A DNA stretch of 64,000 nucleotides, taken from the NCBI GenBank assembly GCA_020444265.1, contig JAHLLH010000002.1:297033-361032 (forward strand), written 5' to 3'. Each line of letters begins with the position of its first letter. The first letter of the stretch is position 1. Made by a program: the position numbers and the translations under genes. Below the pieces are notes generated by a model. That model did no database searches, had not been told where the DNA came from, and worked only from the letters and a program-made list of their open reading frames with translations. This stretch comes from a bacterium. Its GTDB lineage: Bacteria; Electryoneota; Electryoneia; Electryoneales; Electryoneaceae. Shown one piece after another: positions 1-64,000 of this stretch.

Positions 1-1
1 A

Positions 2-352
2 GCCCAGCCCCTTACCAATACAGAGGAAAGGGTAGCTGCTATCTGGAAAGAGGTGCTGCGTGTAGCGAGCATCGGACCGGATGACAACTTCTTCGATGCA
101 GGGGGCCATTCGCTATCGCTGATGAAAGTTCGGTCCAAGTTGGAGTCGGAGTTCTCAACAACATTGGATACGGTAGTCATGTTCACATATCCAACTGTTG
201 CAGGTCTGGCACGCTACCTTACCGGGAGAGACGATCCCGACAGGAACCAGCATACCAACCGTGGAGAGATCCGGCAACAACACAACGCTTCCATCAAGCA
301 ACAAAGACTTGCACGGCTGACTCATCGGAAGTCTAAAAGGAACAAGGAGTAG
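2..352 (+). CDS. 3'-end of an upstream NRPS gene (5'-truncated by window): peptidyl carrier protein (PCP/thiolation) domain
   Basis: Frame continues from position 2 with no start codon. Translation ...AAIWKEVLRVASIGPDDNFFDAGGHSLSLMKVRSKLESEF... contains the canonical PCP 'FFxxGGHSL' phosphopantetheine-attachment motif. Stop at 350-352. Confidence 0.8.
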   Translation, partial: AQPLTNTEERVAAIWKEVLRVASIGPDDNFFDAGGHSLSLMKVRSKLESEFSTTLDTVVMFTYPTVAGLARYLTGRDDPDRNQHTNRGEIRQQHNASIKQQRLARLTHRKSKRNKE

Positions 353-358
353 GGCCGC

Positions 359-3300
359 ATGGCATATGCGTTCCGAGGGGGGGACGGTTCCGAAATTGCT
401 GTTGTTGGACTGGCTTGCCGGTTCCCCCGTGCAAAGGACGAAAGGGAGTTCTGGGCTCTGCTTCGCGACGGAGCAGAAGGCATACGTACGTTTAGCGATG
501 ACGAGCTGCTGGCAGCCGGTCTCGATCCTGAACTCATTCAGGACCCGGACTATGTCAAGGCGGCCGGAGAGCTGGATGGTATAGACCGTTTCGATGCCAA
601 CTTCTTCGGGTACACTCCGCAGGAAGCCGCCACCCTGGATCCCCAGCAGCGGCTTTTTTTGCAGGAAGCGTGGAAAGCGCTCGAGAATGCCGGTATTGAC
701 CCGGGACGCAACGATTCAGCGATAGGTGTATTTGCAGGAATCGGCCATAGCGAGTACCTGTTTTCCCTGTCGAGTTCCAGCGATTTTGAACATGATCCTG
801 CAGGACGTTTCGCGTTGATCACCGGCAACGATAAGGATTTCGTTGCCACCCGGCTCGCATACAAGCTTAACCTCTCCGGCCCCGCGCTGACTGTACAAAC
901 TGCCTGCTCCACCTCCCTGGTTGCCGTACACCTCGCTTGCCAGAGCCTGCTCAACGGAGAGTCCGACACTGTCCTTGCCGGAGGGGTTTCGCTGCGCGTT
1001 CCCCACCCCGCCGGGTATCTCTACCAGGAAGGGATGATTGCATCGCCGGATGGTCATTGCAGACCGTTTGACGAAAAAGCTGCAGGAATTGTCCCCTCAG
1101 AAGGGGTTGCGGTAATTGTGCTCAAACGGCTGGAGGATGCACTCGAAGAAGGGGATCGCATCCGTGCGGTTATCCGTGGATCGGCGATCAACAATGATGG
1201 GTCCGAGAAGATCGGCTATACCGCGCCTAGTGTGCAGGGACAAAGTCGGGTGATTCAGGAAGCCCTCGCAGTCTCGGGTATTGACCCATCTCAGATTGGC
1301 TACGTTGAAGCCCATGGAACCGGCACAAGCCTTGGCGATCCCATTGAGATCGAGGCGCTCAACAAGGTGTTTGCCTCCCCGGATCGTACCCCCGGATCGA
1401 TGCTCGTCGGATCGGTGAAAAGCAACCTTGGGCATACAGATACCGCAGCGGGGGTGGCGAGTGTCATCAAAACCGTCCTGGCGCTGGAACATCGTCACAT
1501 CCCGGCCACCCTTCATTTCCAATCGCCCAATCCAAAAATCCGTTTCGCCGATGGTCCTTTTCGCGTCTGTGAACGTTTGACACCCTGGACAGCGATTGAT
1601 GGAATCCGTCTCGCCGGGATCAGTTCCTTCGGTATCGGCGGCACCAATGCGCACCTGGTGATACAGGAGGCGCCGGACTGGATCGAGGAACCGGAAAGCA
1701 AGTCAGATTTGCGACCGTTTGCGCTGTCCGCGAAAACCAATTGGTCCCTCCGTGAGCTCGCGAAGCGCTATGCCGATGCCCTGATTGAACGACCTGATTT
1801 ACGCCTCGAGGATATCGCTCACACAATCGATGTGGGACGGGCACGTTTCCCCGAAACCCTGCTTCTCGCGGCGAGCACCACGGAAGAGATGTACCGTGAT
1901 CTGCGCACGTGGCTGGATGATGAAGGGCAGGCATCGACCCTGGAGCTGCATTGTCCATCCAACGCTCCGAAACTGGCGTTTCTCTTCACCGGTCAGGGAG
2001 CGCAGACTCTTCGGATGGGATGCGGGTTGCTGAAGCAGGACCCGGGATTCCGGGCGAACATGGAGCGATGCGACAGCCTTTTTGCCCCGCATCTTGGTGG
2101 TTCGTTGTTGGAGGTGATTGATCCATCCGAAGGGGATGCGGAAGCGAAGGCGTCAAAATTGAACGAAACAGGCTGGACCCAACCGGCCCTGTTTGCGCTC
2201 GAGTATTCGCTTGCACAGTACTGGCGGGAACGTGGGGTGGTCCCGGACGCACTTCTCGGGCACAGCATTGGGGAAATTGCCGCTGCCTGTTTCGCCGGGG
2301 TCTTTTCGCTTGAGGATGCAGTTACCCTGGTGGCGCATCGTGCTTCCCTGATGCAGGCACTGCCGAAAGATGGGTCGATGGCGGTCCTCTTCACGGAGGA
2401 GGAATCGCTCACCCCATTGCTGGAAGCCGCAGACGGCCAGCTTGCCATCGCGGCTCGCAATGCTCCGGGAAGCATCGTGATCTCCGGTACCAGCAATGCT
2501 GTCACCGAGGTGTGTGCCCGGGCAAAGGAAAAGGGGATCGGCTCAAGAGAGCTGACAGTCTCCCATGCCTTCCATTCGCCCCTGATGGAGCCGATGCTCG
2601 ACACCTTCAGGGATAAGATCGCGGCCATTCATTTCCAATCCCCAAACCTGCCCCTGGTATCGAACCTCACAGGTGAGGTTGCCGGAGCGGAAATCGCCAC
2701 ACCCGACTATTGGGTACGGCAGGTGCGAGAAACCGTCCGCTTCCAAGCGGGTGTTGAGACCCTCCTGAACCAGGGGTTCAATCTTTTCCTTGAGCTGGGA
2801 CCCCGTCCTGTTCTGTGCCAGTTGGGACGTCAAACGGCTGATGCTGTGGGCAGCGAGTGCGGGTGGATTCCAACTCTCGTTCCGGCGAGTGATGACTCCA
2901 AACGGATGATGCTCGCAACCGGTGCGTTACAACGAGCCGGGATCAAAATGGGCGAGGATCAACCATCGACCGTCGGACGGATTATCGACCTGCCAACATA
3001 TCCCTTCGACGAGCGGTCCTACTGGTTGGCACCGCCAGCTTCCTCCAGGCAGGTTCAAACGCCGCATATCTACGCAACAGCCAATGCCCCCGCTTCGGAA
3101 GCGGGGCAGAACCGGGTTCCGAACATGGTTAGTCCCAGTGAATCGAATACCGTCCACAAGACGGATGTCCTTGAAGCGTTAACGGATGAGGTCAAGTCGC
3201 TGACAGGAGTTTCTGTCGACGAGGATAAAACAGAGGTGAACCTGTTTCATCTCGGCATTGATTCCCTGATGCTCGTACGGATACGTCAGGCGATCAAGAA

Positions 3301-5095
3301 ACGTTTCGGGGTTTCCCTCCCGATGGCTCAGTTCTACAGCGACCTGGACAGCCTGTCGAAGATAGCAGACGCCGTTTCTGCTCAGGTGCCGCAGGTTCCC
3401 ACAGTAACCCCTGCCCAGTCTCCGAGGACGATGCAATCTGACGGAGGCAACGGAGCCAGCACCCCTGTCAGGACCGCCCCAGCAAATCTTCCCCAGGGAA
3501 GAGCGGATGCTTCGGTGGTGGAACGTGTCGCGGCGATGCAGATCGAAGAGATGAGCCGTTTCATGGCGCACCAACTCGAGGTGTTGAGTGGTTCGCTTCA
3601 GGGGTCCACACCAGCCGAAGCGCCCGCAAAACGAGTTCCCTCGAAAGAAGCTCCCGAATACCGTCCTCAAAACCTCTCGATGTTCCAGAACTTTGAGGCC
3701 GAACACTTTACCGTGGAACAACAGGCCTTCCTCGATGATCTGATTGGTCGCTATACCAAGCGAACGCCGAAATCGAAAGATTCGATCGAAACCTATCGCC
3801 CCTGTTTTTCCGACTGGATCAATGCGGTTAATTTCCGCTTTTCATTGAAAGAAATTCTCTATCCCATCGTTGTCCATCAGTCCAAGGGTGCCCGTCTGTG
3901 GGATATCGATGGCAACGAGTACCTCGATCTTGCGATGGGCTATGGGGTTAATTTCCTCGGGAACCGTCCAGATTTCGTTGAAAAGGCAATCGAAAAGCAG
4001 CTCCATGAGGGCATTCAACTCGGTCCGCAATTCGACATGACCGGTGAAACCGCCAAAATGTTGTGCGACCTGATCGGCGTTGAACGGGTCACCTTCACGA
4101 ATACAGGCACCGAAGCGATGATGGTTGCGGTGCGGATTGCACGTGCGGCAACAGGACGGAAAACCATCGTTGTCTTCCAGGGGTCCTATCACGGCATGTT
4201 TGATGGGCTGATGGTTGCCCCGAGCGATGAGGGGACCCTGCCCGCCTTCCCCGGCATTCCTGAGGGAATGGTGGAAGATGTGATCATGCTGAACTACGGT
4301 TCGGAGGATTCGCTTGAGGAGATCCGCAAGCTTGGTCCCTCCCTCGCGGGGGTCATTGTCGAACCCGTTCAATCCCGCCGTCCCGGTTTTCAGCCGCGCG
4401 AGTTCTTGCACAGTCTGCGGGACCTGGCGGACAAGGATGGCTTCGCGCTCGTCTTTGATGAAATCATTACCGGGTTCCGTGTCTCCCCCGGTGGGGCGCA
4501 AGAGTATTTCGATGTACGGGCGGACATCGTCGGCTATGGCAAAGTGATCGGTGGCGGCATGCCGATCGGCATCATCGCGGGCAAGTCAAGGTTCATGGAC
4601 TTCATCGATGGTGGAACCTGGAAATATGGCGACCGCAGTCATCCCGAAAGCGGCACCACCATTTTCGCTGGAACCTTCTGCAAACACCCGTTGACGATTG
4701 CATCCATGCACGCGGTGTTGAGCCATTTGACGAAAGAAGGGCCGAAACTGCAGGAACGGGTGAATGCGATGGCCGCCCGTCTGGTGGATACACTCAATGA
4801 CTTCTTCGTCGAACAGGACGTCCCGATTCGGATTCGACGGTTTGCATCCCAGTTCCGTTTTGAATCCTTTGGTGAGTACGATCTGGCAAAAAACCCGATT
4901 GAGATGGAATTGCTGTTTTACCTGCTGATGCTGGACGGTATCTACACCTGGGAACGGCACATCTGCTTCCTCTCGACCGCACACACGGACGATGATGTGG
5001 ACCGGGTGATCGAGCGGACAAAAGCGGCAGTGATGGCGCTTCGTGCCGGAGGTTTTTCCTTCAGCTCAAACGTTAAAACCGGGTTGAAGGCATGA
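359..5095 (+). CDS. Type I PKS module fused to a PLP-dependent class-III aminotransferase (KS-AT-ACP-AMT)
   Basis: KS motifs: TACSTSLVAVHLACQ, EAHGTGTSLGDPIE, NLGHTDTAAGV. AT motifs: FTGQGAQ, GHSIGEIAAACFAG, AFHSPLM. ACP motif: LGIDSLM. C-terminal ~430 aa has glutamate-1-semialdehyde-aminomutase-like motifs (YLDLAMGYGVNFLG..., FDEIITGFRVSPGG..., VIGGGMPIG). Start overlaps previous stop by a few nt; stop overlaps next gene (ATGA). Confidence 0.9.
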   Translation: MAYAFRGGDGSEIAVVGLACRFPRAKDEREFWALLRDGAEGIRTFSDDELLAAGLDPELIQDPDYVKAAGELDGIDRFDANFFGYTPQEAATLDPQQRLFLQEAWKALENAGIDPGRNDSAIGVFAGIGHSEYLFSLSSSSDFEHDPAGRFALITGNDKDFVATRLAYKLNLSGPALTVQTACSTSLVAVHLACQSLLNGESDTVLAGGVSLRVPHPAGYLYQEGMIASPDGHCRPFDEKAAGIVPSEGVAVIVLKRLEDALEEGDRIRAVIRGSAINNDGSEKIGYTAPSVQGQSRVIQEALAVSGIDPSQIGYVEAHGTGTSLGDPIEIEALNKVFASPDRTPGSMLVGSVKSNLGHTDTAAGVASVIKTVLALEHRHIPATLHFQSPNPKIRFADGPFRVCERLTPWTAIDGIRLAGISSFGIGGTNAHLVIQEAPDWIEEPESKSDLRPFALSAKTNWSLRELAKRYADALIERPDLRLEDIAHTIDVGRARFPETLLLAASTTEEMYRDLRTWLDDEGQASTLELHCPSNAPKLAFLFTGQGAQTLRMGCGLLKQDPGFRANMERCDSLFAPHLGGSLLEVIDPSEGDAEAKASKLNETGWTQPALFALEYSLAQYWRERGVVPDALLGHSIGEIAAACFAGVFSLEDAVTLVAHRASLMQALPKDGSMAVLFTEEESLTPLLEAADGQLAIAARNAPGSIVISGTSNAVTEVCARAKEKGIGSRELTVSHAFHSPLMEPMLDTFRDKIAAIHFQSPNLPLVSNLTGEVAGAEIATPDYWVRQVRETVRFQAGVETLLNQGFNLFLELGPRPVLCQLGRQTADAVGSECGWIPTLVPASDDSKRMMLATGALQRAGIKMGEDQPSTVGRIIDLPTYPFDERSYWLAPPASSRQVQTPHIYATANAPASEAGQNRVPNMVSPSESNTVHKTDVLEALTDEVKSLTGVSVDEDKTEVNLFHLGIDSLMLVRIRQAIKKRFGVSLPMAQFYSDLDSLSKIADAVSAQVPQVPTVTPAQSPRTMQSDGGNGASTPVRTAPANLPQGRADASVVERVAAMQIEEMSRFMAHQLEVLSGSLQGSTPAEAPAKRVPSKEAPEYRPQNLSMFQNFEAEHFTVEQQAFLDDLIGRYTKRTPKSKDSIETYRPCFSDWINAVNFRFSLKEILYPIVVHQSKGARLWDIDGNEYLDLAMGYGVNFLGNRPDFVEKAIEKQLHEGIQLGPQFDMTGETAKMLCDLIGVERVTFTNTGTEAMMVAVRIARAATGRKTIVVFQGSYHGMFDGLMVAPSDEGTLPAFPGIPEGMVEDVIMLNYGSEDSLEEIRKLGPSLAGVIVEPVQSRRPGFQPREFLHSLRDLADKDGFALVFDEIITGFRVSPGGAQEYFDVRADIVGYGKVIGGGMPIGIIAGKSRFMDFIDGGTWKYGDRSHPESGTTIFAGTFCKHPLTIASMHAVLSHLTKEGPKLQERVNAMAARLVDTLNDFFVEQDVPIRIRRFASQFRFESFGEYDLAKNPIEMELLFYLLMLDGIYTWERHICFLSTAHTDDDVDRVIERTKAAVMALRAGGFSFSSNVKTGLKA

Positions 5096-8000
5096 CGTTC
5101 GCCGGGCGAGACATTTTCCCTGTTTCGTCGGGGGAAAAACGGCTGTATGCCCTCAGCAAACTGGAGGGAGGTGAGGCGCCCTATCACCTCACCGCCACCA
5201 TCCGTCTCGCCGGAGATATCGATGCAAGCCGTCTCCAGCAACACCTGGCAACACTGATTCAGCGTCATGATGCTTTGCGCAGTGGCTATGAGGTGGTTGA
5301 CGATCAGATCGTTCGCGTGCAGTACGATCATGTTGACTTCACCTGTCCCCTGCTCGAACGTTCTTCAGTCTCGCTGGACTCGCAAATTCGCTCGATCACC
5401 ATTCCCTTTAACCTGGCACAACCACCCCTGCTACACGCCGCGATTTTGCGTGAATCCAGCGAGGAGCACCTGCTCGTGCTGGATGTCCACCATATCGCGG
5501 TGGATGGCCTTTCCTGGAATACTCTGATCCAGGAACTGGAGATGTTGTACAACGGTCAGCAACTCGAACCCGATCCACCACAGATAAACGAGTTCACCTC
5601 CTCGCAACTTGCATGGCTCGAGACGGATGACGCAAAAAACCATGCTCACTTCTGGCAGGAGACCTTTGCTTCCGGCATTCCACGTCTCGAACTGCCCTGC
5701 GACCATCCTCGCCCAAAGCATCAGGATTTCACCGGGCAGGAACACCATTTCTCTCTGCCGGAAAGGTTGACCACTGCCTTGCGTTCCAGCGCTCGTGAGC
5801 AGGGAGTCACCCTGAACATGCTGCTGCTGGCTGCCTGGTCGCTGCTGTTGTATCGCCTGAGCGGGCAGGATGACCATGTGATCGGTTTCCCGACGAGTGG
5901 CCGATTTGACGAACGGCAACAGAAAATTGTCGGCATGCTGGCGGGTACTTCGATGGTGCGTCTCCGCCTAGCCGCCGACACTCTCTTCAGCCACTTTCTC
6001 ACCGTCGTCCGGGAAGAGCTGCTGGCCGTTTACCAGCACCTCGAATACCCTTTCGAGCAAATTGTTGAGGATGTGCAGGTACGTCGCGACCTGGCCCGAA
6101 ATCCGTTGTTCGACACGACCTTTGTGTACGAAGTGGCGGACGAACGATGGATCGACTTGAACGACCTTCAGAGCGACTTTCAACCTGCTCCAAAAGGGAC
6201 GTCGATGTTCGACATCGCCCTCGAAATCACCGACGCAAAGGGTGATTTGAGCGGTGCATTCGAATACTCGACTTCTCTGTTTGGTTCGGCGACCATCGAG
6301 CGTTGGGCTGGGTACTACACCCGTCTCCTCGAACAAATTGTCGCCCAGCCGGATACCCCTCTCAGCAAGTTTGATTTGCTGGACGAGGTGGAGCGTAAAC
6401 GTCTACTTGTGACGTTTAATCAGCCGGGTATTGCCGAACCTTACCCGGGTACCGTCGTCGAAGGTTTCCTTCGCATCGCGACGGAACATCCTGCCAACAT
6501 CGCACTTCGATTCGGCGACGAGGAAACCAGCTACGAGGAGCTGGCGACTCAGTCCCGGCGGATCGCCGGGTGGCTGGCGGAGATTGGGGTTGGACGTGGG
6601 GATCGGGTTGCACTCCTGCTACCTCGTTCTCCCGATCTGATTTTTACCCTGCTCGGTGTGCTCCGGGCGGGGGCGGCCTATCTGCCTCTGGACCCGGCCC
6701 AGCCGGACACGCGTCTGCAATCAATTCTCGATTCGAGTGGTTGCAGCCTCATGTTGGTGTCTGCAGGAACGATGGATCGTCTCGCCGATGCGGAATCCCT
6801 GCGTAGGGTAGATGTGGCCCTCATCATGGAAGGGTCCTCCGGCAAGTCGCTGCCGGAGGTTCACACAACTGACTCGGCTTACATCCTTGCAACATCGGGC
6901 ACCACAGGAATCCCGAAGCTCTGCCCCATCCGTCACTCGAACCTGATGAACTACATCGGTTGGGCGACGGGCAGCTATTTCGGTGATAACATGGAGGGGG
7001 ATTTCCCGTTCTTCACGTCCATCAGCTTTGATCTGACGGTGACCAGCCTCTTCTGCACGCTTCTGCGTGGACGAACCCTCGACATCCTGCCGGATGGGCT
7101 CGAAGCGAGTGAGTTGTTGCAGAGGATTTTCGGCCCCGAATCACGGGTGGACACGGTCAAGCTGACCCCTGCGCATGTGGGTGTCCTGGGCGAGCTTGGA
7201 TTGCTAGAAACGGGCATTCAACGTGTGATTCTCGGCGGCGAAGCGGTGACTCAGGATCATGTACATCTGCTTCAAAAGCTGAATCCCGCGATGGCGGTCT
7301 ACAACGAGTATGGTCCGACGGAAACGACGGTTGGCTGCACAATCAAGCGGCTTGCTCTGGATGAGAACACCATCACCATCGGTCATCCGATTGCGAACAG
7401 CCGTGTCTATGTGCTGGATGAAAACCGTGAGCCGGTACCGATTGGGGTCTATGGCGAACTTGTTGTGTCGGGTGCCGGAGTTTTCCAGGGCTACTTGGAC
7501 AATCCTGTTGCCACAGAGAAGGCGCTGATTCACCTGCCCTTCGATCCGGCGAAACGGGGGTACCGGACCGGGGACCGTGCGCGATGGCGAGCTGATGGCG
7601 AGCTCGAGTGTGCGGGGCGTCTCGATGGTCAGATCAAATTACGGGGCCACCGGATTGAACCGGGGGAGATTGAACAGGCGTTGCTTCAGCATCCCAATGT
7701 TCAGGATGCCGTGGTTGGCCTCCATGAACCAGGTGGCGAGCCGGAGTTGACCACCTGGCTTGTATTGGACCAGCCGGTCGATGCGCTCGAACTTCGGTCT
7801 CACCTCGCTGCGATGCTCCCCGAAATGATGATCCCAACACGTTTCAACCGTATCGATCGGGTGCCGTTGACGACAAACGGCAAACGTGACCTGCGCGCCC
7901 TGCTCGAGATGGAAGAGGCCCGGATCGAAAACGGCCAGGATTACATGCCGCCTTCGACCTCCCTCGAAAAGACCCTTGCTGCGGTCTGGCAGGAGGTGCT

Positions 8001-10926
8001 GAAACGAGACGTTGTCGGGATACGGGATAACTACTTCCTGCTCGGCGGCGACTCCATCAAGGCAATCCAGATTGTTTCACGGCTGGGGTCGAAGGGCATC
8101 CACCTCCTTTTCCGTGACCTCTTTGAACGGCCCACCATCGAAGCACTAGCACCAGTGGTACGCGGGCACGCAGTGGTCGCGGCGGAGCAGGGTCCGGTAA
8201 CAGGAGAGGTGCCGCTCAGCCCGATCCAACAGGAATTTTTCGCACGTCACCCCTTCCACCGTGCCCACTTCACCCAGGCGGTGCTGCTGGAGTGCGGGGA
8301 TCGGGTGGATCAGCACCAGCTCGAACAAGCGCTTGTTTCGCTCCAGGACCACCATGACGCGCTGCGCATGCGCTATGATTTCAGCGGTAGTGGCGTCCGT
8401 CAGCTCAATGCGGGACTGAACTATCCGCTGGCTTTCGAATTCGAGGATTTGCGCGGAAAGCCGGATGAATCCGCCGAGGCCCAACGTCTGTTAGCTGCGC
8501 TTCCGGCTAAGGTAAACCTGTCGGAAGGACCGATGTTGCGCGCGCTGCTGCTCCGGATGAGCGATGCGGACCGTCTCCTCCTGGCTGCTCACCACCTGGT
8601 GACGGATGGTGTTTCCTGGCGAATCCTGGTGGACGATTTGAACCGTCTGATGCAACATGCGGGAGAGGGAGAATCCGTTTCCCTGCCTGCCAAGACGAGT
8701 TCCTTCCGGGAGTACGCCCTCGAAGCGAAACATCTGCAAACCTCGGATGCTCTTGAAGAGGAAATGGAGTACTGGCGTGCCCTCTCTGAACAGCCACCAG
8801 CGTCACCAACCACATGGTTGGAAATGGGTGCTGGGACCATTGCGGAGCGAATCGACCTTGCTGGAACTCTCGATCCTGAGACTACCTCAACTCTTGTGCA
8901 GGCGTCCCGTTCGACCGGTCAGCCGTTACAACAGCTGCTGTTGACAGCACTCAGCCGGGCCATGCAGAAGGAGGGGACAGGTCTGCGCCTGATCGCTCTC
9001 GAAGGGCATGGTCGTGATGGCTGGTTCGATCAGCTCGATCTCACACGAACCGTCGGCTGGTTCACCACCATCTACCCCTTCCTGTTGCCAGAGGGTCGGG
9101 CTGGTGTCGAGGAGACGCTGGAAGAAATTCGCTCCTCGTTCGAAACTCTCCCTCGGCAGGGCGGGGGGTATGGGTTGCTTCGATGGGGCGGGCAAGATGA
9201 GATCAACGCCCACCCAAGCGTCCTCTTCAACTTCCTCGGTGATTTTGATACGGAGCAGGAGGAAGGTCCGTTCAAGCTGAGGATCGAACCCCTGGCCAAC
9301 ACCATCGGCCCGACCTACCCACGCTGGTATGAGCTTGAGGTCGAATGTTGGATCCAGAAGGGATGTCTTGAACTTCATCTCCTGGGCAATGGCAGGTGCA
9401 TGGACCGTGCGAAGCTCGAGACACTCCATCGCACGCTGCTAGAGGAAGTCGGACAGATCGCAGATGTTCTTGGAACGGGGTCTATGCTCCCGGAAGATGG
9501 TCCCCTGCCTGCCGATTCCGCCATCATCGAGAAAATTCTGGAGGTGCCAAAGGACCGCCTGGAGGAGATCGTTCCCCTCGCCCCCTTGCAGGAAGGGATG
9601 CTGTTTCATGCGTTGCAGGACCGGGACTCCTCCGCCTATGTGGAGCTCTTTTCACTCCAACTCGAGGGGGCGCTCGACTGGGAAACGTTTACACGCGCCT
9701 GGAGCAATCTGATAAATCGTCACACAATTCTCCGGACACGATTTGTTCACAGCGAAACGAGTCAACCTTGGCAGGTAGTGCTGAAGCAGGAGGATGTTTC
9801 GCTCGAATGGCTGGACCACATGGCCCTGAGCAACGAGCAGCAGGAGAAAGCACTTGGACAGTTGATCGAGCAGGAGAAACAGTCCGGGTTCGACCTCGAG
9901 AAGGGGCCGCTGATGCGTGCTGTTGTGGTACGCGAAGGGGAATGGAAGCACCGCCTTGTCTGGTCGTTCCATCACATGCTGCTGGATGGTTGGTGCATGG
10001 GGATTTTCTTCCGGGAGCTGTTTGAACTGCTGGATGATCCGGACCGCGAACTCCACCCGGCGCAGCCTTTTTCCACGTTTATCCGTCACCTCAAACAGGT
10101 TGATCGCAAGGCAGCGACAGACTTCTGGAAGACCAGCCTTGATGGTATCCGTCAACCGACCCGTTTCTGCCCGGTGGTCGATGGTGCGAACCCGCCCGAC
10201 CCAGCCAGTTCCGACCTGGTGCTCGATTCAGAGACCACCTCTTCACTGAAAGAGGTTGCAGCACGAGCCGGGGTTACTCTCAGCACGCTGGTCCGGACAG
10301 CATGGGGCGCGCTGGTCAGCCTTGATACGGGCCACAGCGATGTGATCTTCGGCGCTGTTTCTTCCGGACGGCCCGCCGACCTGGAAGGGGTCGATCAGAT
10401 GCTGGGCCTTTTCCTGACAACCCTTCCTGTGCGTGTCGGGCTGAGCTCGAGCGAGCCTATCACAGACCTGTTGAGACGGGTGCAGGAAACCGCGCTCGAG
10501 ATGGATGTTCACCAATACCTGCCCTTGCCGGACATCCAGATGCTCACACCTGCTGGTGGTGAACTGTTCGACCACATCCTCGCCTTCGAGAATTACCCCC
10601 TCAACCCGGAATCGCTGGGGAGCCGTAAGGAGGAACACCCCCTTCGGATGACGGATGTTCAATCCTTCGAGCAGACCCATTACCCGCTCACAGTTGAGGT
10701 CTATCCAGACCAGAACCTGACCTTCCGTTTCCTCTACGACTCGAACCGATTAACGACGGAGTGGGTGGAGGGGATCAAGGGACGATTGCAGGAGCTTCTG
10801 CTCAGGATGGTGGACCGGAGGAATGGTTCAATCGGAGAGTGGATCGACGATTTGAAAAAGCCGGACGACATGGAAGAGGAGCAGGCCTTCATCGCCTCAA
10901 CACTCGAGATCGACGACGATTTCTAA
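5092..10926 (+). CDS. NRPS: C-A-PCP-E-C
   Basis: C domain HHIAVDGLSW. A domain LATSGTTGIPK, NEYGPTETTVG, YRTGDRARW...LRGHRIEPGEIE. PCP LGGDSIKAIQ. Epimerization domain AAHHLVTDGVSWRIL preceded by PLSPIQQEFF. Second C domain WSFHHMLLDGWCMG. Acidic C-terminal tail (docking-like). Confidence 0.9.
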   Translation: MTFAGRDIFPVSSGEKRLYALSKLEGGEAPYHLTATIRLAGDIDASRLQQHLATLIQRHDALRSGYEVVDDQIVRVQYDHVDFTCPLLERSSVSLDSQIRSITIPFNLAQPPLLHAAILRESSEEHLLVLDVHHIAVDGLSWNTLIQELEMLYNGQQLEPDPPQINEFTSSQLAWLETDDAKNHAHFWQETFASGIPRLELPCDHPRPKHQDFTGQEHHFSLPERLTTALRSSAREQGVTLNMLLLAAWSLLLYRLSGQDDHVIGFPTSGRFDERQQKIVGMLAGTSMVRLRLAADTLFSHFLTVVREELLAVYQHLEYPFEQIVEDVQVRRDLARNPLFDTTFVYEVADERWIDLNDLQSDFQPAPKGTSMFDIALEITDAKGDLSGAFEYSTSLFGSATIERWAGYYTRLLEQIVAQPDTPLSKFDLLDEVERKRLLVTFNQPGIAEPYPGTVVEGFLRIATEHPANIALRFGDEETSYEELATQSRRIAGWLAEIGVGRGDRVALLLPRSPDLIFTLLGVLRAGAAYLPLDPAQPDTRLQSILDSSGCSLMLVSAGTMDRLADAESLRRVDVALIMEGSSGKSLPEVHTTDSAYILATSGTTGIPKLCPIRHSNLMNYIGWATGSYFGDNMEGDFPFFTSISFDLTVTSLFCTLLRGRTLDILPDGLEASELLQRIFGPESRVDTVKLTPAHVGVLGELGLLETGIQRVILGGEAVTQDHVHLLQKLNPAMAVYNEYGPTETTVGCTIKRLALDENTITIGHPIANSRVYVLDENREPVPIGVYGELVVSGAGVFQGYLDNPVATEKALIHLPFDPAKRGYRTGDRARWRADGELECAGRLDGQIKLRGHRIEPGEIEQALLQHPNVQDAVVGLHEPGGEPELTTWLVLDQPVDALELRSHLAAMLPEMMIPTRFNRIDRVPLTTNGKRDLRALLEMEEARIENGQDYMPPSTSLEKTLAAVWQEVLKRDVVGIRDNYFLLGGDSIKAIQIVSRLGSKGIHLLFRDLFERPTIEALAPVVRGHAVVAAEQGPVTGEVPLSPIQQEFFARHPFHRAHFTQAVLLECGDRVDQHQLEQALVSLQDHHDALRMRYDFSGSGVRQLNAGLNYPLAFEFEDLRGKPDESAEAQRLLAALPAKVNLSEGPMLRALLLRMSDADRLLLAAHHLVTDGVSWRILVDDLNRLMQHAGEGESVSLPAKTSSFREYALEAKHLQTSDALEEEMEYWRALSEQPPASPTTWLEMGAGTIAERIDLAGTLDPETTSTLVQASRSTGQPLQQLLLTALSRAMQKEGTGLRLIALEGHGRDGWFDQLDLTRTVGWFTTIYPFLLPEGRAGVEETLEEIRSSFETLPRQGGGYGLLRWGGQDEINAHPSVLFNFLGDFDTEQEEGPFKLRIEPLANTIGPTYPRWYELEVECWIQKGCLELHLLGNGRCMDRAKLETLHRTLLEEVGQIADVLGTGSMLPEDGPLPADSAIIEKILEVPKDRLEEIVPLAPLQEGMLFHALQDRDSSAYVELFSLQLEGALDWETFTRAWSNLINRHTILRTRFVHSETSQPWQVVLKQEDVSLEWLDHMALSNEQQEKALGQLIEQEKQSGFDLEKGPLMRAVVVREGEWKHRLVWSFHHMLLDGWCMGIFFRELFELLDDPDRELHPAQPFSTFIRHLKQVDRKAATDFWKTSLDGIRQPTRFCPVVDGANPPDPASSDLVLDSETTSSLKEVAARAGVTLSTLVRTAWGALVSLDTGHSDVIFGAVSSGRPADLEGVDQMLGLFLTTLPVRVGLSSSEPITDLLRRVQETALEMDVHQYLPLPDIQMLTPAGGELFDHILAFENYPLNPESLGSRKEEHPLRMTDVQSFEQTHYPLTVEVYPDQNLTFRFLYDSNRLTTEWVEGIKGRLQELLLRMVDRRNGSIGEWIDDLKKPDDMEEEQAFIASTLEIDDDF

Positions 10927-10954
10927 TTCAGGCATCGAGGATAGCCGGACGTCT

Positions 10955-13900
10955 ATGAACAAGCGTTACGTACACAGTATTTTCCGATCGATTGCTTCTG
11001 CACGCCCTGACTCCGTCGCCATCCGGTCAGCAGAAGGCGAGATTCGCTATGCCGACCTGCTGACCCGTGTGGATCAGCTCGCCGTCCGAATCCGTGGACA
11101 AGGAATCGGCGACGGCTCTTTTGTCGCCATCGATCTTCCTGAAAGCATCGACCTTGTCGTCTCGATGCTCGCAGCCTGGAGTTGCGGAACCGTCTATTTC
11201 CCCATCGGTCAGGAATGGCCGGAAGCACGGACCCGTTCCCTCCTCGAGCGAGTCAGTCCCGCATTGGTGCTTTGTCTTGAGAAGGATGCCGGAAAGCTGG
11301 AGCGGCTTCTCGCCGCAGGAAACCCATCTGGCTACCGTCCGAACATCCTGCTTGTTGATAATCCGCCCGCTAGCACCTCCTCGCCACAGACCGAGGAATC
11401 GCAATTCAATACGAATGGCGACGGGGACGAAGATGCTTACCTGTTGTTTACCTCCGGTTCGACCGGGGAGCCGAAAGGCATCCTGGGACGGCACAAAAGC
11501 CTGAGCCATTTCATTCATTGGGAGATGAAGGAGTTCGGGATCGGACCAGAGGATCGTGTCAGCCTGCTCGCACCGCCGACCTTCGATGTCAGCTTGAGAG
11601 ATATGCTGGTTCCACTCCTCTCCGGCGGCTGCCTTTGCATCCCGCCAGAGGGGGTGAAACGGTCGCCGGGTCGTCTTCTCGAATGGCTCGAGCGGGAAGA
11701 GGTCACAACGATCCACTTGGTGCCATCGCTGATGAGGTTGCTGGAACAGGAGGCGCGTGACCAGAATGCCTCCACCTCACTACGTGCGGTGAAGCATCTG
11801 CTTCTGGCTGGGGAGCCGCTCTTTGGTGCGGACGTGAACCGTTGGCGCGAGACCTTCGGGGACTCGATGGAGTTGGTGAACCTCTACGGTCCTTCCGAAT
11901 CGACCCTCGCGAAACTCTACCAGCGCATCGAAGAGGGTCCACTCCCTTCCGAGAAAATGGTCCCGGTTGGAAAACCGATCAGCAACACTGCGGTGTTGAT
12001 TTTGCGAGATGGTGCCCTCTGCCGTATCGGCGAAGAGGGCGAAGTTCATATCAAAACACCGTTCCTGAGCAACGGTTACTTCGGCCTGCAGGAAGCGAAC
12101 CGCGCGAGCTTTGTGGACAACCCTTTGAACCCGGAAGAAGAGGATATCCTCTTCCGGACGGGTGACCTGGGCTGTTACCTGCCGGATCGAAGTGTCGTGC
12201 TTCACGGCCGCCTGGATATGCAGGTTAAAATTCACGGCAACCGTGTTGAGCCCGGCGAGATTGAGAGCTTGCTGGTTTCGTACGAGGGAATCCAGCAAGC
12301 CGCGGTGCTACCCGAGGAACAGGTGGATCACTCCTGGTCCTTGAGTGCCTTTTATACCAGCGATGGGGAGCTCAACGGGGAGGAACTCGGCGATTGGCTC
12401 GGCCAGCATCTGCCCGCCTACATGGTCCCCGGTCGGTTCTTCAGGTTGGATTCCCTGCCGTTGACCAGCCATGGAAAAATGGATCGCCACGCTCTGACCA
12501 AGCTCTCCCGTGAACGGCAACAGGAACAGGAATACCTCGCCCCCGAGACGGAGGCAGAACTCATCCTTGCCGAGATATGGCGGGAGGTGATCGGGCTTGA
12601 TCGTGTGGGGGCCAGCTCCCATTTCTTCGAGATCGGAGGGCATTCACTCCACGCTATCCGTGTGGTGGCGCGTCTGCAACGAGCCACGGGTATCGAATTG
12701 TCGATCCAACAGCTCTTCGGCCACCCAGTACTGCGGGATTGTGCCACTCTTCTGGATAGCCTGACACCGAAAACCGAAGCGACTATTCCGCATCTACCCG
12801 ATAGCGAGGAAGGCTATCCTCTCTCGCCTTCCCAGCGTCGCCTCTGGACCCTCTTTCAGATTGATCCCGGATCTCTCGCTTACACCATTCAGAGCGGGAT
12901 TCGTCTGGAGGGTGAACTCGATCAGCAGAGCCTCCGCACCGCGTGGCAGATGTTGGTCGAGAGGCATGAAGTGCTGCGCAGCCGGTATGTGCTGGTGGGG
13001 GACGAACCACGTATGAAGGTCGATCCGCCTCGAGCAGAGCTGCCGATGGTTGACCTCTCCAGCGAGGTTGATCCCGAAGCCACAGCCACCATCGAGATGG
13101 AGCGTTTGTCCGGCAAACCCTTTGATCTCACCACTGGGCCGCTTGTGCGTATCGCGCTCTACCGGATCGGTGAAGAGAACCACCTCCTCGCCTTGCAACT
13201 GCATCACATCGTGGCCGATGCCTGGTCGCTGGATGTCCTCGCCGGGGAGTTGCAGCAGCTCTACAACAGCCTCCGCAGTGGAGAGGATACCGACCTGCCT
13301 GCCCTCCCCTTCCACTACCGGGACTATGCTTCCTGGGCACGGGATCGTCTCCAGCAGCAAGGAGTTGAAACATCGCTCGGCTACTGGACACGGAAGCTGG
13401 CGGATGCGCCGGTCCCCGCTGAATTGCCCGGGGATCGAACACGGCCCATGCGTCGCTCCTTCAAGGGCGGAACCATCTTCCGCTCTTTGGACCAGGCGAC
13501 GCAAAACTCCCTTGAATCGGCGAGTCGACGATATGGAACGACTCCCTTTTCTATCCTGCTGACAGCGTTAAAGGTACTGGTCTACCGTCTAAGCGGGGAG
13601 CGTGATGTCATTGTCGGCACCACCGTCGCCAACCGTACGATTCCCGAGCTCGAAAACCAGGTAGGGTTTTATGTCAATACCCTCGCCCTCAGGGACCAAC
13701 TCCATCCGGATCAAGGTTTCGCAGAGCTGATTCAAGCTGTATCACAGACCGTTCGGGATGGTTTCGCACAACAGGACCTTCCCTTCGACAGCGTTGTTGA
13801 AGCGCTGGATTTGCCACGCGACCTCGCACGCAACCCGTTATTCGATATCGCCCTGATCCATCATGCGGACCGTGTGACCTCCATCGAGATGGATGGCTTG

Positions 13901-16900
13901 AAGGCGGCCCCAATCCCCGTTGAAGAGCAATCGGCCAAGTATGATCTCCTGATCTCTTTCGAACAGCGGCACGGCGAATGGATGCTGGAGGCGAACTACA
14001 GCAGCGACCTGTACGACCCCGAAACGGTAGAACGTCTGCTGGACCTCCTGACGACCACCCTTTCGACAGGTGTGGCGCAGCCGGACACCCCGATTGGCGA
14101 TCTGCCTCTGCTTTCGGGCACTCATCTTGAACAGGTGCAATCCTTCGGGGTTGGCGAACAACGACCCGAGTGGCTTGGCAAAACGGTGCCGGAAATATTC
14201 CTGCGGCAAGTGGGCCGGACACCCGATGCGACTGCTTTGATCAAGGGATCGAGTTCATGGTCCTATGCAGAGTTGCAACGTGACATGCAACGAATATCAA
14301 CGTGGCTGAGGGCGGAAAAGGTCGAGCATGGCTCGGTGATCGGTGTGCAGTGTGAACGCTCCCCGGAAGGGATCGCCGCCCTGCTCGCCATCTTGCAGGC
14401 GGGATGTGTTTACCTCCCGCTTGAGCCGGATCTGCCCGCCGAACGGCTTGCCTGGATGCTCCGCGACTCCGGTTGCAAACTGGTTTTGCATGACGGCTGT
14501 TCCACAGCAGCCATACCGGATGATGTCAACCGTGTTGCCCTGTCTGCGATGAAGAATAATGGAGTTGACGGCGAGTCATCTTCACCGGGTTCCAGCGACC
14601 TTGCCTACATCATCTACACCTCCGGGACGACGGGTACTCCGAAAGGGGTGATGGTCGAGCATGGTGGTTTCTGCAACATGATCGCAGCCCAGATTGAAGC
14701 GTGGGAAGTGGCGCCGGCATCACGGGTGCTGCAATTCGCCTCGTGGGGATTTGATGCGGCGTTGTCTGAAATCTTCATGGCCCTCTTCTCCGGCGCGGCC
14801 CTTGTGCTCGCAGATCGCGACACCCTGCTCGAACCAGACCAGTTCGCCCGGCTGATGGAACGTGAGCAGATTACCACGGCTACCCTTCCACCGGTGTACC
14901 AGGCCGCACTCGGCAAGCGATCCTTCCCCTCTCTGCGCACGCTGATATCCGCAGGTGAAGCAGCAGAGCCTTCGCTGTTGGCTTTTCACAGCGAGACAGC
15001 GACTTGCTGGAATGCGTACGGCCCAACCGAGTGCAGTGTCTGCGCCACGATGTACCGCTACAGCCCAGCTGGACAGTCCCGCATGGTTCCTATCGGCTCA
15101 CCCATCCCGAATGGCGAGGCGCTTGTCCTCGATGCGCGCGGCAATCTGCTCCCGGTGGGAATTCCGGGAGAGCTTTGCCTCGGCGGTGTGGGAGTTGCCA
15201 GGGGCTATCTGAATGATCCGGAACGAACCAAACGCCTTTTCCCACCCCACCCTGTCGGGGTGGAGGGCCAACGTATCTACCGGACAGGGGATCGTGTACG
15301 CTGGCTCGCCGATGGAAATCTTGAGTACCTGGGACGAATCGACAATCAGGTAAAGATTCGAGGCCATCGTGTCGAACCCGCCGAGGTCAGCCGTCACCTT
15401 CTCGACCATCCGTCCATTGCCGATGCAGTCGCCGCTCCTCTGGGGAGTGATTCCGGGGGGGAGTTGGTCGCCTGGACTCGCACGAGGAGGCGTCCTGAAC
15501 TATGGCCGTCTGTGGCCGAGTTTTATGTCTACGACGACATCCTCTACCGAGCGATGTACACGGATGAGGAGCGAAACAGCCGTTATCGGGCGGCCTTTGA
15601 AGCCGCGCTTCCGGGCAAGACCGTTCTTGAAATCGGCCCCGGTCCTGTAGCCATTCTGGCGAGGATGGCGATTGAGGCGGGAGCACGAAAAGTGTATGCC
15701 GTCGAGCTGCTGGAAGAGTCCTGGCGCAAGGCAAAAGCACGTGTCGCCGAGCTGGGGTTGCAGGATCAAATCGAGCTGATTCACGGGGACATTCGAACCG
15801 TCACCCTGCCCGAAAAGGTGGATGCCTGTATCTCGGAAATCGTCGGAGCGATTGGCGGGTCCGAAGGGTCCGCGAAGCTGATCAATGAAGCGCGTCGCTT
15901 CCTGAACGACCCTGCCGCGATGATTCCTTCTCGCAGCCTGACCTGGATGGCGGCGATGGAACTGCCCGATGATCCAGACCTGCTTCAGCTTCCCGACATC
16001 GCCACCCACTACATCAGCCGGATTTTCGAGGAAGCCGGACGACCATTCGATCTGCGCATGAGCTTGAAACATGTCGATTCCAGCCTGCTCCTGAGCGATC
16101 GCGGTCCGATTGAGGACCTCGACTATACCCGGCCGGTGCCGTTGGAAGCGAGCCACAAGGTTGAGCTCGAGGTGAAGCGGGACGGTATCTGTCATGGCAT
16201 CCTGGCGTGGATGGAGCTCTTTACCGACCCGGATCATTCCATCGACATTCTCGAGCATGCGGGGAGCTGGCTCCCGGTCTTCCTGCCGCTTTCGGACGAG
16301 CCCTTTGAGGTGCGTGCGGGTGATTCCCTGCATGGTCGTGTCGATCGAACACTTTATGAGAACGGGTTAAATCCCGAGTTCACGGTCAAGGGGGAACTTC
16401 ACCGTGAAGGGTCGCTGGTGCAGCGGTTCACGGTCGAGGCGAAACATATTTCGCCCGGATTCCGCACCACACCCTTCCATCATGACCTGTTTGATGAAAA
16501 GGGACTTGTCCGTAGCATTCCTGAGGCGAATGCCACCGGCCTTCGCCGTTTTTTGCAGGATCGTCTGCCGGACTATATGATTCCGTCACGGTTTATTGAG
16601 GTCGAGTCCATTCCGCAGACCGCGCATGGCAAGGTGGACTTCGAGGCGCTGCGGGTCCTCGCGGCGGAGGAGACGCATGAAATCGCATCGAAACCGCCGG
16701 TAACAGAGAAGCAACAGACCATTGCCGAGGTGGTTGAGCAGGTGACAGGTTCACACCTTCCGGGCGTGGACCAGGATCTGTTCGCCTACGGTCTCGATTC
16801 GATTCGAGCCATTCAGATGGTTGCCCGTTTAAAGGAAGCGGGGCTGCATTTGGACGTGCGGGATATCTTTAATCATCCTACGATTGAACGCCTTGCGGAG

Positions 16901-18340
16901 ATCGCTCGCGAGAGTGGTCGTTCGATCGACCAGGGGCCGGTGACCGGTAACGTTCCTCTTGGGCCGATCCAGGAATGGTTCTTCGACACGCACCATGCTT
17001 GCCCTCACCATTTCAACCAGTCGATGCTACTCGCACCCTCTGAACCACTTGATACTCCCAGCTTGCAGGCAACCCTCGACTCTTTGGTGGATCATCATGA
17101 TGGCTTGCGTCTCGTGGTCAAGCAGGGGGTTGATCAACCAGAGCTGGTGATCCAGCCGTTCAACAAGGCTCACCTCGTTGAGGTTGATCTGCGGGGAGAG
17201 GAGGATGCGTTATCCGCCATGCAGGATCGAGCGCAGCAGCTCCAGTCCGATTGTGATCTCGACAGGGGACCGCTTTTCCGTGCCGTCCTGTTCCACCTCC
17301 CGAAAGCGGACCGTTTGCTGCTCATCGCGCACCATCTCCTTGTTGATGGAATTTCCTGGCGCATTCTGCTCGAAGATCTCGAGCGCGGGTATCGAATGGC
17401 AATGGAGGGCGATACTCCCATATTCGCCGCAAAAACGGACTCGTTGATCACATGGATGGACGCTTTGCAGGCGGCTGCCGATACTGGCGAGTTCGAAGAG
17501 GAACGTTCCTTCTGGACCAGCATGAATCAAGCGGACGTCCAGCCACTTCCACATGCTAGCAGCGATGGCCAAGCCGCGACACGAGCCGACAGCGAGGTGC
17601 TTCATGCTTCGCTCGAGGTGGAGCAGACTCATCTTCTATTGACGGCTGCCCTGGGTCGCTACGGTACCGAGACGACCGACCTGCTCCTCACCGCTCTGCT
17701 TCGCGCTTTGAAGCAATGGACAGGAACTGGTCAGGCACGGCTTGCCTTGGAAGGGCACGGACGTGAAGAGCTGTTTGATGACGTTGATGTCACACGTACT
17801 GTTGGATGGTTTACCTCGCTCTACCCAGTGCTGCTGGATATTGATGAATCCGAAGAGATCGGCTGGCAGGTACGAACCATCAAGGAATCACTCCGCGCTA
17901 TTCCCAACCGTGGCATAGGCTATGGGGTTCTGCGCTACCTGGCTGATCCACCTCTTTTCAGCAGCCCAGCTTCTGCAATCAGTTTCAATTACCTGGGACA
18001 GACCGGCACGAGCGACAGGGATACTTTTTTCCAAATGTCCGATGAACCGGCCGGTCTCGAGATTGGCTTGAAATCGGAACTCGAAGCAGAGATCGCCCTT
18101 GTCTGTGCTGTTGTTAAAGGTGAACTCCGAATCGACCTACGCTTCAACCGGACACTTTTTACCCATCGGGCGATGGAAAGGCTGCTGGAAGACTGGATTG
18201 GGGAGTTACGTTCCCTCATCCAACATTGCATGGAATCAGGGGAGCGTGAACTGACGCCGAGCGATTTGACCTACGATGGTTTTTCCATGCAGGAACTCGA
18301 TGACTTCCTTGACGATATTGATCTCGGGGAAGAGGAGTAG
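10955..18340 (+). CDS. NRPS: A-PCP-C-A(with embedded SAM-dependent methyltransferase)-PCP-E
   Basis: A1: LFTSGSTGEPKGI, NLYGPSEST, A10 LTSHGKMDR. PCP GGHSLHAIRV. C: HHIVADAWS. A2: YIIYTSGTTGTPKGV, NAYGPTECSV, YRTGDRVRW...IRGHRVEPAEV. A ~370 aa insertion carrying Rossmann SAM motif VLEIGPGPVAILARMA follows, before A10 (IPQTAHGKVD). PCP YGLDSIRAIQ. E: AHHLLVDGISWRIL. Acidic C-terminal tail. Confidence 0.9.
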   Translation: MNKRYVHSIFRSIASARPDSVAIRSAEGEIRYADLLTRVDQLAVRIRGQGIGDGSFVAIDLPESIDLVVSMLAAWSCGTVYFPIGQEWPEARTRSLLERVSPALVLCLEKDAGKLERLLAAGNPSGYRPNILLVDNPPASTSSPQTEESQFNTNGDGDEDAYLLFTSGSTGEPKGILGRHKSLSHFIHWEMKEFGIGPEDRVSLLAPPTFDVSLRDMLVPLLSGGCLCIPPEGVKRSPGRLLEWLEREEVTTIHLVPSLMRLLEQEARDQNASTSLRAVKHLLLAGEPLFGADVNRWRETFGDSMELVNLYGPSESTLAKLYQRIEEGPLPSEKMVPVGKPISNTAVLILRDGALCRIGEEGEVHIKTPFLSNGYFGLQEANRASFVDNPLNPEEEDILFRTGDLGCYLPDRSVVLHGRLDMQVKIHGNRVEPGEIESLLVSYEGIQQAAVLPEEQVDHSWSLSAFYTSDGELNGEELGDWLGQHLPAYMVPGRFFRLDSLPLTSHGKMDRHALTKLSRERQQEQEYLAPETEAELILAEIWREVIGLDRVGASSHFFEIGGHSLHAIRVVARLQRATGIELSIQQLFGHPVLRDCATLLDSLTPKTEATIPHLPDSEEGYPLSPSQRRLWTLFQIDPGSLAYTIQSGIRLEGELDQQSLRTAWQMLVERHEVLRSRYVLVGDEPRMKVDPPRAELPMVDLSSEVDPEATATIEMERLSGKPFDLTTGPLVRIALYRIGEENHLLALQLHHIVADAWSLDVLAGELQQLYNSLRSGEDTDLPALPFHYRDYASWARDRLQQQGVETSLGYWTRKLADAPVPAELPGDRTRPMRRSFKGGTIFRSLDQATQNSLESASRRYGTTPFSILLTALKVLVYRLSGERDVIVGTTVANRTIPELENQVGFYVNTLALRDQLHPDQGFAELIQAVSQTVRDGFAQQDLPFDSVVEALDLPRDLARNPLFDIALIHHADRVTSIEMDGLKAAPIPVEEQSAKYDLLISFEQRHGEWMLEANYSSDLYDPETVERLLDLLTTTLSTGVAQPDTPIGDLPLLSGTHLEQVQSFGVGEQRPEWLGKTVPEIFLRQVGRTPDATALIKGSSSWSYAELQRDMQRISTWLRAEKVEHGSVIGVQCERSPEGIAALLAILQAGCVYLPLEPDLPAERLAWMLRDSGCKLVLHDGCSTAAIPDDVNRVALSAMKNNGVDGESSSPGSSDLAYIIYTSGTTGTPKGVMVEHGGFCNMIAAQIEAWEVAPASRVLQFASWGFDAALSEIFMALFSGAALVLADRDTLLEPDQFARLMEREQITTATLPPVYQAALGKRSFPSLRTLISAGEAAEPSLLAFHSETATCWNAYGPTECSVCATMYRYSPAGQSRMVPIGSPIPNGEALVLDARGNLLPVGIPGELCLGGVGVARGYLNDPERTKRLFPPHPVGVEGQRIYRTGDRVRWLADGNLEYLGRIDNQVKIRGHRVEPAEVSRHLLDHPSIADAVAAPLGSDSGGELVAWTRTRRRPELWPSVAEFYVYDDILYRAMYTDEERNSRYRAAFEAALPGKTVLEIGPGPVAILARMAIEAGARKVYAVELLEESWRKAKARVAELGLQDQIELIHGDIRTVTLPEKVDACISEIVGAIGGSEGSAKLINEARRFLNDPAAMIPSRSLTWMAAMELPDDPDLLQLPDIATHYISRIFEEAGRPFDLRMSLKHVDSSLLLSDRGPIEDLDYTRPVPLEASHKVELEVKRDGICHGILAWMELFTDPDHSIDILEHAGSWLPVFLPLSDEPFEVRAGDSLHGRVDRTLYENGLNPEFTVKGELHREGSLVQRFTVEAKHISPGFRTTPFHHDLFDEKGLVRSIPEANATGLRRFLQDRLPDYMIPSRFIEVESIPQTAHGKVDFEALRVLAAEETHEIASKPPVTEKQQTIAEVVEQVTGSHLPGVDQDLFAYGLDSIRAIQMVARLKEAGLHLDVRDIFNHPTIERLAEIARESGRSIDQGPVTGNVPLGPIQEWFFDTHHACPHHFNQSMLLAPSEPLDTPSLQATLDSLVDHHDGLRLVVKQGVDQPELVIQPFNKAHLVEVDLRGEEDALSAMQDRAQQLQSDCDLDRGPLFRAVLFHLPKADRLLLIAHHLLVDGISWRILLEDLERGYRMAMEGDTPIFAAKTDSLITWMDALQAAADTGEFEEERSFWTSMNQADVQPLPHASSDGQAATRADSEVLHASLEVEQTHLLLTAALGRYGTETTDLLLTALLRALKQWTGTGQARLALEGHGREELFDDVDVTRTVGWFTSLYPVLLDIDESEEIGWQVRTIKESLRAIPNRGIGYGVLRYLADPPLFSSPASAISFNYLGQTGTSDRDTFFQMSDEPAGLEIGLKSELEAEIALVCAVVKGELRIDLRFNRTLFTHRAMERLLEDWIGELRSLIQHCMESGERELTPSDLTYDGFSMQELDDFLDDIDLGEEE

Positions 18341-18356
18341 TTAATCAGGGGGGGGG

Positions 18357-19307
18357 ATGGACTACACGTTGACCATGAACGACCTGAAGCGCCTCACCGG
18401 CTTCAGCGCCCCGGAGGTACGGGACCGTCTCGCTCGCGATCACAGCATCGAGCTGACACCCTCCGATTTGACGGTACCTCCCCACGCCGTGCGGGCACTG
18501 CTCGGTTCCCTCGGGGTGGCTTACAAGCCCAAAACAATCGCCTTTGTCAACCTGAAGGGCGGGGTCGGCAAAACCATTTCCGCGATCACCTTTGCATCCC
18601 GGGCAGTGCAGTATGGATTCAAAACCTGCCTGATCGACATGGATTCCCAGGGGTCAGCATCCCTGGCGTTCGACAGTGAACCGGCGGAAGACGACCCCAT
18701 TTTTTACGATGTGTGGCAGAAACCGGGGAAGATGGTCCTGCCCTCTCTGCATCAAATCGGAGATGGGTTTTACCTGCTTCCCTCCTCGCTTGACAATGCC
18801 CTGCTCGATGCAGCCCTTGCCAATCCAGCCGCTCAGAAAAGTGCGGTGCAGGGCGTGTGCGACGAACTCTACCGGGGCGGATTCGACCTGGTCGTGATTG
18901 ATTGTCCACCCTCCCTCGGCACAGCAGTCATCTCGACCATCAGTGCGGCAGACAGTCTTGTTATTCCGTTGGCCAACGACCCCTATTCCTCAAAAGGGTT
19001 GGCACTTACGCTGGCAGAAAGCCGTTCGATCCGCTCCACTTTTGGACTACCCGAACCGAATGTTCATATCCTCTTCACACGCTACGATAAACGTGAGCGG
19101 CTTACCGAAGAGGCACATCGCTACCTCAAGAAACACCACAAGAAAAATCTGTTGCCGGTTGTGATACCGACCAGCACGCGATATGCACAGGCTCTGGCAC
19201 GACGCGAAACGGTTTTTGCACCGGGGGATTACCGTGAGGCGAGGAAGCCCTACGATCTCCTGACACGCCATCTACTGGCGATTTTTCCTTCGAAAGGGGG
19301 GAAGTAA
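18357..19307 (+). CDS. ParA/MinD-family (deviant Walker A) ATPase with ~55 aa N-terminal extension
   Basis: KGGVGKTISAITFA deviant Walker A. DMDSQGS and VIDCPPSLG motifs typical of ParA/MinD/Soj. N-terminal extension LTMNDLKRLTGFSAPEVRDRLAR may be HTH-like. G9 tract directly abuts the ATG. Confidence 0.8.
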   Translation: MDYTLTMNDLKRLTGFSAPEVRDRLARDHSIELTPSDLTVPPHAVRALLGSLGVAYKPKTIAFVNLKGGVGKTISAITFASRAVQYGFKTCLIDMDSQGSASLAFDSEPAEDDPIFYDVWQKPGKMVLPSLHQIGDGFYLLPSSLDNALLDAALANPAAQKSAVQGVCDELYRGGFDLVVIDCPPSLGTAVISTISAADSLVIPLANDPYSSKGLALTLAESRSIRSTFGLPEPNVHILFTRYDKRERLTEEAHRYLKKHHKKNLLPVVIPTSTRYAQALARRETVFAPGDYREARKPYDLLTRHLLAIFPSKGGK

Positions 19308-19308
19308 C

Positions 19309-20052
19309 ATGGCAGATGACCATCCTGATAAACCAAAAGTGAACCGGTCGAGACGGCGGCCCTACGAACAGGCTGCAGCCGGTGGCACCAAGAAACGTCC
19401 AGCGAAAGCCACGGGGTCGCGTCCGAAAACGACGAAGAAGATCGCTTCTCGTCCAACCCGTAGCACCAAATCAGGATCAGGCAACGCACCAAAGCCGAAA
19501 ACGGAAGCGGCTGTGGAAGCGACACCCCTTGAGACCAAAGCAGGCCCGGCACCAGATATCGGCAATTCGATCAAGGTGGTTGAGGTAGAGGAGCCGTTGA
19601 CGCCGAAAGCGGACAAGGTGGTAAGAAACCATGTGATCGCCTCGATGGGGTTTGGCCTGATTCCGATTCCTATCGTTGATATCGCTTCCCTGATCCCGGT
19701 CCAGATGTCCCTGGTCGCCGAATTGGCAGAACTGTATGGCTGTTCTTACAAACGCGACCGGGATCGGTCGGTAATGGCAGGCGTTTTGACAGGCATCCTC
19801 TCCCATCATTTTGCCTCCGGCAAGTACCGTTTCCTCGTTCACACCATTCCTGTGGTTGGACCGCTGCTCAGCATGGCCACCTTCCCGGTATTCGCCGGCG
19901 CAAGCACCTATGCGGTCGGGAAGGTCTTCATTCAGCACTTCGAAACAGGTGGCACGTTGCTCGATTTCAAACCGGAAAAGGTGAAAAGCTTTTTCCGTGA
20001 ACAGTACGAGCAGGGGAAACGTTTCGCCTCTGGCGTGAAGACCGGGAAATAG
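19309..20052 (+). CDS. Hypothetical protein: highly basic Lys/Arg/Pro-rich N-terminus plus conserved C-terminal hydrophobic domain (DUF697/YcjF-like, tentative)
   Basis: Starts 1 nt after parA-like stop; stop overlaps next NRPS start. N-terminal ~100 aa is rich in K/R/P/T. C-terminal domain (GFGLIPIPIVDIASLIPVQMSLVAELAELYG ... ATYAVGKVFIQHFETGGTLLDF) is paralogous to 29077..29571. Resemblance to E. coli YcjF is from memory only. Confidence 0.6.
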   Translation: MADDHPDKPKVNRSRRRPYEQAAAGGTKKRPAKATGSRPKTTKKIASRPTRSTKSGSGNAPKPKTEAAVEATPLETKAGPAPDIGNSIKVVEVEEPLTPKADKVVRNHVIASMGFGLIPIPIVDIASLIPVQMSLVAELAELYGCSYKRDRDRSVMAGVLTGILSHHFASGKYRFLVHTIPVVGPLLSMATFPVFAGASTYAVGKVFIQHFETGGTLLDFKPEKVKSFFREQYEQGKRFASGVKTGK

Positions 20053-23000
20053 ATGGCCGACCGGAAGAACATTCAGGATCTTTATCCGCTGACTCCGCTT
20101 CAGGAAGGGATGCTGTTCGAGGCTAATCTCGACACAGCATCGAGTGCCTACTTCCAGCAGATGACGATGTGGCTGAGCGGAGAGCTTGATCCGGATCTCT
20201 TCGAACAGGCGTGGAACGAGCTGATTGACCGTCACGACATCCTGCGAACCGCATTTATTCAGAGTGGCGGCAAACGACCGATGCAGGTGGTCTTGCGGAA
20301 ACGCCCGCTCATGTTGCACGTCAAAGATTTGACTGCCCTCAGCGACGACGAAGCACGTGACCATGTGGACTCTGTTGCCCTCGAGCAACGGAGGCGCCCC
20401 TTCGATCTCGCACGAGATGTTCTCCTGCGGCTTCACCTCTTCCGTCTGTCCGGCCAACGATGGTCCTTGCTCTTCTCGTTCCATCATATCCTGATGGATG
20501 GCTGGTGTTTTCAAATCCTGTTCAAGGAATTACGTGAGCTCTACACGGCCCTGATCGAGGGGCGATCCGCATCGCTTCCGCCGGTCGAACCGTTCGGTCG
20601 TTTTGTCAAGTGGCTGGAAAAGCTGCGCAGTGAAGATGATTTGTCCTGGTGGCGTGAACAACTGAAGGGGATCGAAAGTCCGACCCTGCTGCCATCCGCC
20701 CGAGGCGACCAGAGCGAAAAAGGGTCCTATCGGCTTGAACGTCATACGCTGACACTCGGTGAGGATGAGAGTCTGGCTTTGAGATCGCTCGCGGCTAGGA
20801 ACTCGGTCACCTTGAGTAACCTTGTGCGTGCGCTGTGGGCGCTTTTCCTGCGCGGACATGGCGCTGAAGAAGAGGTTGTATTCGGGACAACGCTCGCGGG
20901 ACGGTCCATCGACCTTCCGGGGATTGAGCGGATGATCGGCCTCTTTATCAACACCGTGCCCGTGCCGATTCGGGTGAGCAGGGGCGAGTCATTCTCCTCC
21001 CTACTGAAACGAGTGCAGGAACAGTCCTTCGAGCAGGATCAACACCAGTATCTCTCCCTTGCGGATATCCAGAGCGTCAGCAGCTTGAAACGCGATCTGA
21101 TCAACCACCTGCTCATCTTCGAAAACCTCCCGGAAGAGGAGGGGGATGCAGACAGATCGTTCCTTCCCGGGCTGGACCTGCTCGACTCCTCAACCTTTGA
21201 GCAGACGCAGTATGATCTCGAAGTGTCGGTCTTTCCGAGGCAACACCTTTCGATACGTTTCGCTTACAATGCGAACCGTTTCACCGCGAACGACATCCAC
21301 CATTTTTCGCAACGGTTTGAAGCTCTCGCACGGTCGGCAATAAGCTTGGGTGATGTATCCCTTGACCGGATTGACCTTGTGCCGGACGAGGAGCGCAAGT
21401 GGCTTAAAGGGGTAGATGAGGTTGGTAGCGGCGCGAAACCGTTCAAAACTCTGACCGAACTGTTTGCCGAACAGGTCGATCAACGACCCGATGAAACCGC
21501 CGTCATCGCCGGGGAAAACCGATTCAGTTTCCAGCAGCTTGATCAACTCGTGGACCGAGTTGCCGGACGACTTCTTGAGAGTGGTCTTGATGCAGGGGAA
21601 CGGGTAGCCCTGTTGCTGCATCGCAGCGAGTGGCTGCCGGCGGGGATGATAGGCGTATTGAAGGCGGGTGGGGCATGGGTGCCCATTGATCCGGACTATC
21701 CAGACGCGCGCATTCGGACCATCCTTGACCAGGCGGGGGTACGTTTGGCACTGGTGGACGACCCGCAGGAATGGCAGGATCGCATGGGTGCTGGTCTCGA
21801 CTGGGTCGGTGTGCACGAGTTGCCCGAGAAGCCCAGCCCGATCCTGCCACCGGATGACCCGAAGAGCTTAGCCTATGTCACTTTCACATCCGGTTCCACC
21901 GGCGAGCCAAAAGGTGTGATGGTTGGCAGGGACAACCTTGCTGCGTTCTCCCGCAACCTGACGGATCGTTTCGGGATGGTGCCCGGCGACATTATCTACG
22001 CTGTCACAACCCATACCTTCGACATTTCCATCCTTGAACTCCTCTGCACCCTGCTCAACGGTGTCACGGTTGTGATCGCCTCCCGTGAGTCAACTTCGGA
22101 TGCAACACACATCCTCGAAGAGATCGCGGAGCATGAGGCAACCCTGCTACAGATGACCCCTTCCCACCTGGGGATGATTCTCGAGGGACTTCCGATCCTC
22201 CCGCACCTGCACACCCTGCTGATCGGGGGCGAACCTCTTCCTGCTGACCTGCATGATGAGCTCTGCACGCTACCGGGAAAACGCCTGTTTAATGTGTACG
22301 GTCCTACCGAGACCACGATCTGGTCAACCGCGAAGGAAATCAGGCGGGGCCAGCAGACGATCGGCACTCCGCTCGCGGGGGAACGTGTTGTTGTGCTGGG
22401 CTGGAACGGCTTTCCTGCACCAACAGAGGTGCCCGGAGAAATCTGCGTAGGCGGGTCCGGCGTGTCGAGGGGGTACATCGGAAACCCCGGCATGACAGCT
22501 GAACGATTCATCGATGATCCGGACAAACCCGGTGAAACTCTTTATCGTACCGGGGATCGTGGACGTCGTCTCCAGAATGGGGAGGTCGAGTTCTTCGGAC
22601 GGCTTGATAATCAACTCAAAGTGCGTGGTTACAGGATTGAACCAGGCGAGATCGAGGCGCACATCGCTCGTCTTGAAGGTGTTCTGGAAACCATCGTGGT
22701 TCAGATTGAAGATGGTGAAGGATCGTCTGCGCTGGTCGCATTCTATACCGGGCTTCACGTCTATGATGAAGCCACCATACGGCGTGAGCTGACCCCCTAC
22801 CTGCCGATCTACATGATTCCGTCCCGTTTTATCTACCTCGACCAGATGCCCTTAACTCACGCCGGGAAGGTCGACCGGAAGGCGCTTGTTGTCAGCGATG
22901 CGGCACGTCGATCTTCCATCCGCCCCTTCGATATCCCGCGCACGGAACTCGAATGGACCATTCTACGCATCTGGGAAGAGGTGCTGAACCAGCCGAGAAT

Positions 23001-26000
23001 CGGGATTCACGATTCCTTCCTCGAAATCGGTGGTCACAGCCTGAAGGCGATGCAAATCGTTTCGCGTCTTCGCAAAGATGCGGGTGTGTCGGTATCCGTC
23101 GGCGAACTGTTGGAATCGGGGACGGTTGCAGCTCTCGCTGAAAGAGTACGACTGGCCGGCTGGACAGCCTACAAGTCCATCCCGCATCTGCCGAAATCTG
23201 GGACAAGCGAGCTATCACACGCGCAAAGACGGTTGTACGTCCTCGAAAAACTGGCGGAGGGGGGCTCCTCGGCCTACATCCTTCCCAGTCTGACCCGCTT
23301 GCAGGGCAAGCTTGACCTCACGGCACTGTCCGAAGCCTTCCGGATCCTCGTTCAGCGTCATGAATCCCTGCGGACTCGATTTGTCATTGTTGACGGCGAA
23401 CCTCGTCAGGAGGTGGTGGAGGTCAGGGACTTCGACGTCGCACAGGTTGATTGTCGAACAAAGCCCGACCCGGAAGCATGGGCCCTCAAAGAGGCTCATG
23501 CCCGTTTGAACCACCCCTTTGATCTCGCGCGAGCACCCTTGTTCGATGTCACCCTCTTTCGGCTGGACGAGGAGGAGTGGCTGCTCTATACACGCATGCA
23601 TCACATCATTACCGATGCTGGGTCGATGGCAATCCTTGAGCGGGAATTGGTCGCCTGCTATGATGCCTTCTCGAACGGATCCGCTCCTTTGCTTCCTGAT
23701 CCGGAGGTTCGCTATCGCGACTTTGCCTCCTGGCAGACAAACCTGCTTGAGGATGAACAGGGTAATAATCACCGTGATTATTGGCTGAAAACCTTGCGGG
23801 ATGTTTCGTTGCTAGACCTGCCTGCCGACCGGCAACGTCCTGCCAGTCAGGATGTAAGTGGGGATACCGTACAAGTCGAGCTTGGGGAAGAGACCGTTCG
23901 AAAGCTTGTTGCCCTGGGTCAGGACGCCAACGTTTCTCTGTTCACGACGATGATGGCGGTGACCAGTCTTTTCCTGAAACGGTTGACCGGGGAAGAGGAT
24001 ATCCTGCTCGGCACTCCCGTCAGCGGTCGTGACCACCCCGATCTCGATCGAGTCGTCGGCTTCTTCGCCAACACTCTTCCCTTGCGGACGCGATTTGAGG
24101 GTATTGAACGGTTTCGTGATCTGCTCGAGCATGCTGGACGTGTTGTTCGTTCCGCGATGGACCATGCGCTCTATCCCTTTGATCGACTGGTGGATGATCT
24201 CGAGCTCCAGCGCGACCTGAGTCGTCCCCCGCTGGTCTCGGTGATGCTCTCCCTCGATGAAGTGGAGCAAGAGCCGACGCTACCGGGTGTCGAAAGCCAG
24301 CATGTACCGTTGACTTCCACTATCAGCCGTTTCGACCTCACCATCGAGGCTCTGCGTCGCGATGGCGACCTCCGCATTGGGTTGAACTACTCCACAGCCC
24401 TGTTTGACCGGGCGACAGTGGAACGGTGGGCTCAATGGCTTCAGCAACTCCTTGCCTCGATCCTCGATTCGCCGGAAAGACCTCTTTCATCGCACGCAAT
24501 GCTGTCCGGCAGCGAACTGGCCATGCTCAAGGAGAAATCCTCAGGCGTGTTTAAGCCCATCGATCCTGCGACCAACCTGGTCAGCCTGTTTGAGGCATCG
24601 GTTGATCGAGACAATGACCGTAGTGCGGTACGTTGGGGCGGAGCGGATTGGACCTATGGCAAGCTGGACAGTGAGGCAAATCGTATCGCCCATGCGCTTG
24701 CCGAACTCGGTATCGAAAAAGGGAATGTTGTCGCTTCGCTGCATGACCGATCTGCCCAGGCGGTAGCGGCAACATTGGGAATTCTCAAGGCGGGTGGGGT
24801 ATTGCTCCCCTTGCGTACGGACGACCCTGTGGAACGGGTCCAGGGAATGCTCAGGGAATCGGGATGCCGGGTGGTGGTCTGTGAACCGAGGTACACCGAG
24901 ACTGCATCACATTTCCAGAATGTTCGGCTTCTGACAGCAACCATGTGGGCATCGATGCCGGAGCATCGTCCGGTGGGCACCCTTGATGGGAACGATCTCG
25001 CCTACCTGATTTTCACCTCGGGATCGACCGGTACTCCCAAGGGTGTGCTGGTGGAGCATGGCGGTTTCTGCAACATGATCCGTGACCAGATCGAGCGGTT
25101 CGGAGTTCGATCCGAGGATCATGTCCTGCAGTTCGCACCTCTTTCCTTCGATGCGTCCCTGTCGGAAATCTTCATGGCCTTGCTGGCAGGAGCTGCCCTT
25201 GTACCCGTATCAAGCGAGGTAATCGCAGACCCACAACAATTTACTGGGTTCCTTGAGGGCGAATCCATCACGGTTGCAACCCTGCCGCCCTCCTACCTGA
25301 CCCTGCTTGACCATCAGGCGGTAGCGAGATTGAAGGTGCTGATCACTGCTGGTGAAGCGCCCATCCAGAGGGATGCTGAGGCGTTGCGGGAGAAACTACG
25401 CTACTTCAATGCCTATGGCCCGACCGAATCTTCTGTCTGTGCGACCATGCAGGAGATTCTCCCCGACCTCGACCTGTCGCGTGGGGTCCCAATGGGGTCT
25501 CCGGTCGCAAACATGCGTCTCTATTTGCTGGATCATGATTTGGTTCCTGTCGGTCCCGGTGTTCCCGGCGAGATAGCTCTTGCTGGACCCGGTTTGGCTC
25601 GAGGCTACCTGAACCACCCGGACGTGTACGAGAAAGCCTTTCTGCCCGATCCCTTCTACACCGGCGAAAGGATGTATCGAACCGGGGATCTGGCAAAACG
25701 ATCTCCTGATGGGGAGCTGATCTACCTGGGCCGTCGCGACGAGCAATTGAAGGTGCGTGGTCAACGGATGGAGCTTGGGGAAATTCGCCACCATCTTCTC
25801 GCCCTCCCAGGTGTGCGAGATGCTGCACTGCTTCCTTTCCCGGAACGGGGTCCCATCACAGGTGTCACCGGCTGGCTTGCCGGGGTCGAACCGGACCAGC
25901 TTCCGGCACACCTTCATCTGCTGAAGGATAATCTCCCGGAAAGCATGATTCCCGGCCAACTGATCGCGGTTGAGACCTTGCCATTAACCCCGCAGGGGAA

Positions 26001-27561
26001 GCTTGACAAGAAGGCCTTGCTGGCGATGAGGGGAACCGGTGCTGAGGCGACTGTCACGGCGGCCGGACTTCGTGGAGTGCTGCTCGAGGAGTACCGGCGA
26101 ATCCCCGGGTTGGAATCCATCGGGCTGGATCAATCGTTTTTCGCGGCTGGAGGCAACTCCCTCGGTGCGATTCAACTGGCAACCTGTCTGTCCGAAAGGC
26201 TCGAGCGACCGGTGGGAGTGCGCGCGCTGTTTCAGCATCCGACGATCAACTCGCTTGCAAACCACCTGGAGCAGGATGATGAGGAAAATCCCTTGCCAGT
26301 CCATGTCCAGAGTGCTTCGCTCCACTCCCCAAAAAGCTCTCTCGTTGAGGTGGTCGATACACCCCTGTACGAACAGTTCCGTCAAGGGGTTGTCGCACCA
26401 GTTGATGCGGCGGCTGTTGGCTATTTCACCCAGGAGATGCTTACTGCAACGGGTTATTCACACGAGGAGTTTCTGGCTCGTGCAGGGGACAAACCAGTGC
26501 TCAGCAATATCATTTCGTCGCCTCATGGACGAATCGCCTTCTTCACCCTCCCCCTGTTTACGGCCGATCTTTTCCGTGCTCCTGCTCACGTTCTCGATCT
26601 TCTCTCCCAAACCCTCACCATGGCAGGCGAGATGGGCGCTCGGATGGTTTCGTTGACGGGGTTGATTCCCTCTGCAACCGGGTACGGGCGTGATCTGTTG
26701 GAACGTGCGAAAAACCACCCGGAATGGCCAGATGTGACGACCGGTCATGCTACCACGGCGGCAACGGTTCTACTCTCTATCGAACGTATTCTGCACGAGA
26801 CAGGACGTTCACTGGAAGACGAAAAACTGGGGTTGCTAGGCCTTGGGTCTGTCGGAACCTCGATGATGAGGTTGATTCTAGCTTCAATGCCACACCCCAA
26901 AGAACTACTATTATGTGACTTAGAGAGTAAAAGCGACCATCTGAATAAGCTCGAGCAGGAAGCGAAAGAAACGTATCAATATTCTGGAAAAATTGAAAAA
27001 GTAATTTCTCAATTAGAAGTTTCTGATGCATTTTACTCCTCTTCCCTTATTGTCGGGGCGACAAGTATTCCGGATATCCTGTCTGTCTCAAAATTGAGTC
27101 CGGGTACACTTGTTGTGGATGACAGCGGTCCACATTGTTTTTCTGCCGACGATGCTGCTGACCGTATTTCTCGCACGGGCGATGTCTTGTTTACGGAAGC
27201 AGGGGGGTTACGGACGAGCACACCCTTTGGTGTTCAAGCCTGGCTTCCCGATTTTCTGCTTGATTGGATGAGTCAACACGATATCCGTCCCTACGAGGGG
27301 TTTGACACTCACGAAATCACGGGTTGCGTGTTGTCGTCCTTGTTGACAGAACGTGAGCAAAAGCTCACCCGGACCGTGGGGCAGCCCAGCGTGGAAGAAT
27401 GCCTGGACCACTTGCACGCATTGCGAGCGTGGGAGATGACAGCAGCTCCTCTCAAGTTCGGAGATATAAAGATCGGAAGCGACGAGATCAGACGTTTTCT
27501 GCGTGGCCAGCAAAAGGCTGGGCAGCATGTTACGCAGAGTGGAGTACATACAACATCCTGA
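20053..27561 (+). CDS. NRPS: C-A-PCP-C-A-PCP plus non-canonical C-terminal NAD(P)-binding-like domain (no TE)
   Basis: C: HHILMDGWCFQ. A: YVTFTSGSTGEPKGV, NVYGPTETTIW. PCP: IGGHSLKAMQ. C: HHIITDAGS. A: YLIFTSGSTGTPKGV, NAYGPTESSVCATM. PCP: AAGGNSLGAIQ. Final ~420 aa has a glycine-rich Rossmann-like motif GLLGLGSVGTSMMRLI and no GxSxG thioesterase motif. Confidence 0.9.
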   Translation: MADRKNIQDLYPLTPLQEGMLFEANLDTASSAYFQQMTMWLSGELDPDLFEQAWNELIDRHDILRTAFIQSGGKRPMQVVLRKRPLMLHVKDLTALSDDEARDHVDSVALEQRRRPFDLARDVLLRLHLFRLSGQRWSLLFSFHHILMDGWCFQILFKELRELYTALIEGRSASLPPVEPFGRFVKWLEKLRSEDDLSWWREQLKGIESPTLLPSARGDQSEKGSYRLERHTLTLGEDESLALRSLAARNSVTLSNLVRALWALFLRGHGAEEEVVFGTTLAGRSIDLPGIERMIGLFINTVPVPIRVSRGESFSSLLKRVQEQSFEQDQHQYLSLADIQSVSSLKRDLINHLLIFENLPEEEGDADRSFLPGLDLLDSSTFEQTQYDLEVSVFPRQHLSIRFAYNANRFTANDIHHFSQRFEALARSAISLGDVSLDRIDLVPDEERKWLKGVDEVGSGAKPFKTLTELFAEQVDQRPDETAVIAGENRFSFQQLDQLVDRVAGRLLESGLDAGERVALLLHRSEWLPAGMIGVLKAGGAWVPIDPDYPDARIRTILDQAGVRLALVDDPQEWQDRMGAGLDWVGVHELPEKPSPILPPDDPKSLAYVTFTSGSTGEPKGVMVGRDNLAAFSRNLTDRFGMVPGDIIYAVTTHTFDISILELLCTLLNGVTVVIASRESTSDATHILEEIAEHEATLLQMTPSHLGMILEGLPILPHLHTLLIGGEPLPADLHDELCTLPGKRLFNVYGPTETTIWSTAKEIRRGQQTIGTPLAGERVVVLGWNGFPAPTEVPGEICVGGSGVSRGYIGNPGMTAERFIDDPDKPGETLYRTGDRGRRLQNGEVEFFGRLDNQLKVRGYRIEPGEIEAHIARLEGVLETIVVQIEDGEGSSALVAFYTGLHVYDEATIRRELTPYLPIYMIPSRFIYLDQMPLTHAGKVDRKALVVSDAARRSSIRPFDIPRTELEWTILRIWEEVLNQPRIGIHDSFLEIGGHSLKAMQIVSRLRKDAGVSVSVGELLESGTVAALAERVRLAGWTAYKSIPHLPKSGTSELSHAQRRLYVLEKLAEGGSSAYILPSLTRLQGKLDLTALSEAFRILVQRHESLRTRFVIVDGEPRQEVVEVRDFDVAQVDCRTKPDPEAWALKEAHARLNHPFDLARAPLFDVTLFRLDEEEWLLYTRMHHIITDAGSMAILERELVACYDAFSNGSAPLLPDPEVRYRDFASWQTNLLEDEQGNNHRDYWLKTLRDVSLLDLPADRQRPASQDVSGDTVQVELGEETVRKLVALGQDANVSLFTTMMAVTSLFLKRLTGEEDILLGTPVSGRDHPDLDRVVGFFANTLPLRTRFEGIERFRDLLEHAGRVVRSAMDHALYPFDRLVDDLELQRDLSRPPLVSVMLSLDEVEQEPTLPGVESQHVPLTSTISRFDLTIEALRRDGDLRIGLNYSTALFDRATVERWAQWLQQLLASILDSPERPLSSHAMLSGSELAMLKEKSSGVFKPIDPATNLVSLFEASVDRDNDRSAVRWGGADWTYGKLDSEANRIAHALAELGIEKGNVVASLHDRSAQAVAATLGILKAGGVLLPLRTDDPVERVQGMLRESGCRVVVCEPRYTETASHFQNVRLLTATMWASMPEHRPVGTLDGNDLAYLIFTSGSTGTPKGVLVEHGGFCNMIRDQIERFGVRSEDHVLQFAPLSFDASLSEIFMALLAGAALVPVSSEVIADPQQFTGFLEGESITVATLPPSYLTLLDHQAVARLKVLITAGEAPIQRDAEALREKLRYFNAYGPTESSVCATMQEILPDLDLSRGVPMGSPVANMRLYLLDHDLVPVGPGVPGEIALAGPGLARGYLNHPDVYEKAFLPDPFYTGERMYRTGDLAKRSPDGELIYLGRRDEQLKVRGQRMELGEIRHHLLALPGVRDAALLPFPERGPITGVTGWLAGVEPDQLPAHLHLLKDNLPESMIPGQLIAVETLPLTPQGKLDKKALLAMRGTGAEATVTAAGLRGVLLEEYRRIPGLESIGLDQSFFAAGGNSLGAIQLATCLSERLERPVGVRALFQHPTINSLANHLEQDDEENPLPVHVQSASLHSPKSSLVEVVDTPLYEQFRQGVVAPVDAAAVGYFTQEMLTATGYSHEEFLARAGDKPVLSNIISSPHGRIAFFTLPLFTADLFRAPAHVLDLLSQTLTMAGEMGARMVSLTGLIPSATGYGRDLLERAKNHPEWPDVTTGHATTAATVLLSIERILHETGRSLEDEKLGLLGLGSVGTSMMRLILASMPHPKELLLCDLESKSDHLNKLEQEAKETYQYSGKIEKVISQLEVSDAFYSSSLIVGATSIPDILSVSKLSPGTLVVDDSGPHCFSADDAADRISRTGDVLFTEAGGLRTSTPFGVQAWLPDFLLDWMSQHDIRPYEGFDTHEITGCVLSSLLTEREQKLTRTVGQPSVEECLDHLHALRAWEMTAAPLKFGDIKIGSDEIRRFLRGQQKAGQHVTQSGVHTTS

Positions 27562-27607
27562 GACAAGAAAGCCTTGGGCAGGAAGGCAGTAAAAAAGGGA
27601 GAAGATC

Positions 27608-28867
27608 ATGAAACAAGTGTTACGGCTGGCGTTGGGGGGGGCACTGATTTTGTCTACAGTGCTGGCAGTCACAAGCTGTTCGGAGGAGGATGATAACAAC
27701 CCGGTATCCATCAAAAACGAAGCAGAAAAAATTGTAATGGAGGCGATGCTTGATTCGATCGTCACTCTTGCAAGAGTACCGGGAGCAGCACTTGCGATCA
27801 GGTTCCCTGATGGGGATGAGTGGGTCACCTGCACAGGTACCGCAGATCTAGCAACCAATCGTCCGATAACAGAATCGGATCCTTTCAAAGTGGGGAGCAT
27901 CAGCAAGACCTACACAGCGACCGTGGTGCTCAATTTGGTCAAGACAGGCGTGATCGAGTTGGATGAACCACTAGCAACCTACCTGCCAGACAGCATCGCA
28001 GCGTACTTGCCTGTATCCGATGTTGATTCTGTGATTACCGTCCGAAGGGCTTTAAATCACAGTTCGGGCATTGTCAATTATGTCCATCTTCCCGCTTTCC
28101 TGAGTCAGTATACCACAGATTGGACCTATACCTGGACGCCGGAAGAACTGATCGCCTTTACGACCGACACCCTCTATTTTACCCCGGGTTCGGGCTGGAC
28201 CTATTCGAACACGAACTACATCTACCTCGGTCTGATGGTTGAACATCTCACCGGCCATTCCCTTGCGGAGGAGATTCAGAATGTGGTTCTTGATCCGCTC
28301 GGATTGGCCCATACCTGGTTCCCCAACACAGATGCGGATTTGCCGTCAGGAATCGCACAGGGATACTACGATTTCAACAGCGATTCGACCTTGGAAGCTG
28401 ACGAGTCCATCACCGATGCATCCCCAAGCGCAGCGTGGGCAGCCGGCGCGGTTGTGGCGACTCCGCTCGACCTTCTCCATTGGTTGGCCGCACTCGATGA
28501 TGGCACCCTGTTGACCCCGGAATTGCAGGCACAACGTGAGATTACAATTGATTTCACCCTCGGGGGCGAAGCCTACGGGTACGGCCTTGGGATTGCGCGT
28601 CAAGCAGCTGTGGCATGGGGGCACCAGGGAGGGATCGATGGATTTGGTGCCATTATCAACCGTCACGATGAGGGCTATGATTTTGCGGTCGTAGTGAACG
28701 GAGAATCTCCGATTATTGCCGAAAATCTTGCAAACGTCATCTATGTCACGGCGGTTGATAAGCTGATCGGTGGGCCAGCCAAGCGTCTGGCGAAGAGCAC
28801 TCAACCCCAATCCGCAGGCAGTGATTATTCGACCGGTGTTTCGGTTTTGCGCCACTTGCGCTATTAA
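27608..28867 (+). CDS. Serine hydrolase, beta-lactamase/S12 D-Ala-D-Ala carboxypeptidase family; predicted lipoprotein
   Basis: Signal peptide with lipobox-like ...VLAVTSC. SxxK motif (GSISKTY) and YxN motif (YSNTNY) of class C beta-lactamase/S12 family. RBS GGGAGAAG upstream. Confidence 0.8.
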   Translation: MKQVLRLALGGALILSTVLAVTSCSEEDDNNPVSIKNEAEKIVMEAMLDSIVTLARVPGAALAIRFPDGDEWVTCTGTADLATNRPITESDPFKVGSISKTYTATVVLNLVKTGVIELDEPLATYLPDSIAAYLPVSDVDSVITVRRALNHSSGIVNYVHLPAFLSQYTTDWTYTWTPEELIAFTTDTLYFTPGSGWTYSNTNYIYLGLMVEHLTGHSLAEEIQNVVLDPLGLAHTWFPNTDADLPSGIAQGYYDFNSDSTLEADESITDASPSAAWAAGAVVATPLDLLHWLAALDDGTLLTPELQAQREITIDFTLGGEAYGYGLGIARQAAVAWGHQGGIDGFGAIINRHDEGYDFAVVVNGESPIIAENLANVIYVTAVDKLIGGPAKRLAKSTQPQSAGSDYSTGVSVLRHLRY

Positions 28868-29076
28868 CGAAAAACAACCGGGGTCGTTGGACGATCGATC
28901 TGCTTAATGACTGTTTCCGTCGTGCGGTCCCAGTCAACGGAGCAGGTTATCGGGCTGAAGATGACCTCCAGAGTTTGACGATTAGTTCAAGATTGTGAAA
29001 AAAGAAACCTGAGAGCCGGTCATTCGATTGCTAACTTGGTCGGCACAGAAAAGTCTAAAGATCGGGAGAAAAGAAG

Positions 29077-29571
29077 ATGGCAGATCAGATGGATACTACA
29101 GTGGTGGAAACGCCAGCCGACGCATCGAAAAAGATTGTCAAGAACTATATGTGGTGGTCCATGGGGGCGGGTCTGATTCCTGTTCCCCTCGTTGACATGG
29201 CTGCCGTTACGGGTGTTCAGATGAAGATGGTGGCGGATATCTCCAAGGAATACGATGTAAAGTTCTCGGAGAACCGCAGCCGAAGCATCATCATTTCGTT
29301 GCTTGGCTCGCTTGTCCCGAACGCCTTTGCTCGCGGATTTGTTGGTAGCCTGCTCAAAGCCTTACCCCTGGTTGGTACCATCGCGGGCACACTCTCGATG
29401 TCCCTCTTCTCGGGTGCGGCGACTTATGCCATTGGCCAGGTGTTCGTGCAGCATTTTGAATTGGGCGGCACCCTGCTGGACTTCGACGCGGACAAGATGA
29501 AAGCCTACTTTGAGGAACAGTTCAAAGAGGGGACGAAGAAAGCGGAAGAGCTGAAGAAAGAAAAGGCGTAG
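29077..29571 (+). CDS. Hypothetical protein with DUF697/YcjF-like domain (tentative); paralog of the C-terminal domain of 19309..20052
   Basis: MWWSMGAGLIPVPLVDMAAVTGVQMKMVADISKEYD ... ATYAIGQVFVQHFELGGTLLDFDADKMKAYFEEQFKEG aligns motif-for-motif with 19309..20052. RBS GGGAGAAAAGAAG before ATG. Confidence 0.6.
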   Translation: MADQMDTTVVETPADASKKIVKNYMWWSMGAGLIPVPLVDMAAVTGVQMKMVADISKEYDVKFSENRSRSIIISLLGSLVPNAFARGFVGSLLKALPLVGTIAGTLSMSLFSGAATYAIGQVFVQHFELGGTLLDFDADKMKAYFEEQFKEGTKKAEELKKEKA

Positions 29572-29624
29572 CCGACCTACCGGCACGAGACAGGTCGTTT
29601 CGGACGGAGAAAAGGGGGACGGAA

Positions 29625-29825
29625 ATGCCCTTCCAGTTTTATACCTTCCTGCTCGCATCACCGCAGCTTATGCTCGGGTACGCCCTGGCGTGCATGCTGG
29701 TAGGGTGGTATGGAAAAGATACGCGTATCGGGTATTGGGGATTTCTGATACTCTCTTTTGTTCTGACTCCGTTCGTGGCATTTCTTTTCATCTTTCTCAG
29801 TGCTCCGGCAAAACGCCGTAAATAG
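29625..29825 (+). CDS. Small hypothetical membrane protein (two predicted TM helices)
   Basis: 66 aa ORF, very hydrophobic (LMLGYALACMLVGW..., FLILSFVLTPFVAFLFIFL). RBS-like GGGGGACGGAA upstream. No homology recognised. Confidence 0.35.
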   Translation: MPFQFYTFLLASPQLMLGYALACMLVGWYGKDTRIGYWGFLILSFVLTPFVAFLFIFLSAPAKRRK

Positions 29826-29912
29826 CGACTGAAGTTGAGAGAAGTCATTGACGAACTGCCCTGTTGAGGTTCAGCAGGGTAGTTCGTCGCTTACCCTTAC
29901 CCGAAAACGGGC

Positions 29913-31559
29913 ATGAGCAACTATATTCGCTTTATAGAGATGTTTCGAAGGGAGACAGCCGACGCTGCGACGGGAATCCGTCTGCTGGTTGTCACCTTTC
30001 TCGCGGGGGTCTTCAACGTCGCCCTGCTTGTCATCATCAACTCCGCGGCACACGACACATCGTATGGCTCAGCCAATTTTCGTTACTTCGGGCTGTTTGT
30101 CGTAGCCATCCTGCTCTTCATTCTTTCACAGAAGTACATCCTTTCAAAGATCACCGTCCTGACTGAAACGGTTATTGATCAAGTGCGGACGAGGATCGCG
30201 GACAAGGTGCGCTCCTGTGATTATTACAAGCTGGAGCAGATCGGTCACTCAGACATCTATTCGAAAATCACCAAGGATACAGCGACCATTACCCAAACCT
30301 CACCTGTCATCATGAATGCTCTACAGAGCGGCCTGATGGTAGTGTTGAGTATGATCTATGTTGCCGTCCTCTCCACGACGGCATTCTGGCTGGCCATGAT
30401 TTCAATCGCCATCTCGGTGGTTTACTTCATTATCAATGACCGTGAAATCTCGGGCAATATGCGTGAGGCAGCTCGCCGGGAAGTCCACCTTTTCGATTCC
30501 CTCACTCATATCCTCGATGGGTTCAAGGAAATCAAGGTCAACCAGGAGAAGAGCGAAAGTGTTGCCAACCACCTGAACTCAATCTCGTCATCCGTACGCG
30601 AATCGAAGATAAAAGCACTGATTCCATACGCCAACAATTACATCTACTCGGTCGTCTTTTTCTACCTTCTGATCGCGGTGATCATCTTTGTCTTGCCAAA
30701 TTTGATTGAGACCTTCAATGATGTCGTGGTCAAACTGACGACAGCGATTCTATTCATCGTCGGCCCCCTCTCCAATGTCGTCAACATGATTTCTCTGCTA
30801 TCTCAATCGAACATCGCTGTGGAAAACATCTATAACCTGGAAGAGGTTCTGGACGATGCAAATGATGGCATTAATCCCAATTTGCAGCAGATCATTCCCA
30901 ACCATGAATCCTTCGGCAAGATCCGTTTCGACAGCGTCTATTTTGATTATCGGGACGAGCAGGGTACACCCCAGTTCCGGGTTGGTCCGATTGATCTGGA
31001 ACTCAAGAATGGGGAAGTGCTGTTTATTGTCGGCGGAAACGGCAGCGGCAAGTCAACGTTCCTCAAGCTGCTGACCGCTCTATACCACCCGCGTCAGGGA
31101 TCAATCTGGCTCGATAACACTCCAATTCAACGGGAGACCATCCAATCCTACCGTGAGCTCTTCTCTATCATTTTCTCAGATTTTCACCTGTTCGACAAGC
31201 TGTACGGGTTGAACGATATCGATCCAGATAGAGTGCATGAACTTCTGCAGGTTATGGAGCTGGAGTCGAAAACGAGTTACGATGGCGAACGGTTTACCAA
31301 TTTGAATCTTTCGACCGGGCAACGGAAACGTCTGGCCCTGCTTGTCACCTACCTCGAGGACAAGCAGGTCTATGTGTTCGACGAGTGGGCGGCCGATCAG
31401 GACCCCCATTTCCGAACCTATTTCTACAACACCCTCCTGCCGGATCTTCAGAAACGAGGCAAGACAGTGATTGTGGTTACGCATGACGACCGGTACTTCG
31501 CCACCGCAGATAGGATTCTCAAGATGGACATGGGAAAATTTGTTCCCATGGACGTTTAG
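29913..31559 (+). CDS. ABC transporter, fused permease-ATPase (SyrD/YojI-like cyclic-peptide exporter family)
   Basis: N-terminal ~300 aa hydrophobic with multiple TM segments. C-terminal NBD has Walker A GGNGSGKST, ABC signature LSTGQRKRLALL, Walker B VYVFDEWAADQD and H-loop VTHDD. Size (548 aa) and layout match SyrD-type peptide exporters. Confidence 0.85.
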   Translation: MSNYIRFIEMFRRETADAATGIRLLVVTFLAGVFNVALLVIINSAAHDTSYGSANFRYFGLFVVAILLFILSQKYILSKITVLTETVIDQVRTRIADKVRSCDYYKLEQIGHSDIYSKITKDTATITQTSPVIMNALQSGLMVVLSMIYVAVLSTTAFWLAMISIAISVVYFIINDREISGNMREAARREVHLFDSLTHILDGFKEIKVNQEKSESVANHLNSISSSVRESKIKALIPYANNYIYSVVFFYLLIAVIIFVLPNLIETFNDVVVKLTTAILFIVGPLSNVVNMISLLSQSNIAVENIYNLEEVLDDANDGINPNLQQIIPNHESFGKIRFDSVYFDYRDEQGTPQFRVGPIDLELKNGEVLFIVGGNGSGKSTFLKLLTALYHPRQGSIWLDNTPIQRETIQSYRELFSIIFSDFHLFDKLYGLNDIDPDRVHELLQVMELESKTSYDGERFTNLNLSTGQRKRLALLVTYLEDKQVYVFDEWAADQDPHFRTYFYNTLLPDLQKRGKTVIVVTHDDRYFATADRILKMDMGKFVPMDV

Positions 31560-31576
31560 AACGGAGCAGCGACATC

Positions 31577-32425
31577 ATGATTAAGAAACTGTACCGCCGA
31601 ATGAAGGAGTGGTTTTATCAGCGCCGCTTTCGGCTGATTATCACTCTGCTGCTCGTTCTTTTCGTGTTGTTCTATCTCGCTCCCCACATGTTCATCTTCG
31701 TCCTGCCCGGGCAGGGCGGAGTACTCTGGAAACGATTTGCGGGCGGCACGGTCATCGAGAAAGTGTACGAGGAGGGGACGCACATCATTGCGCCCTGGAA
31801 CAAGATGTACATCTATGATCTTCGTACTCAACAGGTTCAGGATATTGTCCCCATCATTAGCGAAAACGGCTTAACCATTCACGTTGAGCTTTCGATTCGT
31901 TATCACCCGAACCGTTCGATTGTAGGTCTTCTGCACAAAATGGTTGGCCCGGATTATGTGAATGTCGTCGTGGTTCCAGAGGTTGAAGCTGTGGTGCGTT
32001 CTACCGTCGGTAAATACAAACCTGAAGAGGTTTATCGCGCACAGGAAGCCATTGCAGAGAAAATCGTTGAGGAATCAGCTAAACAGCTTGAAGAAAGGTA
32101 TGTGAAGCTCGACGATGTGCTGATTAAACGGATCAGACTTCCCGAGTTGATCAGCCAGGCGATCGAGAACAAGTTGATCCAGCAGCAAGTAGCTCAAGAA
32201 TATGATTATCGTCTTGAGACATCGGTAAAGGAAGCCAAGCGGAAGCGCATTGAGGCCGAAGGAATCAACAATTACAATGTCATCGTTGAGCAAAACCTGA
32301 ACGAGAACATCCTCCGTTGGGAAGGAATCCGGGCAACACGTGAACTTGCGGTTTCAGAGAACGCGAAGGTTGTTGTGATTGGTTCTGGTCCGGATGGCCT
32401 TCCCATTATCCTGGGGAACCAGTGA
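31577..32425 (+). CDS. SPFH/band-7 (prohibitin/HflC-like) membrane protein
   Basis: N-terminal TM (LIITLLLVLFVLFYLAP) followed by a band-7 domain and a coiled-coil-like region (QQQVAQEYDYRLETSVKEAKRKRIEAEG). Stop overlaps next gene start. Confidence 0.75.
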   Translation: MIKKLYRRMKEWFYQRRFRLIITLLLVLFVLFYLAPHMFIFVLPGQGGVLWKRFAGGTVIEKVYEEGTHIIAPWNKMYIYDLRTQQVQDIVPIISENGLTIHVELSIRYHPNRSIVGLLHKMVGPDYVNVVVVPEVEAVVRSTVGKYKPEEVYRAQEAIAEKIVEESAKQLEERYVKLDDVLIKRIRLPELISQAIENKLIQQQVAQEYDYRLETSVKEAKRKRIEAEGINNYNVIVEQNLNENILRWEGIRATRELAVSENAKVVVIGSGPDGLPIILGNQ

Positions 32426-34086
32426 TGAACTGGTCAACGGGAATGAAAACAGTCGCCATCCTGTCATTGGCCTTTCTCTGCTCATCTTGTGAGCCAGATA
32501 AAAATCTGGTCAAAAAACGGCTTGCTTATCAGCAGGAAAACACCGGCAATATCCTGATCGGGGTGAATTGGCCATTTTCGGCCCTGGACGATCATTTCCG
32601 TGAAGGGCTTCTTCTCGCGCAGGAAGAGATCAATGAAGCGGGAGGTGTGCTCGGAAGAAAGATAGTCTTAGATATTCACGACAATGGTGGAGATAAAAAC
32701 AGGGCGCGAAAAATTGCGCGCGAGTTCGCAAAGAACAGAAAAATGGCAGCTGTCATTGGTCATGCATATTCACGCATCACCGTTGAAACGAGCGTCATTT
32801 ACGAGGAAGCCGGTCTACTTTGTCTTTCACCACGCTCCCAGCTTTCAACCCTGACACAACATGACCTTGATCTCTTCTTTCGAACCTCTCCATCCAATCG
32901 CGAGCTGGGTGACGCTGCAGCAAAATATACGTCGCTCTTGAATTTTCGAGAGCCGGTCGTAATCATGGCTTCGGACGAGTATTCCAAGGAGCTGGCAAGT
33001 TACTACCAGACCAATTTGGCAAGACGTGGAATTGAAGTAGTCTATACCTTCTATTATTTCCCCTGGAACACCGATTACCGTGCGATAATAAATGAAATGA
33101 ACCACATGCATCATGATATCATCTTTGTGTCTATGGATGGTGACGAGGTTGCCGATTTTGCTTCGAAAGCTCGTTCGCTGGGGGAAAATGCTCCAATTAT
33201 GGTGATCAATAATACGACAGATGATTTTATCGAACACGACAGCGCTGCAGCAAACAACTCCTATAACATTGCCTACTTTAATCCTAATGTAGAGACTGAA
33301 TCAGTTACTCAGTTCATGGAAGCTTATGCACAGCGTTTCGATGCTAAACCGGATAATTGGGCTGCAAAAGGATATGATACGTTGAAGCTATACGCCGATA
33401 TGGTAAAAGAGACAGGATCAGCAAACGCTTTTGAGGTCGCTGCAAACCTGCGCTATTTAACCGGATGGGAGGGAGTGAGCGGGACGTATGATTTTTCCAG
33501 GGAAGGTGACGTGCATGTTTCCCCTCTCTTTGTCGAATCCGTTCAGGATGGAAAAATTACCTACAGGGGGGTGGATGAGTTCCATCAACCAACGCTTGCT
33601 GAAAAAGTGGCTGGGGTCTGCGAGAATGAGATCAGGAGAGGACTGGCAGAAGTAAATGTGAATAAAAATATCCTTTCTGTCGCGCTGGCCGAAAGCCTCC
33701 TTTTTGGTGATCAATTGACATCACTAAGTTTTGAGGGGCGAACCATCCTGGGGTCCATTGCTGCCGCGTTTCTTGCGGATACTCATGCGCATTCACTCCA
33801 TGTTCTGGGACAGATTGATTATGAGACGATTATCCTTGAAGAAAGAATAGGCAGTCATACCGATTCCGAAGTTGCGGAGCTACGCTCGATGGCGGTCGGG
33901 TCCTATCTGATCAGCCAGGGGATCAATTCAAAAGAAATTGTTGTTGCGGGCGCTAATGTTGAGAATACGATTCCTGAACATATCATTCCCGAGACTTCTC
34001 GTATACAGGGCAATCGAATCGAAGTTCTGTTCGTGCATGATGTTGATCTTAAACAATCTATCAATAACCCTCCATCTGGTAATTAG
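32422..34086 (+). CDS. Lipoprotein: type-I periplasmic binding protein (LivK/ANF-receptor-like) fused to C-terminal OmpA-like peptidoglycan-binding domain
   Basis: Lipobox LAFLCSSC. N-terminal region resembles Leu/Ile/Val-binding protein family (ILIGVNWPFSALDD..., GVLGRKIVLDIHDNGGD..., AVIGHAYSRITVETS). C-terminal ~110 aa resembles OmpA/MotB C-domain (SHTDSEVAELRSMAVGSYLISQGI..., NRIEVLF). GC is markedly lower than the NRPS genes. Confidence 0.65.
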   Translation: MMNWSTGMKTVAILSLAFLCSSCEPDKNLVKKRLAYQQENTGNILIGVNWPFSALDDHFREGLLLAQEEINEAGGVLGRKIVLDIHDNGGDKNRARKIAREFAKNRKMAAVIGHAYSRITVETSVIYEEAGLLCLSPRSQLSTLTQHDLDLFFRTSPSNRELGDAAAKYTSLLNFREPVVIMASDEYSKELASYYQTNLARRGIEVVYTFYYFPWNTDYRAIINEMNHMHHDIIFVSMDGDEVADFASKARSLGENAPIMVINNTTDDFIEHDSAAANNSYNIAYFNPNVETESVTQFMEAYAQRFDAKPDNWAAKGYDTLKLYADMVKETGSANAFEVAANLRYLTGWEGVSGTYDFSREGDVHVSPLFVESVQDGKITYRGVDEFHQPTLAEKVAGVCENEIRRGLAEVNVNKNILSVALAESLLFGDQLTSLSFEGRTILGSIAAAFLADTHAHSLHVLGQIDYETIILEERIGSHTDSEVAELRSMAVGSYLISQGINSKEIVVAGANVENTIPEHIIPETSRIQGNRIEVLFVHDVDLKQSINNPPSGN

Positions 34087-34132
34087 AGATGTGTTATCGA
34101 ATCTCGACTTACGAGCGGTAAGAGGCAACCGG

Positions 34133-34891
34133 ATGATGGATACAGATGGATCACAGACCGGACGTATCACCCTCTTCGCCCTTCCATATGCTGGAGGGAC
34201 CGCCAATGTGTACCGTCGTTTTGCCCCCCACCTGTCCCCTTCCGTTGAATTGGTGCCCATCGATATTCCCGGACACGGGCAACGGATTGCATCGCCTCCC
34301 TTGAAACAAATGGAGGAGTTGGTTGCTTTCATTATCGAGCGGATAGAGGAACATCATCCCGGCATCTATGCTCTGTTTGGCCATAGCTTTGGTGCCCATC
34401 TGGCCTTTTTGGTTGCGAGAGAGATGAGAAATACAGGAAGAGCGCTTCCTGCTCATCTCATATTGAGCGGCAAGGCTGGCCCCGACATTCCCTTCAGGCA
34501 CAAGGGTATCCACAAGCTGCCGGGAAAGGAGTTTCTGGAAATCCTTCATGGATATGGTGGGATACCGGATCAATTCTTCGACGAATCGGAGTTAATCGAA
34601 CTTTTCCTCCCTGTTCTCAAGGCAGATTTTGAGGCCATGTCCAGCTACAGGTTTGATGAGGAACAGCCGCTACCAGTCCCGATTACCGTCTTCCATGGTG
34701 AAAAGGACTTGTACCCATCTGAAGACTATCAATCCTGGGCAGAGGAGACATCAGAGAGCTTTCGTATCCTGACGTTCAGCGGAAACCACTTCTTCCTCTT
34801 TGATCACCTCGCAGAGATCGGCAATGTGGTTTCGGAACAGCTCGCTGCAGCATATCTGAGTTTCCAGATACAGACTGCACCGAGGGCCTGA
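34133..34891 (+). CDS. Type II thioesterase (editing TEII, alpha/beta hydrolase)
   Basis: LFALPYAGGTANVYRRF (TEII N-terminal motif), GHSFGAHLAF (GxSxG), C-terminal His region GNHFFLFDH. Start chosen at the MMDTDG... ATG at 34133 rather than the far-upstream ATG of the ORF track, which overlaps the previous gene. Confidence 0.85.
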   Translation: MMDTDGSQTGRITLFALPYAGGTANVYRRFAPHLSPSVELVPIDIPGHGQRIASPPLKQMEELVAFIIERIEEHHPGIYALFGHSFGAHLAFLVAREMRNTGRALPAHLILSGKAGPDIPFRHKGIHKLPGKEFLEILHGYGGIPDQFFDESELIELFLPVLKADFEAMSSYRFDEEQPLPVPITVFHGEKDLYPSEDYQSWAEETSESFRILTFSGNHFFLFDHLAEIGNVVSEQLAAAYLSFQIQTAPRA

Positions 34892-34895
34892 GCTC

Positions 34896-35552
34896 ATGAC
34901 CTGCACGGTGCATGTTGCGGTGACCTCGATGTTGCTTGACGAAGGGACTTGGGATCAGGCACTGGCAGTTTTGCCGCAGACAATCATTGAGGAAATCCGC
35001 CGTTTCAGACGTTGGCAGGACCGGACAAATGCTCTCGCAAGCAGGCTCGTACTCCGGAAAGTGTTCAAGGAAAGGGGACTGCCGGACGATTCGCTTGAAC
35101 ATCTGGAACGCACCAGACAGGGACGGCCTTTCCTGGTTGGAATGCCGGACTTCAACATATCTCATTGTGATGGCTTGCTGGTGTGTGCGATCGCAAGCGA
35201 AGGAGAGCTTGGCATTGATGTCGAGAACGTCAGGCCCGTCTCTTTTGATGATTTTCGTACACAGTTCTCAGATGAAGAATGGAGAGCCATCCATCGGGGT
35301 TCCGAGCCGGAACGTCACTTTTTCCGACTATGGACGCTCAAGGAAAGCCTTGTAAAAGCTGATGGCAGAGGGTTGGGCCTTGACCTGCTCACCATTCAAC
35401 ATAGACATGGCATAGCCATTCTTGATGGTAAACAGTATCACGTTCGAGAACTTGAGCTTGGCGCCGGTTTTTGTGCCCATGTGGCGAGCAGAGAACCGAT
35501 AACCGAGGTACATATCCAGTGGGAAGAAAAATGGTATCAACCATCCGAGTGA
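34896..35552 (+). CDS. 4'-phosphopantetheinyl transferase, Sfp-type
   Basis: FNISHCDGLLVCAIA...GIDVE and FRLWTLKESLVKADGRGLG (W/FxxKESxxK) motifs of Sfp/EntD-family PPTases. Confidence 0.85.
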   Translation: MTCTVHVAVTSMLLDEGTWDQALAVLPQTIIEEIRRFRRWQDRTNALASRLVLRKVFKERGLPDDSLEHLERTRQGRPFLVGMPDFNISHCDGLLVCAIASEGELGIDVENVRPVSFDDFRTQFSDEEWRAIHRGSEPERHFFRLWTLKESLVKADGRGLGLDLLTIQHRHGIAILDGKQYHVRELELGAGFCAHVASREPITEVHIQWEEKWYQPSE

Positions 35553-36379
35553 TACGGTCGGTCCTCATCGTGGCCACATGTCTCCTTCTTGCAACCCCAA
35601 TGATAAGTGTGGCTGAAGAGAGCGGAGGGATGTCGACGCCTGCTAGTGCATCGGGTGCAGGAACCTGGTGGCGAAGCAGTTCCCTCGCTCAACCTTCCCT
35701 GTCGGACAAACTCCAGTTCCATGCAGAAGCACAACTTTCGTATGAATGGAAAACGGGAAACCTGGAGGGGAACGAGCAGAATGGTGACGCCATGATGGCG
35801 TTGCGCTGGAATCGTTTCACGAACTACATCCTTTTCGAAATCGACAACCAGACCTATGACGTCATCCCGAGTAATGCCTCCTTTGAACAGCGTCGTTGGG
35901 CTGTTGAAGAGATACTCCGAGTGGATCTGACCAGGTTGTTCTATTTCGACGTGGATGTGCTGTTCAACGAAGACACAAGCATCTATCTGACCCGTCGTCT
36001 CGGTGGCTACGCCGGGCCGGGCGTCTACCTTCAATTTGGAAAATTCAATATTTCATTCCAGGTGGGTGCCGGTGCCGACAGCAAAGAGTATATCCCGGCG
36101 GTTTCATTTGCCGATAGGGACGGAGCCGCATTGTTCTTTGGCGAAACCATCCATTATCAGTTGACACCGATGACAGAAATTTCCCAATTGACTCGATTTG
36201 TGAAGCTGATCGATTATGCTGGTTTTTCCGAGTACAATTTCAAAGTGAGTGTGACCCAGGCGATCACAAGAACAGTGGCTCTGCTGTTTTTGTTTGAGTA
36301 CTCCTATAGTGACGTGGATATCCCCGGAGTGGTAGCCGGGAATACGGATCAGGGAATCGGGTTGCAGCTGATGCTATGA
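35531..36379 (+). CDS. Hypothetical secreted protein (signal peptide; possibly outer-membrane beta-rich protein)
   Basis: Start taken at MVSTIRVIRSVLIVATCLLLATPMISVAEE (signal peptide) rather than upstream ATG overlapping the PPTase gene. Alternating hydrophobic pattern. No family recognised. Confidence 0.45.
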   Translation: MVSTIRVIRSVLIVATCLLLATPMISVAEESGGMSTPASASGAGTWWRSSSLAQPSLSDKLQFHAEAQLSYEWKTGNLEGNEQNGDAMMALRWNRFTNYILFEIDNQTYDVIPSNASFEQRRWAVEEILRVDLTRLFYFDVDVLFNEDTSIYLTRRLGGYAGPGVYLQFGKFNISFQVGAGADSKEYIPAVSFADRDGAALFFGETIHYQLTPMTEISQLTRFVKLIDYAGFSEYNFKVSVTQAITRTVALLFLFEYSYSDVDIPGVVAGNTDQGIGLQLML

Positions 36380-37587
36380 GACTGGTTGATGAGGAAGCGC
36401 GCCACGGTTTATGATCAGGGTACAAACCAGTTGCGTGGACCTGTCAAAGTCACCCGAGCAACACAGGATACCGATCATTGCCGTGGCAATTCTTTGCGGG
36501 AAGCGAAAAGCAATTCCGAAAGCCTCTAAAAAATGTAATTCTATACTGATCGTAGAAATGCCAAAATGTTGACCGCCCCGGGCCTACTCCCAGGCGGTTT
36601 TGAGTTCTTGCGCAGAAACAGCATCAACCAGAAGCTGTAAGCCTCCGAAAACCTGAGCAAAACATGCTGTCCGGTTTCAACCGAATCTTGCAGGATACTG
36701 CGGATTTGTGAGTATGAAAACGAGCACTTACATGTTTTGTCCTTTCCCGTCACCCCAAGGTAAATGAGGCTCCTCTTGGAGTCAGGAGTGACTAACAATG
36801 ACAGTGTAAGAATTTTTGGTTGATTCGCTAATTCCATAGTATATGGGATTTTTGGTAATTGGCTAAGATAATTCCATAAATAGAATGGAGTTAAGCAAAT
36901 TAAAAAAACTGCTAAAGGTTGTTTTTTAACAAGTTGTAAAATTGTAAACTCAGTTTTTAAGCCTTGCGCTTTAGCCCTTTGGGAATTTCTCTTTTTTTGT
37001 TAGAGACACCTATCTTTTGGAGTTCCAACACTACTTTGATGCCTATTGCACCATGCGAATAGTCCTTTGAGTTCGATCGATCTGATAGAGCGCCGAGGTG
37101 GAAACTCACCTTCGATGATTTGAGATTGATCCTTTTCAGCTTTCATCAGGATTCACGGTTCTGACCCCGGATAGCGGGGGGGGATTTACAAGATTGCATT
37201 TCTGGAGGCGGATGAACACGTTTGCGCTGGGTGCTGTTGCAGGGGGATTATCTACTACCCTACCACCTTATCAAGCTGCTTGTCCCGATTGGGATACTCG
37301 CGACGTTTCATTGACCACCAGGACAATTTCCAGGTCGTCCAAGAGATGGACTTGGAAGTTAAAGCCGACGTTTTACTCCGATCCTTCCGTTACTGCCCGC
37401 ACGTGATCTTCCCGAAAAAGAGTAAAAGTCTCTGACTCTCCGGAGACATGGTTCTTTGGTTTTTACGGAATTGTGATCGTCGTCAACTTTGAGTTAGGAA
37501 CTCCTAAGTATATCTGCCTGCAAGTGAAGCAGAAACCTCGTTTAAAAAAGAAGAAAATAGAATAGCAGTTGAGTGGAGGAGGAAGAG
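36380..37587. other. 1.2 kb AT-rich non-coding spacer between the NRPS cluster and the T9SS cargo array
   Basis: No ORF with a plausible start/RBS. GC drops far below flanks (roughly 40% vs ~58-60%). Contains a G9 tract (~37177-37185), A/T-rich runs and several short hairpins. The RBS AGTGGAGGAGGAAGAG for the first cargo gene lies at its 3' end. Confidence 0.6.
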
Positions 37588-40500
37588 ATGAAGAAAATCG
37601 TAGTGTTTTTCACCATGGCAGCCTTGCTGGTTGGTTTTGCTGCGGTGGCTTCTGCCGGGCAATTCAGTAAAACGCCCTTGGATCCTTTTAATTCGAAGCG
37701 CGGAAACGTGACCGAGCGGACCGGCCTGGGGGAGAATGCGGTCGATGTCGTTGGGGTCAACATTGACTCGGTCGGAGTCTATAATTTCACGGATTTTGTC
37801 AACGGCATCGTGTATTTGGACGGGCTGCTTTATATCGGAGCCGAGACGAACGGCTTGCAGATTCTTGACGCTTCCGATCCAACCTCTCTATCACTCGAGG
37901 GCTCCGAAAATACTTACGATGTTACCGGTGTAGCAGTATCAGGTGGTTACGCTTATGTAGGTGATGCTTCCGGTATATTCGCCGTCTACGATGTGAGTGA
38001 TCCGACAACTCCCACCGTACATGGAGCCGCGAGCACTGTTTCCGAACCTCTGCTGACAGTCACTGTTGACGGTGGCTATGCCTACTGTGGCAGCAGTAGC
38101 GGGACGCTTTACATCTTCGACATTAGTGATCCCTCCTCACCAACTCTTTCAGGTTCGCTCACCTTCGCCTCCGAGTATGCCTACAACGTTGTTGTTGAAG
38201 GCGATACAGCGTTTGTAGCCAATGGGAAGTTTGCGTTTGGAGGGGATATATCCGGGCTTCGGATTGTGGATGTCACCGACCGCACTACTCCGACCCTGAT
38301 CAACAGCATTGACTTCCCCTCGACCTCCATCGTGCAGGGTGTAGCGATTGACAATGATCTCGCTTACATCACCTGGGCGAGCACCACATCCGGTGGCGGT
38401 CTTGAAGTCTACGATGTTTCCGATGTGGACAATCCCACCTCATACGGAAGCTACGCATACGGCGATGAAATGCGTAGCATCGCCATTCAGGGCGACTATG
38501 CGGTCATCAGCGCCGGGTACAGCGGTGTGATGGTGCTGGATATCACCGATGCTGGGAACGACAATTTCAGCGAAACCGGCAGCTACATCGCCTGGGACTA
38601 CTGTGATCAGCTCGTTGTCAACGGCGGGGACTTCTTCAACAACGCATCGGCATCCACAATCGCCTTTGACGGTTCGGCGGCTGGCCTGGCAGCGAGTGTC
38701 ACCCCCAGCAACAGCCTTACCCTTGATGCGATTACCTCATCCGCCTTCCCGGCTGTTGACGTGGATGTCACCGTCGTTGATCAGGATCTGGCAGCCGTAA
38801 CCGGGCTTACTTCGTCCGAGTTCACCATCTCAGAAGATGCATCCGGCCAGACGATTACAAACGTGGCCGACAATGGCAGCGGCAGCTACACGATTTCTTA
38901 CACCACGTCGAACACAACCGAAGATGGTTCCTCGCGTTCGGTGACGGTGGACCTCGACAATGGTGGCCTGACCGATTCCGCAACAGACAGCTACACCGCG
39001 CCGACCGCGGCCGCTACGGAACTGACCATCGGCACCCCGACGGTACTGACAGGCGATACCGCTTGTGTGCCGGTCACGGTGACCTCCTTCAGTGATGTCA
39101 GCACCCTCGAGCTCTACATCAACTTCCATCCGAGCGTGGTCAGCTTCGACACCCTGACCAGCGTCCCCATGGATGAGCCAGTCTTCAACGCTGCAGCGGA
39201 TAGTGTTTTCCGTGTCACCTGGTCCTCGGTAACCCCGATCACCTTATCCGATGGCGACACCCTCTTCTGCATGTACTGGGTCAACGACGCTCTCGCGTCC
39301 GGCGACACCACCATCTTCGACTGGGATTCGGGCAGCTCTTTCCTCGCTGACTCGGATGCCAGTGTCTTCACGGGTGTCACTTACAATGATGGCTGGTTGG
39401 CCGGCCTCACCCTGATGAATATTTCGGGGAATATTGCCTACAACACCAACGGAAATGTTGTCGATGGAGTCACCGTTGACCTGACGGGTGATGCAACAGC
39501 ATCCACCACCACGGACGAGAACGGCGACTACAGCTTCAGCGACCTCGAGCCGGGTACCTACTATGTGACCCCCTCCTACGAGGTGGAAGGTCACACGAGT
39601 GTCAACGCGCTCGACGTCTTCCGTATCCAGCAGCATATCGCCACCGACCCCTCCTTTACCGATGGTTTCCAGTACGTCGCGTCGGATGTTGACGGCGGAA
39701 CCACAGTTTCCACGATTGACGCCTACAAGATTCAGCGTGTAATCGTGGTGTTGGACACCAACTTCACCCGTGGGGACTGGAACTTTATCCCCACCAACTA
39801 CGGCACCAACACTTCGAACTGGGATAGCGCCTGGGATGAGTGGGCGGTTGGTTTGGTAACAGACGATGTCACCGGTGTTAACTTCGATGGTGTCCGGATC
39901 GGTGATGTCAACAACACCTGGCCCAACAACTTCGTCGCCGCCAAGACGGGCAACGAAGAAGTGTCCGGCAACCTCTACCTGACCGATGCCACTGTCAACC
40001 CGGGTGAAGCAACCACGGTTGAGCTGCGTGCGAACGGTCTCGCTGAAGTCGGCGTGGTCGAGTTCCATATCGAGTACGACCCGGAGATGATCAGCCTGGA
40101 GGATATGGACCTGTCCGCTCTTCCGGGTGCGGTCAGCTCGGATGTTGATGGCGAGATTCACGTAGTCTGGGTCAACGTGCAGTCCGCGTTGCCCTGCGAT
40201 GACCGTACCCTCGCCACCTTCGAGTTCCAGGCGGCTGAGACCAGTGGAGCCAGCGAGATCACGTTGAACGATGTGGTCATGGGCAACAGCCAGGGGCACG
40301 AGCTGAACCCGGCCGTTGACAACGGTACCGTAACCGTCAGCGCCACCACCAGCCTCGAAGGCGACAACGCCCTCGTGACCGAGTGGGCACTGCGTCCGGC
40401 CTACCCGAACCCGTTCAACGCCTACACGACGATTTCCTTCGACGTGAAGGATGCGAGCAACGTTCGGATCCAGGTCTACAACGTACTCGGTGACCTGGTG

Positions 40501-40641
40501 ACCACGTTGGTCAACGACAACCTCGCCCAGGGCCGCTACAACGCCAGCCTCAACGCGAACACGTTGTCCTCGGGTACCTATTTCGTGGTGATGAAGAGCA
40601 GCGGCTTCAACAAGATCCAGAAGATTGTCCTGCTGAAGTAA
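37588..40641 (+). CDS. Large secreted T9SS cargo protein: LVIVD-type beta-propeller repeats, cohesin-like, CarbopepD_reg-like, dockerin-like, cohesin-like, T9SS C-terminal sorting domain
   Basis: Signal peptide MKKIVVFFTMAALLVGFAAVASA. Repeated ...YAYVGDASGIFAVYDVSDPTTPT... LVIVD-like repeats. Cohesin-like TVLTGDTACVPVTVTSFSDVSTLELYINFHP. GVTVDLTGDATASTTTDENGDYSF (CarbopepD_reg-like). Dockerin-like ASDVDGGTTVSTIDAYKIQRVIV. C-terminal EWALRPAYPNPFNAYTTISFDV...GTYFVVMK...KIVLLK = Por/T9SS CTD. Confidence 0.85.
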   Translation: MKKIVVFFTMAALLVGFAAVASAGQFSKTPLDPFNSKRGNVTERTGLGENAVDVVGVNIDSVGVYNFTDFVNGIVYLDGLLYIGAETNGLQILDASDPTSLSLEGSENTYDVTGVAVSGGYAYVGDASGIFAVYDVSDPTTPTVHGAASTVSEPLLTVTVDGGYAYCGSSSGTLYIFDISDPSSPTLSGSLTFASEYAYNVVVEGDTAFVANGKFAFGGDISGLRIVDVTDRTTPTLINSIDFPSTSIVQGVAIDNDLAYITWASTTSGGGLEVYDVSDVDNPTSYGSYAYGDEMRSIAIQGDYAVISAGYSGVMVLDITDAGNDNFSETGSYIAWDYCDQLVVNGGDFFNNASASTIAFDGSAAGLAASVTPSNSLTLDAITSSAFPAVDVDVTVVDQDLAAVTGLTSSEFTISEDASGQTITNVADNGSGSYTISYTTSNTTEDGSSRSVTVDLDNGGLTDSATDSYTAPTAAATELTIGTPTVLTGDTACVPVTVTSFSDVSTLELYINFHPSVVSFDTLTSVPMDEPVFNAAADSVFRVTWSSVTPITLSDGDTLFCMYWVNDALASGDTTIFDWDSGSSFLADSDASVFTGVTYNDGWLAGLTLMNISGNIAYNTNGNVVDGVTVDLTGDATASTTTDENGDYSFSDLEPGTYYVTPSYEVEGHTSVNALDVFRIQQHIATDPSFTDGFQYVASDVDGGTTVSTIDAYKIQRVIVVLDTNFTRGDWNFIPTNYGTNTSNWDSAWDEWAVGLVTDDVTGVNFDGVRIGDVNNTWPNNFVAAKTGNEEVSGNLYLTDATVNPGEATTVELRANGLAEVGVVEFHIEYDPEMISLEDMDLSALPGAVSSDVDGEIHVVWVNVQSALPCDDRTLATFEFQAAETSGASEITLNDVVMGNSQGHELNPAVDNGTVTVSATTSLEGDNALVTEWALRPAYPNPFNAYTTISFDVKDASNVRIQVYNVLGDLVTTLVNDNLAQGRYNASLNANTLSSGTYFVVMKSSGFNKIQKIVLLK

Positions 40642-40839
40642 TGTCCATGTGCTGTTGGCCCGCACAATCCCGTGCGGGCCAACAGCCTTTTGTTTTATCG
40701 TCGTAGATATGGACTCTGCACGGTTTGGGAAGATGGTTCAGAATCGTGTGGGTCTGGGGGGAACCTCGTGAAGAAGCTGTTCAAGGTAGATATGAATGTT
40801 GCAGATGGTATTGCTGATTCGATTGGGAGGAAGCCGGAG

Positions 40840-43800
40840 ATGAACAGGCTATCGATTGTGTTGCTAACCCTGGCGTTGGTTGTCTCGGCCTCCTTTGCCG
40901 AAAACCGGCACGGTAACAGCCAAGTGCAATCCTCCGGTCAGCAGATGAAACGGTCTGATGAGTCAGGTCGGAATGTTGGGCCCTCGACAGAAAGCCTCGA
41001 TAGCGTTGAGGATAATTTTAATTTTCTCTTGACGAACAGCTATGAGACAGCAGGTCGTCTTCACTTCAACAGCTTCGTAGGTGATTATCTCTATGGGACG
41101 ATCACGTCTACACCGGGATTTTTTATCTTTGACATCTCCGATCCTGATACCATCGCGCCTATTGGTTCCGCACATGATATCCCGTTGGGACCCAACGAGT
41201 ACTTAGACCAGCTTGATTCGGGCAATGGTCGTGTCTACGTGCTAACGTCCGAAGACAGGTTGCTCATCTTTGATGTATCCAATCCTGCTGATGTATCGCT
41301 GACTAGTTCCACCACCATCGGTGGAAATATTACCTACATGGTCGCGAATGGGAATATTGTCTATTTTTCCACGTGGGGTCTTTTCCCGGATTATGTCTCA
41401 CAACTGATTGTATATGACGCAACCAATGCAGCATCTCCTGTCCTTGCGGATCAGCTTGCCATGTATGACCGCGGCGGAATGCTGCTGCAAGGAAATTATC
41501 TCTACTACCTTCAGTCTAATGATGATCTTTGGATCTACGATATTTCCGATCCGTACAATGTCACGGAAGCTGGCAGTTATACGGGTTGGGATTCCTTCTC
41601 GGGCCTACGTCTTGCTGGTGACAGATTGTATTGGCCCGGCGCAGCCATTGAAGGTGATGACCCTAGAATTGGCGTGTTCGACCTCACTTCCCCTACTTCA
41701 CCAGTTTACCTCACCTCCATTCTGGGTGGCTATACCAGCACTCCAGACGTGACAGCGTATGGCGATCACATTGTGGTTACAAATTCAGTAGAAGACACAA
41801 CTTATATGCGGGTTGTTGATGTAAGCGACCTGGCAAACGATAACTATTCGCAGACGGGTTACTACGAGAGAGCTGTTGATGGTTACTCTCGCACCTATTT
41901 TAATGGAGACCGTGCATACGACTATGGATATGAGGGTGCCGGGTTTGTGCTGGAGGTTCTTAATTTTGCCGCTGCGCTGGGCGATTCATTATCGTTTACT
42001 GTTGCGAACATTGACACCAGCTCCTTTCCGCTTGTCTCGTTTGAACTGACTGTTACCGACAGTAGTGGTTCGGCCGTTACAGGTGTGAACACATCAGACG
42101 TTCAGCTATCCGAAGATGGAGTTGTTCTGTCCAATGTTGCGGTTTCCCAACTTGGTGATGGGGTCTATCAAGTTTTCTTTCAGCCTGACAACGATACGTA
42201 TGATGGTGCTGTTCGTCAGATCGATTTGTTTGTCGAGACAACCCATCCATTCGGTGGAACCAGCCTTAGCTATACCGCTCCGCCACCAGAGGTCTACCTG
42301 GCATTAGACAACACGGATGTATCCAGCTTCCCCGATCTGCACGTCACCGTTACAGTCACAGACGAGACTGAGGGTGGGGTCACCGGATTAACATCCGGCA
42401 GCTTTGTTGTCAAAGAAGATGAGATCGACCAGGCTACCGTTTTGGTGGATGACCTGGGGGATGGCAGCTACGACGTGTCATATTACACATCCAATGCGGC
42501 GTTTGATGAGACGGTACGTCAGGTTCAGCTTGTTGTAAATCACAACACCGTCGCGGACACCATCGACACCCAGTACACTGCGCCTGGTCCCGAACTGCAT
42601 GTCGCGATCAACCATGTGGATGGGTCCACCTTCCCGACCGTCACCAACTACCTCAAGGTGAACGATGAGTTGGGGCAGCATGTGCCCGGCCTGATTGCCG
42701 CCAATGTCGATCTCGAAGAGGATGGGGTGGCGCACAGTCTTGAGAGTGTGAACGAGACGAACACGGCAGGCCGTGCGGCAACCAGTCTGATGCTGAACTT
42801 CCGTTCTTCGATGACACCGGAAGCGATCGAGCAGATGCGCGTCGGTGCTCGCACCTACATACGCAATTTCGCGCCAGGCGATACCGGTCTGGTCGGTACC
42901 TACGCGGGTGCGCTGGGCAATGTCAGCAACCTGACGTCCGACACCACCGCCCTGATGTCCATCGTCAACTCGACCCACAATGGCTTGACGGTGGGTAGCT
43001 ACTTGATTGATGACATTCAATTCGCAGGTGCCGCCGTCAACTTCACCTCTGCGGACAAAGCAGTGATCATCGTCGCCGACAGCGCCGATGATGGGCGAAG
43101 TGTGACATCGCTGTCTGACCTCTACGCCAACCTTCGTGCCGCGAATGTCCGTGTCTTTCCCATCGGGATCGGAAGCATGGTGGATGCCTCGTTTATGCAG
43201 GCTCTCGCCGACACCTCCGGTGGACGGTACTATCAGGTGAGTCATCCCGACTCGTTACCCGGCATCTTCAAGCAGATTTCGACCATCATGCAGAGTAACT
43301 ACGAGGTCGCCTACCAGACTCAGAACGACGTCAGCGATGGCAGCGAACGTGCTGTGCAGCTAACCGTCACGCAAGATGACCTTTCCGACAGCGCGGACAG
43401 CGGCTACACCGCGCCGAATCCGCCGACTCTCGCCATTGGCGAGGTCAGCGTGGTTCCCGGCGATAGCGTGAAAGTGCCCGTGACTGTCAGCTCGTTTACC
43501 AATGTCAGCGTGATCGAATTCTACATCCACTACGATCCAACGGCCCTCTCCTTTGGACGTGTGAGCAGCGCTGCGATGGATGCGCCGGTCCACAACGCGC
43601 CCGACGAAACAGAGATGTTCATCTTGACCTGGTCCTCGATCAGCCCGATTACCCTGAACGACGGCGATACCCTGATGCACCTGCATTTCGCGACGGATAA
43701 CCTGGGCTTCGAGGAGGTGACCCCGGTGATCTGGGCGGAGGCGGACAGCAGCTATCTCGCCAACTACAATGGACGTGTCTTCGCAGGAACCGCGCTTGAG

Positions 43801-45060
43801 GACGGTTCGGTCACTGGGTTGTCGATTATGACCGTTTCCGGCGCGGTCAGCTACTATTCGAACGACATCGCCCTCGATGGGGTGACAGTCGATCTCGCGG
43901 GGGATACGACCCTGACGACGACTACCGACAGCGACGGTAACTACAGCTTCCTGGAAATCCGGCCTGGTTCCTACACCGTGACCCCCAGCTTGAACGATGA
44001 GAGCGGGCATCCAGGGGTGAGTACGCTGGATGCCTACCGTATCCAGCAGCATGTTGCCAGCATCGACCCCTTCACGACGGGCTATGACCTGTTTGCATCG
44101 GAAGTGAACGGCGCTGATGGGGTGAACACGGTCGATGCCTACCAGATCCAGCGTGTGATTGTCGGACTGGACGAAGCGTTCGCCGCAGGCGATTGGGCTT
44201 TTGTCAGCAGCCATTACCCGATGAACAGCGACAACTGGGCGGATGCCGACCAGCTCAACAGCTTCACCCTGACCGATACCGACAGCCTTGATCAGGATTT
44301 CTACGGCCACCGAGTCGGGGATGCCAACGGTACCTGGCCCTCCTACTTCCCGGGGCCGAGTAAAAACGAAGACTTCAGAGGTATTGTCAGCCTCGCAGAT
44401 GCTGCCGTCCAGCCGGATGGAGTGGTCACCGTCGAGCTTACGGCCTCAGAAATGCCGCCGATCGGGTCGGTGGAAGCGCACATCGCGTTCGATCCTAATG
44501 TGATCGAGTTGGTGGAGATGAACTTCGACGCGCTCGAGGGCGCGGTCGCCTTTGCAACCGACAGCACGATCAGCGTCAGCTGGTTCAACATCAACGAGCC
44601 GTTGCATGCCACCGATCTCGTGTTGGGCAGCTTCCAGTTCGAAGCGGTGGGTCCGCTCAACAGCGAAAGCGCGCTTGACTTGTACCGTGTCGAATTCGGT
44701 ACCGAGCTGGGTGAGAAGCTGTTCACGGAGGTCAGCGACGGTTCGGTGTCCATCACCAACGATCTCGGTGTGGACTACCAGGGCGCGGAGCTGGTGACCG
44801 ATTGGGCCCTGCGTCCCGCCTACCCGAACCCCTTTAACGCCTATACGACCCTCTCCTTCGACATGAAGGAGACCAGTCGTGTCCAGATCCGTGTCTACAA
44901 CATCCTCGGCGATCTGGTGGCGACGCTGGTGGAAGGATCGCTGCCGAAGGGTCGGTATGCTTCGAGTGTCAATGCGCAAGCGTGGTCGTCCGGCACCTAT
45001 TTCGTTGTGATGAAGACCAGCGGCTTTAACAAAGTCCAGAAGATCGTGCTTCTGAAGTAG
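40840..45060 (+). CDS. Large secreted T9SS cargo protein (paralog): LVIVD-like repeats, Ig-like repeats, vWA-like domain, cohesin-like, CarbopepD_reg-like, dockerin-like, cohesin-like, T9SS CTD
   Basis: Start at MNRLSIVLLTLALVVSASFA (signal peptide) with AGGAAG RBS. vWA-like segment (...AVIIVADSADDGRS..., TSGGRYYQV...SLPGIFKQI). Cohesin-like GDSVKVPVTVSSFTNVSVIEFYIHYDP. Dockerin-like SEVNGADGVNTVDAYQIQRVIV. CTD DWALRPAYPNPFNAYTTLSFDM...KIVLLK. Confidence 0.85.
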   Translation: MNRLSIVLLTLALVVSASFAENRHGNSQVQSSGQQMKRSDESGRNVGPSTESLDSVEDNFNFLLTNSYETAGRLHFNSFVGDYLYGTITSTPGFFIFDISDPDTIAPIGSAHDIPLGPNEYLDQLDSGNGRVYVLTSEDRLLIFDVSNPADVSLTSSTTIGGNITYMVANGNIVYFSTWGLFPDYVSQLIVYDATNAASPVLADQLAMYDRGGMLLQGNYLYYLQSNDDLWIYDISDPYNVTEAGSYTGWDSFSGLRLAGDRLYWPGAAIEGDDPRIGVFDLTSPTSPVYLTSILGGYTSTPDVTAYGDHIVVTNSVEDTTYMRVVDVSDLANDNYSQTGYYERAVDGYSRTYFNGDRAYDYGYEGAGFVLEVLNFAAALGDSLSFTVANIDTSSFPLVSFELTVTDSSGSAVTGVNTSDVQLSEDGVVLSNVAVSQLGDGVYQVFFQPDNDTYDGAVRQIDLFVETTHPFGGTSLSYTAPPPEVYLALDNTDVSSFPDLHVTVTVTDETEGGVTGLTSGSFVVKEDEIDQATVLVDDLGDGSYDVSYYTSNAAFDETVRQVQLVVNHNTVADTIDTQYTAPGPELHVAINHVDGSTFPTVTNYLKVNDELGQHVPGLIAANVDLEEDGVAHSLESVNETNTAGRAATSLMLNFRSSMTPEAIEQMRVGARTYIRNFAPGDTGLVGTYAGALGNVSNLTSDTTALMSIVNSTHNGLTVGSYLIDDIQFAGAAVNFTSADKAVIIVADSADDGRSVTSLSDLYANLRAANVRVFPIGIGSMVDASFMQALADTSGGRYYQVSHPDSLPGIFKQISTIMQSNYEVAYQTQNDVSDGSERAVQLTVTQDDLSDSADSGYTAPNPPTLAIGEVSVVPGDSVKVPVTVSSFTNVSVIEFYIHYDPTALSFGRVSSAAMDAPVHNAPDETEMFILTWSSISPITLNDGDTLMHLHFATDNLGFEEVTPVIWAEADSSYLANYNGRVFAGTALEDGSVTGLSIMTVSGAVSYYSNDIALDGVTVDLAGDTTLTTTTDSDGNYSFLEIRPGSYTVTPSLNDESGHPGVSTLDAYRIQQHVASIDPFTTGYDLFASEVNGADGVNTVDAYQIQRVIVGLDEAFAAGDWAFVSSHYPMNSDNWADADQLNSFTLTDTDSLDQDFYGHRVGDANGTWPSYFPGPSKNEDFRGIVSLADAAVQPDGVVTVELTASEMPPIGSVEAHIAFDPNVIELVEMNFDALEGAVAFATDSTISVSWFNINEPLHATDLVLGSFQFEAVGPLNSESALDLYRVEFGTELGEKLFTEVSDGSVSITNDLGVDYQGAELVTDWALRPAYPNPFNAYTTLSFDMKETSRVQIRVYNILGDLVATLVEGSLPKGRYASSVNAQAWSSGTYFVVMKTSGFNKVQKIVLLK

Positions 45061-45251
45061 GCGAGAGATTAAAGGAGAGAGCGTTCCCTTCACATGTGAA
45101 ATCCCCGATGTGATTGAAACGTAGGGCAATAGATACGCCCTAAAGAGTTAGGTGTTTCTAAGATTTTCAAAAAAAATCGTGCGCCCATGACTTCGATATG
45201 CGAAGGGGGGAATGCACGCATGGGAAAGTACTTGGGACAAGTGAGGTGGTC

Positions 45252-48200
45252 ATGAACAAGCTGAAGATTGGTGTATTGCTTGCGGCTTTCACCCTGTTCG
45301 CCGTCACGATGACGGCGGATGTAGCGAACGCTGCTGGAGGTCAGAACAGTCACGTGAGTGGAACATCGTTAACAAAAAGAAGCCATACCGGATCTGGGTC
45401 CACAGTGGGGCTCGATGACATTGAGAGTAATATCTCCTTGCTCGGGTCCGTTGACTTGCCTTCACAGCCCTACGCGGTGGATGTGCAGGGTACGTACGCT
45501 TTTGTCGCTTGTGACGTAGACGGACTCCTGATCTATGATCTTTCGAATACCGCATCTCCCACCTTGGTGGATCAGGTCACGGACATGAGCGGATCATACG
45601 ATGTGGTGGTACGGGGTGACTACGCCTATGTCGCGGACTATGAGGGTCTGTTCATTGTTGATGTGTCCGACCCGACTAACGCCAGTCTGGCAGGATCACT
45701 CCTGTCGAGCTTCCCCTATTACGGAGTGGATGCATCGGGTGACTATGCCTATGTCACCATCTCCCAGGGTGCGCTCTGGGTGATTGATGTTTCCAACCCT
45801 TCTAGCCCCTCGATGGTAGGTAACCTGACACTCCCGGAAGCTAATCCGGGCGCCATCTCATACCAGAATGATTATGTCTACATCTGCGATGGAGCGAGTG
45901 GACTAGTTACAGTGGATGTCTCAACGCCCAGTTCTCCAAGTGCGGCAGATACGTTAAGTCTGGCAGGGACACCGCTGGATGTATCAGCGTTTGGTGACCA
46001 CCTCATCGTGGCAATTAGCGGTTCATACATAGCAATTGATATAGCGACTCCATCCGAACCAACTCACCTTTTCTCGACGTCGGTCAGTCCCCTGGGTGCG
46101 GTTAGCTTAATAGAGAATACTGCAGTCATTATGGGAACATCCGCAAGCAACAACTATGTCGCGATCTTCACACAGTCAAATTGGACCTACTCAAGTGAAG
46201 ATGGGTATTATAACCCTGATAGTAATGAACCATTTGTAGACGGGGAGCTGGTGGGTACGACCTATATTTGCGCGATTTCCCAAACAACTCTCTATATGCT
46301 GGATGCCTCCGCTGCATTGGGAGGCTATCAAACATCCTATACCGTAACCCTGAACAACATTGATACGTCGGCTTTTCCGCAACTTACTTGCAGTGTCACC
46401 GTGGAGGACGGAAGCTCCAATCCTGTCACCGGCCTGACCGCTTCAAATTTCAGCCTGACCGAGGACGATGCCAGCCAGTCCCTGGCCTCGTTTACCGAAC
46501 AGGGTAGCGGCAGCTATGATATCGTTTACACAACCGCCAACTCGGCCACAGACGGTTCCAGCCATGCGGTTGAGGTAAACGTGACGAATGGTTTTGCCTC
46601 GGGATCGGACACAGAATCCTATAACGCGCCACTGGTCTACGATGTCACCATTGACGCCATTGATGCGAGCGCTTTCCCCGTCGTTACCAGCACGGTGTCG
46701 GTCCTGATCGGCGGCAGCCCCTATGCGGGTTTGACTGCGGCTGATTTTGCGTTGTCCGAGGATAATTCCGATCAAACATTGACTTCCGCTACAGCCGTCA
46801 GCGACAGTTATGAACTGGTCTACACGACATCAAACGCCGCTGAAGATGGTTCCAACCGGGCAGTCGCTGTGAGCATGACCAACGGGACAGGGTCGGATGA
46901 AAGTTCCTACACGGCACCCGAGGCGTACGGCGTTACGGTCGATGCCCTGGATGCCAGCGGTTTTCCGGCGATCAGCGCGACGGTTACCGTGCTTGGTTTC
47001 GACGAAACCCCGGTGTCCGGATTGACCCTGTCGGACTTCTCCCTGTCCGAAGATGATGCAAGCCAGACCCTGGCTTCAGCGACCGAGCAGGGCGACAACA
47101 GCTACATTCTTGTCTATACCACCTCCGGTACTGATGAAGACGGGACCAGTAGAACCGTTGATGTGAATGTAGATGATGGAAGCGGTAGTGGATCGGCGAG
47201 CGGTTCCTACACGGCACCGGAAACCTACACGGTTTCCATCGACAATCTTGACGAGTCTGCCTTCCCGCAGATTACCGGTACGATCTCCGTTCTGCATTTC
47301 AACGGTGATCCTGTGGCCGGATTGAGCATGTCGGACTTCTCACTGTCGGAGGATGAAGCAAGCCAGACCCTGACATCTGTAACCGAAGAGGAGGACAATA
47401 GCTACACCGTTGTCTACTCGACAAGCAATCCGGCGGAAGATGGCAGCACCCGCACCGTGGAGGTGGCGGTCAGTCATGATGACAGGTCCGATTCGGGGGA
47501 TGGCAGCTACCAGGCGCCGCAGGTTCCCGGACTAGTCATCAGCGATGAAATTATTCTGATCGGCGAGGTTGTCGATGTACCCGTGACGGTTGCGAACTTC
47601 CACAACATCTCCGTGCTCGAGCTGTATATCGATTACGATACGTCGAAGCTGACCTTCTCCGATCTCGTTCAGGACAACATCAACGGTGCTGTCTTTAACG
47701 ACAACGAGGGTACGGTCATCTTTTCGTGGTTCTCGACCACGCCATTGGATCTCATGGACGACGATACGCTATTTACGCTTCAGTTTGAGACGGACGGTCT
47801 GGTCAACGGCGAAACCACAGATCTGACTTGGGGTGAAGCATCCTACATGGCAGACTTCGATGCCATTGTATTCCAGGAAGATGCCTTCATTGATGGTTCC
47901 GTGCATGGTATTTCGACTGCGATCATCTCTGGTTCGCTTTCCTACTTCACCAGCGAAATCGCCTTGCAGGGTGGTACGGTTAACTTGACCGGTGACACGA
48001 CCCTTGCGGCGACCAGCGATGAAAATGGGAGCTTTCTCTTCGAGGATATTCTGCCCGGGTCCTACATGGTCTCGGCAGAGATGAGCGATGAGGGCCATCC
48101 CGGGGTCAACACTCTCGATGCCTACCGTATCCAGGTCTCCCTGGATGAGATCAATCCCTTCGAAACCGGCTACCAGTCCTATGCGGCCGATGTGGATCAG

Positions 48201-49148
48201 TCCGCACTGGTCAACACGATGGATGCGTACAAGATCCAGCGCGTCGTGGTGGGGCTGGATGAGGGCTTTGATGCGGGCGAGTGGGCCTTCATCAGCAGCA
48301 GTTACGGGATGACGACCGAGAACTGGGCCGATGCGGAGCTGTTACGCAGCTTCAGCCTGATGGGTGTCGACAGCACCGACCAGAACTTCTATGGTGTCCG
48401 TCTCGGTGATGCCAACAACACCTGGCCCAGCCTCTTTATCGAGAACGATGAGGAAGAAGAGATCATCGGTAGCATGACCATCGCCGAAGCAGTTGTTAGC
48501 CCGGGTGGGACCGCTACAGTCGAACTGCGTGCTGAAGGGCTGATGGATCTTGGTGTGATCGAATACCACATCGAGTTTGACCCCACCGTGGTGTCGTTGC
48601 AGAGCTATGATCTGGCAGCGCTTGGTGGAGCCATTGCTTCAACGACGGACAGCACGATCAATGTCAGCTGGTTCGATATCCAGACCCCGCTCAACTGCGG
48701 CGACCGTATCCTCGGTAGCTTCACCTTCCAGGCGGTCAACGAAGTCAACGTGCAGAGCGACCTCGAGCTGACCAGCGTGGTGCTTGGTGATGCCAACGGT
48801 ATCGAGCTGTTCACCGAGCAGAACGATGGTTCGATCATGGTCAGCAATACGATGGGGGTCAACTACCAGGGTGCCGAACTGGTGACCGACTGGGCGCTGC
48901 GTCCCAGCTACCCGAACCCGTTCAACGCGTACACGACCCTCTCCTTCGATGTGAAGGATGCCGCCGAGGTGCAGATCCATGTTTACAACGTCCTCGGTGA
49001 CCTGGTCACCACCCTCGTGCAGGGCAACCTGCCGAAGGGCCGTTACACGAAGAGTGTCAACGCCCAGAACTGGTCGTCCGGCACCTACTTCGTCGTGATG
49101 AAGAGCCAGGCCTTCAACAAGGTGCAGAAGATTGTTCTGTTGAAGTAA
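45252..49148 (+). CDS. Large secreted T9SS cargo protein (paralog): LVIVD-like repeats, 4 tandem Ig-like repeats, cohesin-like, CarbopepD_reg-like, dockerin-like, cohesin-like, T9SS CTD
   Basis: Start MNKLKIGVLLAAFTLFAVTMTA with GAGGTGG RBS. YAFVACDVDGLLIYDLSNTASPT-type LVIVD repeats. Four ~98 aa repeats (...FSLSEDDASQTL...SYxxVYTTSN...DGSxRxV...). C-terminal half near-identical to next gene. CTD DWALRPSYPNPFNAYTTLSFDV...KIVLLK. Confidence 0.85.
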   Translation: MNKLKIGVLLAAFTLFAVTMTADVANAAGGQNSHVSGTSLTKRSHTGSGSTVGLDDIESNISLLGSVDLPSQPYAVDVQGTYAFVACDVDGLLIYDLSNTASPTLVDQVTDMSGSYDVVVRGDYAYVADYEGLFIVDVSDPTNASLAGSLLSSFPYYGVDASGDYAYVTISQGALWVIDVSNPSSPSMVGNLTLPEANPGAISYQNDYVYICDGASGLVTVDVSTPSSPSAADTLSLAGTPLDVSAFGDHLIVAISGSYIAIDIATPSEPTHLFSTSVSPLGAVSLIENTAVIMGTSASNNYVAIFTQSNWTYSSEDGYYNPDSNEPFVDGELVGTTYICAISQTTLYMLDASAALGGYQTSYTVTLNNIDTSAFPQLTCSVTVEDGSSNPVTGLTASNFSLTEDDASQSLASFTEQGSGSYDIVYTTANSATDGSSHAVEVNVTNGFASGSDTESYNAPLVYDVTIDAIDASAFPVVTSTVSVLIGGSPYAGLTAADFALSEDNSDQTLTSATAVSDSYELVYTTSNAAEDGSNRAVAVSMTNGTGSDESSYTAPEAYGVTVDALDASGFPAISATVTVLGFDETPVSGLTLSDFSLSEDDASQTLASATEQGDNSYILVYTTSGTDEDGTSRTVDVNVDDGSGSGSASGSYTAPETYTVSIDNLDESAFPQITGTISVLHFNGDPVAGLSMSDFSLSEDEASQTLTSVTEEEDNSYTVVYSTSNPAEDGSTRTVEVAVSHDDRSDSGDGSYQAPQVPGLVISDEIILIGEVVDVPVTVANFHNISVLELYIDYDTSKLTFSDLVQDNINGAVFNDNEGTVIFSWFSTTPLDLMDDDTLFTLQFETDGLVNGETTDLTWGEASYMADFDAIVFQEDAFIDGSVHGISTAIISGSLSYFTSEIALQGGTVNLTGDTTLAATSDENGSFLFEDILPGSYMVSAEMSDEGHPGVNTLDAYRIQVSLDEINPFETGYQSYAADVDQSALVNTMDAYKIQRVVVGLDEGFDAGEWAFISSSYGMTTENWADAELLRSFSLMGVDSTDQNFYGVRLGDANNTWPSLFIENDEEEEIIGSMTIAEAVVSPGGTATVELRAEGLMDLGVIEYHIEFDPTVVSLQSYDLAALGGAIASTTDSTINVSWFDIQTPLNCGDRILGSFTFQAVNEVNVQSDLELTSVVLGDANGIELFTEQNDGSIMVSNTMGVNYQGAELVTDWALRPSYPNPFNAYTTLSFDVKDAAEVQIHVYNVLGDLVTTLVQGNLPKGRYTKSVNAQNWSSGTYFVVMKSQAFNKVQKIVLLK
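46338..47520. repeat. Intragenic tandem repeats (~295 bp x4) encoding Ig-like modules in 45252..49148
   Basis: Four consecutive protein repeats ...(A/S)FP.(I/V)T.T(V/I)(S/T)V.....P(V/Y).GL(T/S)..DF.LSED.ASQTL.S.TE....SY..VY(T/S)TSN...DG(S/T).R.V.V.... Confidence 0.7.
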
Positions 49149-49323
49149 ACCAAGTCTGTTCCCCGATTGGGTGCCGTTGGCCAGAGACGGTCAGCGGCAC
49201 CCAAAACGGGGTTGCAGCTACCTGTTCTACACGCTGTTCCGATTGGTAAACGTTTGAAAGCCTGCTCAATCCTGAAACGGGGGGATGCAGGAGATGAGAA
49301 GACTGGCAAGGAAAGACCTGAAG

Positions 49324-52300
49324 ATGAAAAAATTCGCGTACGTATGGTTGATCGCAAGCATGGTTGTTTCTTCGGCTGCAGCGAAGACCACTCCTGGTGT
49401 TTCCACACAGTTTCCGGAACGTACCACAGATGTGGTTACATCCCTTCCGCTAATTGGGTCGAACGTGGCAATTAATAGCCCCGAATACGCAGAAGTGACC
49501 TTCGATAGTGGGAAGCTGTATGTCTCAGGAACGTCTCCCGGACTCCAGATTCACGATGTCTCTTCTCTACCAAGCATAACCCCGCTTGGAATCTACTCCG
49601 GTGATCAGACGTACGGTCTTGGTGTTTCCGGCAATACTGCGCTGGTGGGTGGTACAGGAGATTTCAGCGGTTATATACCTTTTTACGTGCTGGATGTAAG
49701 TAACCCATCATCGCCTGCACAAGTGGGTTCAGGAACGGTGACTGGTTTATCAGATGGTCCGTCCATTGTCAGTGTGCAACTCTTCGGTACAACTGCCGCT
49801 ATTCTTTCAAAGGACCTGCTCCATGGCAGTCAACTCGACTTCTGGGATATATCTACTCCGTCCAGCCCCACCCGGATCAGTTCTGGTACGCCCCCAGCAG
49901 CCGTTACATATGAATCAGAATTGTACCTTTCCGGCACAAAGCTCTATCAGTTGGGGAATAGTGGCGCGGGGGTTGTGGACGTAAGTGATCCCGCCAATCC
50001 AACACACCTGAGCTCGTTCTCTGTAAATACCAGTCCCCAGGCATCACTTACTGCAATTGCAGGCAAAGATGAGATGGTCTTTATTGGCGACGCGAATGGT
50101 AGTGTAAAGTTCTTCGACACATCCGTCTCACCCGCCGTTGAAACCGGATCAATCCAGCTTGGCCAGGGAGTGAAGGATTTGTTGATTGAAGGTGATTATC
50201 TCCTGGCGCTCACAAGTGAGCAGCTTACTGTGTACCACATCGGCCGAGTGGCTGAGGGAGATGCGTACCTCACAGGTTCCCAGGGCGACTTTACTTCTGC
50301 TCACCATGTTCTTGGTGATGGGACTACGGTCTATATCCTTGAGGATGATCACATTTTCGCCTATGATGCCACCCAGGCGTACGTGGAGCCCTCCTTTCCG
50401 GTGATCACCTACACGGAAACGGTGACAAGCGGTTTTCCTGAGATTCAGAGTTCCTTGAGTGTCACAGAGGTATTTGACAGCAACACGCCTTACACGGGCT
50501 TGACCTCGGACAACTTTACTCTTACCGAGAACCTCTCCAGCCAGACAATCTCCGTCCAGGAAGGCACTCCGGGCTCCTACGTTCTGACCTATACCACTGA
50601 AGACTTGAGTGGACAAGGTCAGAGTCGTGATCTTCATCTCGTCCTCACGTACGAGGGTGAAGCGACCGATTCGGTGGATGTGACCTATGTCGTGCCTTCG
50701 ATCGAACTAACGGTTGGCACCGTTGATGTCAGCGAATTCCCGTCCATCAGCTTCCCTGCAACCGTGGTGAACGAGAACGGTGTGAAGCGGACCGGGTTGA
50801 CGACTGCCCATTTCGAGTTGGTGGAAAATGCGGTGACCCAGACCGTGTCGTCCGTGACGGAGCAGGCAGACAGCACCTACATCGTTGGCTATACACCCAC
50901 AGACCTCAGCCATGTTGGGAATCTCCGTACGCTCAACGTAACCATCGACTACAATGGGCTTGAGGCATTTGCATCCGTGGATTATACCGAGCCCACTATT
51001 GCGCCGGCCCTTTCCGTCGAGCTGGTTGACGGGTTGCTCAACTTCCCCACGCTGACGGTGATGATGCAGGTGACAGACGAAATCGAGATACCTGTAGCAG
51101 GTCTTGCCGCTTCTGATATTACGGTGGAAGAAAATGGAATCGTTCCGGAGCAAGTGTCTTTCGGCAACGTAGGTGACGGTTATTACATCATCGGTTATAC
51201 GTCACCGAACGGAATTCCGGACGGCACCACCCGTTCTGTCGAGTATTCCGTAACAAGTGGTGACCTGTCCGACGTGGCAAGCACCACCTATGATGCTCCG
51301 CTGCCCCCGAGCCTGACCATTGGCAATGGCGAAGCTGTGCTGCCAAACGTGGCGGATGTTCCGATTACAGTGGAGAGCTTCGGCAATGTCTCGGTCATGG
51401 AATTCTACATCAACTACGATCCGTCCAAGGTGACCTTTGAGAACATCACAAGCGACGTTGCCGAAGGAATCGTTTTCAATGCATCCGACGGCAACCTCAT
51501 CCTCTCCTGGTTCTCGACCAACCCGATGTACCTGGACGATGGCGACACGTTGCTGACGATGCATTTCGCCACGGATGGCTTCGAGGCCGCTGGCTATGAG
51601 ACCTCCCCGGTAACCTGGGCGGAGGGCACCTATATGGCCAACTACGATGCCGATCTCTTCGAAGGGATCACCTATGAGGATGGTTCGGTGATCGGCCTTT
51701 CGCATGCTGACATTTCAGGTGTCTTGTCCTACTTCACCAGCTCGATCCCACTCGCAGGCGCCGAAGTTGGCCTCGTCGGTGACACCACGTTGTCAGCAAC
51801 CAGCGACGAGAACGGTGCGTATCTCTTCGAAGCAATACTGCCCGGGAGCTACAGTGTGGGAGTCCTGATGAGCGATGAGGGCCATCCCGGGGTCAACACT
51901 CTCGATGCGTATCGTATCCAGATATCCCTGGATGACATCAATCCTTTCGAATCCGGGTACCAGTACTTCGCCGCCGATGTCGATCAGACTCACTTGGTCA
52001 ACACGATGGATGCCTACAAGATCCAGCGTGTGGTGGTCGGGCTCGACGAGGGCTTTGATGCGCCCGATTGGGCATTCATCAGCAGCAGTTTTGCCATGAC
52101 GACCGAGAACTGGGCTGATGCGGAGCTGTACCGCAGCTTCGACCTGATGGGTATCGACAGCACTGGTCTGGATTTCTACGGGGTCCGTCGGGGTGATGCA
52201 AACAACTCCTGGCCAAACCTCTTCCTCGAAACAACCACTGAAGAGGAGATCACCGGCAGCCTGACCATCGCCGATGCGGTGGTGGGACCGGGTGGCAGGA

Positions 52301-52935
52301 CTACTGTCGAACTGGAAGCACTTGGCCTGGGCGAAATTGGTGCGCTGGAATGGCACCTCGAGTTCAATCCGGATGTGGTCACTCTGTTGGACTACGACCT
52401 GCCGGGGATCGGTGGCGAGGTGGTCACCACGACCGACAGCACCATCAGTGTCAGCTGGTTCAACGTCGCCTCGGCGATGAACTGCGATGCCCGTATCCTC
52501 GGCTATCTCACCTTTGAGGCTGTCGAACAGGTCAATGTCGAAAGCGACCTGCACCTATACAGAGTCGTACTCGGCGATGACTCGGGCGAAGAGCTGTGGA
52601 CGGATGTCCAGGATGGCACGATTACCGTTGCCAACATGTCGGACCTGAATTACCAGGGCGCCGAGTTGGTAAGCGAGTGGCAGCTGCGTCCAAGCTACCC
52701 GAACCCGTTCAACGCCTACACCACGCTCTCCTTTGATGTGAAGGATGCGAGCGAGGTGCAGATCCATATCTACAACGTGCTCGGCGACCTGGTCGAGACC
52801 CTCGTGCAGGGCAACCTGCCGAAGGGCCGTTACACGAAGAGTGTTAACGCTCAGAACTGGTCGTCCGGCACCTACTTCGTCGTCATGAAGACCCAATCCT
52901 TCAACAAGGTCCAGAAAATCGTCCTGTTGAAGTAA
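49324..52935 (+). CDS. Large secreted T9SS cargo protein (paralog): beta-propeller-like N-region, Ig-like repeats, cohesin-like, CarbopepD_reg-like, dockerin-like, cohesin-like, T9SS CTD
   Basis: Start MKKFAYVWLIASMVVSSAAA (alternative upstream ATG at 49285). C-terminal ~520 aa ~85-90% identical to 45252..49148. CTD EWQLRPSYPNPFNAYTTLSFDV...KIVLLK. Confidence 0.8.
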   Translation: MKKFAYVWLIASMVVSSAAAKTTPGVSTQFPERTTDVVTSLPLIGSNVAINSPEYAEVTFDSGKLYVSGTSPGLQIHDVSSLPSITPLGIYSGDQTYGLGVSGNTALVGGTGDFSGYIPFYVLDVSNPSSPAQVGSGTVTGLSDGPSIVSVQLFGTTAAILSKDLLHGSQLDFWDISTPSSPTRISSGTPPAAVTYESELYLSGTKLYQLGNSGAGVVDVSDPANPTHLSSFSVNTSPQASLTAIAGKDEMVFIGDANGSVKFFDTSVSPAVETGSIQLGQGVKDLLIEGDYLLALTSEQLTVYHIGRVAEGDAYLTGSQGDFTSAHHVLGDGTTVYILEDDHIFAYDATQAYVEPSFPVITYTETVTSGFPEIQSSLSVTEVFDSNTPYTGLTSDNFTLTENLSSQTISVQEGTPGSYVLTYTTEDLSGQGQSRDLHLVLTYEGEATDSVDVTYVVPSIELTVGTVDVSEFPSISFPATVVNENGVKRTGLTTAHFELVENAVTQTVSSVTEQADSTYIVGYTPTDLSHVGNLRTLNVTIDYNGLEAFASVDYTEPTIAPALSVELVDGLLNFPTLTVMMQVTDEIEIPVAGLAASDITVEENGIVPEQVSFGNVGDGYYIIGYTSPNGIPDGTTRSVEYSVTSGDLSDVASTTYDAPLPPSLTIGNGEAVLPNVADVPITVESFGNVSVMEFYINYDPSKVTFENITSDVAEGIVFNASDGNLILSWFSTNPMYLDDGDTLLTMHFATDGFEAAGYETSPVTWAEGTYMANYDADLFEGITYEDGSVIGLSHADISGVLSYFTSSIPLAGAEVGLVGDTTLSATSDENGAYLFEAILPGSYSVGVLMSDEGHPGVNTLDAYRIQISLDDINPFESGYQYFAADVDQTHLVNTMDAYKIQRVVVGLDEGFDAPDWAFISSSFAMTTENWADAELYRSFDLMGIDSTGLDFYGVRRGDANNSWPNLFLETTTEEEITGSLTIADAVVGPGGRTTVELEALGLGEIGALEWHLEFNPDVVTLLDYDLPGIGGEVVTTTDSTISVSWFNVASAMNCDARILGYLTFEAVEQVNVESDLHLYRVVLGDDSGEELWTDVQDGTITVANMSDLNYQGAELVSEWQLRPSYPNPFNAYTTLSFDVKDASEVQIHIYNVLGDLVETLVQGNLPKGRYTKSVNAQNWSSGTYFVVMKTQSFNKVQKIVLLK

Positions 52936-53073
52936 GGAAGAAGAGTAGCACATGATCTCAGCTTTGATACATTTTGCATCGATGCGGTTCGTTCGGGGAA
53001 GCGATGTTTCCCCGAACGGTCAGCTCGATCAAACAGCTATCGTCCCGCAGGGACAGGAGAACTTGAGGGGGCT

Positions 53074-56000
53074 ATGGGACTGAAAAAATCCAAACTGGCC
53101 GCACTGCTGTTGCTTGTCGCACTTCCGCTTGCAGCGAAAAGCCAGACCCTGGTACAGATTCCTGACCAGGTGGTCAACTCGGGTGAGACGGTCGAGGTTC
53201 CGCTCGTGGTCCAGGACTTCAACGACGTTGCTGTCTTCGAGATGTACATCGACTACTCGAGTTCCGTGCTCGAATATGTCTCGATGACCGGGCCGACTCC
53301 CTCGCCAGTAGTCAATGACGTTGGCGGCAGGACCATCATCTCATGGCTCAGTACCAACCTGCTTAGCCTCGAAGATGGCGAAACGTTGATGACCCTGACC
53401 TACCAGGTAAATGGTGCGCCGGGCGAATCGACAGTGATGGACTTCACCTCCAGTTCCTATCTGGCCGACGAGAACAGCCTGGTGATTCCGACCACCTTCG
53501 AAGATGGTCAGATCGAAGTCTTCAACCCGCAGCCTCCGGCGGCCTTCAACCTGGTTTCGCCCGCGAATGGGGCGTTGCTGACCACCCTGACACCTGAGCT
53601 GGTCTGGAATGCGACCACCGATCCAAACCCGGATGATGTTCCGACGTACAACATCTACCTCGATACCCAGGCCGACCTCTCGACCATGCAGCTTGTGGGC
53701 GAGGGAGTGAGTGAGGCGAGCTTCAGCCTGGATGCGTTGATTGACGACGAGACCTACTACTGGACCGTCTTCGCGACTGATGTGAACACCGACGGCACTT
53801 GGGCGTCGGATACTCTCTCATTCTCGACCGCAGTACCGGATCCTCCCTCCGCATTTTCTCTGATTACACCTGCAGAGGACGACACGCTGAACAGTACGGA
53901 GGTCTTTTTCCAGTGGGAAGCCTCTGTCGATCCCGATCCGGGCGAGAACGTGGTTTACGATGTCTACATCGACACGGATGCTGATATGGCTGAAGCAGTG
54001 CCGCTTCAGTCCTTGATTACAGACACGGAATTCACTTCGACGATCGAGGATGGCCTGACCTACTACTGGACCGTTCATGCGATCGATGCCTCCACCCTCG
54101 AGACGATTTCCTCGGACACGGTGATGTTTGTAGTCAACGAACCGGATCAGCCACTCGATTTTGCCTATGTCTCGCCCTCAGACGGCGCCGAATTGAACGA
54201 GCCCGAGGTGACGGTTCTTTGGCGCACCGCCGAAGATTCCGACTTGGCGGATCTCGTTATCTACCGGATTGAATGGGGCACCGACCCTGAGTTTGCCGAA
54301 TATTTTGAAACGACGACCACAGATACTACGTATACCATCACCGATCTTGCGAACCCGGCGAACCGTTCGAAACGTTTAACAGACTCGTCAGGTAGAGGTA
54401 ATGGCACCTCCGAACCGGACGATCTGCCGGACAACAGCACTGTGTTTTGGAGGGTTGTCGCGATAGACAGGTTTGGGTTGGAGACAGTAGGTCAAGAAAA
54501 TCAAGCGTGGTCGTTCACTGTTGAATTGCCCAACTCTCCCGAAGCGTTCACCCTGCTGACCCCGGAAGACGAGACAATCCTGGAGAGTCTGGATACATGG
54601 CTGACCTGGGAGGCGACCATCGATCCGGATGATGTGGAACGGTTGCAGCATTACGATGTCTGGCTCGATACCCAGGCCGACCTTTCGACGGCCCAGCTGA
54701 TCGCGGACAGCCTTGGTGACATTGAGCATTTTATCGCAGAGCTTGAGGACGATCAGAACTATTACTGGACGGTTCGGGCGACGGACGACAACACTGCGGG
54801 CAGATGGGCCTCCGACACGCTTTCCTTCAGCACGGCGTACCCCGAAGCGCCGCTTGCCTTCACTCTCATCTCGCCGGAAGAAGGCGCCGAAATTTCGGCC
54901 ACCAGCGCAACGCTGACCTGGAACGCGACCACCGATCCGGACCCGGATCAGATACCGACCTACGATGTCTGGTTGGATACGTTCCCGGACCTCTCGACCG
55001 GGCAGACGGTTGCTTCCGGCCTGACTGGCACCGAATTCACGGTTGAGGATCTGCTGGACGACCACACCTATTACTGGGCCGTCCATGCGACCGACAGCAA
55101 TACCCCGGGCACTTACTCGGACACCCTCTCCTTTGTCACCAACCAGCCCGAGTTGCCTTCCGAATTCTCCCTGCTGACACCGCTGGAGGATGACACGGTC
55201 TGGGCGGGTCTGGATACGACCCTGACTTGGGAAGCCTCGGTTGATCCGGACCTCGACCAGGTGCCGTTTTACGACGTATGGCTCGATACCCTGGCTGACC
55301 TCTCCACTGCTGAGTTGGTGGCGGACAGCATCGAACCAGCGGAGTTCCTGATCGCTGATCTACTGGATGACCACACCTACTACTGGACGGTTCGTGCGAC
55401 CGATATCAACTCGCCGGGACGGTGGGCGTCGGACACCCTCTTTTTCCACACTTACATGCCCGAGCAGCCGACCGCCTTCAGCTTGGCGGCACCAGCGGAC
55501 AGCACGGTGATCTCGTTCGATCCGCCATTCGATGTGGAGCTTTTCTGGCACCCCTCGGTCGATCCTGACCCGGAACAGACGGTGACCTATGACATCACCT
55601 GCGTTGTCAGTTCCAACTTTGCCGAGGACAGCACCTTTGTCTTCGCGGGGATTGCGGACACCAGTTATGTGATTAACATTCCTGACAGCCTGCACATCGA
55701 AACCTGGCCCGATACGATCAATGCCTTGTGGCATGTGGATGCAATCGCGGCAGGCGATACAGTGCGAAGCACGGAGACCTGGCTGATCATCTATGCGCCG
55801 CCGCTCGATGTAGCCGAGGGCCCGGATGGCCTGCCGCTCGTCTACGGTATCCAGTCGGCCTACCCGAACCCCTTCAACCCGACGATGACAGTGGAGATAA
55901 GCCTGCCACAGGCATCGCCTCTGCGTGTTGAGGCCTTTGATGTGTTGGGAAGGCGGGTTGCCCTGCTGCACCAGGGACGAGCTGAAGCGGGAGTTCGTCA

Positions 56001-56103
56001 GTTCGTTCTGGATGGCTCCAGCTTATCCAGCGGCGCCTATTTCGTGCGGGCCACCGTACCCGGAAAGATGAACCAGGTCCGTAAAGTGGTCCTGATGAAA
56101 TAG
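53074..56103 (+). CDS. Secreted T9SS cargo protein: N-terminal cohesin-like domain followed by ~8 tandem Fn3-like ~96-aa repeats and T9SS CTD
   Basis: Signal peptide MGLKKSKLAALLLLVALPLAA. Cohesin-like VNSGETVEVPLVVQDFNDVAVFEMYIDY. Repeats with consensus ...F.L.SP..GA....T..L.W.A..DPD.D..P.YD..LDT.ADLST.......TYYWTV.A.D.N....W.SDTLSF.T. CTD GIQSAYPNPFNPTMTVEISL...AYFVRAT...KVVLMK. Confidence 0.85.
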   Translation: MGLKKSKLAALLLLVALPLAAKSQTLVQIPDQVVNSGETVEVPLVVQDFNDVAVFEMYIDYSSSVLEYVSMTGPTPSPVVNDVGGRTIISWLSTNLLSLEDGETLMTLTYQVNGAPGESTVMDFTSSSYLADENSLVIPTTFEDGQIEVFNPQPPAAFNLVSPANGALLTTLTPELVWNATTDPNPDDVPTYNIYLDTQADLSTMQLVGEGVSEASFSLDALIDDETYYWTVFATDVNTDGTWASDTLSFSTAVPDPPSAFSLITPAEDDTLNSTEVFFQWEASVDPDPGENVVYDVYIDTDADMAEAVPLQSLITDTEFTSTIEDGLTYYWTVHAIDASTLETISSDTVMFVVNEPDQPLDFAYVSPSDGAELNEPEVTVLWRTAEDSDLADLVIYRIEWGTDPEFAEYFETTTTDTTYTITDLANPANRSKRLTDSSGRGNGTSEPDDLPDNSTVFWRVVAIDRFGLETVGQENQAWSFTVELPNSPEAFTLLTPEDETILESLDTWLTWEATIDPDDVERLQHYDVWLDTQADLSTAQLIADSLGDIEHFIAELEDDQNYYWTVRATDDNTAGRWASDTLSFSTAYPEAPLAFTLISPEEGAEISATSATLTWNATTDPDPDQIPTYDVWLDTFPDLSTGQTVASGLTGTEFTVEDLLDDHTYYWAVHATDSNTPGTYSDTLSFVTNQPELPSEFSLLTPLEDDTVWAGLDTTLTWEASVDPDLDQVPFYDVWLDTLADLSTAELVADSIEPAEFLIADLLDDHTYYWTVRATDINSPGRWASDTLFFHTYMPEQPTAFSLAAPADSTVISFDPPFDVELFWHPSVDPDPEQTVTYDITCVVSSNFAEDSTFVFAGIADTSYVINIPDSLHIETWPDTINALWHVDAIAAGDTVRSTETWLIIYAPPLDVAEGPDGLPLVYGIQSAYPNPFNPTMTVEISLPQASPLRVEAFDVLGRRVALLHQGRAEAGVRQFVLDGSSLSSGAYFVRATVPGKMNQVRKVVLMK
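53520..55800. repeat. Intragenic tandem repeats (~288 bp, ~8 copies) encoding Fn3-like modules in 53074..56103
   Basis: Protein repeats share YYWTV.ATD.N....WASDTLSFST and LDTQADLST motifs (GACCTACTACTGGACCGT / TATTACTGGACGGTTCG etc.). Divergent at DNA level but clearly periodic. Confidence 0.7.
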
Positions 56104-56128
56104 CATCCACCTTTTTGTTCTCACGCGT

Positions 56129-56172
56129 TGGGCAGCACCCCTCAGGTTTTTGAAGGGGTGCTGTTTTGTTCC
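56129..56172 (+). terminator. Rho-independent terminator downstream of 53074..56103
   Basis: GCACCCCT-CAGGTTTTTGA-AGGGGTGC stem followed by TGTTTTGTT. Confidence 0.6.
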
Positions 56173-56243
56173 GCCCGGTCCGAAAAGTCCCTACATTGCT
56201 GGCGAGTGGAAGAGAGTCATTTTGTCGGGAGGGGGGAAGCAGG

Positions 56244-56543
56244 ATGAGTGAGGCGCGTAAACAGTGGATGCAGCTGCCAGACATCGTCTTTCGCGATGAT
56301 TTTCAGGACGATGCTCTCCTCTTCGACCCGGAAACAGACAAGGCGTTTCGATTGAACCGTACAGGAGTTCTCGTATGGAACGCACTCGAACAGGGGGCGA
56401 CAGTCGAGGAAGTGATCGAGCGAGTCCGTGCGAAAACAAGCGACCACCCTGCCTCGCTTGAGGAGGATGTGCGTGCCTTTTTCCGGTTGCTACAGGAGAA
56501 GTCTCTGATCGGACGAGTCAGCGGGCTGAACGACCGAGGGTGA
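56244..56543 (+). CDS. PqqD-family protein (RiPP recognition element-like peptide chaperone)
   Basis: ~99 aa: LPDIVFRDDFQDDALLFDPETDKAFRLNRTGVLVWNALEQGATVEEVIERVRAKTSDHPASLEEDVRAFFRLLQEKSLI matches the PqqD/RRE pattern (D..LL.D..TG....LN.TG..IW..L..G.T..EI...L...Y......E...DV..FL..L...GLI). Start at MSEARKQW with GGGAGGGGGGAAG RBS. Confidence 0.75.
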   Translation: MSEARKQWMQLPDIVFRDDFQDDALLFDPETDKAFRLNRTGVLVWNALEQGATVEEVIERVRAKTSDHPASLEEDVRAFFRLLQEKSLIGRVSGLNDRG

Positions 56544-56547
56544 GTGA

Positions 56548-57420
56548 ATGAGCATCGCCTACCACCTGCAGCTAGCCGATGGCACCTGTTGGCAATTTGA
56601 AGCGGATACAGCCCTTACTCCCTGGTTGGCCGATTTTGCATCGATCCTCTCTCTTCCTGCTGCCGCTGACCCACCCGACTCCTCTTCATGGACCTTCTCG
56701 GTTCACTCCACAGCACCTTCTACCCTGTCCATTGATAGCCTTCAGTGGTCGATGTATGGAGTGAACTTCCAGCTCAGCGAATCCGAGAAAAAGGTCAGCG
56801 CTGTTGTACCAGCAAGCCTCGAGGGGGAGCGACGCATTTACTCGATGTGGTCGATGGTTCAGCCGCTCTATCGTCGAGCGACCCTGCGAGGAGGTGGACC
56901 GTTGCATGCTGCCCTGTTGGCGCGTCACGGGGTTGGTGTGCTGATCGCAGCACCTGGCGGGACGGGAAAAACCACCACCTTTCATCGTTTCAGCGAACCG
57001 TGGAAAAAGGTGACGGACGACGAACTGCTGGCGGTGAACACGGACTCCGGTTATGTAATCCACCCCTTCCCGACCTGGAGCCGATTTCTGCTCGATCCGG
57101 GGAACCATCGTTGGAATGTCAACCAGATGCTTCCCCTCGGTGCCTGCTTTTTCATGCAACAGGGGGAGGACGTACAGATCGACCGTCTCGGGCAGAGCGA
57201 AGCCGCGGTGCTGATCCATCAGTCGATGCGTCAAATCCTGCGACGAGGATGGCAGGCAGCTGGAACAGCGCAGGAAAAGAGACTGAAGCTTGCCGCCTTC
57301 GATTCCTCCTCGGAGCTCGCAAAGCAGGTGCCTTGCTGGAGACTGACCCTTCCACTCGAGGGGACGTTCAGCGACCAGATTGAAGAGGTGTTGAGGAGGG
57401 AGGGGGTGTGGGATGAGTGA
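56548..57420 (+). CDS. HPr kinase-related P-loop protein (HprK C-terminal-domain-like kinase)
   Basis: LHAALLARHGVGVLIAAPGGTGKTTTFHRF....VTDDELLAV matches the HprK catalytic-domain pattern (HAs.v..g.GVLI.G.SG.GKS...L...G..LvsDD.v). Starts 5 nt after the PqqD stop. Stop overlaps next gene start. Confidence 0.75.
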   Translation: MSIAYHLQLADGTCWQFEADTALTPWLADFASILSLPAAADPPDSSSWTFSVHSTAPSTLSIDSLQWSMYGVNFQLSESEKKVSAVVPASLEGERRIYSMWSMVQPLYRRATLRGGGPLHAALLARHGVGVLIAAPGGTGKTTTFHRFSEPWKKVTDDELLAVNTDSGYVIHPFPTWSRFLLDPGNHRWNVNQMLPLGACFFMQQGEDVQIDRLGQSEAAVLIHQSMRQILRRGWQAAGTAQEKRLKLAAFDSSSELAKQVPCWRLTLPLEGTFSDQIEEVLRREGVWDE

Positions 57421-58048
57421 AGCAGCACAGGATTCTCCTCACGCGGTGAACTCCTCAACGGGCGGGCATGAGGTACGGTTTGTCGGCACCAGCATGTCGC
57501 CACTCTTCACCTCCCTCGACCAATTGCGAATTGAACCGATCTCCTTTCAGGAGGTCCATCGCGGGGACATCCTCGTCTTTCAACACCCTTCCAAACCGAT
57601 CCAGGTGGTCCATCGTGCGGTCGAAGTGAAGGATGATTATGTCCGAACTCGTGGCGACAATTTGAGCGCTCCCGATCCTTATACCCTGACCGAACTGGAT
57701 CAGCTTCATCGTGTGGTTGGGGTTGCGCGAGGCGGTACCCTTCATTCCGTGCTGAATGGTCCAAAAGGTTTCCGTTATGCGAGACGGCGTCACCGGATCC
57801 TTCTCCTGCGTCGGAGCATCCGTCGCCCACTCCTGCTCGCCGTGCTGGGGGTCCATGCCATTGCCCCGGTGCTGCTGCAGCGCATTCTGCGGAAACATTT
57901 GCGAGTGGTAGACAAGCAGGTCAACGGAACCACCACGCAGCTCCTTCTGCTTGGAAAGCGACCAGTCGGAAAACGTGCCACAAGCCGCTCCGAATGGGAG
58001 CTGAACCCTCCTTTTGACAAGATTTTATCCACCACCCATCTGCCCTGA
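57413..58048 (+). CDS. S26-family (signal peptidase I-like) serine peptidase, soluble (no N-terminal TM anchor)
   Basis: GTSMSPLF (SPase I box B-like 'GxSMxPT'), GDILVFQHP (box C-like 'GDxVxF'), VRTRGDNLSAPDPYT (box D-like 'GDNRxxSxDSR'). No hydrophobic N-terminus. Translationally coupled to the kinase gene (ATG overlaps its stop). Confidence 0.65.
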   Translation: MSEAAQDSPHAVNSSTGGHEVRFVGTSMSPLFTSLDQLRIEPISFQEVHRGDILVFQHPSKPIQVVHRAVEVKDDYVRTRGDNLSAPDPYTLTELDQLHRVVGVARGGTLHSVLNGPKGFRYARRRHRILLLRRSIRRPLLLAVLGVHAIAPVLLQRILRKHLRVVDKQVNGTTTQLLLLGKRPVGKRATSRSEWELNPPFDKILSTTHLP

Positions 58049-58179
58049 ATACCGACCAGGCTCCGGGGGAACCGCACGAGCGGCGTTCTCCAAAGTGTGC
58101 TACCTTTCACAAGGTTGGTTGACGGGAAGTACATGGGGAATCCGTCTACCATCGAAACTTGTCTTGGGGGTTGGCAGGC

Positions 58180-58947
58180 ATGAAGACCAGGGTATTGCGC
58201 TGGACCGTCCTTTCCGGATTTGCAGCGTTTGTTTTGTGGTACGCGTTCGGATATGGGGATCGATCCTTCGAAAATCTCTGTCCCTTCGGGGGTGTTGCGA
58301 GCTTGTATGGTTTGGCTACCGGCGGGGAGTTTACCTGTTCGCTCGGCCCGGCAAACTTGTCGCTGCTGATCGGGATTGTGGTTCTCGCCCTGATCGCGAA
58401 ACGAGCTTTCTGCGGCTGGGTCTGCCCGCTCGGGTTTATCGGAGAGTTGATCTACCGTCTTCGTGAAAAGGTGACACGGAAACGGGTCAAGACCATCCCA
58501 CCGCGTCTCAATGCCTGGCTCAAACCCCTTCGATACATTGTGTTGGTGCTGGTCCTCTATTTCACCTGGCAGACCGGCGACCTGATTTTCCGCGGGTATG
58601 ATCCCTTCTATGCGATCTTCTCCGGGATGGGACACGGCACCCTCGGCTGGATTACCTGGAGCATCCTTGCCATCTTCCTGATCGGATCATGGTTTGTTCC
58701 GATGTTCTTCTGCCGCTATTTCTGCCCACTCGCGGCCACCCTCGACCCCTTTAGCCGTCTCGGGTTGATCAAAGTGAGCCGGAATGCCGAGACCTGCATC
58801 GACTGCAACAAGTGCCACAAGGTCTGCCCGCATGATCTGCACCCGGAAAAGGTGGATGTGCTGCGTCACCATGATTGCACCAACTGCATGGAATGCATCG
58901 ACGCCTGCCCCATCGCGAAGTGTATGACCCTGAAAGCGAAAGTGTAA
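58180..58947 (+). CDS. NapH/MauN/CcoG-like integral-membrane polyferredoxin (2x [4Fe-4S] CxxCxxCxxxCP)
   Basis: Start at MKTRVLRW (ATG with GGGGG upstream; the ORF track used an upstream TTG). TM segments with CPFGG and CGWVCPLG motifs. C-terminal ferredoxin motifs CIDCNKCHKVCP and CTNCMECIDACP. Confidence 0.75.
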   Translation: MKTRVLRWTVLSGFAAFVLWYAFGYGDRSFENLCPFGGVASLYGLATGGEFTCSLGPANLSLLIGIVVLALIAKRAFCGWVCPLGFIGELIYRLREKVTRKRVKTIPPRLNAWLKPLRYIVLVLVLYFTWQTGDLIFRGYDPFYAIFSGMGHGTLGWITWSILAIFLIGSWFVPMFFCRYFCPLAATLDPFSRLGLIKVSRNAETCIDCNKCHKVCPHDLHPEKVDVLRHHDCTNCMECIDACPIAKCMTLKAKV

Positions 58948-58959
58948 GGAGAAGAAACG

Positions 58960-59340
58960 ATGACGATCCCACGTTGGGTGATCCCGGTTCTTGTGGTTGT
59001 CTTCATGTTCGGTGGGTATGGCCTCCGTCTCGCTTTCACTCAGCCCACGACAAACGTGGTCTTCGCTGAGCAGACAGCGAGTGGGGAGATGGCGAAGATC
59101 GAGGCGACGGTTCAGGGAGTAAAATGCAAGGGCACCGCAGGCTTCTTCACAAAGATGTACAACGAAACGCCCGGCATTTACACGATCAAGACCTACGCCT
59201 CCGAGCACAAGGCGGTCTTTACCTACGATCCCTCTGTCACCTCGCCCGACGACATCAAGGCGGTGATGGAGAAGAAGCTGACCTTTGGCGATGGGTCCAA
59301 ACGTCAGATTTTCACCTGTCTGGAGATGGTGGAGAAGTAA
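58960..59340 (+). CDS. Small membrane-anchored protein with ferredoxin-like/HMA-like fold lacking the CxxC metal motif
   Basis: N-terminal TM (IPVLVVVFMFGGYGL). Region EATVQGVKCKGTAGFFTKMYNETPGIYTIKTYASEHKAVFTYDPSVTSPDDIKAVMEK resembles an HMA-like beta-alpha-beta-beta-alpha-beta unit with a single Cys. RBS AAGGAGAAGAAACG. Confidence 0.5.
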   Translation: MTIPRWVIPVLVVVFMFGGYGLRLAFTQPTTNVVFAEQTASGEMAKIEATVQGVKCKGTAGFFTKMYNETPGIYTIKTYASEHKAVFTYDPSVTSPDDIKAVMEKKLTFGDGSKRQIFTCLEMVEK

Positions 59341-59375
59341 GGCACAACGCTCACGATTGTACTGTTGATAGGGTG

Positions 59376-59405
59376 GCCCGACTTGCTCGCAAGTCGGGTT
59401 TACTT
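59376..59405 (+). terminator. Rho-independent terminator ending the 56244..59340 operon
   Basis: CCCGACTTG-CTCG-CAAGTCGGG perfect 9-bp stem followed by TTTACTT. Confidence 0.65.
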
Positions 59406-59761
59406 ATGAAAATATCGCATCAGGTCTCGGCGACACCCTGCTGGGAACGAGGTGGGTGGCATGGTTATCGCAGATAGCCATGCCACCCGCCGCTAAGGAC
59501 CTGACGGAACCATCCCGTGGACCTGACAGAACGTTGCATACGTCAAATGTCCACCCCCCAGTCATCCCCAGCGCACAAGCGCGCGGAAGCGGGCTCGAGG
59601 TTGTCGTTGTGCGCGTCGGGGATCCCCGTAGGCGGAGTTTGTGAACCTTGGCGCTTCGCATCAGGGGATCCCCGACGCGACATGGTGGCCTATGGCCACA
59701 ACAGGGTTACACCCTGTTTGTCGCTGGGGATGACAGGTGCGGAAGATGAGGTCCGGGGTGA

Positions 59762-59800
59762 CACACAGAAAAACCCCGACAGCAAGCTGCCGGGGCTGGA
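59762..59800 (-). terminator. Rho-independent terminator for minus-strand gene 59856..63560
   Basis: Minus-strand reading: CCCCGGCAGC-TTGC-TGTCGGGG (10-bp stem, one G-U) followed by TTTTTCTGTG. Lies just downstream of the stop at 59856 on the - strand. Confidence 0.55.
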
Positions 59801-59855
59801 CTATCTCGTGCTGATATGCAAGCTTGGGTGACGGGGCACCCAAGCCACGTACACG

Positions 59856-62800
59856 CTACCGCATCAGCACCACCTTGCGCACCTGGACCGTCTGGCCCGG
59901 TGCGGTGGCGCGGACGAAGTAGACGCCGCTGGCAAGACGGTGGCCGTCGATTACGTACCGATGATGGCCCGCCTGCTTGTGCCCATCACCGAGCAATGCC
60001 ACCCGCTGCCCAAGCAAATTGAACAGCTCGACACGCATCTCCGCCGCCATCGGCAACCCTACGACCACTGTCGCAGTCGGGTTGAAGGGGTTGGGGTAGA
60101 CAGCTTTGATGCCGTACTCAACCGGCATCGTTGTCCACTCATCCACACCGAGGGATGGTGCGAAGAAGACATGGAAGGTGTCCACCGATTGGGTCGTGTC
60201 GCCCTGTGAAATGGCCTCGACCCACCACTCGACTGAGATGGTATCATCCCATTCGGTAAACAACAGCGAGTCCGGCAGGTTCAACGTCAGGCCGTTTTCT
60301 GCCAGGCTGTCCAGCGAGACGGTGGTATCCACCAGCTCCGCATAGGTGACATGACCGAAGAAGCTGTAAAGCAGCTCCGCGCCTTCGTCCGGATCGCTCG
60401 ACTCATCCCACGTGAAGTTGAGCTCCAACGGTGGGAAGTAGGGCACCCAGGTGCTGTCGAACGGGGTCGACAACCCGAAAGGAGTTGGCGGATCGTTCAG
60501 CGTTGTATTGAACGACCATGTTTCGGTCGAGGTACGGTTGCTGTCGGTAAAGGTGTCGTAGGCGAGCACCTTCCAGAAGAGGGTCATGTTGTCCGCGAGG
60601 GCATCCATCGTGTAGAAGGTGTCCAGGCCAACAGCATAGGTGTCGACGACAGCAAATTCCGCGTCCTCACCAAGCAGCAGCTCGTAGCTGATTTCATCAG
60701 CCGGATCATCATCTGTCGCTGCCCGCCAACGGAAGGTCAGGGGCAACTCGGTCACGAGTGAATCCTGCGCAGGGGTGACCAGCGAGAACTCGTTCGGGAT
60801 CGACACACCACGTCCCTGCAAGCTCACCGCGACATCCTCTTCATCCGGATCATCGCTGATCACATGAAGCTCGCCCATCACCTGCTGGTTGAGGATTGGT
60901 GTGAAGAGGACCTCGATCTCGGCGAAGGTTTCCGGTTCGATGACGACGGGATCGTCAAAGACGACAGAGAAGGTGTCCGGGTCGACCATGGTGACAGAGG
61001 TAACTGTCAGATCACCCGTGCCGAGGTTCAGCACTTGCATCATCCAGCTCCCCGATTCACCCAGCAGCACGTTCCCGAAATCGTGGAACGTCTCCTCGAT
61101 GTGGATATCCGGCACCGGCGCCGGGGTTCCGACACCCTGCAGGTTGATGGTGGTCTCCTCCTCATCCGGATCATTGCTGACCAGGGTGATCACCCCTTGC
61201 CGCAGACCAGTAGCATTCGGCGCAAAGGTGATGACAACCGTGCCTGAACCTTCCGGCGCGATGGTGATCGGTTCGGACGTGGTGAAGACTTCATTGCTGG
61301 AGAGGATTTCGCTAATGACCAGGTTTGCTGTGCCGATGTTCTCGACGACAGCGGTCCAGTCGCGTGTCTCGCCAACCGTCACGCTTCCGAAATCATGTAC
61401 ATCGACATCGATGAAGATGTCCGGTGTTCCCTCTTGAACTCCGATGCCGTTGACCGCGATGGTCACTTCGGCTTCGTCCGGGTCATTGCTTGTAAGCGTG
61501 ATGGTTCCTGACAGTTCGCCGCTTTCGGTGGGCGAGAAGGTGATGGTAACCGTCGCGGAACTCTGGGCCGGAATGTTCACCGGACCGGAGGTGGTGAACG
61601 AGGCATTGTCCGTGGTGATCTGGCTGATCACCAGCTCCTCGTCTCCCACATTCTGCACCGTCGTGTTCCACGGCACCTCTTCACCAACCGTGACCTCACC
61701 GAAGTCGTGCTCGGTGTCGGTCAGGGCGATATCGGGGCCGAGGCCGCCGCTGACCGAGGTCAGCTGGCTGACATTGGTGCCGAAACCGAAGCCGAAGGTG
61801 CCGTCCCCAACCGCGTACTCGGGAACTGCGGGCAGCTCCTGCTGTCCTGCTGCAGACCAGATGCGGAACGAAATCATGTTGCCGGGGGTAAAGCCATCCA
61901 ACTCCTGGCTCGCATCGGCCTGCCAGGCGGTGATGGAAGCCGGCCAATCGCCATCCAAAACAAGCGACCCGACACAGAGCTCGCCGTCAAACACTGCGAT
62001 CTCATCGCCAACACCGAGGGCTTCTTCATCGAGCGAGGCTGCCTGCACTACGACTGCGTAAGGCAGACCGGTTGGCTCGACTGGAGTGAAATGGGCATCA
62101 CCGGCTACACCTACACCTGAGACAGTGACGAGAAGCTCTCCCTCGTCCGGATCGTTGCTGGTGACAGCCAGGGATGCCTCGACCAGACCGGTGGTTGTTG
62201 GTGTGAACTGGACGGAGACCCATTCATTCGTTCCGGGTTCAATCACGATTGGAAATGCCGTGTCAATCGTGAATGCCGGGTGATTGCTGGAAACCCCGCT
62301 GACCGTCAAGTCCTGCTCGCCGCTGTTCTGGATTTCCATGCCCCAGACATCGGTGATTCCAACACTGACCTCGCCAAAACCATGCGTTGTCAGGGGAAGA
62401 TGAATATCAGGATCATCTCCCCCACCCGTCGTTGCAACCAGCATGCTGACATTGGTGCCGAAACCAAAACCGAAGGTTCCATCCCCGACAGCGTATTCGG
62501 GCACGGCTGAAAGTTCCTGCTCGCCAAAGGCGGACCAGATTCGGAAGGTGATCGTATTCCCGGGAGTGAACCCATCAAGCTCCTGGCTGGCGTCCGCCTG
62601 CCATGTGGTGATCGATGCTGGCCAATCTCCATCCAACACAAGCGATCCGACACAGAGGGCGCCATCAAAGACGGCGATCTCGTCGCCCGCACCGAGGGCC
62701 TCTTCGTCGAGCGAGGCTGCCTGCACCACAACAGCATAGGGCAGTCCGGTCGGTGGGACAGAAACAAAATGGGCTGGAGCGGCAACACCTTCGCCGCTGA

Positions 62801-63560
62801 CCGCAACTTCGACCGTGGGTTCATCCGGATCGTTGGACGAGATTGTGATCGTCCCCGTGAACATTCCTTCGGAGTTTGGCGAGAAGTGAACCAATACGGT
62901 TTCTTCCTGCTCGGGGTCGAGGGTCAGGTCACTGGGCTCATCAAGAGTAAACGCTTCGTTATCCGATGTGCCATCTGTTAAGGACAACTCTGCTGTACCA
63001 ACATTGCTGATTGTCACCATCCAGCTCAGCACATCGCCAACTTCCACCTGGCCAAAATCGATGGTTGTCGGTGAAACGTTGATGTCAGGCAGATCCGTGC
63101 TGCCGCTTGTCGCGCTCAGCAGGCTGATGTTGGTGCCGAACCCAAGCCCGAAGGTGCCATCACCCGTGAGATAGGTCGCCGCTCCCGCTGCTTCCATCTC
63201 GGCGGAGGCATCGTAGACGAAATAGCTCATCTCGTTGCCGGAGGTAAACCCCTCGAGTCCCTGGCTGGCGTCTGCCTGCCAGGTGGTCACCGAGAGCGGC
63301 CAGCTTTCACCAACCACACCCGCGCCCACACACAGCTCGCCATCGAAGACACCGATTTCATCGCCAGCGACCAGTCCCTCACCATCGAGAGTGGCCTGCT
63401 GGAAGACAACGGCATACGGCAGGCCGGTTGCTCCTACAGGTGTAAAGTGGTCTTGGGCAGCCGCTGGCATTGTGAGAAGCAGCAGGACACCCATCCACAG
63501 AATCAGTTTCTTCATACCATACTCCTTCCTGCAGTCGGTGTGCCCACCGGGCAGATGCAC
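59856..63560 (-). CDS. Giant secreted T9SS cargo protein: 3 near-identical ~225 aa tandem modules, ASH/choice-of-anchor-D-like Ig-fold repeats, Fn3-like repeats, T9SS CTD
   Basis: Signal peptide MKKLILWMGVLLLLTMPAAA. Three copies of HFTPVxPTGLPYAVVVQAASLDEEALGxGDEIAVFDGELCVGS...GDGTFGFGFGTNVS, each followed by DIxLTxTxHDFGEVxVG...SNDPDE...V.GxG repeats. C-terminal Fn3-like repeats resembling 53074..56103. CTD GIKAVYPNPFNPTATVVVGL...GVYFVRAT...KVVLMR. Confidence 0.85.
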   Translation of the reverse strand: MHLPGGHTDCRKEYGMKKLILWMGVLLLLTMPAAAQDHFTPVGATGLPYAVVFQQATLDGEGLVAGDEIGVFDGELCVGAGVVGESWPLSVTTWQADASQGLEGFTSGNEMSYFVYDASAEMEAAGAATYLTGDGTFGLGFGTNISLLSATSGSTDLPDINVSPTTIDFGQVEVGDVLSWMVTISNVGTAELSLTDGTSDNEAFTLDEPSDLTLDPEQEETVLVHFSPNSEGMFTGTITISSNDPDEPTVEVAVSGEGVAAPAHFVSVPPTGLPYAVVVQAASLDEEALGAGDEIAVFDGALCVGSLVLDGDWPASITTWQADASQELDGFTPGNTITFRIWSAFGEQELSAVPEYAVGDGTFGFGFGTNVSMLVATTGGGDDPDIHLPLTTHGFGEVSVGITDVWGMEIQNSGEQDLTVSGVSSNHPAFTIDTAFPIVIEPGTNEWVSVQFTPTTTGLVEASLAVTSNDPDEGELLVTVSGVGVAGDAHFTPVEPTGLPYAVVVQAASLDEEALGVGDEIAVFDGELCVGSLVLDGDWPASITAWQADASQELDGFTPGNMISFRIWSAAGQQELPAVPEYAVGDGTFGFGFGTNVSQLTSVSGGLGPDIALTDTEHDFGEVTVGEEVPWNTTVQNVGDEELVISQITTDNASFTTSGPVNIPAQSSATVTITFSPTESGELSGTITLTSNDPDEAEVTIAVNGIGVQEGTPDIFIDVDVHDFGSVTVGETRDWTAVVENIGTANLVISEILSSNEVFTTSEPITIAPEGSGTVVITFAPNATGLRQGVITLVSNDPDEEETTINLQGVGTPAPVPDIHIEETFHDFGNVLLGESGSWMMQVLNLGTGDLTVTSVTMVDPDTFSVVFDDPVVIEPETFAEIEVLFTPILNQQVMGELHVISDDPDEEDVAVSLQGRGVSIPNEFSLVTPAQDSLVTELPLTFRWRAATDDDPADEISYELLLGEDAEFAVVDTYAVGLDTFYTMDALADNMTLFWKVLAYDTFTDSNRTSTETWSFNTTLNDPPTPFGLSTPFDSTWVPYFPPLELNFTWDESSDPDEGAELLYSFFGHVTYAELVDTTVSLDSLAENGLTLNLPDSLLFTEWDDTISVEWWVEAISQGDTTQSVDTFHVFFAPSLGVDEWTTMPVEYGIKAVYPNPFNPTATVVVGLPMAAEMRVELFNLLGQRVALLGDGHKQAGHHRYVIDGHRLASGVYFVRATAPGQTVQVRKVVLMR
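61400..63480. repeat. Intragenic tandem DNA repeat, ~680 bp period x3 (within 59856..63560)
   Basis: Units beginning near 61771, 62447 and 63127 (e.g. ACATTGGTGCCGAAACCGAAGCCGAAGGTGCCGTCCCCAACCGCGTACTCGGGAAC vs ACATTGGTGCCGAAACCAAAACCGAAGGTTCCATCCCCGACAGCGTATTCGGGCAC) are ~85-90% identical over hundreds of bp. Confidence 0.8.
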
Positions 63561-63598
63561 CTGGCACCTGCCCGGTGGGGCTCAACCGGACATCCACG

Positions 63599-64000
63599 CT
63601 ACTTCAACAGCATGATCTTCTGCATCTTCGTGGCGGACCCGAAGTCCACACGCAGGAAGTAAACGCCGCTGACCATGTTCGGACGGGCCTGCATGATGTG
63701 ACGGTGGTAACCCGCCTTCATCACGAGGTTCTGCTTCGCGACACGCTGGCCAAGCAGGTTATACAGGGTAAAGGTCACTTCACCACCCTCGGGCAGGCCG
63801 AAGGGGATGGTGATGGACGGGTTGAACGGGTTCGGGTAACCATTGCTGACCGTGAACTCGGTCGGCAGTTCGGCACGTTCCACACTAATCCGTGCGCCTG
63901 CGCCTTCACCGAACTTCGCATTGCTCGACTCAGCCTTCAACGGCAGCTCAGTACCATCTTCGCCGATCAGGCGAACCTTGATGTTCTGGCCACGGGTGAA
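63599..64000 (-). CDS. 3'-end of another T9SS cargo gene (5' end beyond window)
   Basis: The frame stays open in the same reading frame to the window edge (ORF track start is a TTG). C-terminus ...TVSNGYPNPFNPSITIPFGLPEGGEVTFTLYNLLGQRVAKQNL...GVYFLRVDFGSATKMQKIMLLK = T9SS CTD. Confidence 0.75.
   Translation of the reverse strand, partial: FTRGQNIKVRLIGEDGTELPLKAESSNAKFGEGAGARISVERAELPTEFTVSNGYPNPFNPSITIPFGLPEGGEVTFTLYNLLGQRVAKQNLVMKAGYHRHIMQARPNMVSGVYFLRVDFGSATKMQKIMLLK

Follow-up and report, generated by a model that had tools for sequence, protein, structure and literature searches.

A ParA-family ATPase gene and a DUF697 gene as a recurrent two-gene module inside an NRPS operon

The placement of large cargo in bacteria depends mainly on ATPases of the ParA/MinD family, many of which are 'orphans' because their partners are unknown. 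Envelope machines, too, are commonly served by ParA/MinD ATPases that act as landmarks or assembly switches. In ParA/MinD systems generally, the part of the partner that contacts the ATPase is its N-terminus, which is disordered and positively charged (PMC10241942; PMC11407121). In the McdA/McdB system, a Soj-like ParA is encoded inside the operon of its cargo and the partner, with just such an N-terminus, is encoded directly downstream (PMC10241942). For peptide synthetases, membrane organisation has been described in the pyoverdine 'siderosomes', in which the NRPS enzymes are organised at the membrane and do not diffuse freely, as outlined for example in PMC11172790. The searchable literature reports no dedicated positioning ATPase, and no DUF697 or SPFH component, for these siderosomes. 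Of membrane-associated NRPS assemblies in general, we know of none with a dedicated positioning ATPase or a DUF697/SPFH part.

The locus described here lies in a window of 64,000 nt, by which we mean the whole stretch of DNA that was analysed. Two genes, ORF A (18357-19307, 316 aa) and ORF B (19309-20052, 247 aa), stand between an upstream NRPS gene (10955-18340; A-T-C-A(MT)-T-E, the last of these being an epimerisation domain with PIQEWF and HHLLVDGISW) and a downstream NRPS gene (20053-27561; C-A-T-C-A-T plus a 430-aa terminal domain), whose start codon abuts the stop of ORF B; all four are on the + strand. The initial annotation had noted two non-biosynthetic genes in this position, on the strand of the NRPS genes and with spacings of 1-17 nt. 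Both ORFs exist and the spacing is indeed close, although the gaps, in order, measure 16 nt (18341-18356), 1 nt and 0 nt. The 16-nt spacer holds a G-rich ribosome-binding site (GGGGGGGGG) before the ATPase start codon, and a G-rich ribosome-binding site lies upstream of each gene. The GC and GC3 of the two ORFs are the same as those of the flanking NRPS genes, and an excess of promoters or terminators was looked for in their region and not seen. Judged by this composition and layout, ORF A and ORF B are therefore native to the NRPS operon and almost certainly co-transcribed with its NRPS genes.

ORF A matches the Pfam families AAA_31 (3.9e-28, 99 bits, cut-off 27) and CbiA (1e-14, 55 bits, cut-off 25.4), which bears out its earlier assignment to the ParA/MinD family on the strength of a KGGVGKT motif. 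This deviant Walker A box lies at residues 67-73 (18555-18575, + strand), with K67 as the signature lysine and K72 following it; the 18 aligned subfamily members all have K72, D96 and D182, and each has either K or R at position 67. The best PDB match of the predicted structure (pLDDT 88, pTM 0.90) by Foldseek is Soj (2bej, E 3e-18, 30-32% identity), and Soj, McdA, ParF and MinD are all matched at probability 1.00. Scores against an HMM of the subfamily are bimodal, at least 404 bits on one side and at most 192 bits on the other. Its residues, Pfam matches, fold and subfamily HMM scores together show that ORF A is a Soj-like ParA with its catalytic residues intact and that it belongs to a separate subfamily, which we name ParA-ext. 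Its R246 (codon at 19092-19094, + strand) aligns with R189 of B. subtilis Soj, is invariant in 18/18 members, and forms part of a conserved basic patch (R242, K245, R246). Soj R189 is reported (Hester & Lutkenhaus 2007) to be the arginine responsible for non-specific DNA binding. A conserved C-terminal amphipathic helix was not found in the subfamily alignment, the C-terminus after the last core helix being short and unconserved. From the one conserved arginine with its basic patch, and the lack of such a helix, we infer that the nucleoid may serve as the matrix of this ATPase.

ParA-ext thus shares with the ParABS (Soj-Spo0J) ATPases its best structural match, the deviant Walker A box and the equivalent of Soj R189, but as a partition ParA it was rejected: ParB is missing, as is a conserved parS, no subfamily member occurs among 72,556 plasmids, and the partition model NF041546 gives 84 bits against a cut-off of 180. 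With MinD it has in common the ATPase family, a short N-terminal peptide on the partner and, probably, a membrane-associated process; MinD itself was likewise rejected, given the lack of a conserved C-terminal membrane-targeting helix, a PRK10818 score of 31.6 against 508, and no MinC or MinE nearby. The fold search also places the McdA structures near the top of its matches. McdAB carboxysome positioning does not apply, since no carboxysome gene was annotated in the cluster (359-40641) and the partner is a DUF697 protein. That partner is hydrophobic, whereas McdB is soluble and condensate-forming; the context here is peptide synthesis and export with no microcompartment, and the ATPase has an extra N-terminal domain.

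The family ATPases BcsQ (cellulose secretion), TadZ (Tad pili) and FlhG (flagella) are each dedicated to a membrane export apparatus, as ParA-ext may be. It could accordingly be a static landmark or assembly factor of their kind, an ATP-dependent switch which nucleates or licenses a secretion machine at a fixed site, for instance a pole, and makes no use of the nucleoid. Weak matches to Pfam CBP_BcsQ and NCBIfam BcsQ, the presence of BcsRQ among the fold matches, and the association of the presumed cargo with exporters are all consistent with this. We nevertheless consider such a role decidedly unlikely, since the BcsQ model scores 52 against a cut-off of 158, the closest folds are the nucleoid-binding ParAs Soj and McdA, and the subfamily without exception keeps the arginine with which Soj binds DNA. 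ParA-ext differs from all three proteins in falling short of the curated cut-offs, in its partner family, and in that the exporter here is an ABC transporter. Against PADLOC defence-system models the locus gave insignificant matches only (E 0.004-0.01, 13-15 bits).

The Walker A box of ORF A starts about 55 aa later than that of Soj, and for this reason we regard its N-terminal extension as real. The extension (residues 1-58, 18357-18530, + strand) is predicted to fold as a beta-alpha-alpha-beta-alpha domain with pLDDT 89-96, and is kept across the subfamily (query coverage 97-100%), though its sequence is poorly conserved except at Y3, R46 and Y56. An extension of about 55 aa had been noted from the start and likened to the HTH domains of type Ia ParA proteins; the extension stands, at about 58 aa and subfamily-wide, while the likeness fails by sequence. 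In type Ia ParA proteins the N-terminal region measures about 100 aa and includes a winged HTH that serves autoregulation. Membership of that group (P1 ParA, SopA, RepA) was rejected on the length of the extension (about 58 aa against about 100 aa) and on the scores of ORF A with the SopA model (30.5, cut-off 725) and the RepA model (52.6, cut-off 348). Against Pfam the extension gave nothing significant and no HTH match, and the extensions of some subfamily members show sub-threshold matches to HTH_17, IF2_N and Mnd1. In the structure model the small domain resembles an HTH, a likeness that is unproven, and because the predicted fold is HTH-like, a distant structural relation to type Ia ParA may exist.

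A confidently predicted domain of this form raises the question of whether the pair is a cluster-specific transcription regulator, in which the HTH-like domain of the ATPase would bind DNA to repress or activate the biosynthetic operon and the basic partner would be a co-regulator. The sub-threshold matches fit such a role, as does the greater number of columns over which P1 ParA and V. cholerae ParA2, compared with Soj, can be aligned. We think it very unlikely, however, given that there is no significant Pfam HTH match, that the presumed recognition helix shows little conservation among subfamily members, that the SopA and RepA models score far under their cut-offs, that no operator-like repeat lies near the genes, and that the hydrophobic, membrane-type domain of the partner is unlike a co-repressor.

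This partner, which we call DUF697a (ORF B), has two parts: its N-terminal half is basic and disordered, and after it comes a DUF697 domain that is helical and hydrophobic (residues 92-237, 19582-20019, + strand). A tentative initial assignment to DUF697 proved correct, the match to PF05128 (7e-11, 42.6 bits) lying above the gathering cut-off of 27.7; so did the description of the N-terminus as extremely basic, its first 97 residues being predicted disordered with a net charge of +10 (21 K+R in the first 90). The domain is all-helical and includes two hydrophobic, Pro/Gly-kinked stretches at residues 108-135 and 175-200. The first of these aligns with the hydrophobic helix of E. coli YcjF (residues 207-251), a protein annotated as inner-membrane, albeit weakly (hhalign probability 28% over 45 columns). 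Hydropathy and this alignment make DUF697a a probable membrane protein. YcjF-family proteins are about 350 aa long and have N-terminal transmembrane segments. ORF B carries the YcjF name in its deposited record, but this was rejected, as it scores 10.9 against the TIGR01620 cut-off of 160 and no YcjX is present. In E. coli, YcjX-YcjF is likewise a conserved pair in which a P-loop NTPase gene lies beside one for a DUF697 membrane protein; YcjX, however, is a DUF463 NTPase and not a ParA, while YcjF, at 353 aa, is without the peptide described below and has additional hydrophobic segments. The relation of ORF B to YcjF is limited to one hydrophobic helix.

Near its N-terminus DUF697a carries a conserved peptide, KVNRSRRRPYE (residues 10-20, 19336-19368, + strand). 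Its family consensus is K-[VI]-x-R-x-R-R-R-Phi-Y-[EQD], and it occurs in 19/19 partners that adjoin a ParA-ext gene, with the R, the RRR and the Y invariant. One of the partners, in Desulfonema magnum, carries the peptide on a non-DUF697 protein with a recombinase-like C-terminal domain; conversely, the peptide is missing from 117 of the 120 nearest DUF697 homologues and from DUF697 paralogues encoded in the same loci away from the ATPase. The alignments thus show that the peptide tracks the ATPase and not the DUF697 domain. Since paralogues distant from the ATPase lack it, the peptide looks like an ATPase-docking element, and we presume it to be a candidate for stimulating the ATPase as well. 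DUF697a is encoded next to the ATPase and has a positively charged, disordered N-terminal peptide, the features by which ParA/MinD partners are recognised (PMC10241942). The linker of the partner is very basic and histone-H1-like in the window's clade, and acidic in most other lineages.

The basic linker bears on a further explanation, that the pair is a partition or mobile-element maintenance locus which the NRPS genes surround by chance, with DUF697a as a ParB analogue. The initial annotation had named a locus of this kind, with a parS site and a ParB-like partner, as what would overturn its reading; we found no ParB, no conserved parS, no repeat array and no plasmid-borne member. One parS-like site with 2 mismatches exists, at 20312, and the recombinase-like domain of the Desulfonema partner is also of the kind that might be expected. 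Yet that site lies in coding sequence and is conserved in none of the related loci. When up to 3 mismatches are allowed, the window contains three parS matches in all, a number within chance (18/100 shuffles reach three). Between the genes, at spacings of 16, 1 and 0 nt, there is too little space for a centromere. A set of 72,556 plasmids contains no subfamily member, the best match being 27% identical; the locus itself is on a 750 kb contig. Taken with the acidic linker elsewhere and a gene composition native to the operon, these results largely refute a partition locus, and we give it only the slightest probability.

Comparison of loci shows how closely the two genes are tied. A DUF697 gene adjoins ParA-ext in 17/20 related loci and in 0/77 generic ParA loci (Fisher p = 3e-16), and ParA-ext is shown by these neighbourhoods to be almost always encoded beside a protein that starts with the conserved peptide. 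As far as gene neighbourhoods tell, the pair is a specific, widespread module that recurs in unrelated bacteria; the two-gene unit is newly recognised and has no earlier description. NRPS/PKS clusters are found at 7/20 related loci against 0/77 controls (p = 6e-6), or at 4/14 lineages by a conservative count outside the window's clade (p = 4e-4), and four further related loci have peptide exporters. Some of the loci are kin (L002 with L003, L092 with L093, and L010 with L011), and the independent events are thus fewer than the locus count. The arrangement NRPS-ParA-DUF697-NRPS recurs at 50-54% identity of the ATPase and 37-39% of the NRPS; in the related clusters L001, L002, L003, L095 and L098 the pair is kept at the same position, as the comparison of homologous clusters proposed at the outset reveals. 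It is not, however, an NRPS-specific invention but a widespread two-gene module found in non-NRPS contexts too. Nine of the 21 loci (e.g. L004, L009-L011 and L097) have neither NRPS nor exporter in the available DNA, and the cargo may therefore be more general than a peptide-export platform; many contigs are short, which narrows the view of the neighbourhoods.

[quoted passage not shown] DUF697b is 39% identical to DUF697a, and the two are not sisters in the domain tree. The triad of DUF697b, ABC exporter and SPFH protein is found in the window and in five alphaproteobacterial plasmid loci (L100-L104), an NRPS being present with it on 4/5 of these; on the five plasmid loci examined, peptide-less DUF697 proteins are thus shown to be encoded with cyclic-peptide ABC exporters and SPFH proteins. 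The initial annotation had named spatial organisation or membrane tethering of the megasynthetase as one example of a function, but what these neighbourhoods indicate in the first place is an export platform in the membrane, made up of DUF697 and SPFH proteins and the cyclic-peptide ABC exporter.

The cluster opens with a KS-AT-ACP-aminotransferase PKS module, which we take, as in iturin-type clusters, to suggest a membrane-active lipopeptide with a beta-amino fatty acid. Such a product, if made, could call for self-protection: DUF697 and SPFH proteins might stabilise the membrane of the producer, or repair it, against the lipopeptide, with the ATPase as an NTP-driven assembly switch. There is a precedent in YcjX-YcjF, often found beside psp membrane-stress operons (PMC3041696), and both the SPFH protein of the triad and the contexts of the module, which are toxin-like peptide export loci, are in keeping with it. 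The relation to YcjF is remote by both the TIGR01620 and hhalign scores given above, however; a ParA-type ATPase and a docking peptide on its partner are hallmarks of positioning, unlike known stress effectors; and the pair lies between synthetase genes, away from those for the exporter and the SPFH protein. On balance we regard membrane maintenance as unlikely.

Our preferred reading, to which we give an even chance, is that a ParA-type system acts here on a membrane platform that serves the export or assembly of the peptide product. ORF A and ORF B would form a cognate ATPase-partner system, the DUF697 membrane protein being adaptor and cargo. ATP-bound dimers of the ATPase would bind the nucleoid through the basic patch around R246, and the arginine-rich peptide of DUF697a would dock on the dimer and stimulate ATP hydrolysis, as do ParB, MinE and McdB. 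The DUF697 domain would sit in the inner membrane in association with DUF697b, the ABC exporter and the SPFH protein, and the system would place, space or assemble this platform for finishing and exporting the lipopeptide. The megasynthetases may be recruited to it, because they are translated from the same mRNA. A bolder version, which we hold only tentatively and think rather doubtful, is that the pair positions a secondary-metabolite 'factory', in which DUF697 proteins, SPFH scaffold, exporter and NRPS/PKS share one membrane microdomain that ATP-driven ParA dynamics would place, space and partition. Were this so, assembly lines would join the cargoes of ParA/MinD ATPases as a new class, and biosynthetic gene clusters would include subcellular organisation among the traits that are inherited and can be transferred with them.

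For the ParA/MinD field, a sizeable orphan ParA subfamily gains a partner family in DUF697, together with a precise candidate docking peptide and a probable kind of cargo. DUF697, which is widespread but has hardly been studied, receives a first functional context. ParA-ext, DUF697a, DUF697b, the cyclic-peptide ABC exporter and the SPFH protein make up a recurrent non-enzymatic accessory set in NRPS/PKS clusters of several phyla. If these genes organise or protect the site of production and export, they may be needed for good yields in heterologous hosts, and would open the old question of megasynthetase arrangement in the cell to genetic study.

Three minor observations concern single genes. 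DUF697b (29077-29571) was absent from the initial annotation. The partner gene of L001 is interrupted by two in-frame stop codons. Lastly, the upstream NRPS ends, after its epimerisation domain, in an acidic, docking-type tail (...ELTPSDLTYDGFSMQELDDFLDDIDLGEEE), and the motif TPSD[LI]xYDGF..ELDxFL is conserved in this tail in all five loci whose upstream NRPS gene is present to its end (the window, L001, L003, L095 and L098).

The two ORFs that the initial annotation placed between two NRPS genes lie exactly there. ORF A, the ParA/MinD-family ATPase (18357-19307, + strand, 316 aa), and ORF B, its DUF697 partner (19309-20052, + strand, 247 aa), are flanked by NRPS genes at 10955-18340 and 20053-27561, with gaps of 16, 1 and 0 nt along the series upstream NRPS, ORF A, ORF B and downstream NRPS, and a G-rich ribosome-binding site precedes each gene. 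GC and GC3 are 0.567 and 0.644 for ORF A and 0.556 and 0.621 for ORF B, compared with 0.566-0.580 and 0.61-0.66 for the flanking synthetase genes, and no promoter-like or terminator-like signal above chance was found around the pair. Given this matching composition, the short gaps and the lack of any promoter or terminator excess, we conclude that the pair belongs natively to the operon and is almost certainly transcribed together with it. An antisense ORF at 19477-20514 (345 aa) was rejected as a gene, as it recurs only as a shadow of conserved sense genes. The deposited ATPase derives from a 750 kb contig of an unclassified bacterial MAG.

The surrounding cluster begins with a KS-AT-ACP-aminotransferase PKS module, followed by the first NRPS. 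Downstream of the pair lie a beta-lactamase-like protein gene and a second DUF697 gene (29077-29571), the latter overlooked initially, and the cluster also encodes a substrate-binding protein, a type II thioesterase, a phosphopantetheinyl transferase (PPTase) and a DUF481 protein.

Both family assignments made from the sequence are upheld by Pfam: ORF A matches AAA_31 (3.9e-28) and CbiA (1e-14), and ORF B scores 42.6 bits against DUF697, above the gathering score of 27.7. ORF B falls below the NCBIfam YcjF-family cut-off, and ORF A below every NCBIfam equivalog cut-off (ParA_partition, RepA, SopA, MinD and BcsQ); that it is a static BcsQ/TadZ-like assembly factor we consider rather improbable. 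The best 120 database relatives of the ATPase are ∼310-350 aa long and 46-76% identical to it, nearly all with 97-100% query coverage, so that on sequence grounds the N-terminal extension is a family trait. An HMM built from these relatives splits the subfamily sharply from generic ParAs (at least 404 bits for members, at most 192 bits for the others).

The AlphaFold model of ORF A is confident (pLDDT 88, pTM 0.90), as is that of the extension, which is predicted to form a small beta-alpha-alpha-beta-alpha domain; the modelled core superposes most closely on Soj, other chromosomal ParAs and McdA. The catalytic residues (K67/K72, D94/D96 and D182) are kept throughout the subfamily. R246 is invariant, lies inside a conserved basic patch and aligns with B. 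subtilis Soj R189, a residue with a role in non-specific DNA binding; the subfamily has no conserved C-terminal amphipathic helix. For these two reasons we read ORF A as a nucleoid-binding ParA-type rather than a membrane-binding MinD-type enzyme. The likeness of the extension to type Ia ParA HTH domains, suggested by the initial annotation, finds no sequence support: ten N-terminal extensions compared with Pfam at E<=10 gave only sub-threshold HTH hints and nothing significant, and the putative recognition helix is weakly conserved. On the same grounds, transcriptional regulation through an HTH-like extension is very improbable.

The initial annotation named, as a case against its own reading, a DNA-partition locus around which the NRPS genes had been inserted. 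That case fails, and we find such a locus hardly credible: ParB and a conserved parS are missing, the gaps are too short for a centromere, none of 72,556 plasmids carries a subfamily member, and the gene composition is native to the operon. A parS-like sequence with 2 mismatches (TGTTGCACGTCAAAGA) does occur at 20312-20327, 260 nt downstream of the pair, but we take it to be chance, as it lies inside NRPS coding sequence and has no conserved counterpart in 273 kb of related loci. Searching for repeats that could mark a centromere or operator around the pair gave short two-copy matches only. PADLOC defence models gave no significant match, leaving identity as a defence system unsupported.

The first 97 residues of ORF B are predicted to be disordered, and residues 98-246 are modelled as a helical domain (pLDDT up to 97) with two hydrophobic Pro/Gly-kinked stretches. 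At the start of 19 of 19 proteins adjoining a subfamily ATPase we find an Arg-rich, putative docking peptide, K-[VI]-x-R-x-R-R-R-Phi-Y-[EQD], whose R, RRR and Y are invariant among these partners; in ORF B it reads KVNRSRRRPYE (aa 10-20). One of these partners, downstream of the ATPase in Desulfonema magnum CP061800.1 (L006, 10968-11507), carries the peptide without a DUF697 domain; its other parts are a coiled coil and, at the C-terminus, a Recombinase-family segment (Pfam 4.4e-07), suggesting that the same ATPase type is there coupled to different cargo. Conversely, the peptide is missing from DUF697 paralogues that do not adjoin the ATPase, both in the window (29077-29571) and in the related loci L007 (n=2), L013, L014 and L096 (n=1 each), and also from 117/120 of the nearest DUF697 homologues. 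Its presence on the non-DUF697 partner and its absence from the non-adjoining paralogues argue that the peptide goes with the ATPase and not with DUF697 as such. No motif-bearing copy is sister, in the domain tree, to a motif-less copy of its own genome, and thus the two kinds are old paralogues.

Partners of ParA/MinD ATPases, among them ParB, MinE and McdB, contact the enzyme through a positively charged, disordered N-terminal peptide (PMC10241942, PMC11407121). Given this established rule, and a peptide whose distribution tracks the ATPase, it is well supported and very probable that ORF A and ORF B form a cognate ATPase-partner pair, the binding itself being inferred. The mode would resemble that of known ParA/MinD-partner systems; the partner family, the defined docking motif and the context are new. 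As for the extremely basic partner N-terminus noted initially, it is real in the window and in two members of its clade (L002 and L003), but it is not general: most other lineages have an acidic linker. In L001, the closest orthologous cluster (ATPase 76% identical), two in-frame stop codons break the partner gene (9800-10501) into a 50-aa ORF with the docking peptide and a 170-aa ORF with DUF697; decay, an assembly error and a true two-piece partner are all conceivable.

Scanning genome contigs with the single ATPase protein gave only 5 loci, while a metagenome scan with the subfamily alignment (generic Walker A patterns) gave 3 subfamily loci and 77 generic ParA loci (800 kb), the latter serving as negative controls. 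The non-redundant set comprised 21 subfamily loci, the window and 20 related loci, many on short contigs and some related to one another. By their MAG or isolate labels they come from Spirochaetota, Dissulfurispiraceae, Pseudomonadota, Nitrospinae, Holophagae, Acanthopleuribacter pedis and Desulfonema magnum. L001-L003 and the window form one clade (100% bootstrap), and the deep branches of neighbour-joining trees of both the ATPase and DUF697 lack resolution. A DUF697 gene is directly adjacent in 18/21 subfamily loci including the window, that is, in 17/20 related loci versus 0/77 controls (Fisher p = 3e-16). NRPS/PKS clusters surround 7/20 related loci versus 0/77 controls (p = 6e-6); counted conservatively, outside the window clade, this context is found in 4/14 lineages (p = 4e-4).

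Conservation of the pair in related clusters, which the initial annotation left to be checked, is borne out. The NRPS-ParA-DUF697-NRPS-beta-lactamase sandwich is repeated in L098 (ATPase identity 54%), which additionally has a PKS-aminotransferase gene, and in L095 (50%), which additionally has DUF481, with NRPS identities of 37-39%. All sandwich loci that include the gene ends in question share one insertion point, between an upstream synthetase that closes with an epimerisation domain plus an acidic tail, TPSD[LI]xYDGF...ELDxFL, and a downstream one that starts with ...KN[IV]x[DN][IL]Y[PA]L[TS]P[LM]QEGM. Thus the flanking synthetases are consecutive assembly-line subunits, and the arrangement is old. 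Two more loci belong to this context: in L008 (Nitrospirota) an NRPS end, a beta-lactamase-like gene, PPTase and TEII precede DUF697, ParA and DUF481, and in L096 the ATPase and partner are divergent from a set that comprises a PKS, a TE, a cyclic-peptide ABC exporter and one motif-less DUF697.

The pair is nevertheless a general module and not an NRPS-specific feature. It lies next to peptide exporters in four more loci, of MacB type in L092 and L093. In L007, a Spirochaetota MAG locus (660-9373), the ATPase, an ABC transporter and a C39-peptidase ABC exporter are ringed by three DUF697 genes, one with the docking peptide and two without, which makes up a compact export locus of bacteriocin type built from the same components. 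In the fourth, L014, the ATPase is followed directly by three tandem 43-44-aa ORFs (MKTSIFDMNFVLPPL; 7808-8236) that resemble the precursors of a ribosomally made peptide product; on the upstream side are an ABC exporter and a motif-less DUF697, and no motif-bearing partner was found up to the contig end. The remaining nine loci have no NRPS/PKS or exporter neighbours in the DNA available.

The second DUF697 of the window forms a triad with the cyclic-peptide ABC exporter and the SPFH/prohibitin-family protein. This triad is present in all five alphaproteobacterial plasmid loci examined (L100-L104), in the window's gene order (DUF697, ABC, SPFH) in Tistrella pTM3 and Azospirillum TSH58. A synthetase of NRPS or NRPS-like type is encoded in four of the five; a thioesterase occurs in three and was not found in L102 or L104, and the subfamily ATPase is missing from all five. 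DUF697 is essentially unstudied: literature searches on DUF697 with ParA, on DUF697 alone and on ParA-like proteins with NRPS found nothing relevant.

Beyond sequence, fold and synteny, we infer every functional step. DUF697 proteins would be membrane parts of a platform for peptide export or assembly that also includes the ABC exporter and an SPFH scaffold, and the motif-bearing paralogue would tie this platform to the nucleoid-binding ParA-type ATPase. The Arg-rich peptide would then trigger the ATPase cycle, by which the platform would be placed, spaced or assembled, and translation of the synthetases from the same mRNA would bring the enzymes near it. To this reading as a whole, the best supported, we give about an even chance. 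The megasynthetase itself, initially proposed as one possible cargo, is not demonstrably so, and a membrane export platform is the likeliest. By analogy with YcjX-YcjF, which often lies beside psp operons (PMC3041696), the pair might rather protect the producer's membrane, which we think unlikely.

Several further features of the cluster were recorded. GC is ∼0.57 in the synthetase genes versus 0.46-0.53 in the exporter, SPFH, substrate-binding, thioesterase and PPTase genes (29913-35552), so the accessory half may have a different history. The called thioesterase ORF (33938-34891) overlaps the 3' end of the substrate-binding-protein ORF (32422-34086) by 149 nt; as its Pfam match starts only at aa 78, the real start codon probably lies beyond the called one. 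The upstream NRPS, in its C-terminal tail (RELTPSDLTYDGF), and the ATPase, in its N-terminal extension (IELTPSDLTVPP), have an identical octapeptide, ELTPSDLT; the DNA (18248-18270 and 18450-18472) is 78% identical over 23 nt, and a shared 8-mer was reached in only 1/300 shuffles. Orthologues have only IPTSDKR, LPASDQQ or LPSSEQR, with nothing similar in L095 and L098, and as it is not kept we set this repeat aside as probably chance. It sits at the position of the docking-domain boundary motif of the synthetase.

Past the last carrier domain of the downstream NRPS, the final 430 aa (26269-27561) have no Pfam match but match PDB chains 9e4s and 9e4x ('Amino acid adenylation domain protein', E 7e-74), entries for which no paper was found, and contain a Rossmann-like GLGSVG motif. 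The orthologous NRPS of L098 is 2499 aa long versus 2502 aa in the window, in an alignment of ∼2,510 columns. At 37573-40641, LVIVD repeats are combined in one protein with a type IX secretion sorting tail, suggesting that the host is a diderm with a type IX secretion system; four more very large ORFs follow at 40672-56103.

Follow-up and report, generated by a model that had tools for sequence, protein, structure and literature searches.

A nonribosomal peptide synthetase from an uncultured bacterium ends in a divergent member of the terminal amidation domain family

Introduction

How is the finished chain released from a nonribosomal peptide synthetase (NRPS) that carries no thioesterase at its end? 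This question is raised by the final NRPS gene of a compact lipopeptide cluster, which combines a KS-AT-ACP-aminotransferase starter with a short NRPS and lies in a 64,000-nt stretch of bacterial DNA (GCA_020444265.1 JAHLLH010000002.1:297033-361032; hereafter, the window). The terminal domain encoded by this gene was studied by motif, profile and fold searches and by analysis of base composition.

Results and Discussion

Architecture of the final NRPS gene

The region 20053..27561 (+) is one uninterrupted open reading frame of 2502 codons for amino acids, and its position in the ORF list, its translation and its Pfam matches gave the order C-A-T-C-A-T-TAD, where TAD denotes a terminal amidation domain. 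Pfam recognized two Condensation, two AMP-binding and two PP-binding stretches in the product, in which neither a cis thioesterase (TE) nor an epimerization (E) domain was found; according to the same search, the final module contained no methyltransferase domain and was not followed by a glycine-activating module with an embedded monooxygenase. The core of the last peptidyl carrier protein (PCP), GGNSLGAIQ (residues 2033-2041; 26149..26175, +), was assigned from the translation and the PP-binding match and includes Ser2036 (26158-26160, +), the phosphopantetheine attachment site. The linker that follows (residues ~2074-2095; 26272..26337, +) was predicted to be disordered, as model residues 1-18 (2076-2093 of the protein) had a pLDDT below 50 in the AF2 model and the first strand began only at model residue 23. 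The corresponding linker of CarI comprises 26 residues (10.1101/2024.10.28.620694). Thus, the order at the C-terminus is Ser2036 of the PCP, a linker of ~25 residues and a TAD-like domain in place of a TE; homologs of the terminal domain are likewise placed after PP-binding domains.

Neither a thioesterase nor an SDR-type reductase

The last ~430 residues had no significant Pfam match, the sole match being 2-Hacid_dh_C with an E-value of 0.23, and in particular no match to Thioesterase, Abhydrolase, NAD_binding_4, Epimerase or SDR families. A regular-expression search of residues 2076-2502 found no GxSxG, G-x-[SC]-x-G, TGxxGxxG or YxxxK motif and exactly one GxGxxG motif, GLGSVG at residues 2263-2268. 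Structure prediction followed by a Foldseek search gave the fold of TADs, with further matches to acyl-ACP reductase (AAR) and to amino-acid or shikimate dehydrogenase-type Rossmann proteins; there was no hydrolase fold among the matches to the AF2 model and no SDR structure among the 50 fold matches listed. A preliminary description of this DNA had claimed a domain after the last PCP that lacks both GxSxG and the SDR motif and holds a glycine-rich, dinucleotide-binding-like stretch, and these searches bore out both points. Two strings that it quoted were located at residues 2231-2247 (nt 26743-26793) and 2260-2275 (nt 26830-26877).

The possibility that the terminal domain is a divergent TE or a divergent SDR-type thioester reductase (R) domain, for which its C-terminal position in the terminal module is the only argument, is refuted by the motif, Pfam and fold searches and may practically be dismissed. 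For a type I TE of the alpha/beta-hydrolase kind, the GxSxG motif, the Pfam match and the fold match were all missing, and for an SDR-type R domain the same was true of TGxxGxxG/YxxxK, the Pfam match and any SDR structure among the matches listed. SDR-type R/TD domains such as that of MxcG resemble the present domain in that they are C-terminal, NAD(P)H-binding Rossmann domains of non-hydrolytic release. However, they belong to another Rossmann family, and they release the chain by direct hydride attack on the PCP thioester, whereas a Cys nucleophile is predicted here.

The terminal domain belongs to the TAD family

The best matches were obtained with the TAD of CarI. A phmmer search of the PDB sequences returned the CarI structures 9e4s and 9e4u (E = 9e-74) and 9e4x, 9e50 and 9e56 (E = 3e-73) over ~380 residues, spanning residues 44-422 of the domain query, and BLASTP aligned 375 aa with the CarI TAD at 37% identity, interrupted by just one gap of one residue (E = 5e-84). 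The AF2 model of the domain (pLDDT 91.5, pTM 0.90) was superimposed by Foldseek on the CarI TAD structures, labeled there 'TAD from Carmabin Biosynthetic Pathway', with TM-scores of 0.83-0.88 (query-normalised) and rmsd values of 1.7-2.5 Å; for 9e4s_A, the TM-scores were 0.88/0.89 and the rmsd was 1.7 Å over 391 columns. A constant offset of +187 reproduced the published CarI numbering of the characteristic elements: Thr-Thr-Gly 2042-44, GxGxxG 2076-81, D2102, DDSGP 2169-73 and C2238.

Therefore, the domain is not an orphan. It is neither a TE nor an SDR R domain, as had been recognized, but it is not uncharacterized either, since the five CarI structures were released in February 2025 (Rankin et al., bioRxiv 10.1101/2024.10.28.620694), and the TAD family, its structure and its broad distribution have already been published, so that current understanding is unchanged. 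Relatives were detected at no fewer than 502 loci from many phyla in species-representative genomes. TADs are thus a widespread alternative to thioesterases, for which amidative release is proposed, and the present locus adds a divergent, non-cyanobacterial member.

Compared with the TADs of CarI, VatR and HcaD (carmabin, vatiamide and hectoramide pathways of Moorena), the domain likewise follows the last PCP, is ~400 aa long, has the two-lobe fold and carries all the characteristic elements in register. Unlike them, it is found not in a cyanobacterium but in an uncultured bacterium that has a T9SS and probably belongs to the FCB group; its final module is without a methyltransferase domain; and its Rossmann lobe contains a 99-codon low-GC3 patch, described below. 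Expression of the compact cluster may prove less difficult than that of the Moorena pathways.

Active-site residues

Conservation was assessed in an alignment of 46 homolog sequences with 32-39% identity (A1), and the features were mapped onto CarI by sequence and fold. The macrodomain-like N-terminal lobe (NTD; residues ~2096-2230; 26338..26742, +) corresponds to CarI 1908-2043 in the model and in the Foldseek superposition and includes the conserved stretches PVDAAA (2116-2121) and SLTGLIPSAT (2200-2209). At the junction of the lobes lies Thr-Thr-Gly (T2229-T2230-G2231; 26737..26745, +), aligned to CarI 2042-2044, where the backbone of this element touches the catalytic Cys (10.1101/2024.10.28.620694); in A1, G156 and H157 were invariant and T155 was conserved in at least 90% of the sequences.

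The first segment of the C-terminal Rossmann lobe (CTD; residues 2231-2388; 26743..27216, +) maps to CarI 2044-2201 and shows alternating beta-alpha elements in the AF2 model. Its P-loop GLGSVG (26839..26856, +) is aligned to CarI 2076-2081, with G188, G190, S191 and G193 of A1 invariant. Asp2289 (26917..26919, +), at the end of beta2 (LLLCD), is aligned to CarI Asp2102 and was also invariant (D214 of A1). By this correspondence, the selection of NAD(H) over NADP(H) and CoA is predicted to depend on Asp2289, as the conserved CarI residue blocks the 2'-phosphate of NADP(H) (10.1101/2024.10.28.620694). Thus, the claim of NAD(P) binding held with respect to a Rossmann dinucleotide-binding domain, but NAD(H) rather than NADP(H) is the cofactor to be expected. 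The domain is of this Asp type and not of the Tyr variant of the Verrucomicrobiota cluster (10.1101/2024.10.28.620694). The Asp-Asp-Ser-Gly-Pro loop (2356-2360; 27118..27132, +) is aligned to CarI DDSGP 2169-73, which grips the nicotinamide ribose; its Asp2357 is the counterpart of CarI Asp2170, adjoining the nicotinamide (10.1101/2024.10.28.620694), and D281, D282 and P285 of A1 were invariant.

The chain then makes an excursion into the NTD (residues ~2389-2420; 27217..27312, +; CarI 2202-2233), which was the least conserved part of the TAD and the least confidently modeled one, with pLDDT falling to 66 at model residues 331-340. The second CTD segment (residues 2421-2489; 27313..27519, +), placed by the CarI mapping and the model, is followed by a short unconserved tail up to the stop codon (27559-27561). 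It contains Cys2425 (ITGCVLS; 27325..27327, +), aligned to CarI Cys2238, which is spatially equivalent to AAR Cys294 (10.1101/2024.10.28.620694). This position (C350 of A1) was invariant in all 46 sequences, and Cys2425 is predicted to be the nucleophile that takes the peptidyl chain from the PCP. All the TAD signatures were therefore present and, in A1, invariant or nearly so. Family membership, the fold and the presence of every conserved active-site residue are direct observations.

Probable mode of chain release

The domain is placed for non-canonical chain release. Residues ~2096-2489 probably act as a TAD that releases the chain as a C-terminal primary amide through an acyl-enzyme on Cys2425. 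By analogy with the TAD family, on which the acyl transfer to Cys, the NAD specificity and the amide outcome all draw, the phosphopantetheine arm on Ser2036 would enter the cleft or tunnel between the macrodomain-like N-lobe and the NAD(H)-binding Rossmann C-lobe, the finished lipopeptide would be transthioesterified onto Cys2425, and a nitrogen nucleophile would resolve the acyl-enzyme to give a linear product that ends in a primary amide at its C-terminus. NAD(H), bound beside the cysteine via GLGSVG, Asp2289 and DDSGP, would take part somehow. The locus would accordingly predict an amide-terminated lipopeptide from an uncultured lineage.

Several published observations are consistent with this scheme. 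All three TAD pathways with known products (carmabin, vatiamide and hectoramide) lead to primary amides, although the CarI, VatR and HcaD TADs are 85-95% identical to one another and so constitute one phylogenetic data point. The evidence for NAD(H) binding and phosphopantetheine reach in the CarI TAD comes from thermal shift assays, crystal structures and crosslinking: the domain binds NAD and NADH with Kd values of 11.6 and 3.5 µM, respectively, and does not bind NADP, and its Cys2238 can be crosslinked to the PCP phosphopantetheine and is joined to dephospho-CoA by a disulfide. In vitro substrate release has been achieved with no TAD, and no step has been demonstrated enzymatically (10.1101/2024.10.28.620694). 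The 37% identity to the product-linked TADs counts against the amide outcome here. No amidotransferase, glutaminase or NAD synthetase gene was found in the cluster neighborhood. A C-terminal primary amide is also the product of glycine-extension/monooxygenase amidation, as with MtaG of myxothiazol and in the sarpeptin and zwittermicin pathways; unlike the present case, the MtaG route requires the additional glycine-activating module with an embedded monooxygenase.

Among the relatives whose chemistry has been assigned or proposed, the nearest are reductases, namely AAR by fold and the PigE N-terminal region by sequence. It is conceivable, though unlikely, that the peptide is transferred to Cys2425 and its thioester is reduced by NADH to a C-terminal aldehyde, either as the final product or as an intermediate that is then aminated and re-oxidized. 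This route agrees with the fold match to AAR, whose mechanism involves an acyl-enzyme on Cys and the transfer of a hydride, with the match to PigE, and with the slightly better binding of NADH than of NAD+ by the CarI TAD; reduction, amination and re-oxidation are listed as possible by the TAD authors. On the other hand, the TAD-terminated pathways with known products yield amides and neither aldehydes nor alcohols, and no NADH-dependent release was observed in vitro. Moreover, AAR has Gly in place of the Asp stacked beside the nicotinamide (Asp2357 in the present domain), and this Asp, as argued by the TAD authors, favors NAD+ (10.1101/2024.10.28.620694). The suggestion of reductive or otherwise unusual release made in the preliminary description thus stands as regards the non-canonical placement, but the outcome proposed for the family is amidative rather than reductive.

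The cyanobacterial AAR structures 6jzq, 6jzu, 6jzy and 6jzz were the next-best fold matches (E ~2e-14, TM 0.6-0.76). AAR, a distant relative, has the same two-domain topology, the catalytic Cys at the equivalent helix start with the nicotinamide cofactor adjoining, and ping-pong acyl transfer off a carrier protein. In contrast, the identity is 14-16% with a TM-score of ~0.6, and AAR has neither the CTD excursion nor the strand and helix with which the TAD NTD begins. The terminal domain was not assigned as an AAR, a free-standing NADPH enzyme of ~340 aa that releases an aldehyde; the similarity is at the level of fold, the domain is fused to an NRPS, and NAD, not NADP, is the cofactor predicted from the Asp that ends beta2.

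[quoted passage not shown] The PigE region is AAR/GluTR-like, with a proposed Cys acyl-enzyme, and its thioester reductase function was proposed from homology and partly supported in assays (PMC8341465). Unlike the present domain, it is fused to a PLP aminotransferase rather than to an NRPS, and its proposed aldehyde is then transaminated. Assignment to the PigE equivalog was rejected, since the match scored 41 bits against a cut-off of 850 bits and no class-III aminotransferase follows the domain. The TAD paper makes no mention of the PigE link (10.1101/2024.10.28.620694).

Neighboring hydrolases

The two hydrolases named earlier as other candidates were correctly called, as judged by Pfam and the lipoprotein signal. 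An S12/beta-lactamase-fold lipoprotein is encoded directly downstream of the NRPS gene (27608..28867, +; Pfam Beta-lactamase, E = 1e-48) and has a signal peptide and the lipobox MKQVLRLALGGALILSTVLAVTSC (…LAVTSC/SEED). A type II thioesterase (TEII; 34133..34891, +; Pfam Thioesterase, E = 8e-40) precedes an Sfp-type phosphopantetheinyl transferase (34896..35552, +; Pfam ACPS and AASDHPPT_N). Type II TEs are normally editing enzymes, and this one probably is as well.

These genes bear on the proposal that the TAD-like domain is silent or structural and that the chain is released in trans by the TEII or by the S12 protein, for example as a SurE-like PBP-type thioesterase. Both enzymes are encoded in the cluster, the position of the S12 gene is conserved in two related loci (a 37% identical homolog lies right after the TAD in L001, and another is found in L008), and TAD assays in vitro have been negative so far (10.1101/2024.10.28.620694). 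However, every invariant TAD residue was kept, which would be unexpected for a decayed domain. TEII homologs near the TAD were found in just 6 of 80 related loci and S12 homologs covering at least half of the query in just 2 of 80. The S12 protein is unlikely to be the release enzyme, since its lipoprotein signal peptide directs export away from the PCP. PBP-type TEs require a C-terminal D-residue, whereas no E domain is present in the last module; therefore, the S12 product, though of the right fold family, was rejected as a SurE-like trans TE. Overall, release in trans is very improbable.

The low-GC3 patch

A sharp drop in GC inside the terminal domain, claimed earlier against ~60% for the rest of the gene, was found to be real, although the latter value measured 56.6%. 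In 300-nt sliding windows, GC was 0.42-0.43 at 26751-27200, compared with a mean of 0.555 (sd 0.044) over the whole stretch, which places it in about the lowest 1%. In 100-codon windows, GC3 fell to 0.36, the lowest of 1766 coding windows in the 64 kb; GC3 of the megasynthase genes had a mean of 0.637 (sd 0.058), and the next-lowest value outside the neighborhood of the patch was 0.48. The maximum-likelihood low-GC3 segment comprised codons 2275-2373 (26875..27171, +; CarI 2088-2186), with GC 0.41 and GC3 0.323 versus 0.626. Its log-likelihood ratio was 17.8 in the full scan; when a coarser grid was used, it was 16.3, and 100 permutations of codon order on this grid gave at most 11.8. From the amino-acid composition of the patch, GC of 0.522 and GC3 of 0.627 were predicted, and the observed values of 0.414 and 0.323 were so far below them that most of the drop is synonymous. 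The equivalent segment in 80 homologous loci showed no dip (difference 0.002 ± 0.047 versus -0.21 here). Since all invariant residues within the patch are intact, the predicted function is unaffected. The patch is a real compositional anomaly in its own right and a genuine curiosity.

As a leading guess, put forward tentatively, nt 26875-27171 may be a short tract, acquired by gene conversion or recombination from an unsampled TAD homolog of lower GC, that replaced the core of the NAD-binding lobe. The shift in GC3, its log-likelihood ratio above all permutations, its mostly synonymous nature, its rank as the lowest coding GC3 in 64 kb and its absence from the homologous loci are all in line with such an event. 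Homologous exchange would be aided by the fact that the patch is one of the better conserved regions in the family, and some genomes have several TAD genes (e.g., L025, L028 and L042 in one Laspinema genome). In the flanks, identity to homologs rose with their GC (r = 0.40 and 0.43), whereas the patch showed no such correlation (r = 0.04). Against this guess, the search for a donor was unsuccessful: identity across the patch reached at most 54%, to a high-GC Myxococcota locus, and there was no DNA-level match spanning the patch. Nor did any collection searched contain a close relative of 20053..27561 with which to date or compare the patch. Local selection for slow translation, mutational drift and chimeric metagenome assembly are alternatives. 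In addition, GC of the downstream genes is also lowered (0.46-0.53), so that base composition varies across the 3' part of the cluster in any case.

Two bolder readings seem rather improbable. One is that the domain, on its distant branch, acts like AAR and the PigE N-terminal region and releases a lipopeptide aldehyde with NADH, which would make TADs a family of Cys-dependent, non-SDR NRPS reductases with amidation as only one outcome. The other is that the patch stems from a recent natural exchange of the NAD-binding core involving TAD genes from different genomes, which would provide a natural example of recombination within an NRPS release domain.

The GC dip had also been described as consistent with acquisition of the domain by fusion from a different source. 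The dip does lie inside the domain, but it extends over ~300 nt only and does not cover it: the patch is limited to 99 of ~400 codons, within the Rossmann lobe, and therefore lends no support to acquisition of the domain by fusion. The remainder is at gene-normal GC/GC3 (0.56/0.57 in the N-terminal part and 0.56/0.67 in the C-terminal part). The whole C-A-T-C-A-T-TAD protein is colinear with the NRPS of a distant MAG (L001) at 35% identity, and this colinearity points to an old fusion.

Identity of the terminal domain

The final NRPS gene (20053..27561, forward strand) codes for a protein of 2502 aa, in which Pfam recognized Condensation, AMP-binding and PP-binding stretches, two of each. The core of the last PCP, GGNSLGAIQ, was located at residues 2033-2041, and its attachment site is Ser2036. 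For the last ~430 residues, no significant Pfam family was found, and the sole match was 2-Hacid_dh_C with an E-value of 0.23. A regular expression search over residues 2076-2502 detected one GxGxxG motif, GLGSVG (2263-2268), while GxSxG, TGxxGxxG and YxxxK were all absent. Thus, the protein had been correctly described as ending in a domain with a glycine-rich dinucleotide-binding-like stretch and with neither a thioesterase motif nor the motif of an SDR-type R-domain.

When the terminal domain was used as a phmmer query against PDB sequences, two very strong matches (E-values of 9e-74 and 3e-73) were obtained. The structures behind them, 9e4s/9e4u and 9e4x/9e50/9e56, carry the deposition name 'Amino acid adenylation domain protein'. 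An AlphaFold2 model of the domain, built from an alignment of 46 sequences, was confident (pLDDT 91.5, pTM 0.90). In a Foldseek search of the PDB with this model, the top matches (TM 0.88, rmsd 1.7 Å) were again the 9e4/9e5 entries, which were released on 2025-02-26 and bear the title 'TAD from Carmabin Biosynthetic Pathway'; they were followed by cyanobacterial acyl-ACP reductase (AAR; 6jzq and related entries, E-value ~2e-14, TM ~0.6-0.76) and, further down, by generic Rossmann proteins of the amino-acid, shikimate and malic-enzyme types. No alpha/beta-hydrolase was present among these matches, so the hydrolase fold with a Ser-His-Asp triad, named in the preliminary description as its counter-case, was not found. 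Taken together, the motifs, the Pfam result and the fold rule out a divergent TE or an SDR R-domain as the identity of the terminal domain.

A ~400-aa 'terminal amidation domain' (TAD), with an N-lobe resembling a macrodomain and a C-lobe of the Rossmann type, has been described at the ends of CarI, VatR and HcaD (Rankin et al., bioRxiv 10.1101/2024.10.28.620694). In a BLASTP alignment of 375 residues, the terminal domain and the CarI TAD shared 37% identity, and only one gap, of a single residue, was needed. A constant offset of 187 converted the CarI numbering to that of the final NRPS for every published CarI residue. The TTG motif (CarI 2042-44) was located at residues 2229-31, GxGxxG (CarI 2076-81) at 2263-68, the NAD-selectivity aspartate (CarI Asp2102) at Asp2289, DDSGP (CarI 2169-73) at 2356-60 and the cysteine at the catalytic position (CarI Cys2238) at Cys2425. 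These residues were invariant in an alignment of 46 TAD homologs sharing 32-39% identity with the domain of the final NRPS. Therefore, the terminal domain belongs to the TAD family and fold, and its active site is intact. The family, its structure and its broad distribution have already been published, and the existence of the domain is unsurprising. The CarI TAD binds NAD(H) and not NADP(H) (bioRxiv 10.1101/2024.10.28.620694). Of the initial designation as an NAD(P)-binding-like Rossmann domain, the Rossmann fold is supported by the Foldseek matches and GLGSVG, but the hint of NADP is not supported.

Release of the peptide chain

In the CarI TAD, the nicotinamide lies 4 Å from the invariant Cys2238, and this residue can be crosslinked to the phosphopantetheine of the PCP; in vitro turnover was not obtained for a TAD (bioRxiv 10.1101/2024.10.28.620694). 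By analogy, amidative release is the most likely function of the domain studied here, because the three TAD pathways with known products all give amides, the TADs of these three being 85-95% identical to each other. If the family mechanism applies, the Ppant arm of Ser2036 would enter the inter-lobe tunnel, the peptide would move onto Cys2425, and resolution of the thioester by a nitrogen would leave the product with a primary amide at its C-terminus; NAD(H) would be held by GLGSVG, Asp2289 and DDSGP.

Alternatively, the TAD may release the chain reductively, as all relatives for which a chemistry has been assigned or proposed are reductases. AAR resembles the TAD by fold, and the N-terminal region of PigE matches it by sequence (NCBIfam NF053554, positions 62-268, E-value 6e-11); this region of PigE was proposed to be a thioester reductase from its homology to AAR and GluTR (PMC8341465). 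The N-terminal thioester-reductase region of the PigE model was matched by 45 of the 46 aligned homologs (best E-value 8e-14), and weak matches to the SbnB/ornithine-cyclodeaminase-like family, through the Rossmann lobe, were obtained for 21 of them. The link to PigE/TamH, which is not mentioned in the TAD paper (bioRxiv 10.1101/2024.10.28.620694), is a small addition to the published work. The earlier proposal of non-canonical release is borne out insofar as release appears unusual, non-TE and Rossmann-type (motifs, Pfam, Foldseek), but its emphasis on reduction is unsupported.

Release in trans by the type II thioesterase (TEII, 34133..34891) or by the S12 beta-lactamase-fold protein (27608..28867) is unlikely, given the fully conserved active site of the TAD, the lack of an E domain in the last module and the lipoprotein signal peptide of the S12 protein; on account of this signal, the latter is rejected as the release enzyme.

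The last two A domains, aligned by hand to the GrsA numbering and the Stachelhaus table, presumably read DILQLGVIWK (Gly-like) and DASTIAAVCK (Tyr-like), and the product may therefore, tentatively, end in ...Gly-Tyr-NH2. In this it would resemble the product of CarI, whose chain also ends on a tyrosine derivative; a hexanoyl-dimethyltyrosyl substrate mimic was used in that study (bioRxiv 10.1101/2024.10.28.620694). For the chemistry of TADs, the divergent member in the final NRPS could serve as a useful test case.

A low-GC patch in the NAD-binding lobe

The sharp decrease in GC content reported inside the terminal domain proved to be real. In 300-nt windows, GC dropped to 0.42 compared with 0.555 ± 0.044, and the GC3 of 100-codon windows fell to 0.36, lower than anywhere else in the coding sequence tested (megasynthase genes, mean 0.637, sd 0.058). 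The best-fitting low-GC3 segment comprised codons 2275-2373 (nt 26875-27171), with a GC3 of 0.323 versus 0.626. The full scan gave it a log-likelihood ratio of 17.8; with a coarser grid the ratio was 16.3, and permutations on this grid reached at most 11.8. The amino acid sequence of the patch predicted a GC of 0.52 and a GC3 of 0.63, whereas 0.41 and 0.32, respectively, were observed; GC fell by 0.15, of which amino acid content explained no more than about 0.04, so a composition effect is mostly ruled out. In 80 homologous loci, the equivalent part of the TAD (residues 156-335 of the domain studied here) had no dip when compared with the remainder of the TAD: the GC3 difference was 0.002 ± 0.047 and at its lowest -0.129, as against -0.21 in the final NRPS. 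Hence, the dip is neither a family-wide property of this subdomain nor within normal local variance.

In CarI numbering, the patch spans residues 2088-2186 and makes up the core of the NAD-binding lobe; all invariant residues within it are intact. Because the remainder of the TAD has the normal composition of the gene, the dip cannot mark fusion of a whole domain, as had been suggested. The dip would be most economically explained by recombination with a homolog of lower GC over a short tract, but neither per-segment protein identity nor sensitive blastn against the 80 loci yielded a candidate donor; local codon bias and chimeric assembly are other possible causes. As for a function at the nucleic acid level, the promoter/terminator scan was near the shuffle expectation, and no Rfam families or tRNAs were found anywhere in the window.

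Organization of the cluster

Gene 359..5095 encodes a KS-AT-ACP-aminotransferase (class-III) PKS module. This architecture makes the beta-amino fatty acyl starters of iturin/mycosubtilin-type lipopeptides. The cluster's loading part is probably situated upstream of the window. The NRPS encoded by 5092..10926 has three Condensation-family stretches and is possibly C-A-T-E-C. In the NRPS encoded by 10955..18340, a methyltransferase (residues ~1557-1651) is inserted within the second A domain, so one N-methylated residue is predicted for the product.

Genes for a ParA/MinD-like P-loop ATPase (AAA_31/CbiA, 18357..19307) and a DUF697 protein (19309..20052) lie between this gene and the final NRPS gene. 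Translational coupling is suggested by the adjoining stop and start codons at 19307/19309 and 20052/20053. To our knowledge, no role is known for either type of gene in NRPS clusters. The final NRPS gene is followed by genes for the S12 lipoprotein, a second DUF697 protein (29077..29571), an ABC exporter, an SPFH protein, a periplasmic binding protein, the TEII and a PPTase.

The S12 gene lies directly 3' of the TAD gene, and the signal of its product reads ...LAVTSC|SEED. One possible function is that of an exported peptidase for maturation or self-resistance, similar to the ClbP-type prodrug peptidases. No glutaminase, amidotransferase or NAD synthetase was found in the cluster neighbourhood within the window. 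Among the 80 loci, matches over at least half of the query were obtained for TEII in 6, for the ABC transporter in 5 and for S12 in 2. No common neighbour, and hence no conserved nitrogen-donating partner, was detected, in agreement with the published negative result (bioRxiv 10.1101/2024.10.28.620694).

Of all genes in the window, that for the periplasmic binding protein (Peripla_BP_6, 554 aa; 32422..34086) was the lowest in overall GC (0.463) and in GC3 (0.459). The GC of the 27.6-36.4 kb stretch was 0.46-0.53 versus 0.57-0.58 in the megasynthase genes; the composition is therefore heterogeneous in the cluster's 3' half. Within the window, AT content is highest (GC 0.35) in the apparently intergenic region 36600..37200, in which again no Rfam family or tRNA was found and which separates the cluster from a block of genes for T9SS-sorted proteins.

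Distribution and relatives

A protein database search returned 97 homologs of the domain, many preceded by PP-binding and AMP-binding_C domains. At least 502 TAD loci were found in species-representative genomes of Cyanobacteriota, Planctomycetota, Chloroflexota, Bacillota, Proteobacteria, Verrucomicrobiota and other phyla, consistent with the broad distribution stated previously (bioRxiv 10.1101/2024.10.28.620694). The best match to the final NRPS gene had 42% identity in a set of 5.8 billion proteins and likewise in GTDB genomes, and JGI metagenomes yielded no close relative; for this reason, comparative dating of the patch is impossible.

Locus L001, from Candidatus Hatepunaea, encodes a colinear NRPS of 2573 aa with 35% identity to the final NRPS over its full length, followed by a homolog of the S12 lipoprotein (37% identity; 11442..12722), and carries a DUF697 gene. 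A further S12 homolog is present in the related locus L008 at ~7992..9128. In two loci from Neomarinimicrobiota MAGs, L012 and L023, the ParA-like ATPase and DUF697 genes (45-46% and 34-36% identity) lie directly upstream of the TAD-bearing NRPS gene, as in the window. Considering these related loci, and the colinear NRPS of L001 in particular, it may be concluded that the C-A-T-C-A-T-TAD fusion is old and not a recent acquisition.

Six large genes (1009-1462 aa) whose products have Por_Secre_tail (T9SS sorting) C-termini are located at 37573..56103 (forward strand) and 59856..63560 (reverse strand). The encoded proteins contain LVIVD repeats or domains of the cohesin, VWA, CarboxypepD_reg or HYDIN/DUF1573 Ig-like kind, which points to a host with a large repertoire of secreted adhesins. 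The T9SS sorting domains, present on five or six large proteins of the window, point to a host in the FCB group, and this placement is supported by the related loci L001, L012 and L023.

What the first reader, a model, noticed from the sequence alone, without database searches (positions are those of the whole stretch)
37588..56103. Tandem array of five paralogous giant T9SS cargo proteins carrying BOTH cohesin-like and dockerin-like modules plus LVIVD beta-propellers
Five consecutive same-strand genes (3.0-4.2 kb each) encode secreted proteins that end in the conserved T9SS C-terminal sorting domain (...PNPFNAYTTLSFDV...GTYFVVMK...KIVLLK).
Four of them share the architecture N-terminal LVIVD-type beta-propeller repeats, Ig-like repeats, cohesin-like domain, CarbopepD_reg-like domain, dockerin-like Ca-binding repeat (e.g. 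ASDVDGGTTVSTIDAYKIQRVIV), a second cohesin-like domain, then CTD.
Cohesin and dockerin in the same polypeptide, replicated across paralogs, would allow homo- and hetero-oligomeric self-assembly into a cell-surface lattice (T9SS cargo is normally anchored to the outer membrane). This would be a non-cellulolytic, cellulosome-like scaffold.
As far as I know this exact combination with a T9SS sorting domain has not been described.
Basis: partly seen in the sequence, partly recalled or inferred. Interest (0 to 1): 0.7.

Follow-up and report, generated by a model that had tools for sequence, protein, structure and literature searches.

The report
T9SS surface proteins with cohesin-dockerin cassette
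Four neighbouring genes of an uncultured bacterium encode large secreted surface proteins that share a conserved tail of two cohesins, a dockerin nested in a beta-sandwich and a type IX secretion signal, followed by a cohesin-only partner gene; together they probably form a non-enzymatic, cellulosome-style docking system on a Gram-negative cell surface.

Summary
Five + strand genes (37588-56103) all end in a type A T9SS CTD. G1-G4 share the architecture LVIVD propeller, Ig-like repeats, cohesin A, transthyretin/CarboxypepD_reg-like sandwich, dockerin, cohesin B, CTD. G5 differs: an N-terminal cohesin, about seven FN3-like repeats and a CTD, with no dockerin.

What the tools added:
- Both cohesins are real (Pfam above cutoff for CohA and for G1 CohB; all 50 top Foldseek hits are cohesins).
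- The dockerin appears to be nested inside the beta-sandwich, a rigid unit resembling a type II X-Doc dyad.
- The cassette is a portable family, found in about 45 clusters (50% identity) behind many different heads (BACON, LVIVD, subtilase, M23, cadherin).
- Cassette genes often sit beside dockerin-less cohesin genes that carry a CTD where complete, or occur in tandem.

Best reading: a non-cellulolytic, T9SS-delivered cohesin-dockerin assembly acting in trans. Binding itself is inferred, not shown. Cohesin scaffoldins with a T9SS CTD were already inferred in Cloacimonadota, so I rate this a new variant of a known kind.

The parts
37588..40641 (+). G1: signal peptide, LVIVD propeller (about aa 60-375 of the ORF from 37573), one Ig-like repeat (aa 383-477), cassette, CTD
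39013..39408 (+). G1 cohesin A
   Evidence: Pfam Cohesin 28.0 bits, above the 24.1 cutoff
39409..39918 (+). G1 transthyretin/CarboxypepD_reg-like sandwich (39409-39573 and 39754-39918) with nested dockerin (39574-39753)
   Evidence: CarboxypepD_reg 38.3 bits; Dockerin_1 21.2 bits, E 3.4e-4; splice test raises SdrD_B from 34.0 to 43.6 bits
39961..40371 (+). G1 cohesin B
   Evidence: Pfam Cohesin 43.7 bits, profile positions 4-139 of 139
40372..40638 (+). G1 type A T9SS CTD
   Evidence: PF18962 53.2 bits; TIGR04183 40.1 bits
40651..40686 (+). Terminator-like hairpin after G1 (15-bp stem, then a T-tract); it overlaps the GTG start of the long G2 ORF
40840..45060 (+). G2 (likely start MNRLSIV...): LVIVD propeller, Ig-like repeats with a VWA domain (42808-43275) inserted in the third repeat, cassette, CTD
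43420..43821 (+). G2 cohesin A
   Evidence: Pfam Cohesin 47.2 bits for the whole protein, best stretch aa 919-965
43822..44334 (+). G2 beta-sandwich (43822-43986 and 44170-44334) with nested dockerin (43987-44169)
44374..44790 (+). G2 cohesin B
   Evidence: Pfam Cohesin 20.5 bits, the only hit; local CohB HMM 115 bits
44791..45057 (+). G2 T9SS CTD
   Evidence: PF18962 51.2 bits
45252..49148 (+). G3 (likely start MNKLKIG...; probably NCBI MCB2198628.1, judged from its length of 1298 aa and an identical cassette): LVIVD propeller, four Ig-like repeats (46347-47519), cassette, CTD
47523..47912 (+). G3 cohesin A
   Evidence: Pfam Cohesin 31.1 bits; PDB profile hit to 1g1k, E 4e-5
47913..48422 (+). 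G3 beta-sandwich (47913-48077 and 48258-48422) with nested dockerin (48078-48257)
48462..48878 (+). G3 cohesin B
   Evidence: Pfam Cohesin 21.5 bits, profile positions 3-138 of 139; Foldseek hits to model 1 are all cohesins
48879..49145 (+). G3 T9SS CTD
   Evidence: PF18962 46.6 bits
49324..52935 (+). G4 (likely start MKKFAYVW...): LVIVD propeller, three Ig-like repeats (50407-51300), cassette, CTD
51304..51699 (+). G4 cohesin A
   Evidence: Pfam Cohesin 26.2 bits
51700..52209 (+). G4 beta-sandwich (51700-51864 and 52045-52209) with nested dockerin (51865-52044)
52249..52665 (+). G4 cohesin B
   Evidence: Pfam Cohesin 15.5 bits, full-length alignment and the only hit; local CohB HMM 119 bits
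52666..52932 (+). G4 T9SS CTD
   Evidence: PF18962 50.3 bits
53074..56103 (+). G5, the dockerin-less partner: signal peptide, N-terminal cohesin (53152-53520), about seven FN3-like repeats (about 53521-55788), T9SS CTD (55861-56100)
   Evidence: Cohesin 34.8 bits, profile 3-139 of 139; fn3 29.9 bits; Ig_Rha78A_N 52.3 bits; PF18962 31.0 bits. The repeat count is read by eye from the recurring ...YYWTV... motif. Orthologs lie next to cassette genes in L002-L004 and near them in L005

Best explanation
G1-G4 are T9SS-exported surface proteins made of two parts. The variable distal part is an LVIVD beta-propeller on a stalk of Ig-like repeats, plus a VWA domain in G2. The conserved part next to the anchor is a cassette: cohesin A, a transthyretin-like beta-sandwich that holds a nested dockerin rigidly (a topological variant of the type II X-dockerin dyad), a 13-14-residue linker, cohesin B, and a type A CTD. 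G5 is a dockerin-less partner with one cohesin at the tip of an FN3-like stalk and its own CTD.

Proposed mechanism: after Sec and T9SS export and CTD-dependent processing or anchoring, the dockerin of one molecule binds a cohesin of another molecule in trans. That cohesin may be CohA or CohB of a paralog, or the cohesin of G5. The result would be homo- and hetero-oligomeric, non-enzymatic assemblies on the cell surface that display the propeller heads, for adhesion or as a surface-layer-like coat.

Shown here: the domain identities, the nested-dockerin fold (as a prediction), conservation of the cassette across many lineages, and its genomic coupling to cohesin-only genes. Inferred: Ca-dependent binding, trans rather than cis binding, which cohesin is the partner, outer-membrane anchoring, and what the heads do.
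For: Domains: (Pfam and NCBIfam); the PDB profile search matches CohA to the 1g1k cohesin (E 4e-5), the dockerin stretch to the ScaB dockerin 4uyq_B (E 0.05), and the beta-sandwich stretch to chains 4u3s_B/4wi0_B (E 1.4e-3), which describe as X-Doc chains; all 50 best Foldseek matches to model 1 are cohesins (TM up to 0.71 on the target, about 2 A).

Family: about 45 representatives at 50% clustering match the whole module in one stretch (E 1e-43 to 1e-238), behind heads such as BACON, LVIVD, Peptidase_S8, M23, MAM, FG-GAP, cadherin and beta-helix; 39 of 44 have a T9SS CTD.

Trans partner: a dockerin-less cohesin gene (with a CTD where the ORF is complete) directly adjoins a cassette gene in the window (G5), L001 (Ignavibacteriaceae), L002-L004, L013, L016, L021 and L026. 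L016's partner is just a signal peptide, one cohesin and a CTD. Tandem cassette genes recur in L005, L013, L019, L020 and L023.
Against: No binding data exist. In the window's clade, Pfam Dockerin_1 is sub-threshold for G1 and silent for G2-G4. Loop 1 is degenerate (E-G-H instead of D-x-N/D-x-D), and position 5 of loop 2 is G, A, S or T. Each protein has its own CTD, so docking is not needed for surface retention. Doc and CohB are always joined in the same chain through a flexible linker, which would equally suit binding in cis. The array holds 9 cohesins but only 4 dockerins, so other partners may exist. The whole-module AF2 model was poor (pLDDT 55, pTM 0.43) and says nothing about inter-domain contacts. 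The nesting topology is inferred from aligned lengths, because the model coordinates could not be inspected.
Confidence: 0.5

Rival explanations
1. Intramolecular clasp. The nested dockerin binds CohB (or CohA) of the same polypeptide, locking the cassette into a compact, mechanically stable pedestal next to the anchor. There is no higher-order assembly, and the neighbouring cohesin-only proteins have other partners.
For: Doc and CohB are invariably joined in the same chain in a fixed order, with a 13-14-residue disordered linker that could allow fold-back. The cassette is inherited as one unit across about 45 clusters. Each protein has its own CTD, so docking in trans is not needed for retention.
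Against: Proteins that are only a signal peptide, a cohesin and a CTD, and G5-like proteins, sit next to cassette genes in several lineages and have no dockerin of their own to bind. As far as I know, cohesins and dockerins on the same cellulosomal scaffoldin do not normally bind each other. The whole-module model gave no confident inter-domain packing (pTM 0.43), but that model rested on only four sequences.
Confidence: 0.2
2. The modules serve as structural spacers or ligand-binding domains only. The cohesin-like and dockerin-like modules are kept as stable stalk elements or bind non-protein ligands (glycans, LPS), with no cohesin-dockerin interaction. The array would then simply be duplicated T9SS adhesins.
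For: Loop 1 is degenerate and Pfam scores are sub-threshold in the window's clade. [quoted passage not shown] 2009, known to me only as cited in PMC8542988 and PMC6487960); that most have no demonstrated binding partner is my own recollection. T9SS cargo commonly carries beta-sandwich spacer domains (my own knowledge of the field).
Against: Dockerin features are strongly conserved across the family: D12 is invariant in both segments, loop 2 is canonical, and the two helices are near-identical. The dockerin always co-occurs with at least one cohesin, and cohesin-only genes recur as neighbours. That pattern is hard to explain without an interaction.
Confidence: 0.15
3. Recruitment platform for other cargo. 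The cohesins of G1-G5 mainly capture dockerin-bearing enzymes encoded elsewhere in the genome, giving a true cellulosome-like enzyme display. The dockerins of G1-G4 attach these scaffolds to yet another anchoring cohesin.
For: The array has more cohesins (9) than dockerins (4). Family members with enzyme heads exist (Peptidase_S8, M23). The Cloacimonadota precedent pairs dockerin-bearing enzymes with a scaffoldin that has a CTD (PMC8542988).
Against: No dockerin-bearing enzyme, CAZyme or CBM is present in the 64-kb window. In the family, the enzymes carry the whole cassette rather than a lone dockerin. The rest of the genome could not be examined.
Confidence: 0.15

Closest known systems
Clostridial cellulosome adaptor and anchoring scaffoldins with a type II X-dockerin dyad (e.g. 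C. thermocellum CipA X-DocII binding SdbA/ScaC cohesins; A. cellulolyticus ScaA/ScaB)
   Different: The host is a Gram-negative member of the FCB group and uses a T9SS CTD instead of SLH or sortase anchoring. There are no CAZymes or CBMs. The dockerin appears to be inserted inside the beta-sandwich rather than following it. Loop 1 is atypical. Every component carries its own anchor signal. The heads are LVIVD propellers, not enzymes.
Ca. Stygibacter (Cloacimonadota) cellulosome-like system (Williams et al. 2021, PMC8542988)
   Same: An in-silico inference of cohesin-dockerin assembly in an FCB-group bacterium, with a cohesin-bearing scaffoldin that ends in a T9SS-type CTD for cell-surface attachment.
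   Different: That system has one 3755-aa scaffoldin with tandem cohesins and CBMs, plus separate enzymes with C-terminal dockerins (GH18, GH57, S8/S53, C25). Here each protein has cohesin, nested dockerin, cohesin and CTD in a single cassette, with non-enzymatic heads and a cohesin-only partner.
Chlorochromatium epibiont Cag_2037/Cag_2038 pair (bioRxiv 10.64898/2026.03.19.712371)
   Same: A non-cellulosomal system in the FCB group, with adjacent genes providing an N-terminal cohesin and a dockerin on long Ig-repeat stalks. Binding was inferred from AlphaFold 3, and the proposed role is in cell-surface or cell-cell contact.
   Different: The cohesin protein there is an RTX/T1SS substrate. The dockerin is C-terminal, not nested. 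There is no T9SS CTD cassette and no tandem paralog array.
P0001/P0002 family (metagenomic; found)
   Same: The same logic: cohesin, a canonical dockerin, cohesin and a T9SS CTD with the YPNPFNAYTT motif, at the C-terminus of a secreted protein.
   Different: The dockerin is canonical (GDANLDG...DYNRDGD) and free-standing, with no CarboxypepD_reg hit. The heads are cadherin-like. Sequence similarity to G3 is only 27-28% over 36-40% of the query.

Membership tests
Dockerin (Pfam PF00404 Dockerin_1) | Score at or above the Pfam gathering cutoff (22.9 bits) | tested here: not met
   G1 scores 21.2 bits (E 3.4e-4) as an isolated segment and 15.1 bits in the whole protein. G2-G4 give no hit. Relatives: 17-21 bits in 8 of 10, best E 4e-7 among 44, and 31.7 bits in L001.
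Dockerin (Pfam PF00404 Dockerin_1) | Tandem duplication of a segment of about 22 residues (loop plus helix) | tested here: met
   VNxLDAYRIQ and VNTxDAYKIQR lie about 35 residues apart in G1-G4. The family consensus is GVSVADxIKIRRHLA and VSVADxIKIRRYLA.
Dockerin (Pfam PF00404 Dockerin_1) | EF-hand-like Ca ligands at loop positions 1, 3, 5, 9 and 12 in both loops | tested here: inconclusive
   Loop 2 in the window: D/E1, D/N3, N/S9 and D12 are kept, while position 5 is G, A, S or T. In the family, loop 2 is canonical. Loop 1 in the window reads E3-G4-H5...N/S9-D12. In the family, position 1 of loop 1 is R/K and D sits at positions 4 and 5, which is atypical.
Dockerin (Pfam PF00404 Dockerin_1) | Three-helix dockerin fold | tested here: met
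Dockerin (Pfam PF00404 Dockerin_1) | Ca-dependent binding to a cognate cohesin | not testable with these tools
   This needs ITC or native PAGE, or multimer structure prediction.
Cohesin (Pfam PF00963) | Score at or above the gathering cutoff (24.1 bits) | tested here: met
   CohA: G1 28.0, G2 47.2 (whole protein), G3 31.1, G4 26.2. G5: 34.8. CohB: G1 43.7. CohB of G2, G3 and G4 is below the cutoff (20.5, 21.5, 15.5) but is the only hit; the alignments are full-length for G3 and G4 and partial for G2.
Cohesin (Pfam PF00963) | Cohesin-type jelly-roll fold rather than a generic Ig fold | tested here: met
   All 50 best Foldseek PDB matches to model 1 are cohesins (type I, II and III; E down to 3.9e-6; TM on the target 0.6-0.7; about 2 A). 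The 3l8q cohesin dyad aligns across 495 columns. Caveat: model 1 has mean pLDDT 55, with the cohesin segments at 65-84.
T9SS type A cargo (TIGR04183 / PF18962 CTD) | C-terminal sorting domain above cutoff at the extreme C-terminus | tested here: met
   All five: PF18962 31.0-53.2 bits (cutoff 27); TIGR04183 29.1-40.1 bits (cutoff 23).
T9SS type A cargo (TIGR04183 / PF18962 CTD) | T9SS core machinery (PorK/L/M/N, Sov, PorU/V) encoded in the genome | not testable with these tools
   Only the 64-kb window is available and it holds no core gene. Two further CTD-bearing ORFs lie at 59856-63560(-) and 63602-64000(-).
Cellulosome | Dockerin-bearing carbohydrate-active enzymes and a scaffoldin with a CBM | tested here: not met
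   No GH, PL, CE or CBM family was detected in G1-G5 or elsewhere in the window. It may work like a cellulosome anchoring system, but it is not a cellulosome.
Type II X-dockerin dyad | A beta-sandwich X module immediately N-terminal to the dockerin and packed against it | tested here: inconclusive
LVIVD repeat beta-propeller (PF08309) | Repeat score above the cutoff (20.2 bits) | tested here: met
   G1 98 bits, G2 24.2, G3 120.3, G4 25.0. The propeller fold itself was not modelled.

The most novel reading that the evidence does not exclude
The invariant unit, a beta-sandwich-nested dockerin followed by a cohesin and a T9SS CTD, is a self-complementary polymerisation module. After T9SS export it would link cargo head-to-tail, and to cohesin-only anchor proteins, forming a cohesin-dockerin-based surface lattice. 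That would be a general and so far unrecognised way in which uncultured FCB-group bacteria organise many kinds of T9SS cargo (adhesins, BACON proteins, subtilases) on the outer membrane, and it would add a new dockerin topology.
Probability: 0.3. Interest if true: 0.75.

Novelty: new variant of a known kind. Interest (0 to 1): 0.55.

Why it matters
Cohesin-dockerin pairing has been studied mostly as the glue of Gram-positive cellulosomes. This locus belongs to a widespread family, annotated in NCBI only as 'T9SS type A sorting domain-containing protein'. In that family a cohesin, a nested dockerin and a second cohesin are fused directly to the T9SS sorting signal and attached to many different functional heads.

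If the modules do bind each other, three things follow. T9SS cargo in uncultured FCB-group bacteria would be organised into defined multi-protein surface assemblies. The recurring cohesin-only surface proteins would have an explanation. And the nested, rigidly held dockerin with compact cohesin partners from Gram-negative bacteria could be useful for surface-display engineering.

The hypothesis can be tested directly with a handful of small recombinant domains.

Tried and rejected
1. The word-indexed homolog search, run with the G3 module and with a 21-sequence alignment, returned almost nothing relevant. The exhaustive HMMER search was needed.
2. The exact-sequence context look-up failed for G3 and for P0012.
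With A2 it found a single locus, L001.
4. The first AF2 model, of the whole module with four sequences, was poor (pLDDT 55). It was used only for the cohesin fold check.
5. The afdb50 fold library was unavailable, so the taxonomic spread of the nested unit in AFDB was not obtained.
6. A single-sequence PDB search with G3 CohB found no cohesin. The Pfam profile and the fold search did.
7. The dockerin-deletion splice test extended the SdrD_B alignment but not the CarboxypepD_reg alignment, so sequence support for nesting is only partial.
8. Peer et al. 2009 (PMC3035643) is not in the held library.
9. A cellulosome reading was considered and rejected because there are no CAZymes or CBMs. A single-operon reading was also rejected, because G1, G3, G4 and G5 are each followed by a clear GC-rich hairpin.
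10. No tRNA genes and no sign of a mobile element were found. GC content across the array (0.52-0.58) resembles the rest of the window.

Full report
**Observation**

Five + strand ORFs fill 37573-56103.

All five proteins start with signal-peptide-like sequences (read from the sequence; no predictor was run). All five end in a type A T9SS C-terminal domain: PF18962 scores 31-53 bits against a cutoff of 27, and TIGR04183 scores 29-40 bits against 23.

BLASTP shows that G1-G4 share a C-terminal module of about 590 aa at 45-54% identity. Their N-terminal regions are 25-31% identical. G5 shares only a cohesin (32-37% identity to cohesin A) and the CTD.

A 15-bp terminator-like hairpin lies at 40651-40686, right after the G1 stop, and overlaps the GTG of the long G2 ORF. 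The likely starts are therefore G2 at 40840, G3 at 45252 and G4 at 49324. P0012 (NCBI MCB2198628.1) is 1298 aa, which is the length of G3 read from Met19, and it is identical to G3 across the aligned dockerin/X region. Clear GC-rich hairpins also follow G3, G4 and G5, so the genes look like separate transcription units.

**Domain anatomy of G1-G4**

- LVIVD repeats pass the Pfam cutoff of 20.2 bits in all four (98, 24.2, 120 and 25.0 bits).
- A local profile finds an Ig-like repeat of about 95 aa once in G1, four times in G3 and three times in G4. G2 has two complete copies plus a third that is split by an inserted VWA domain. That split explains the partial TIGR03436 hits.
- Cohesin A passes the Cohesin cutoff of 24.1 bits in all four (28.0, 47.2, 31.1, 26.2). 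As a profile it matches the C. cellulolyticum cohesin 1g1k at E 4e-5.
- Cohesin B passes in G1 (43.7 bits, full-length). It is below the cutoff in G2-G4 (20.5, 21.5, 15.5 bits) but is the only hit there, with full-length alignments in G3 and G4.
- All 50 best Foldseek PDB matches to the whole-module model are cohesins of types I-III. The best has E 3.9e-6; TM-scores on the target reach 0.71, at about 2 A over 124-128 columns. The caveat is that this model has an overall pLDDT of only 55, with 65-84 in the cohesin segments.

**The dockerin**

By Pfam alone the evidence in the window is weak. G1 scores 21.2 bits (E 3.4e-4) against a cutoff of 22.9, and G2-G4 give nothing. Three other lines establish it.

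1. *Sequence pattern.* The stretch contains a duplicated loop-helix segment. Across 46 relatives the second loop has the canonical ligand pattern: D1 in 44, N or D at position 3 in 42, S, D or N at position 5 in 39, S, T or N at position 9 in 44, and D12 in all 46. D12 of the first loop is also invariant, and the two helices are near-identical (KIRR[HY]LA).
2. *Relatives pass the cutoff.* Dockerin_1 scores 31.7 bits in an Ignavibacteriaceae homolog and reaches E 4e-7 among 44 family members. In 8 of 10 relatives it gives full-length alignments of 17-21 bits at the same position.

The first loop is atypical throughout the family. In the window's clade it reads E-G-H, and position 5 of loop 2 is G, A, S or T. 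Full two-site Ca binding is therefore uncertain for G1-G4.

**A nested dockerin**

Deleting the dockerin in silico lets the SdrD_B alignment run about 25 residues across the junction. The score rises from 34.0 to 43.6 bits in G1, 27.2 to 36.2 in G2 and 17.6 to 22.5 in G3. The CarboxypepD_reg alignment does not extend.

**The cassette is a family**

An exhaustive HMMER search returned about 45 representatives (50% clustering) that match the entire 454-position module in one stretch, at E 1e-43 to 1e-238. Among 44 of them, 39 have Por_Secre_tail and 38 have Cohesin. Their heads include BACON/BACON_2 (11), HYDIN-like Ig (8), LVIVD (6), Peptidase_S8 (3), beta-helix/NosD (3), cadherin-like (2) and MAM (2), with single cases of FG-GAP, CARDB and PPC, plus an M23 peptidase.

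I annotated 26 further metagenomic loci with local HMMs. The invariant core is sandwich(dockerin), cohesin B and CTD. Cohesin A is optional.

A second family, P0001/P0002, uses a canonical free-standing dockerin in the same cohesin-dockerin-cohesin-CTD arrangement.

**Genomic coupling**

- In a related organism (L002-L004), the G2 ortholog is followed directly by a 571-aa G5 ortholog at 45-52% identity.
- In L005, three cassette genes lie in tandem near a G5-like gene.
- In the Ignavibacteriaceae MAG (L001), a cassette protein that lacks cohesin A is followed by a protein with three cohesins, FN3 repeats and a CTD.
- L013, L016, L021 and L026 also have an adjacent dockerin-less cohesin gene. 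L016's is just a signal peptide, one cohesin and a CTD.
- Two adjacent cassette genes also occur in L013, L019, L020 and L023 (convergent in L019).

A surface-targeted cohesin with nothing else attached is most simply a receptor for a dockerin offered in trans. This is the main reason I rank trans assembly (0.5) above a cis clasp (0.2), a spacer-only role (0.15) and a platform for other dockerin-bearing cargo (0.15).

**Comparison with what is known**

This is not a cellulosome: no CAZyme or CBM is present. It would work like the anchoring tier of a cellulosome, meaning an X-Doc unit binding a surface cohesin.

Cohesin-dockerin systems in FCB-group bacteria have been inferred before. In Ca. 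Stygibacter (Cloacimonadota), a scaffoldin of tandem cohesins with a T9SS-type CTD was paired with dockerin-bearing enzymes (PMC8542988). In a Chlorobiota epibiont, an adjacent cohesin/dockerin gene pair was described (bioRxiv 10.64898/2026.03.19.712371). Dockerins and cohesins in Bacteroidetes were noted in the rumen (PMC6487960).

None of the papers found describes the nested-dockerin cassette fused to a CTD. NCBI names the G3 protein only as a 'T9SS type A sorting domain-containing protein'. I therefore rate it a new variant of a known kind.

**Source organism**

The contig belongs to an NCBI MAG labelled only 'bacterium'. PEP carboxylase from the related genome L002 is closest to other unclassified bacteria (62-63%), then to a Calditrichota MAG (61%), then to Bacteroidota (56-60%). 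That suggests an unclassified FCB-group lineage. The placement rests on a single gene and is tentative.

**Verdict**

The mechanism, trans cohesin-dockerin assembly of T9SS cargo, is plausible and can be tested directly, but binding has not been shown. Interest: 0.55.

Noticed in passing
window 359-35552 (+): A large hybrid PKS/NRPS gene cluster. It contains a KS-AT-ACP-aminotransferase loading module (359-5095), three NRPS genes (5092-10926; 10955-18340 with a methyltransferase; 20053-27561), a ParA-like ATPase, two DUF697 proteins, a beta-lactamase-family protein, an ABC transporter, an SPFH protein, a periplasmic binding protein, a type II thioesterase and a PPTase. It may encode a lipopeptide pathway.
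   Followed up: partly
window 42808-43275 within G2 (aa 713-868): The VWA domain is inserted inside the third Ig-like repeat. The repeat HMM matches positions 1-54 at aa 645-701 and positions 49-95 at aa 861-915. This is a second nested-domain arrangement in the same protein family, and it explains the partial TIGR03436 (acidobact_VWFA) hits on all the Ig-like repeats.
   Followed up: partly
window 59856-63560 (-) and 63602-64000 (-): Two further T9SS CTD-bearing ORFs lie on the opposite strand. One is a 1234-aa protein with HYDIN/ASH/DUF1573-type Ig repeats. The other is a CTD fragment at the window edge. Neither has a cohesin or a dockerin.
   Followed up: partly
window 56166-59340 (+): Directly downstream of G5 lie a PqqD-like protein (56166-56543), two ORFs with no Pfam hit (56548-57420, 57413-58048), a 4Fe-4S ferredoxin-type protein (58159-58947) and an HMA domain protein (58960-59340). 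The PqqD-like protein with unknown neighbours could mark a small RiPP-type locus.
   Followed up: no
window 40651-40686, about 49166-49205, about 52989-53019, about 56125-56165: Clear GC-rich hairpins follow the stop codons of G1, G3, G4 and G5; the signal after G2 is less clear. The G1 hairpin overlaps the GTG start of the longest G2 ORF, which suggests that ORF is over-extended upstream.
   Followed up: yes
dockerin loop 1 of G1-G4 (e.g. window 48087-48098 in G3): An E-G-H motif, with the His invariant in G1-G4 and present in several close relatives (e.g. P0014, P0015), replaces the usual acidic Ca ligands of the first dockerin loop. Whether the site binds Ca, another metal or nothing is unknown.
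   Followed up: partly
L006-L020 (metagenomes Ga0272443 and Ga0272444): At least a dozen distinct cassette-bearing contigs come from this one pair of related metagenomes. Some organisms may therefore encode many cassette proteins with different heads.
   Followed up: no
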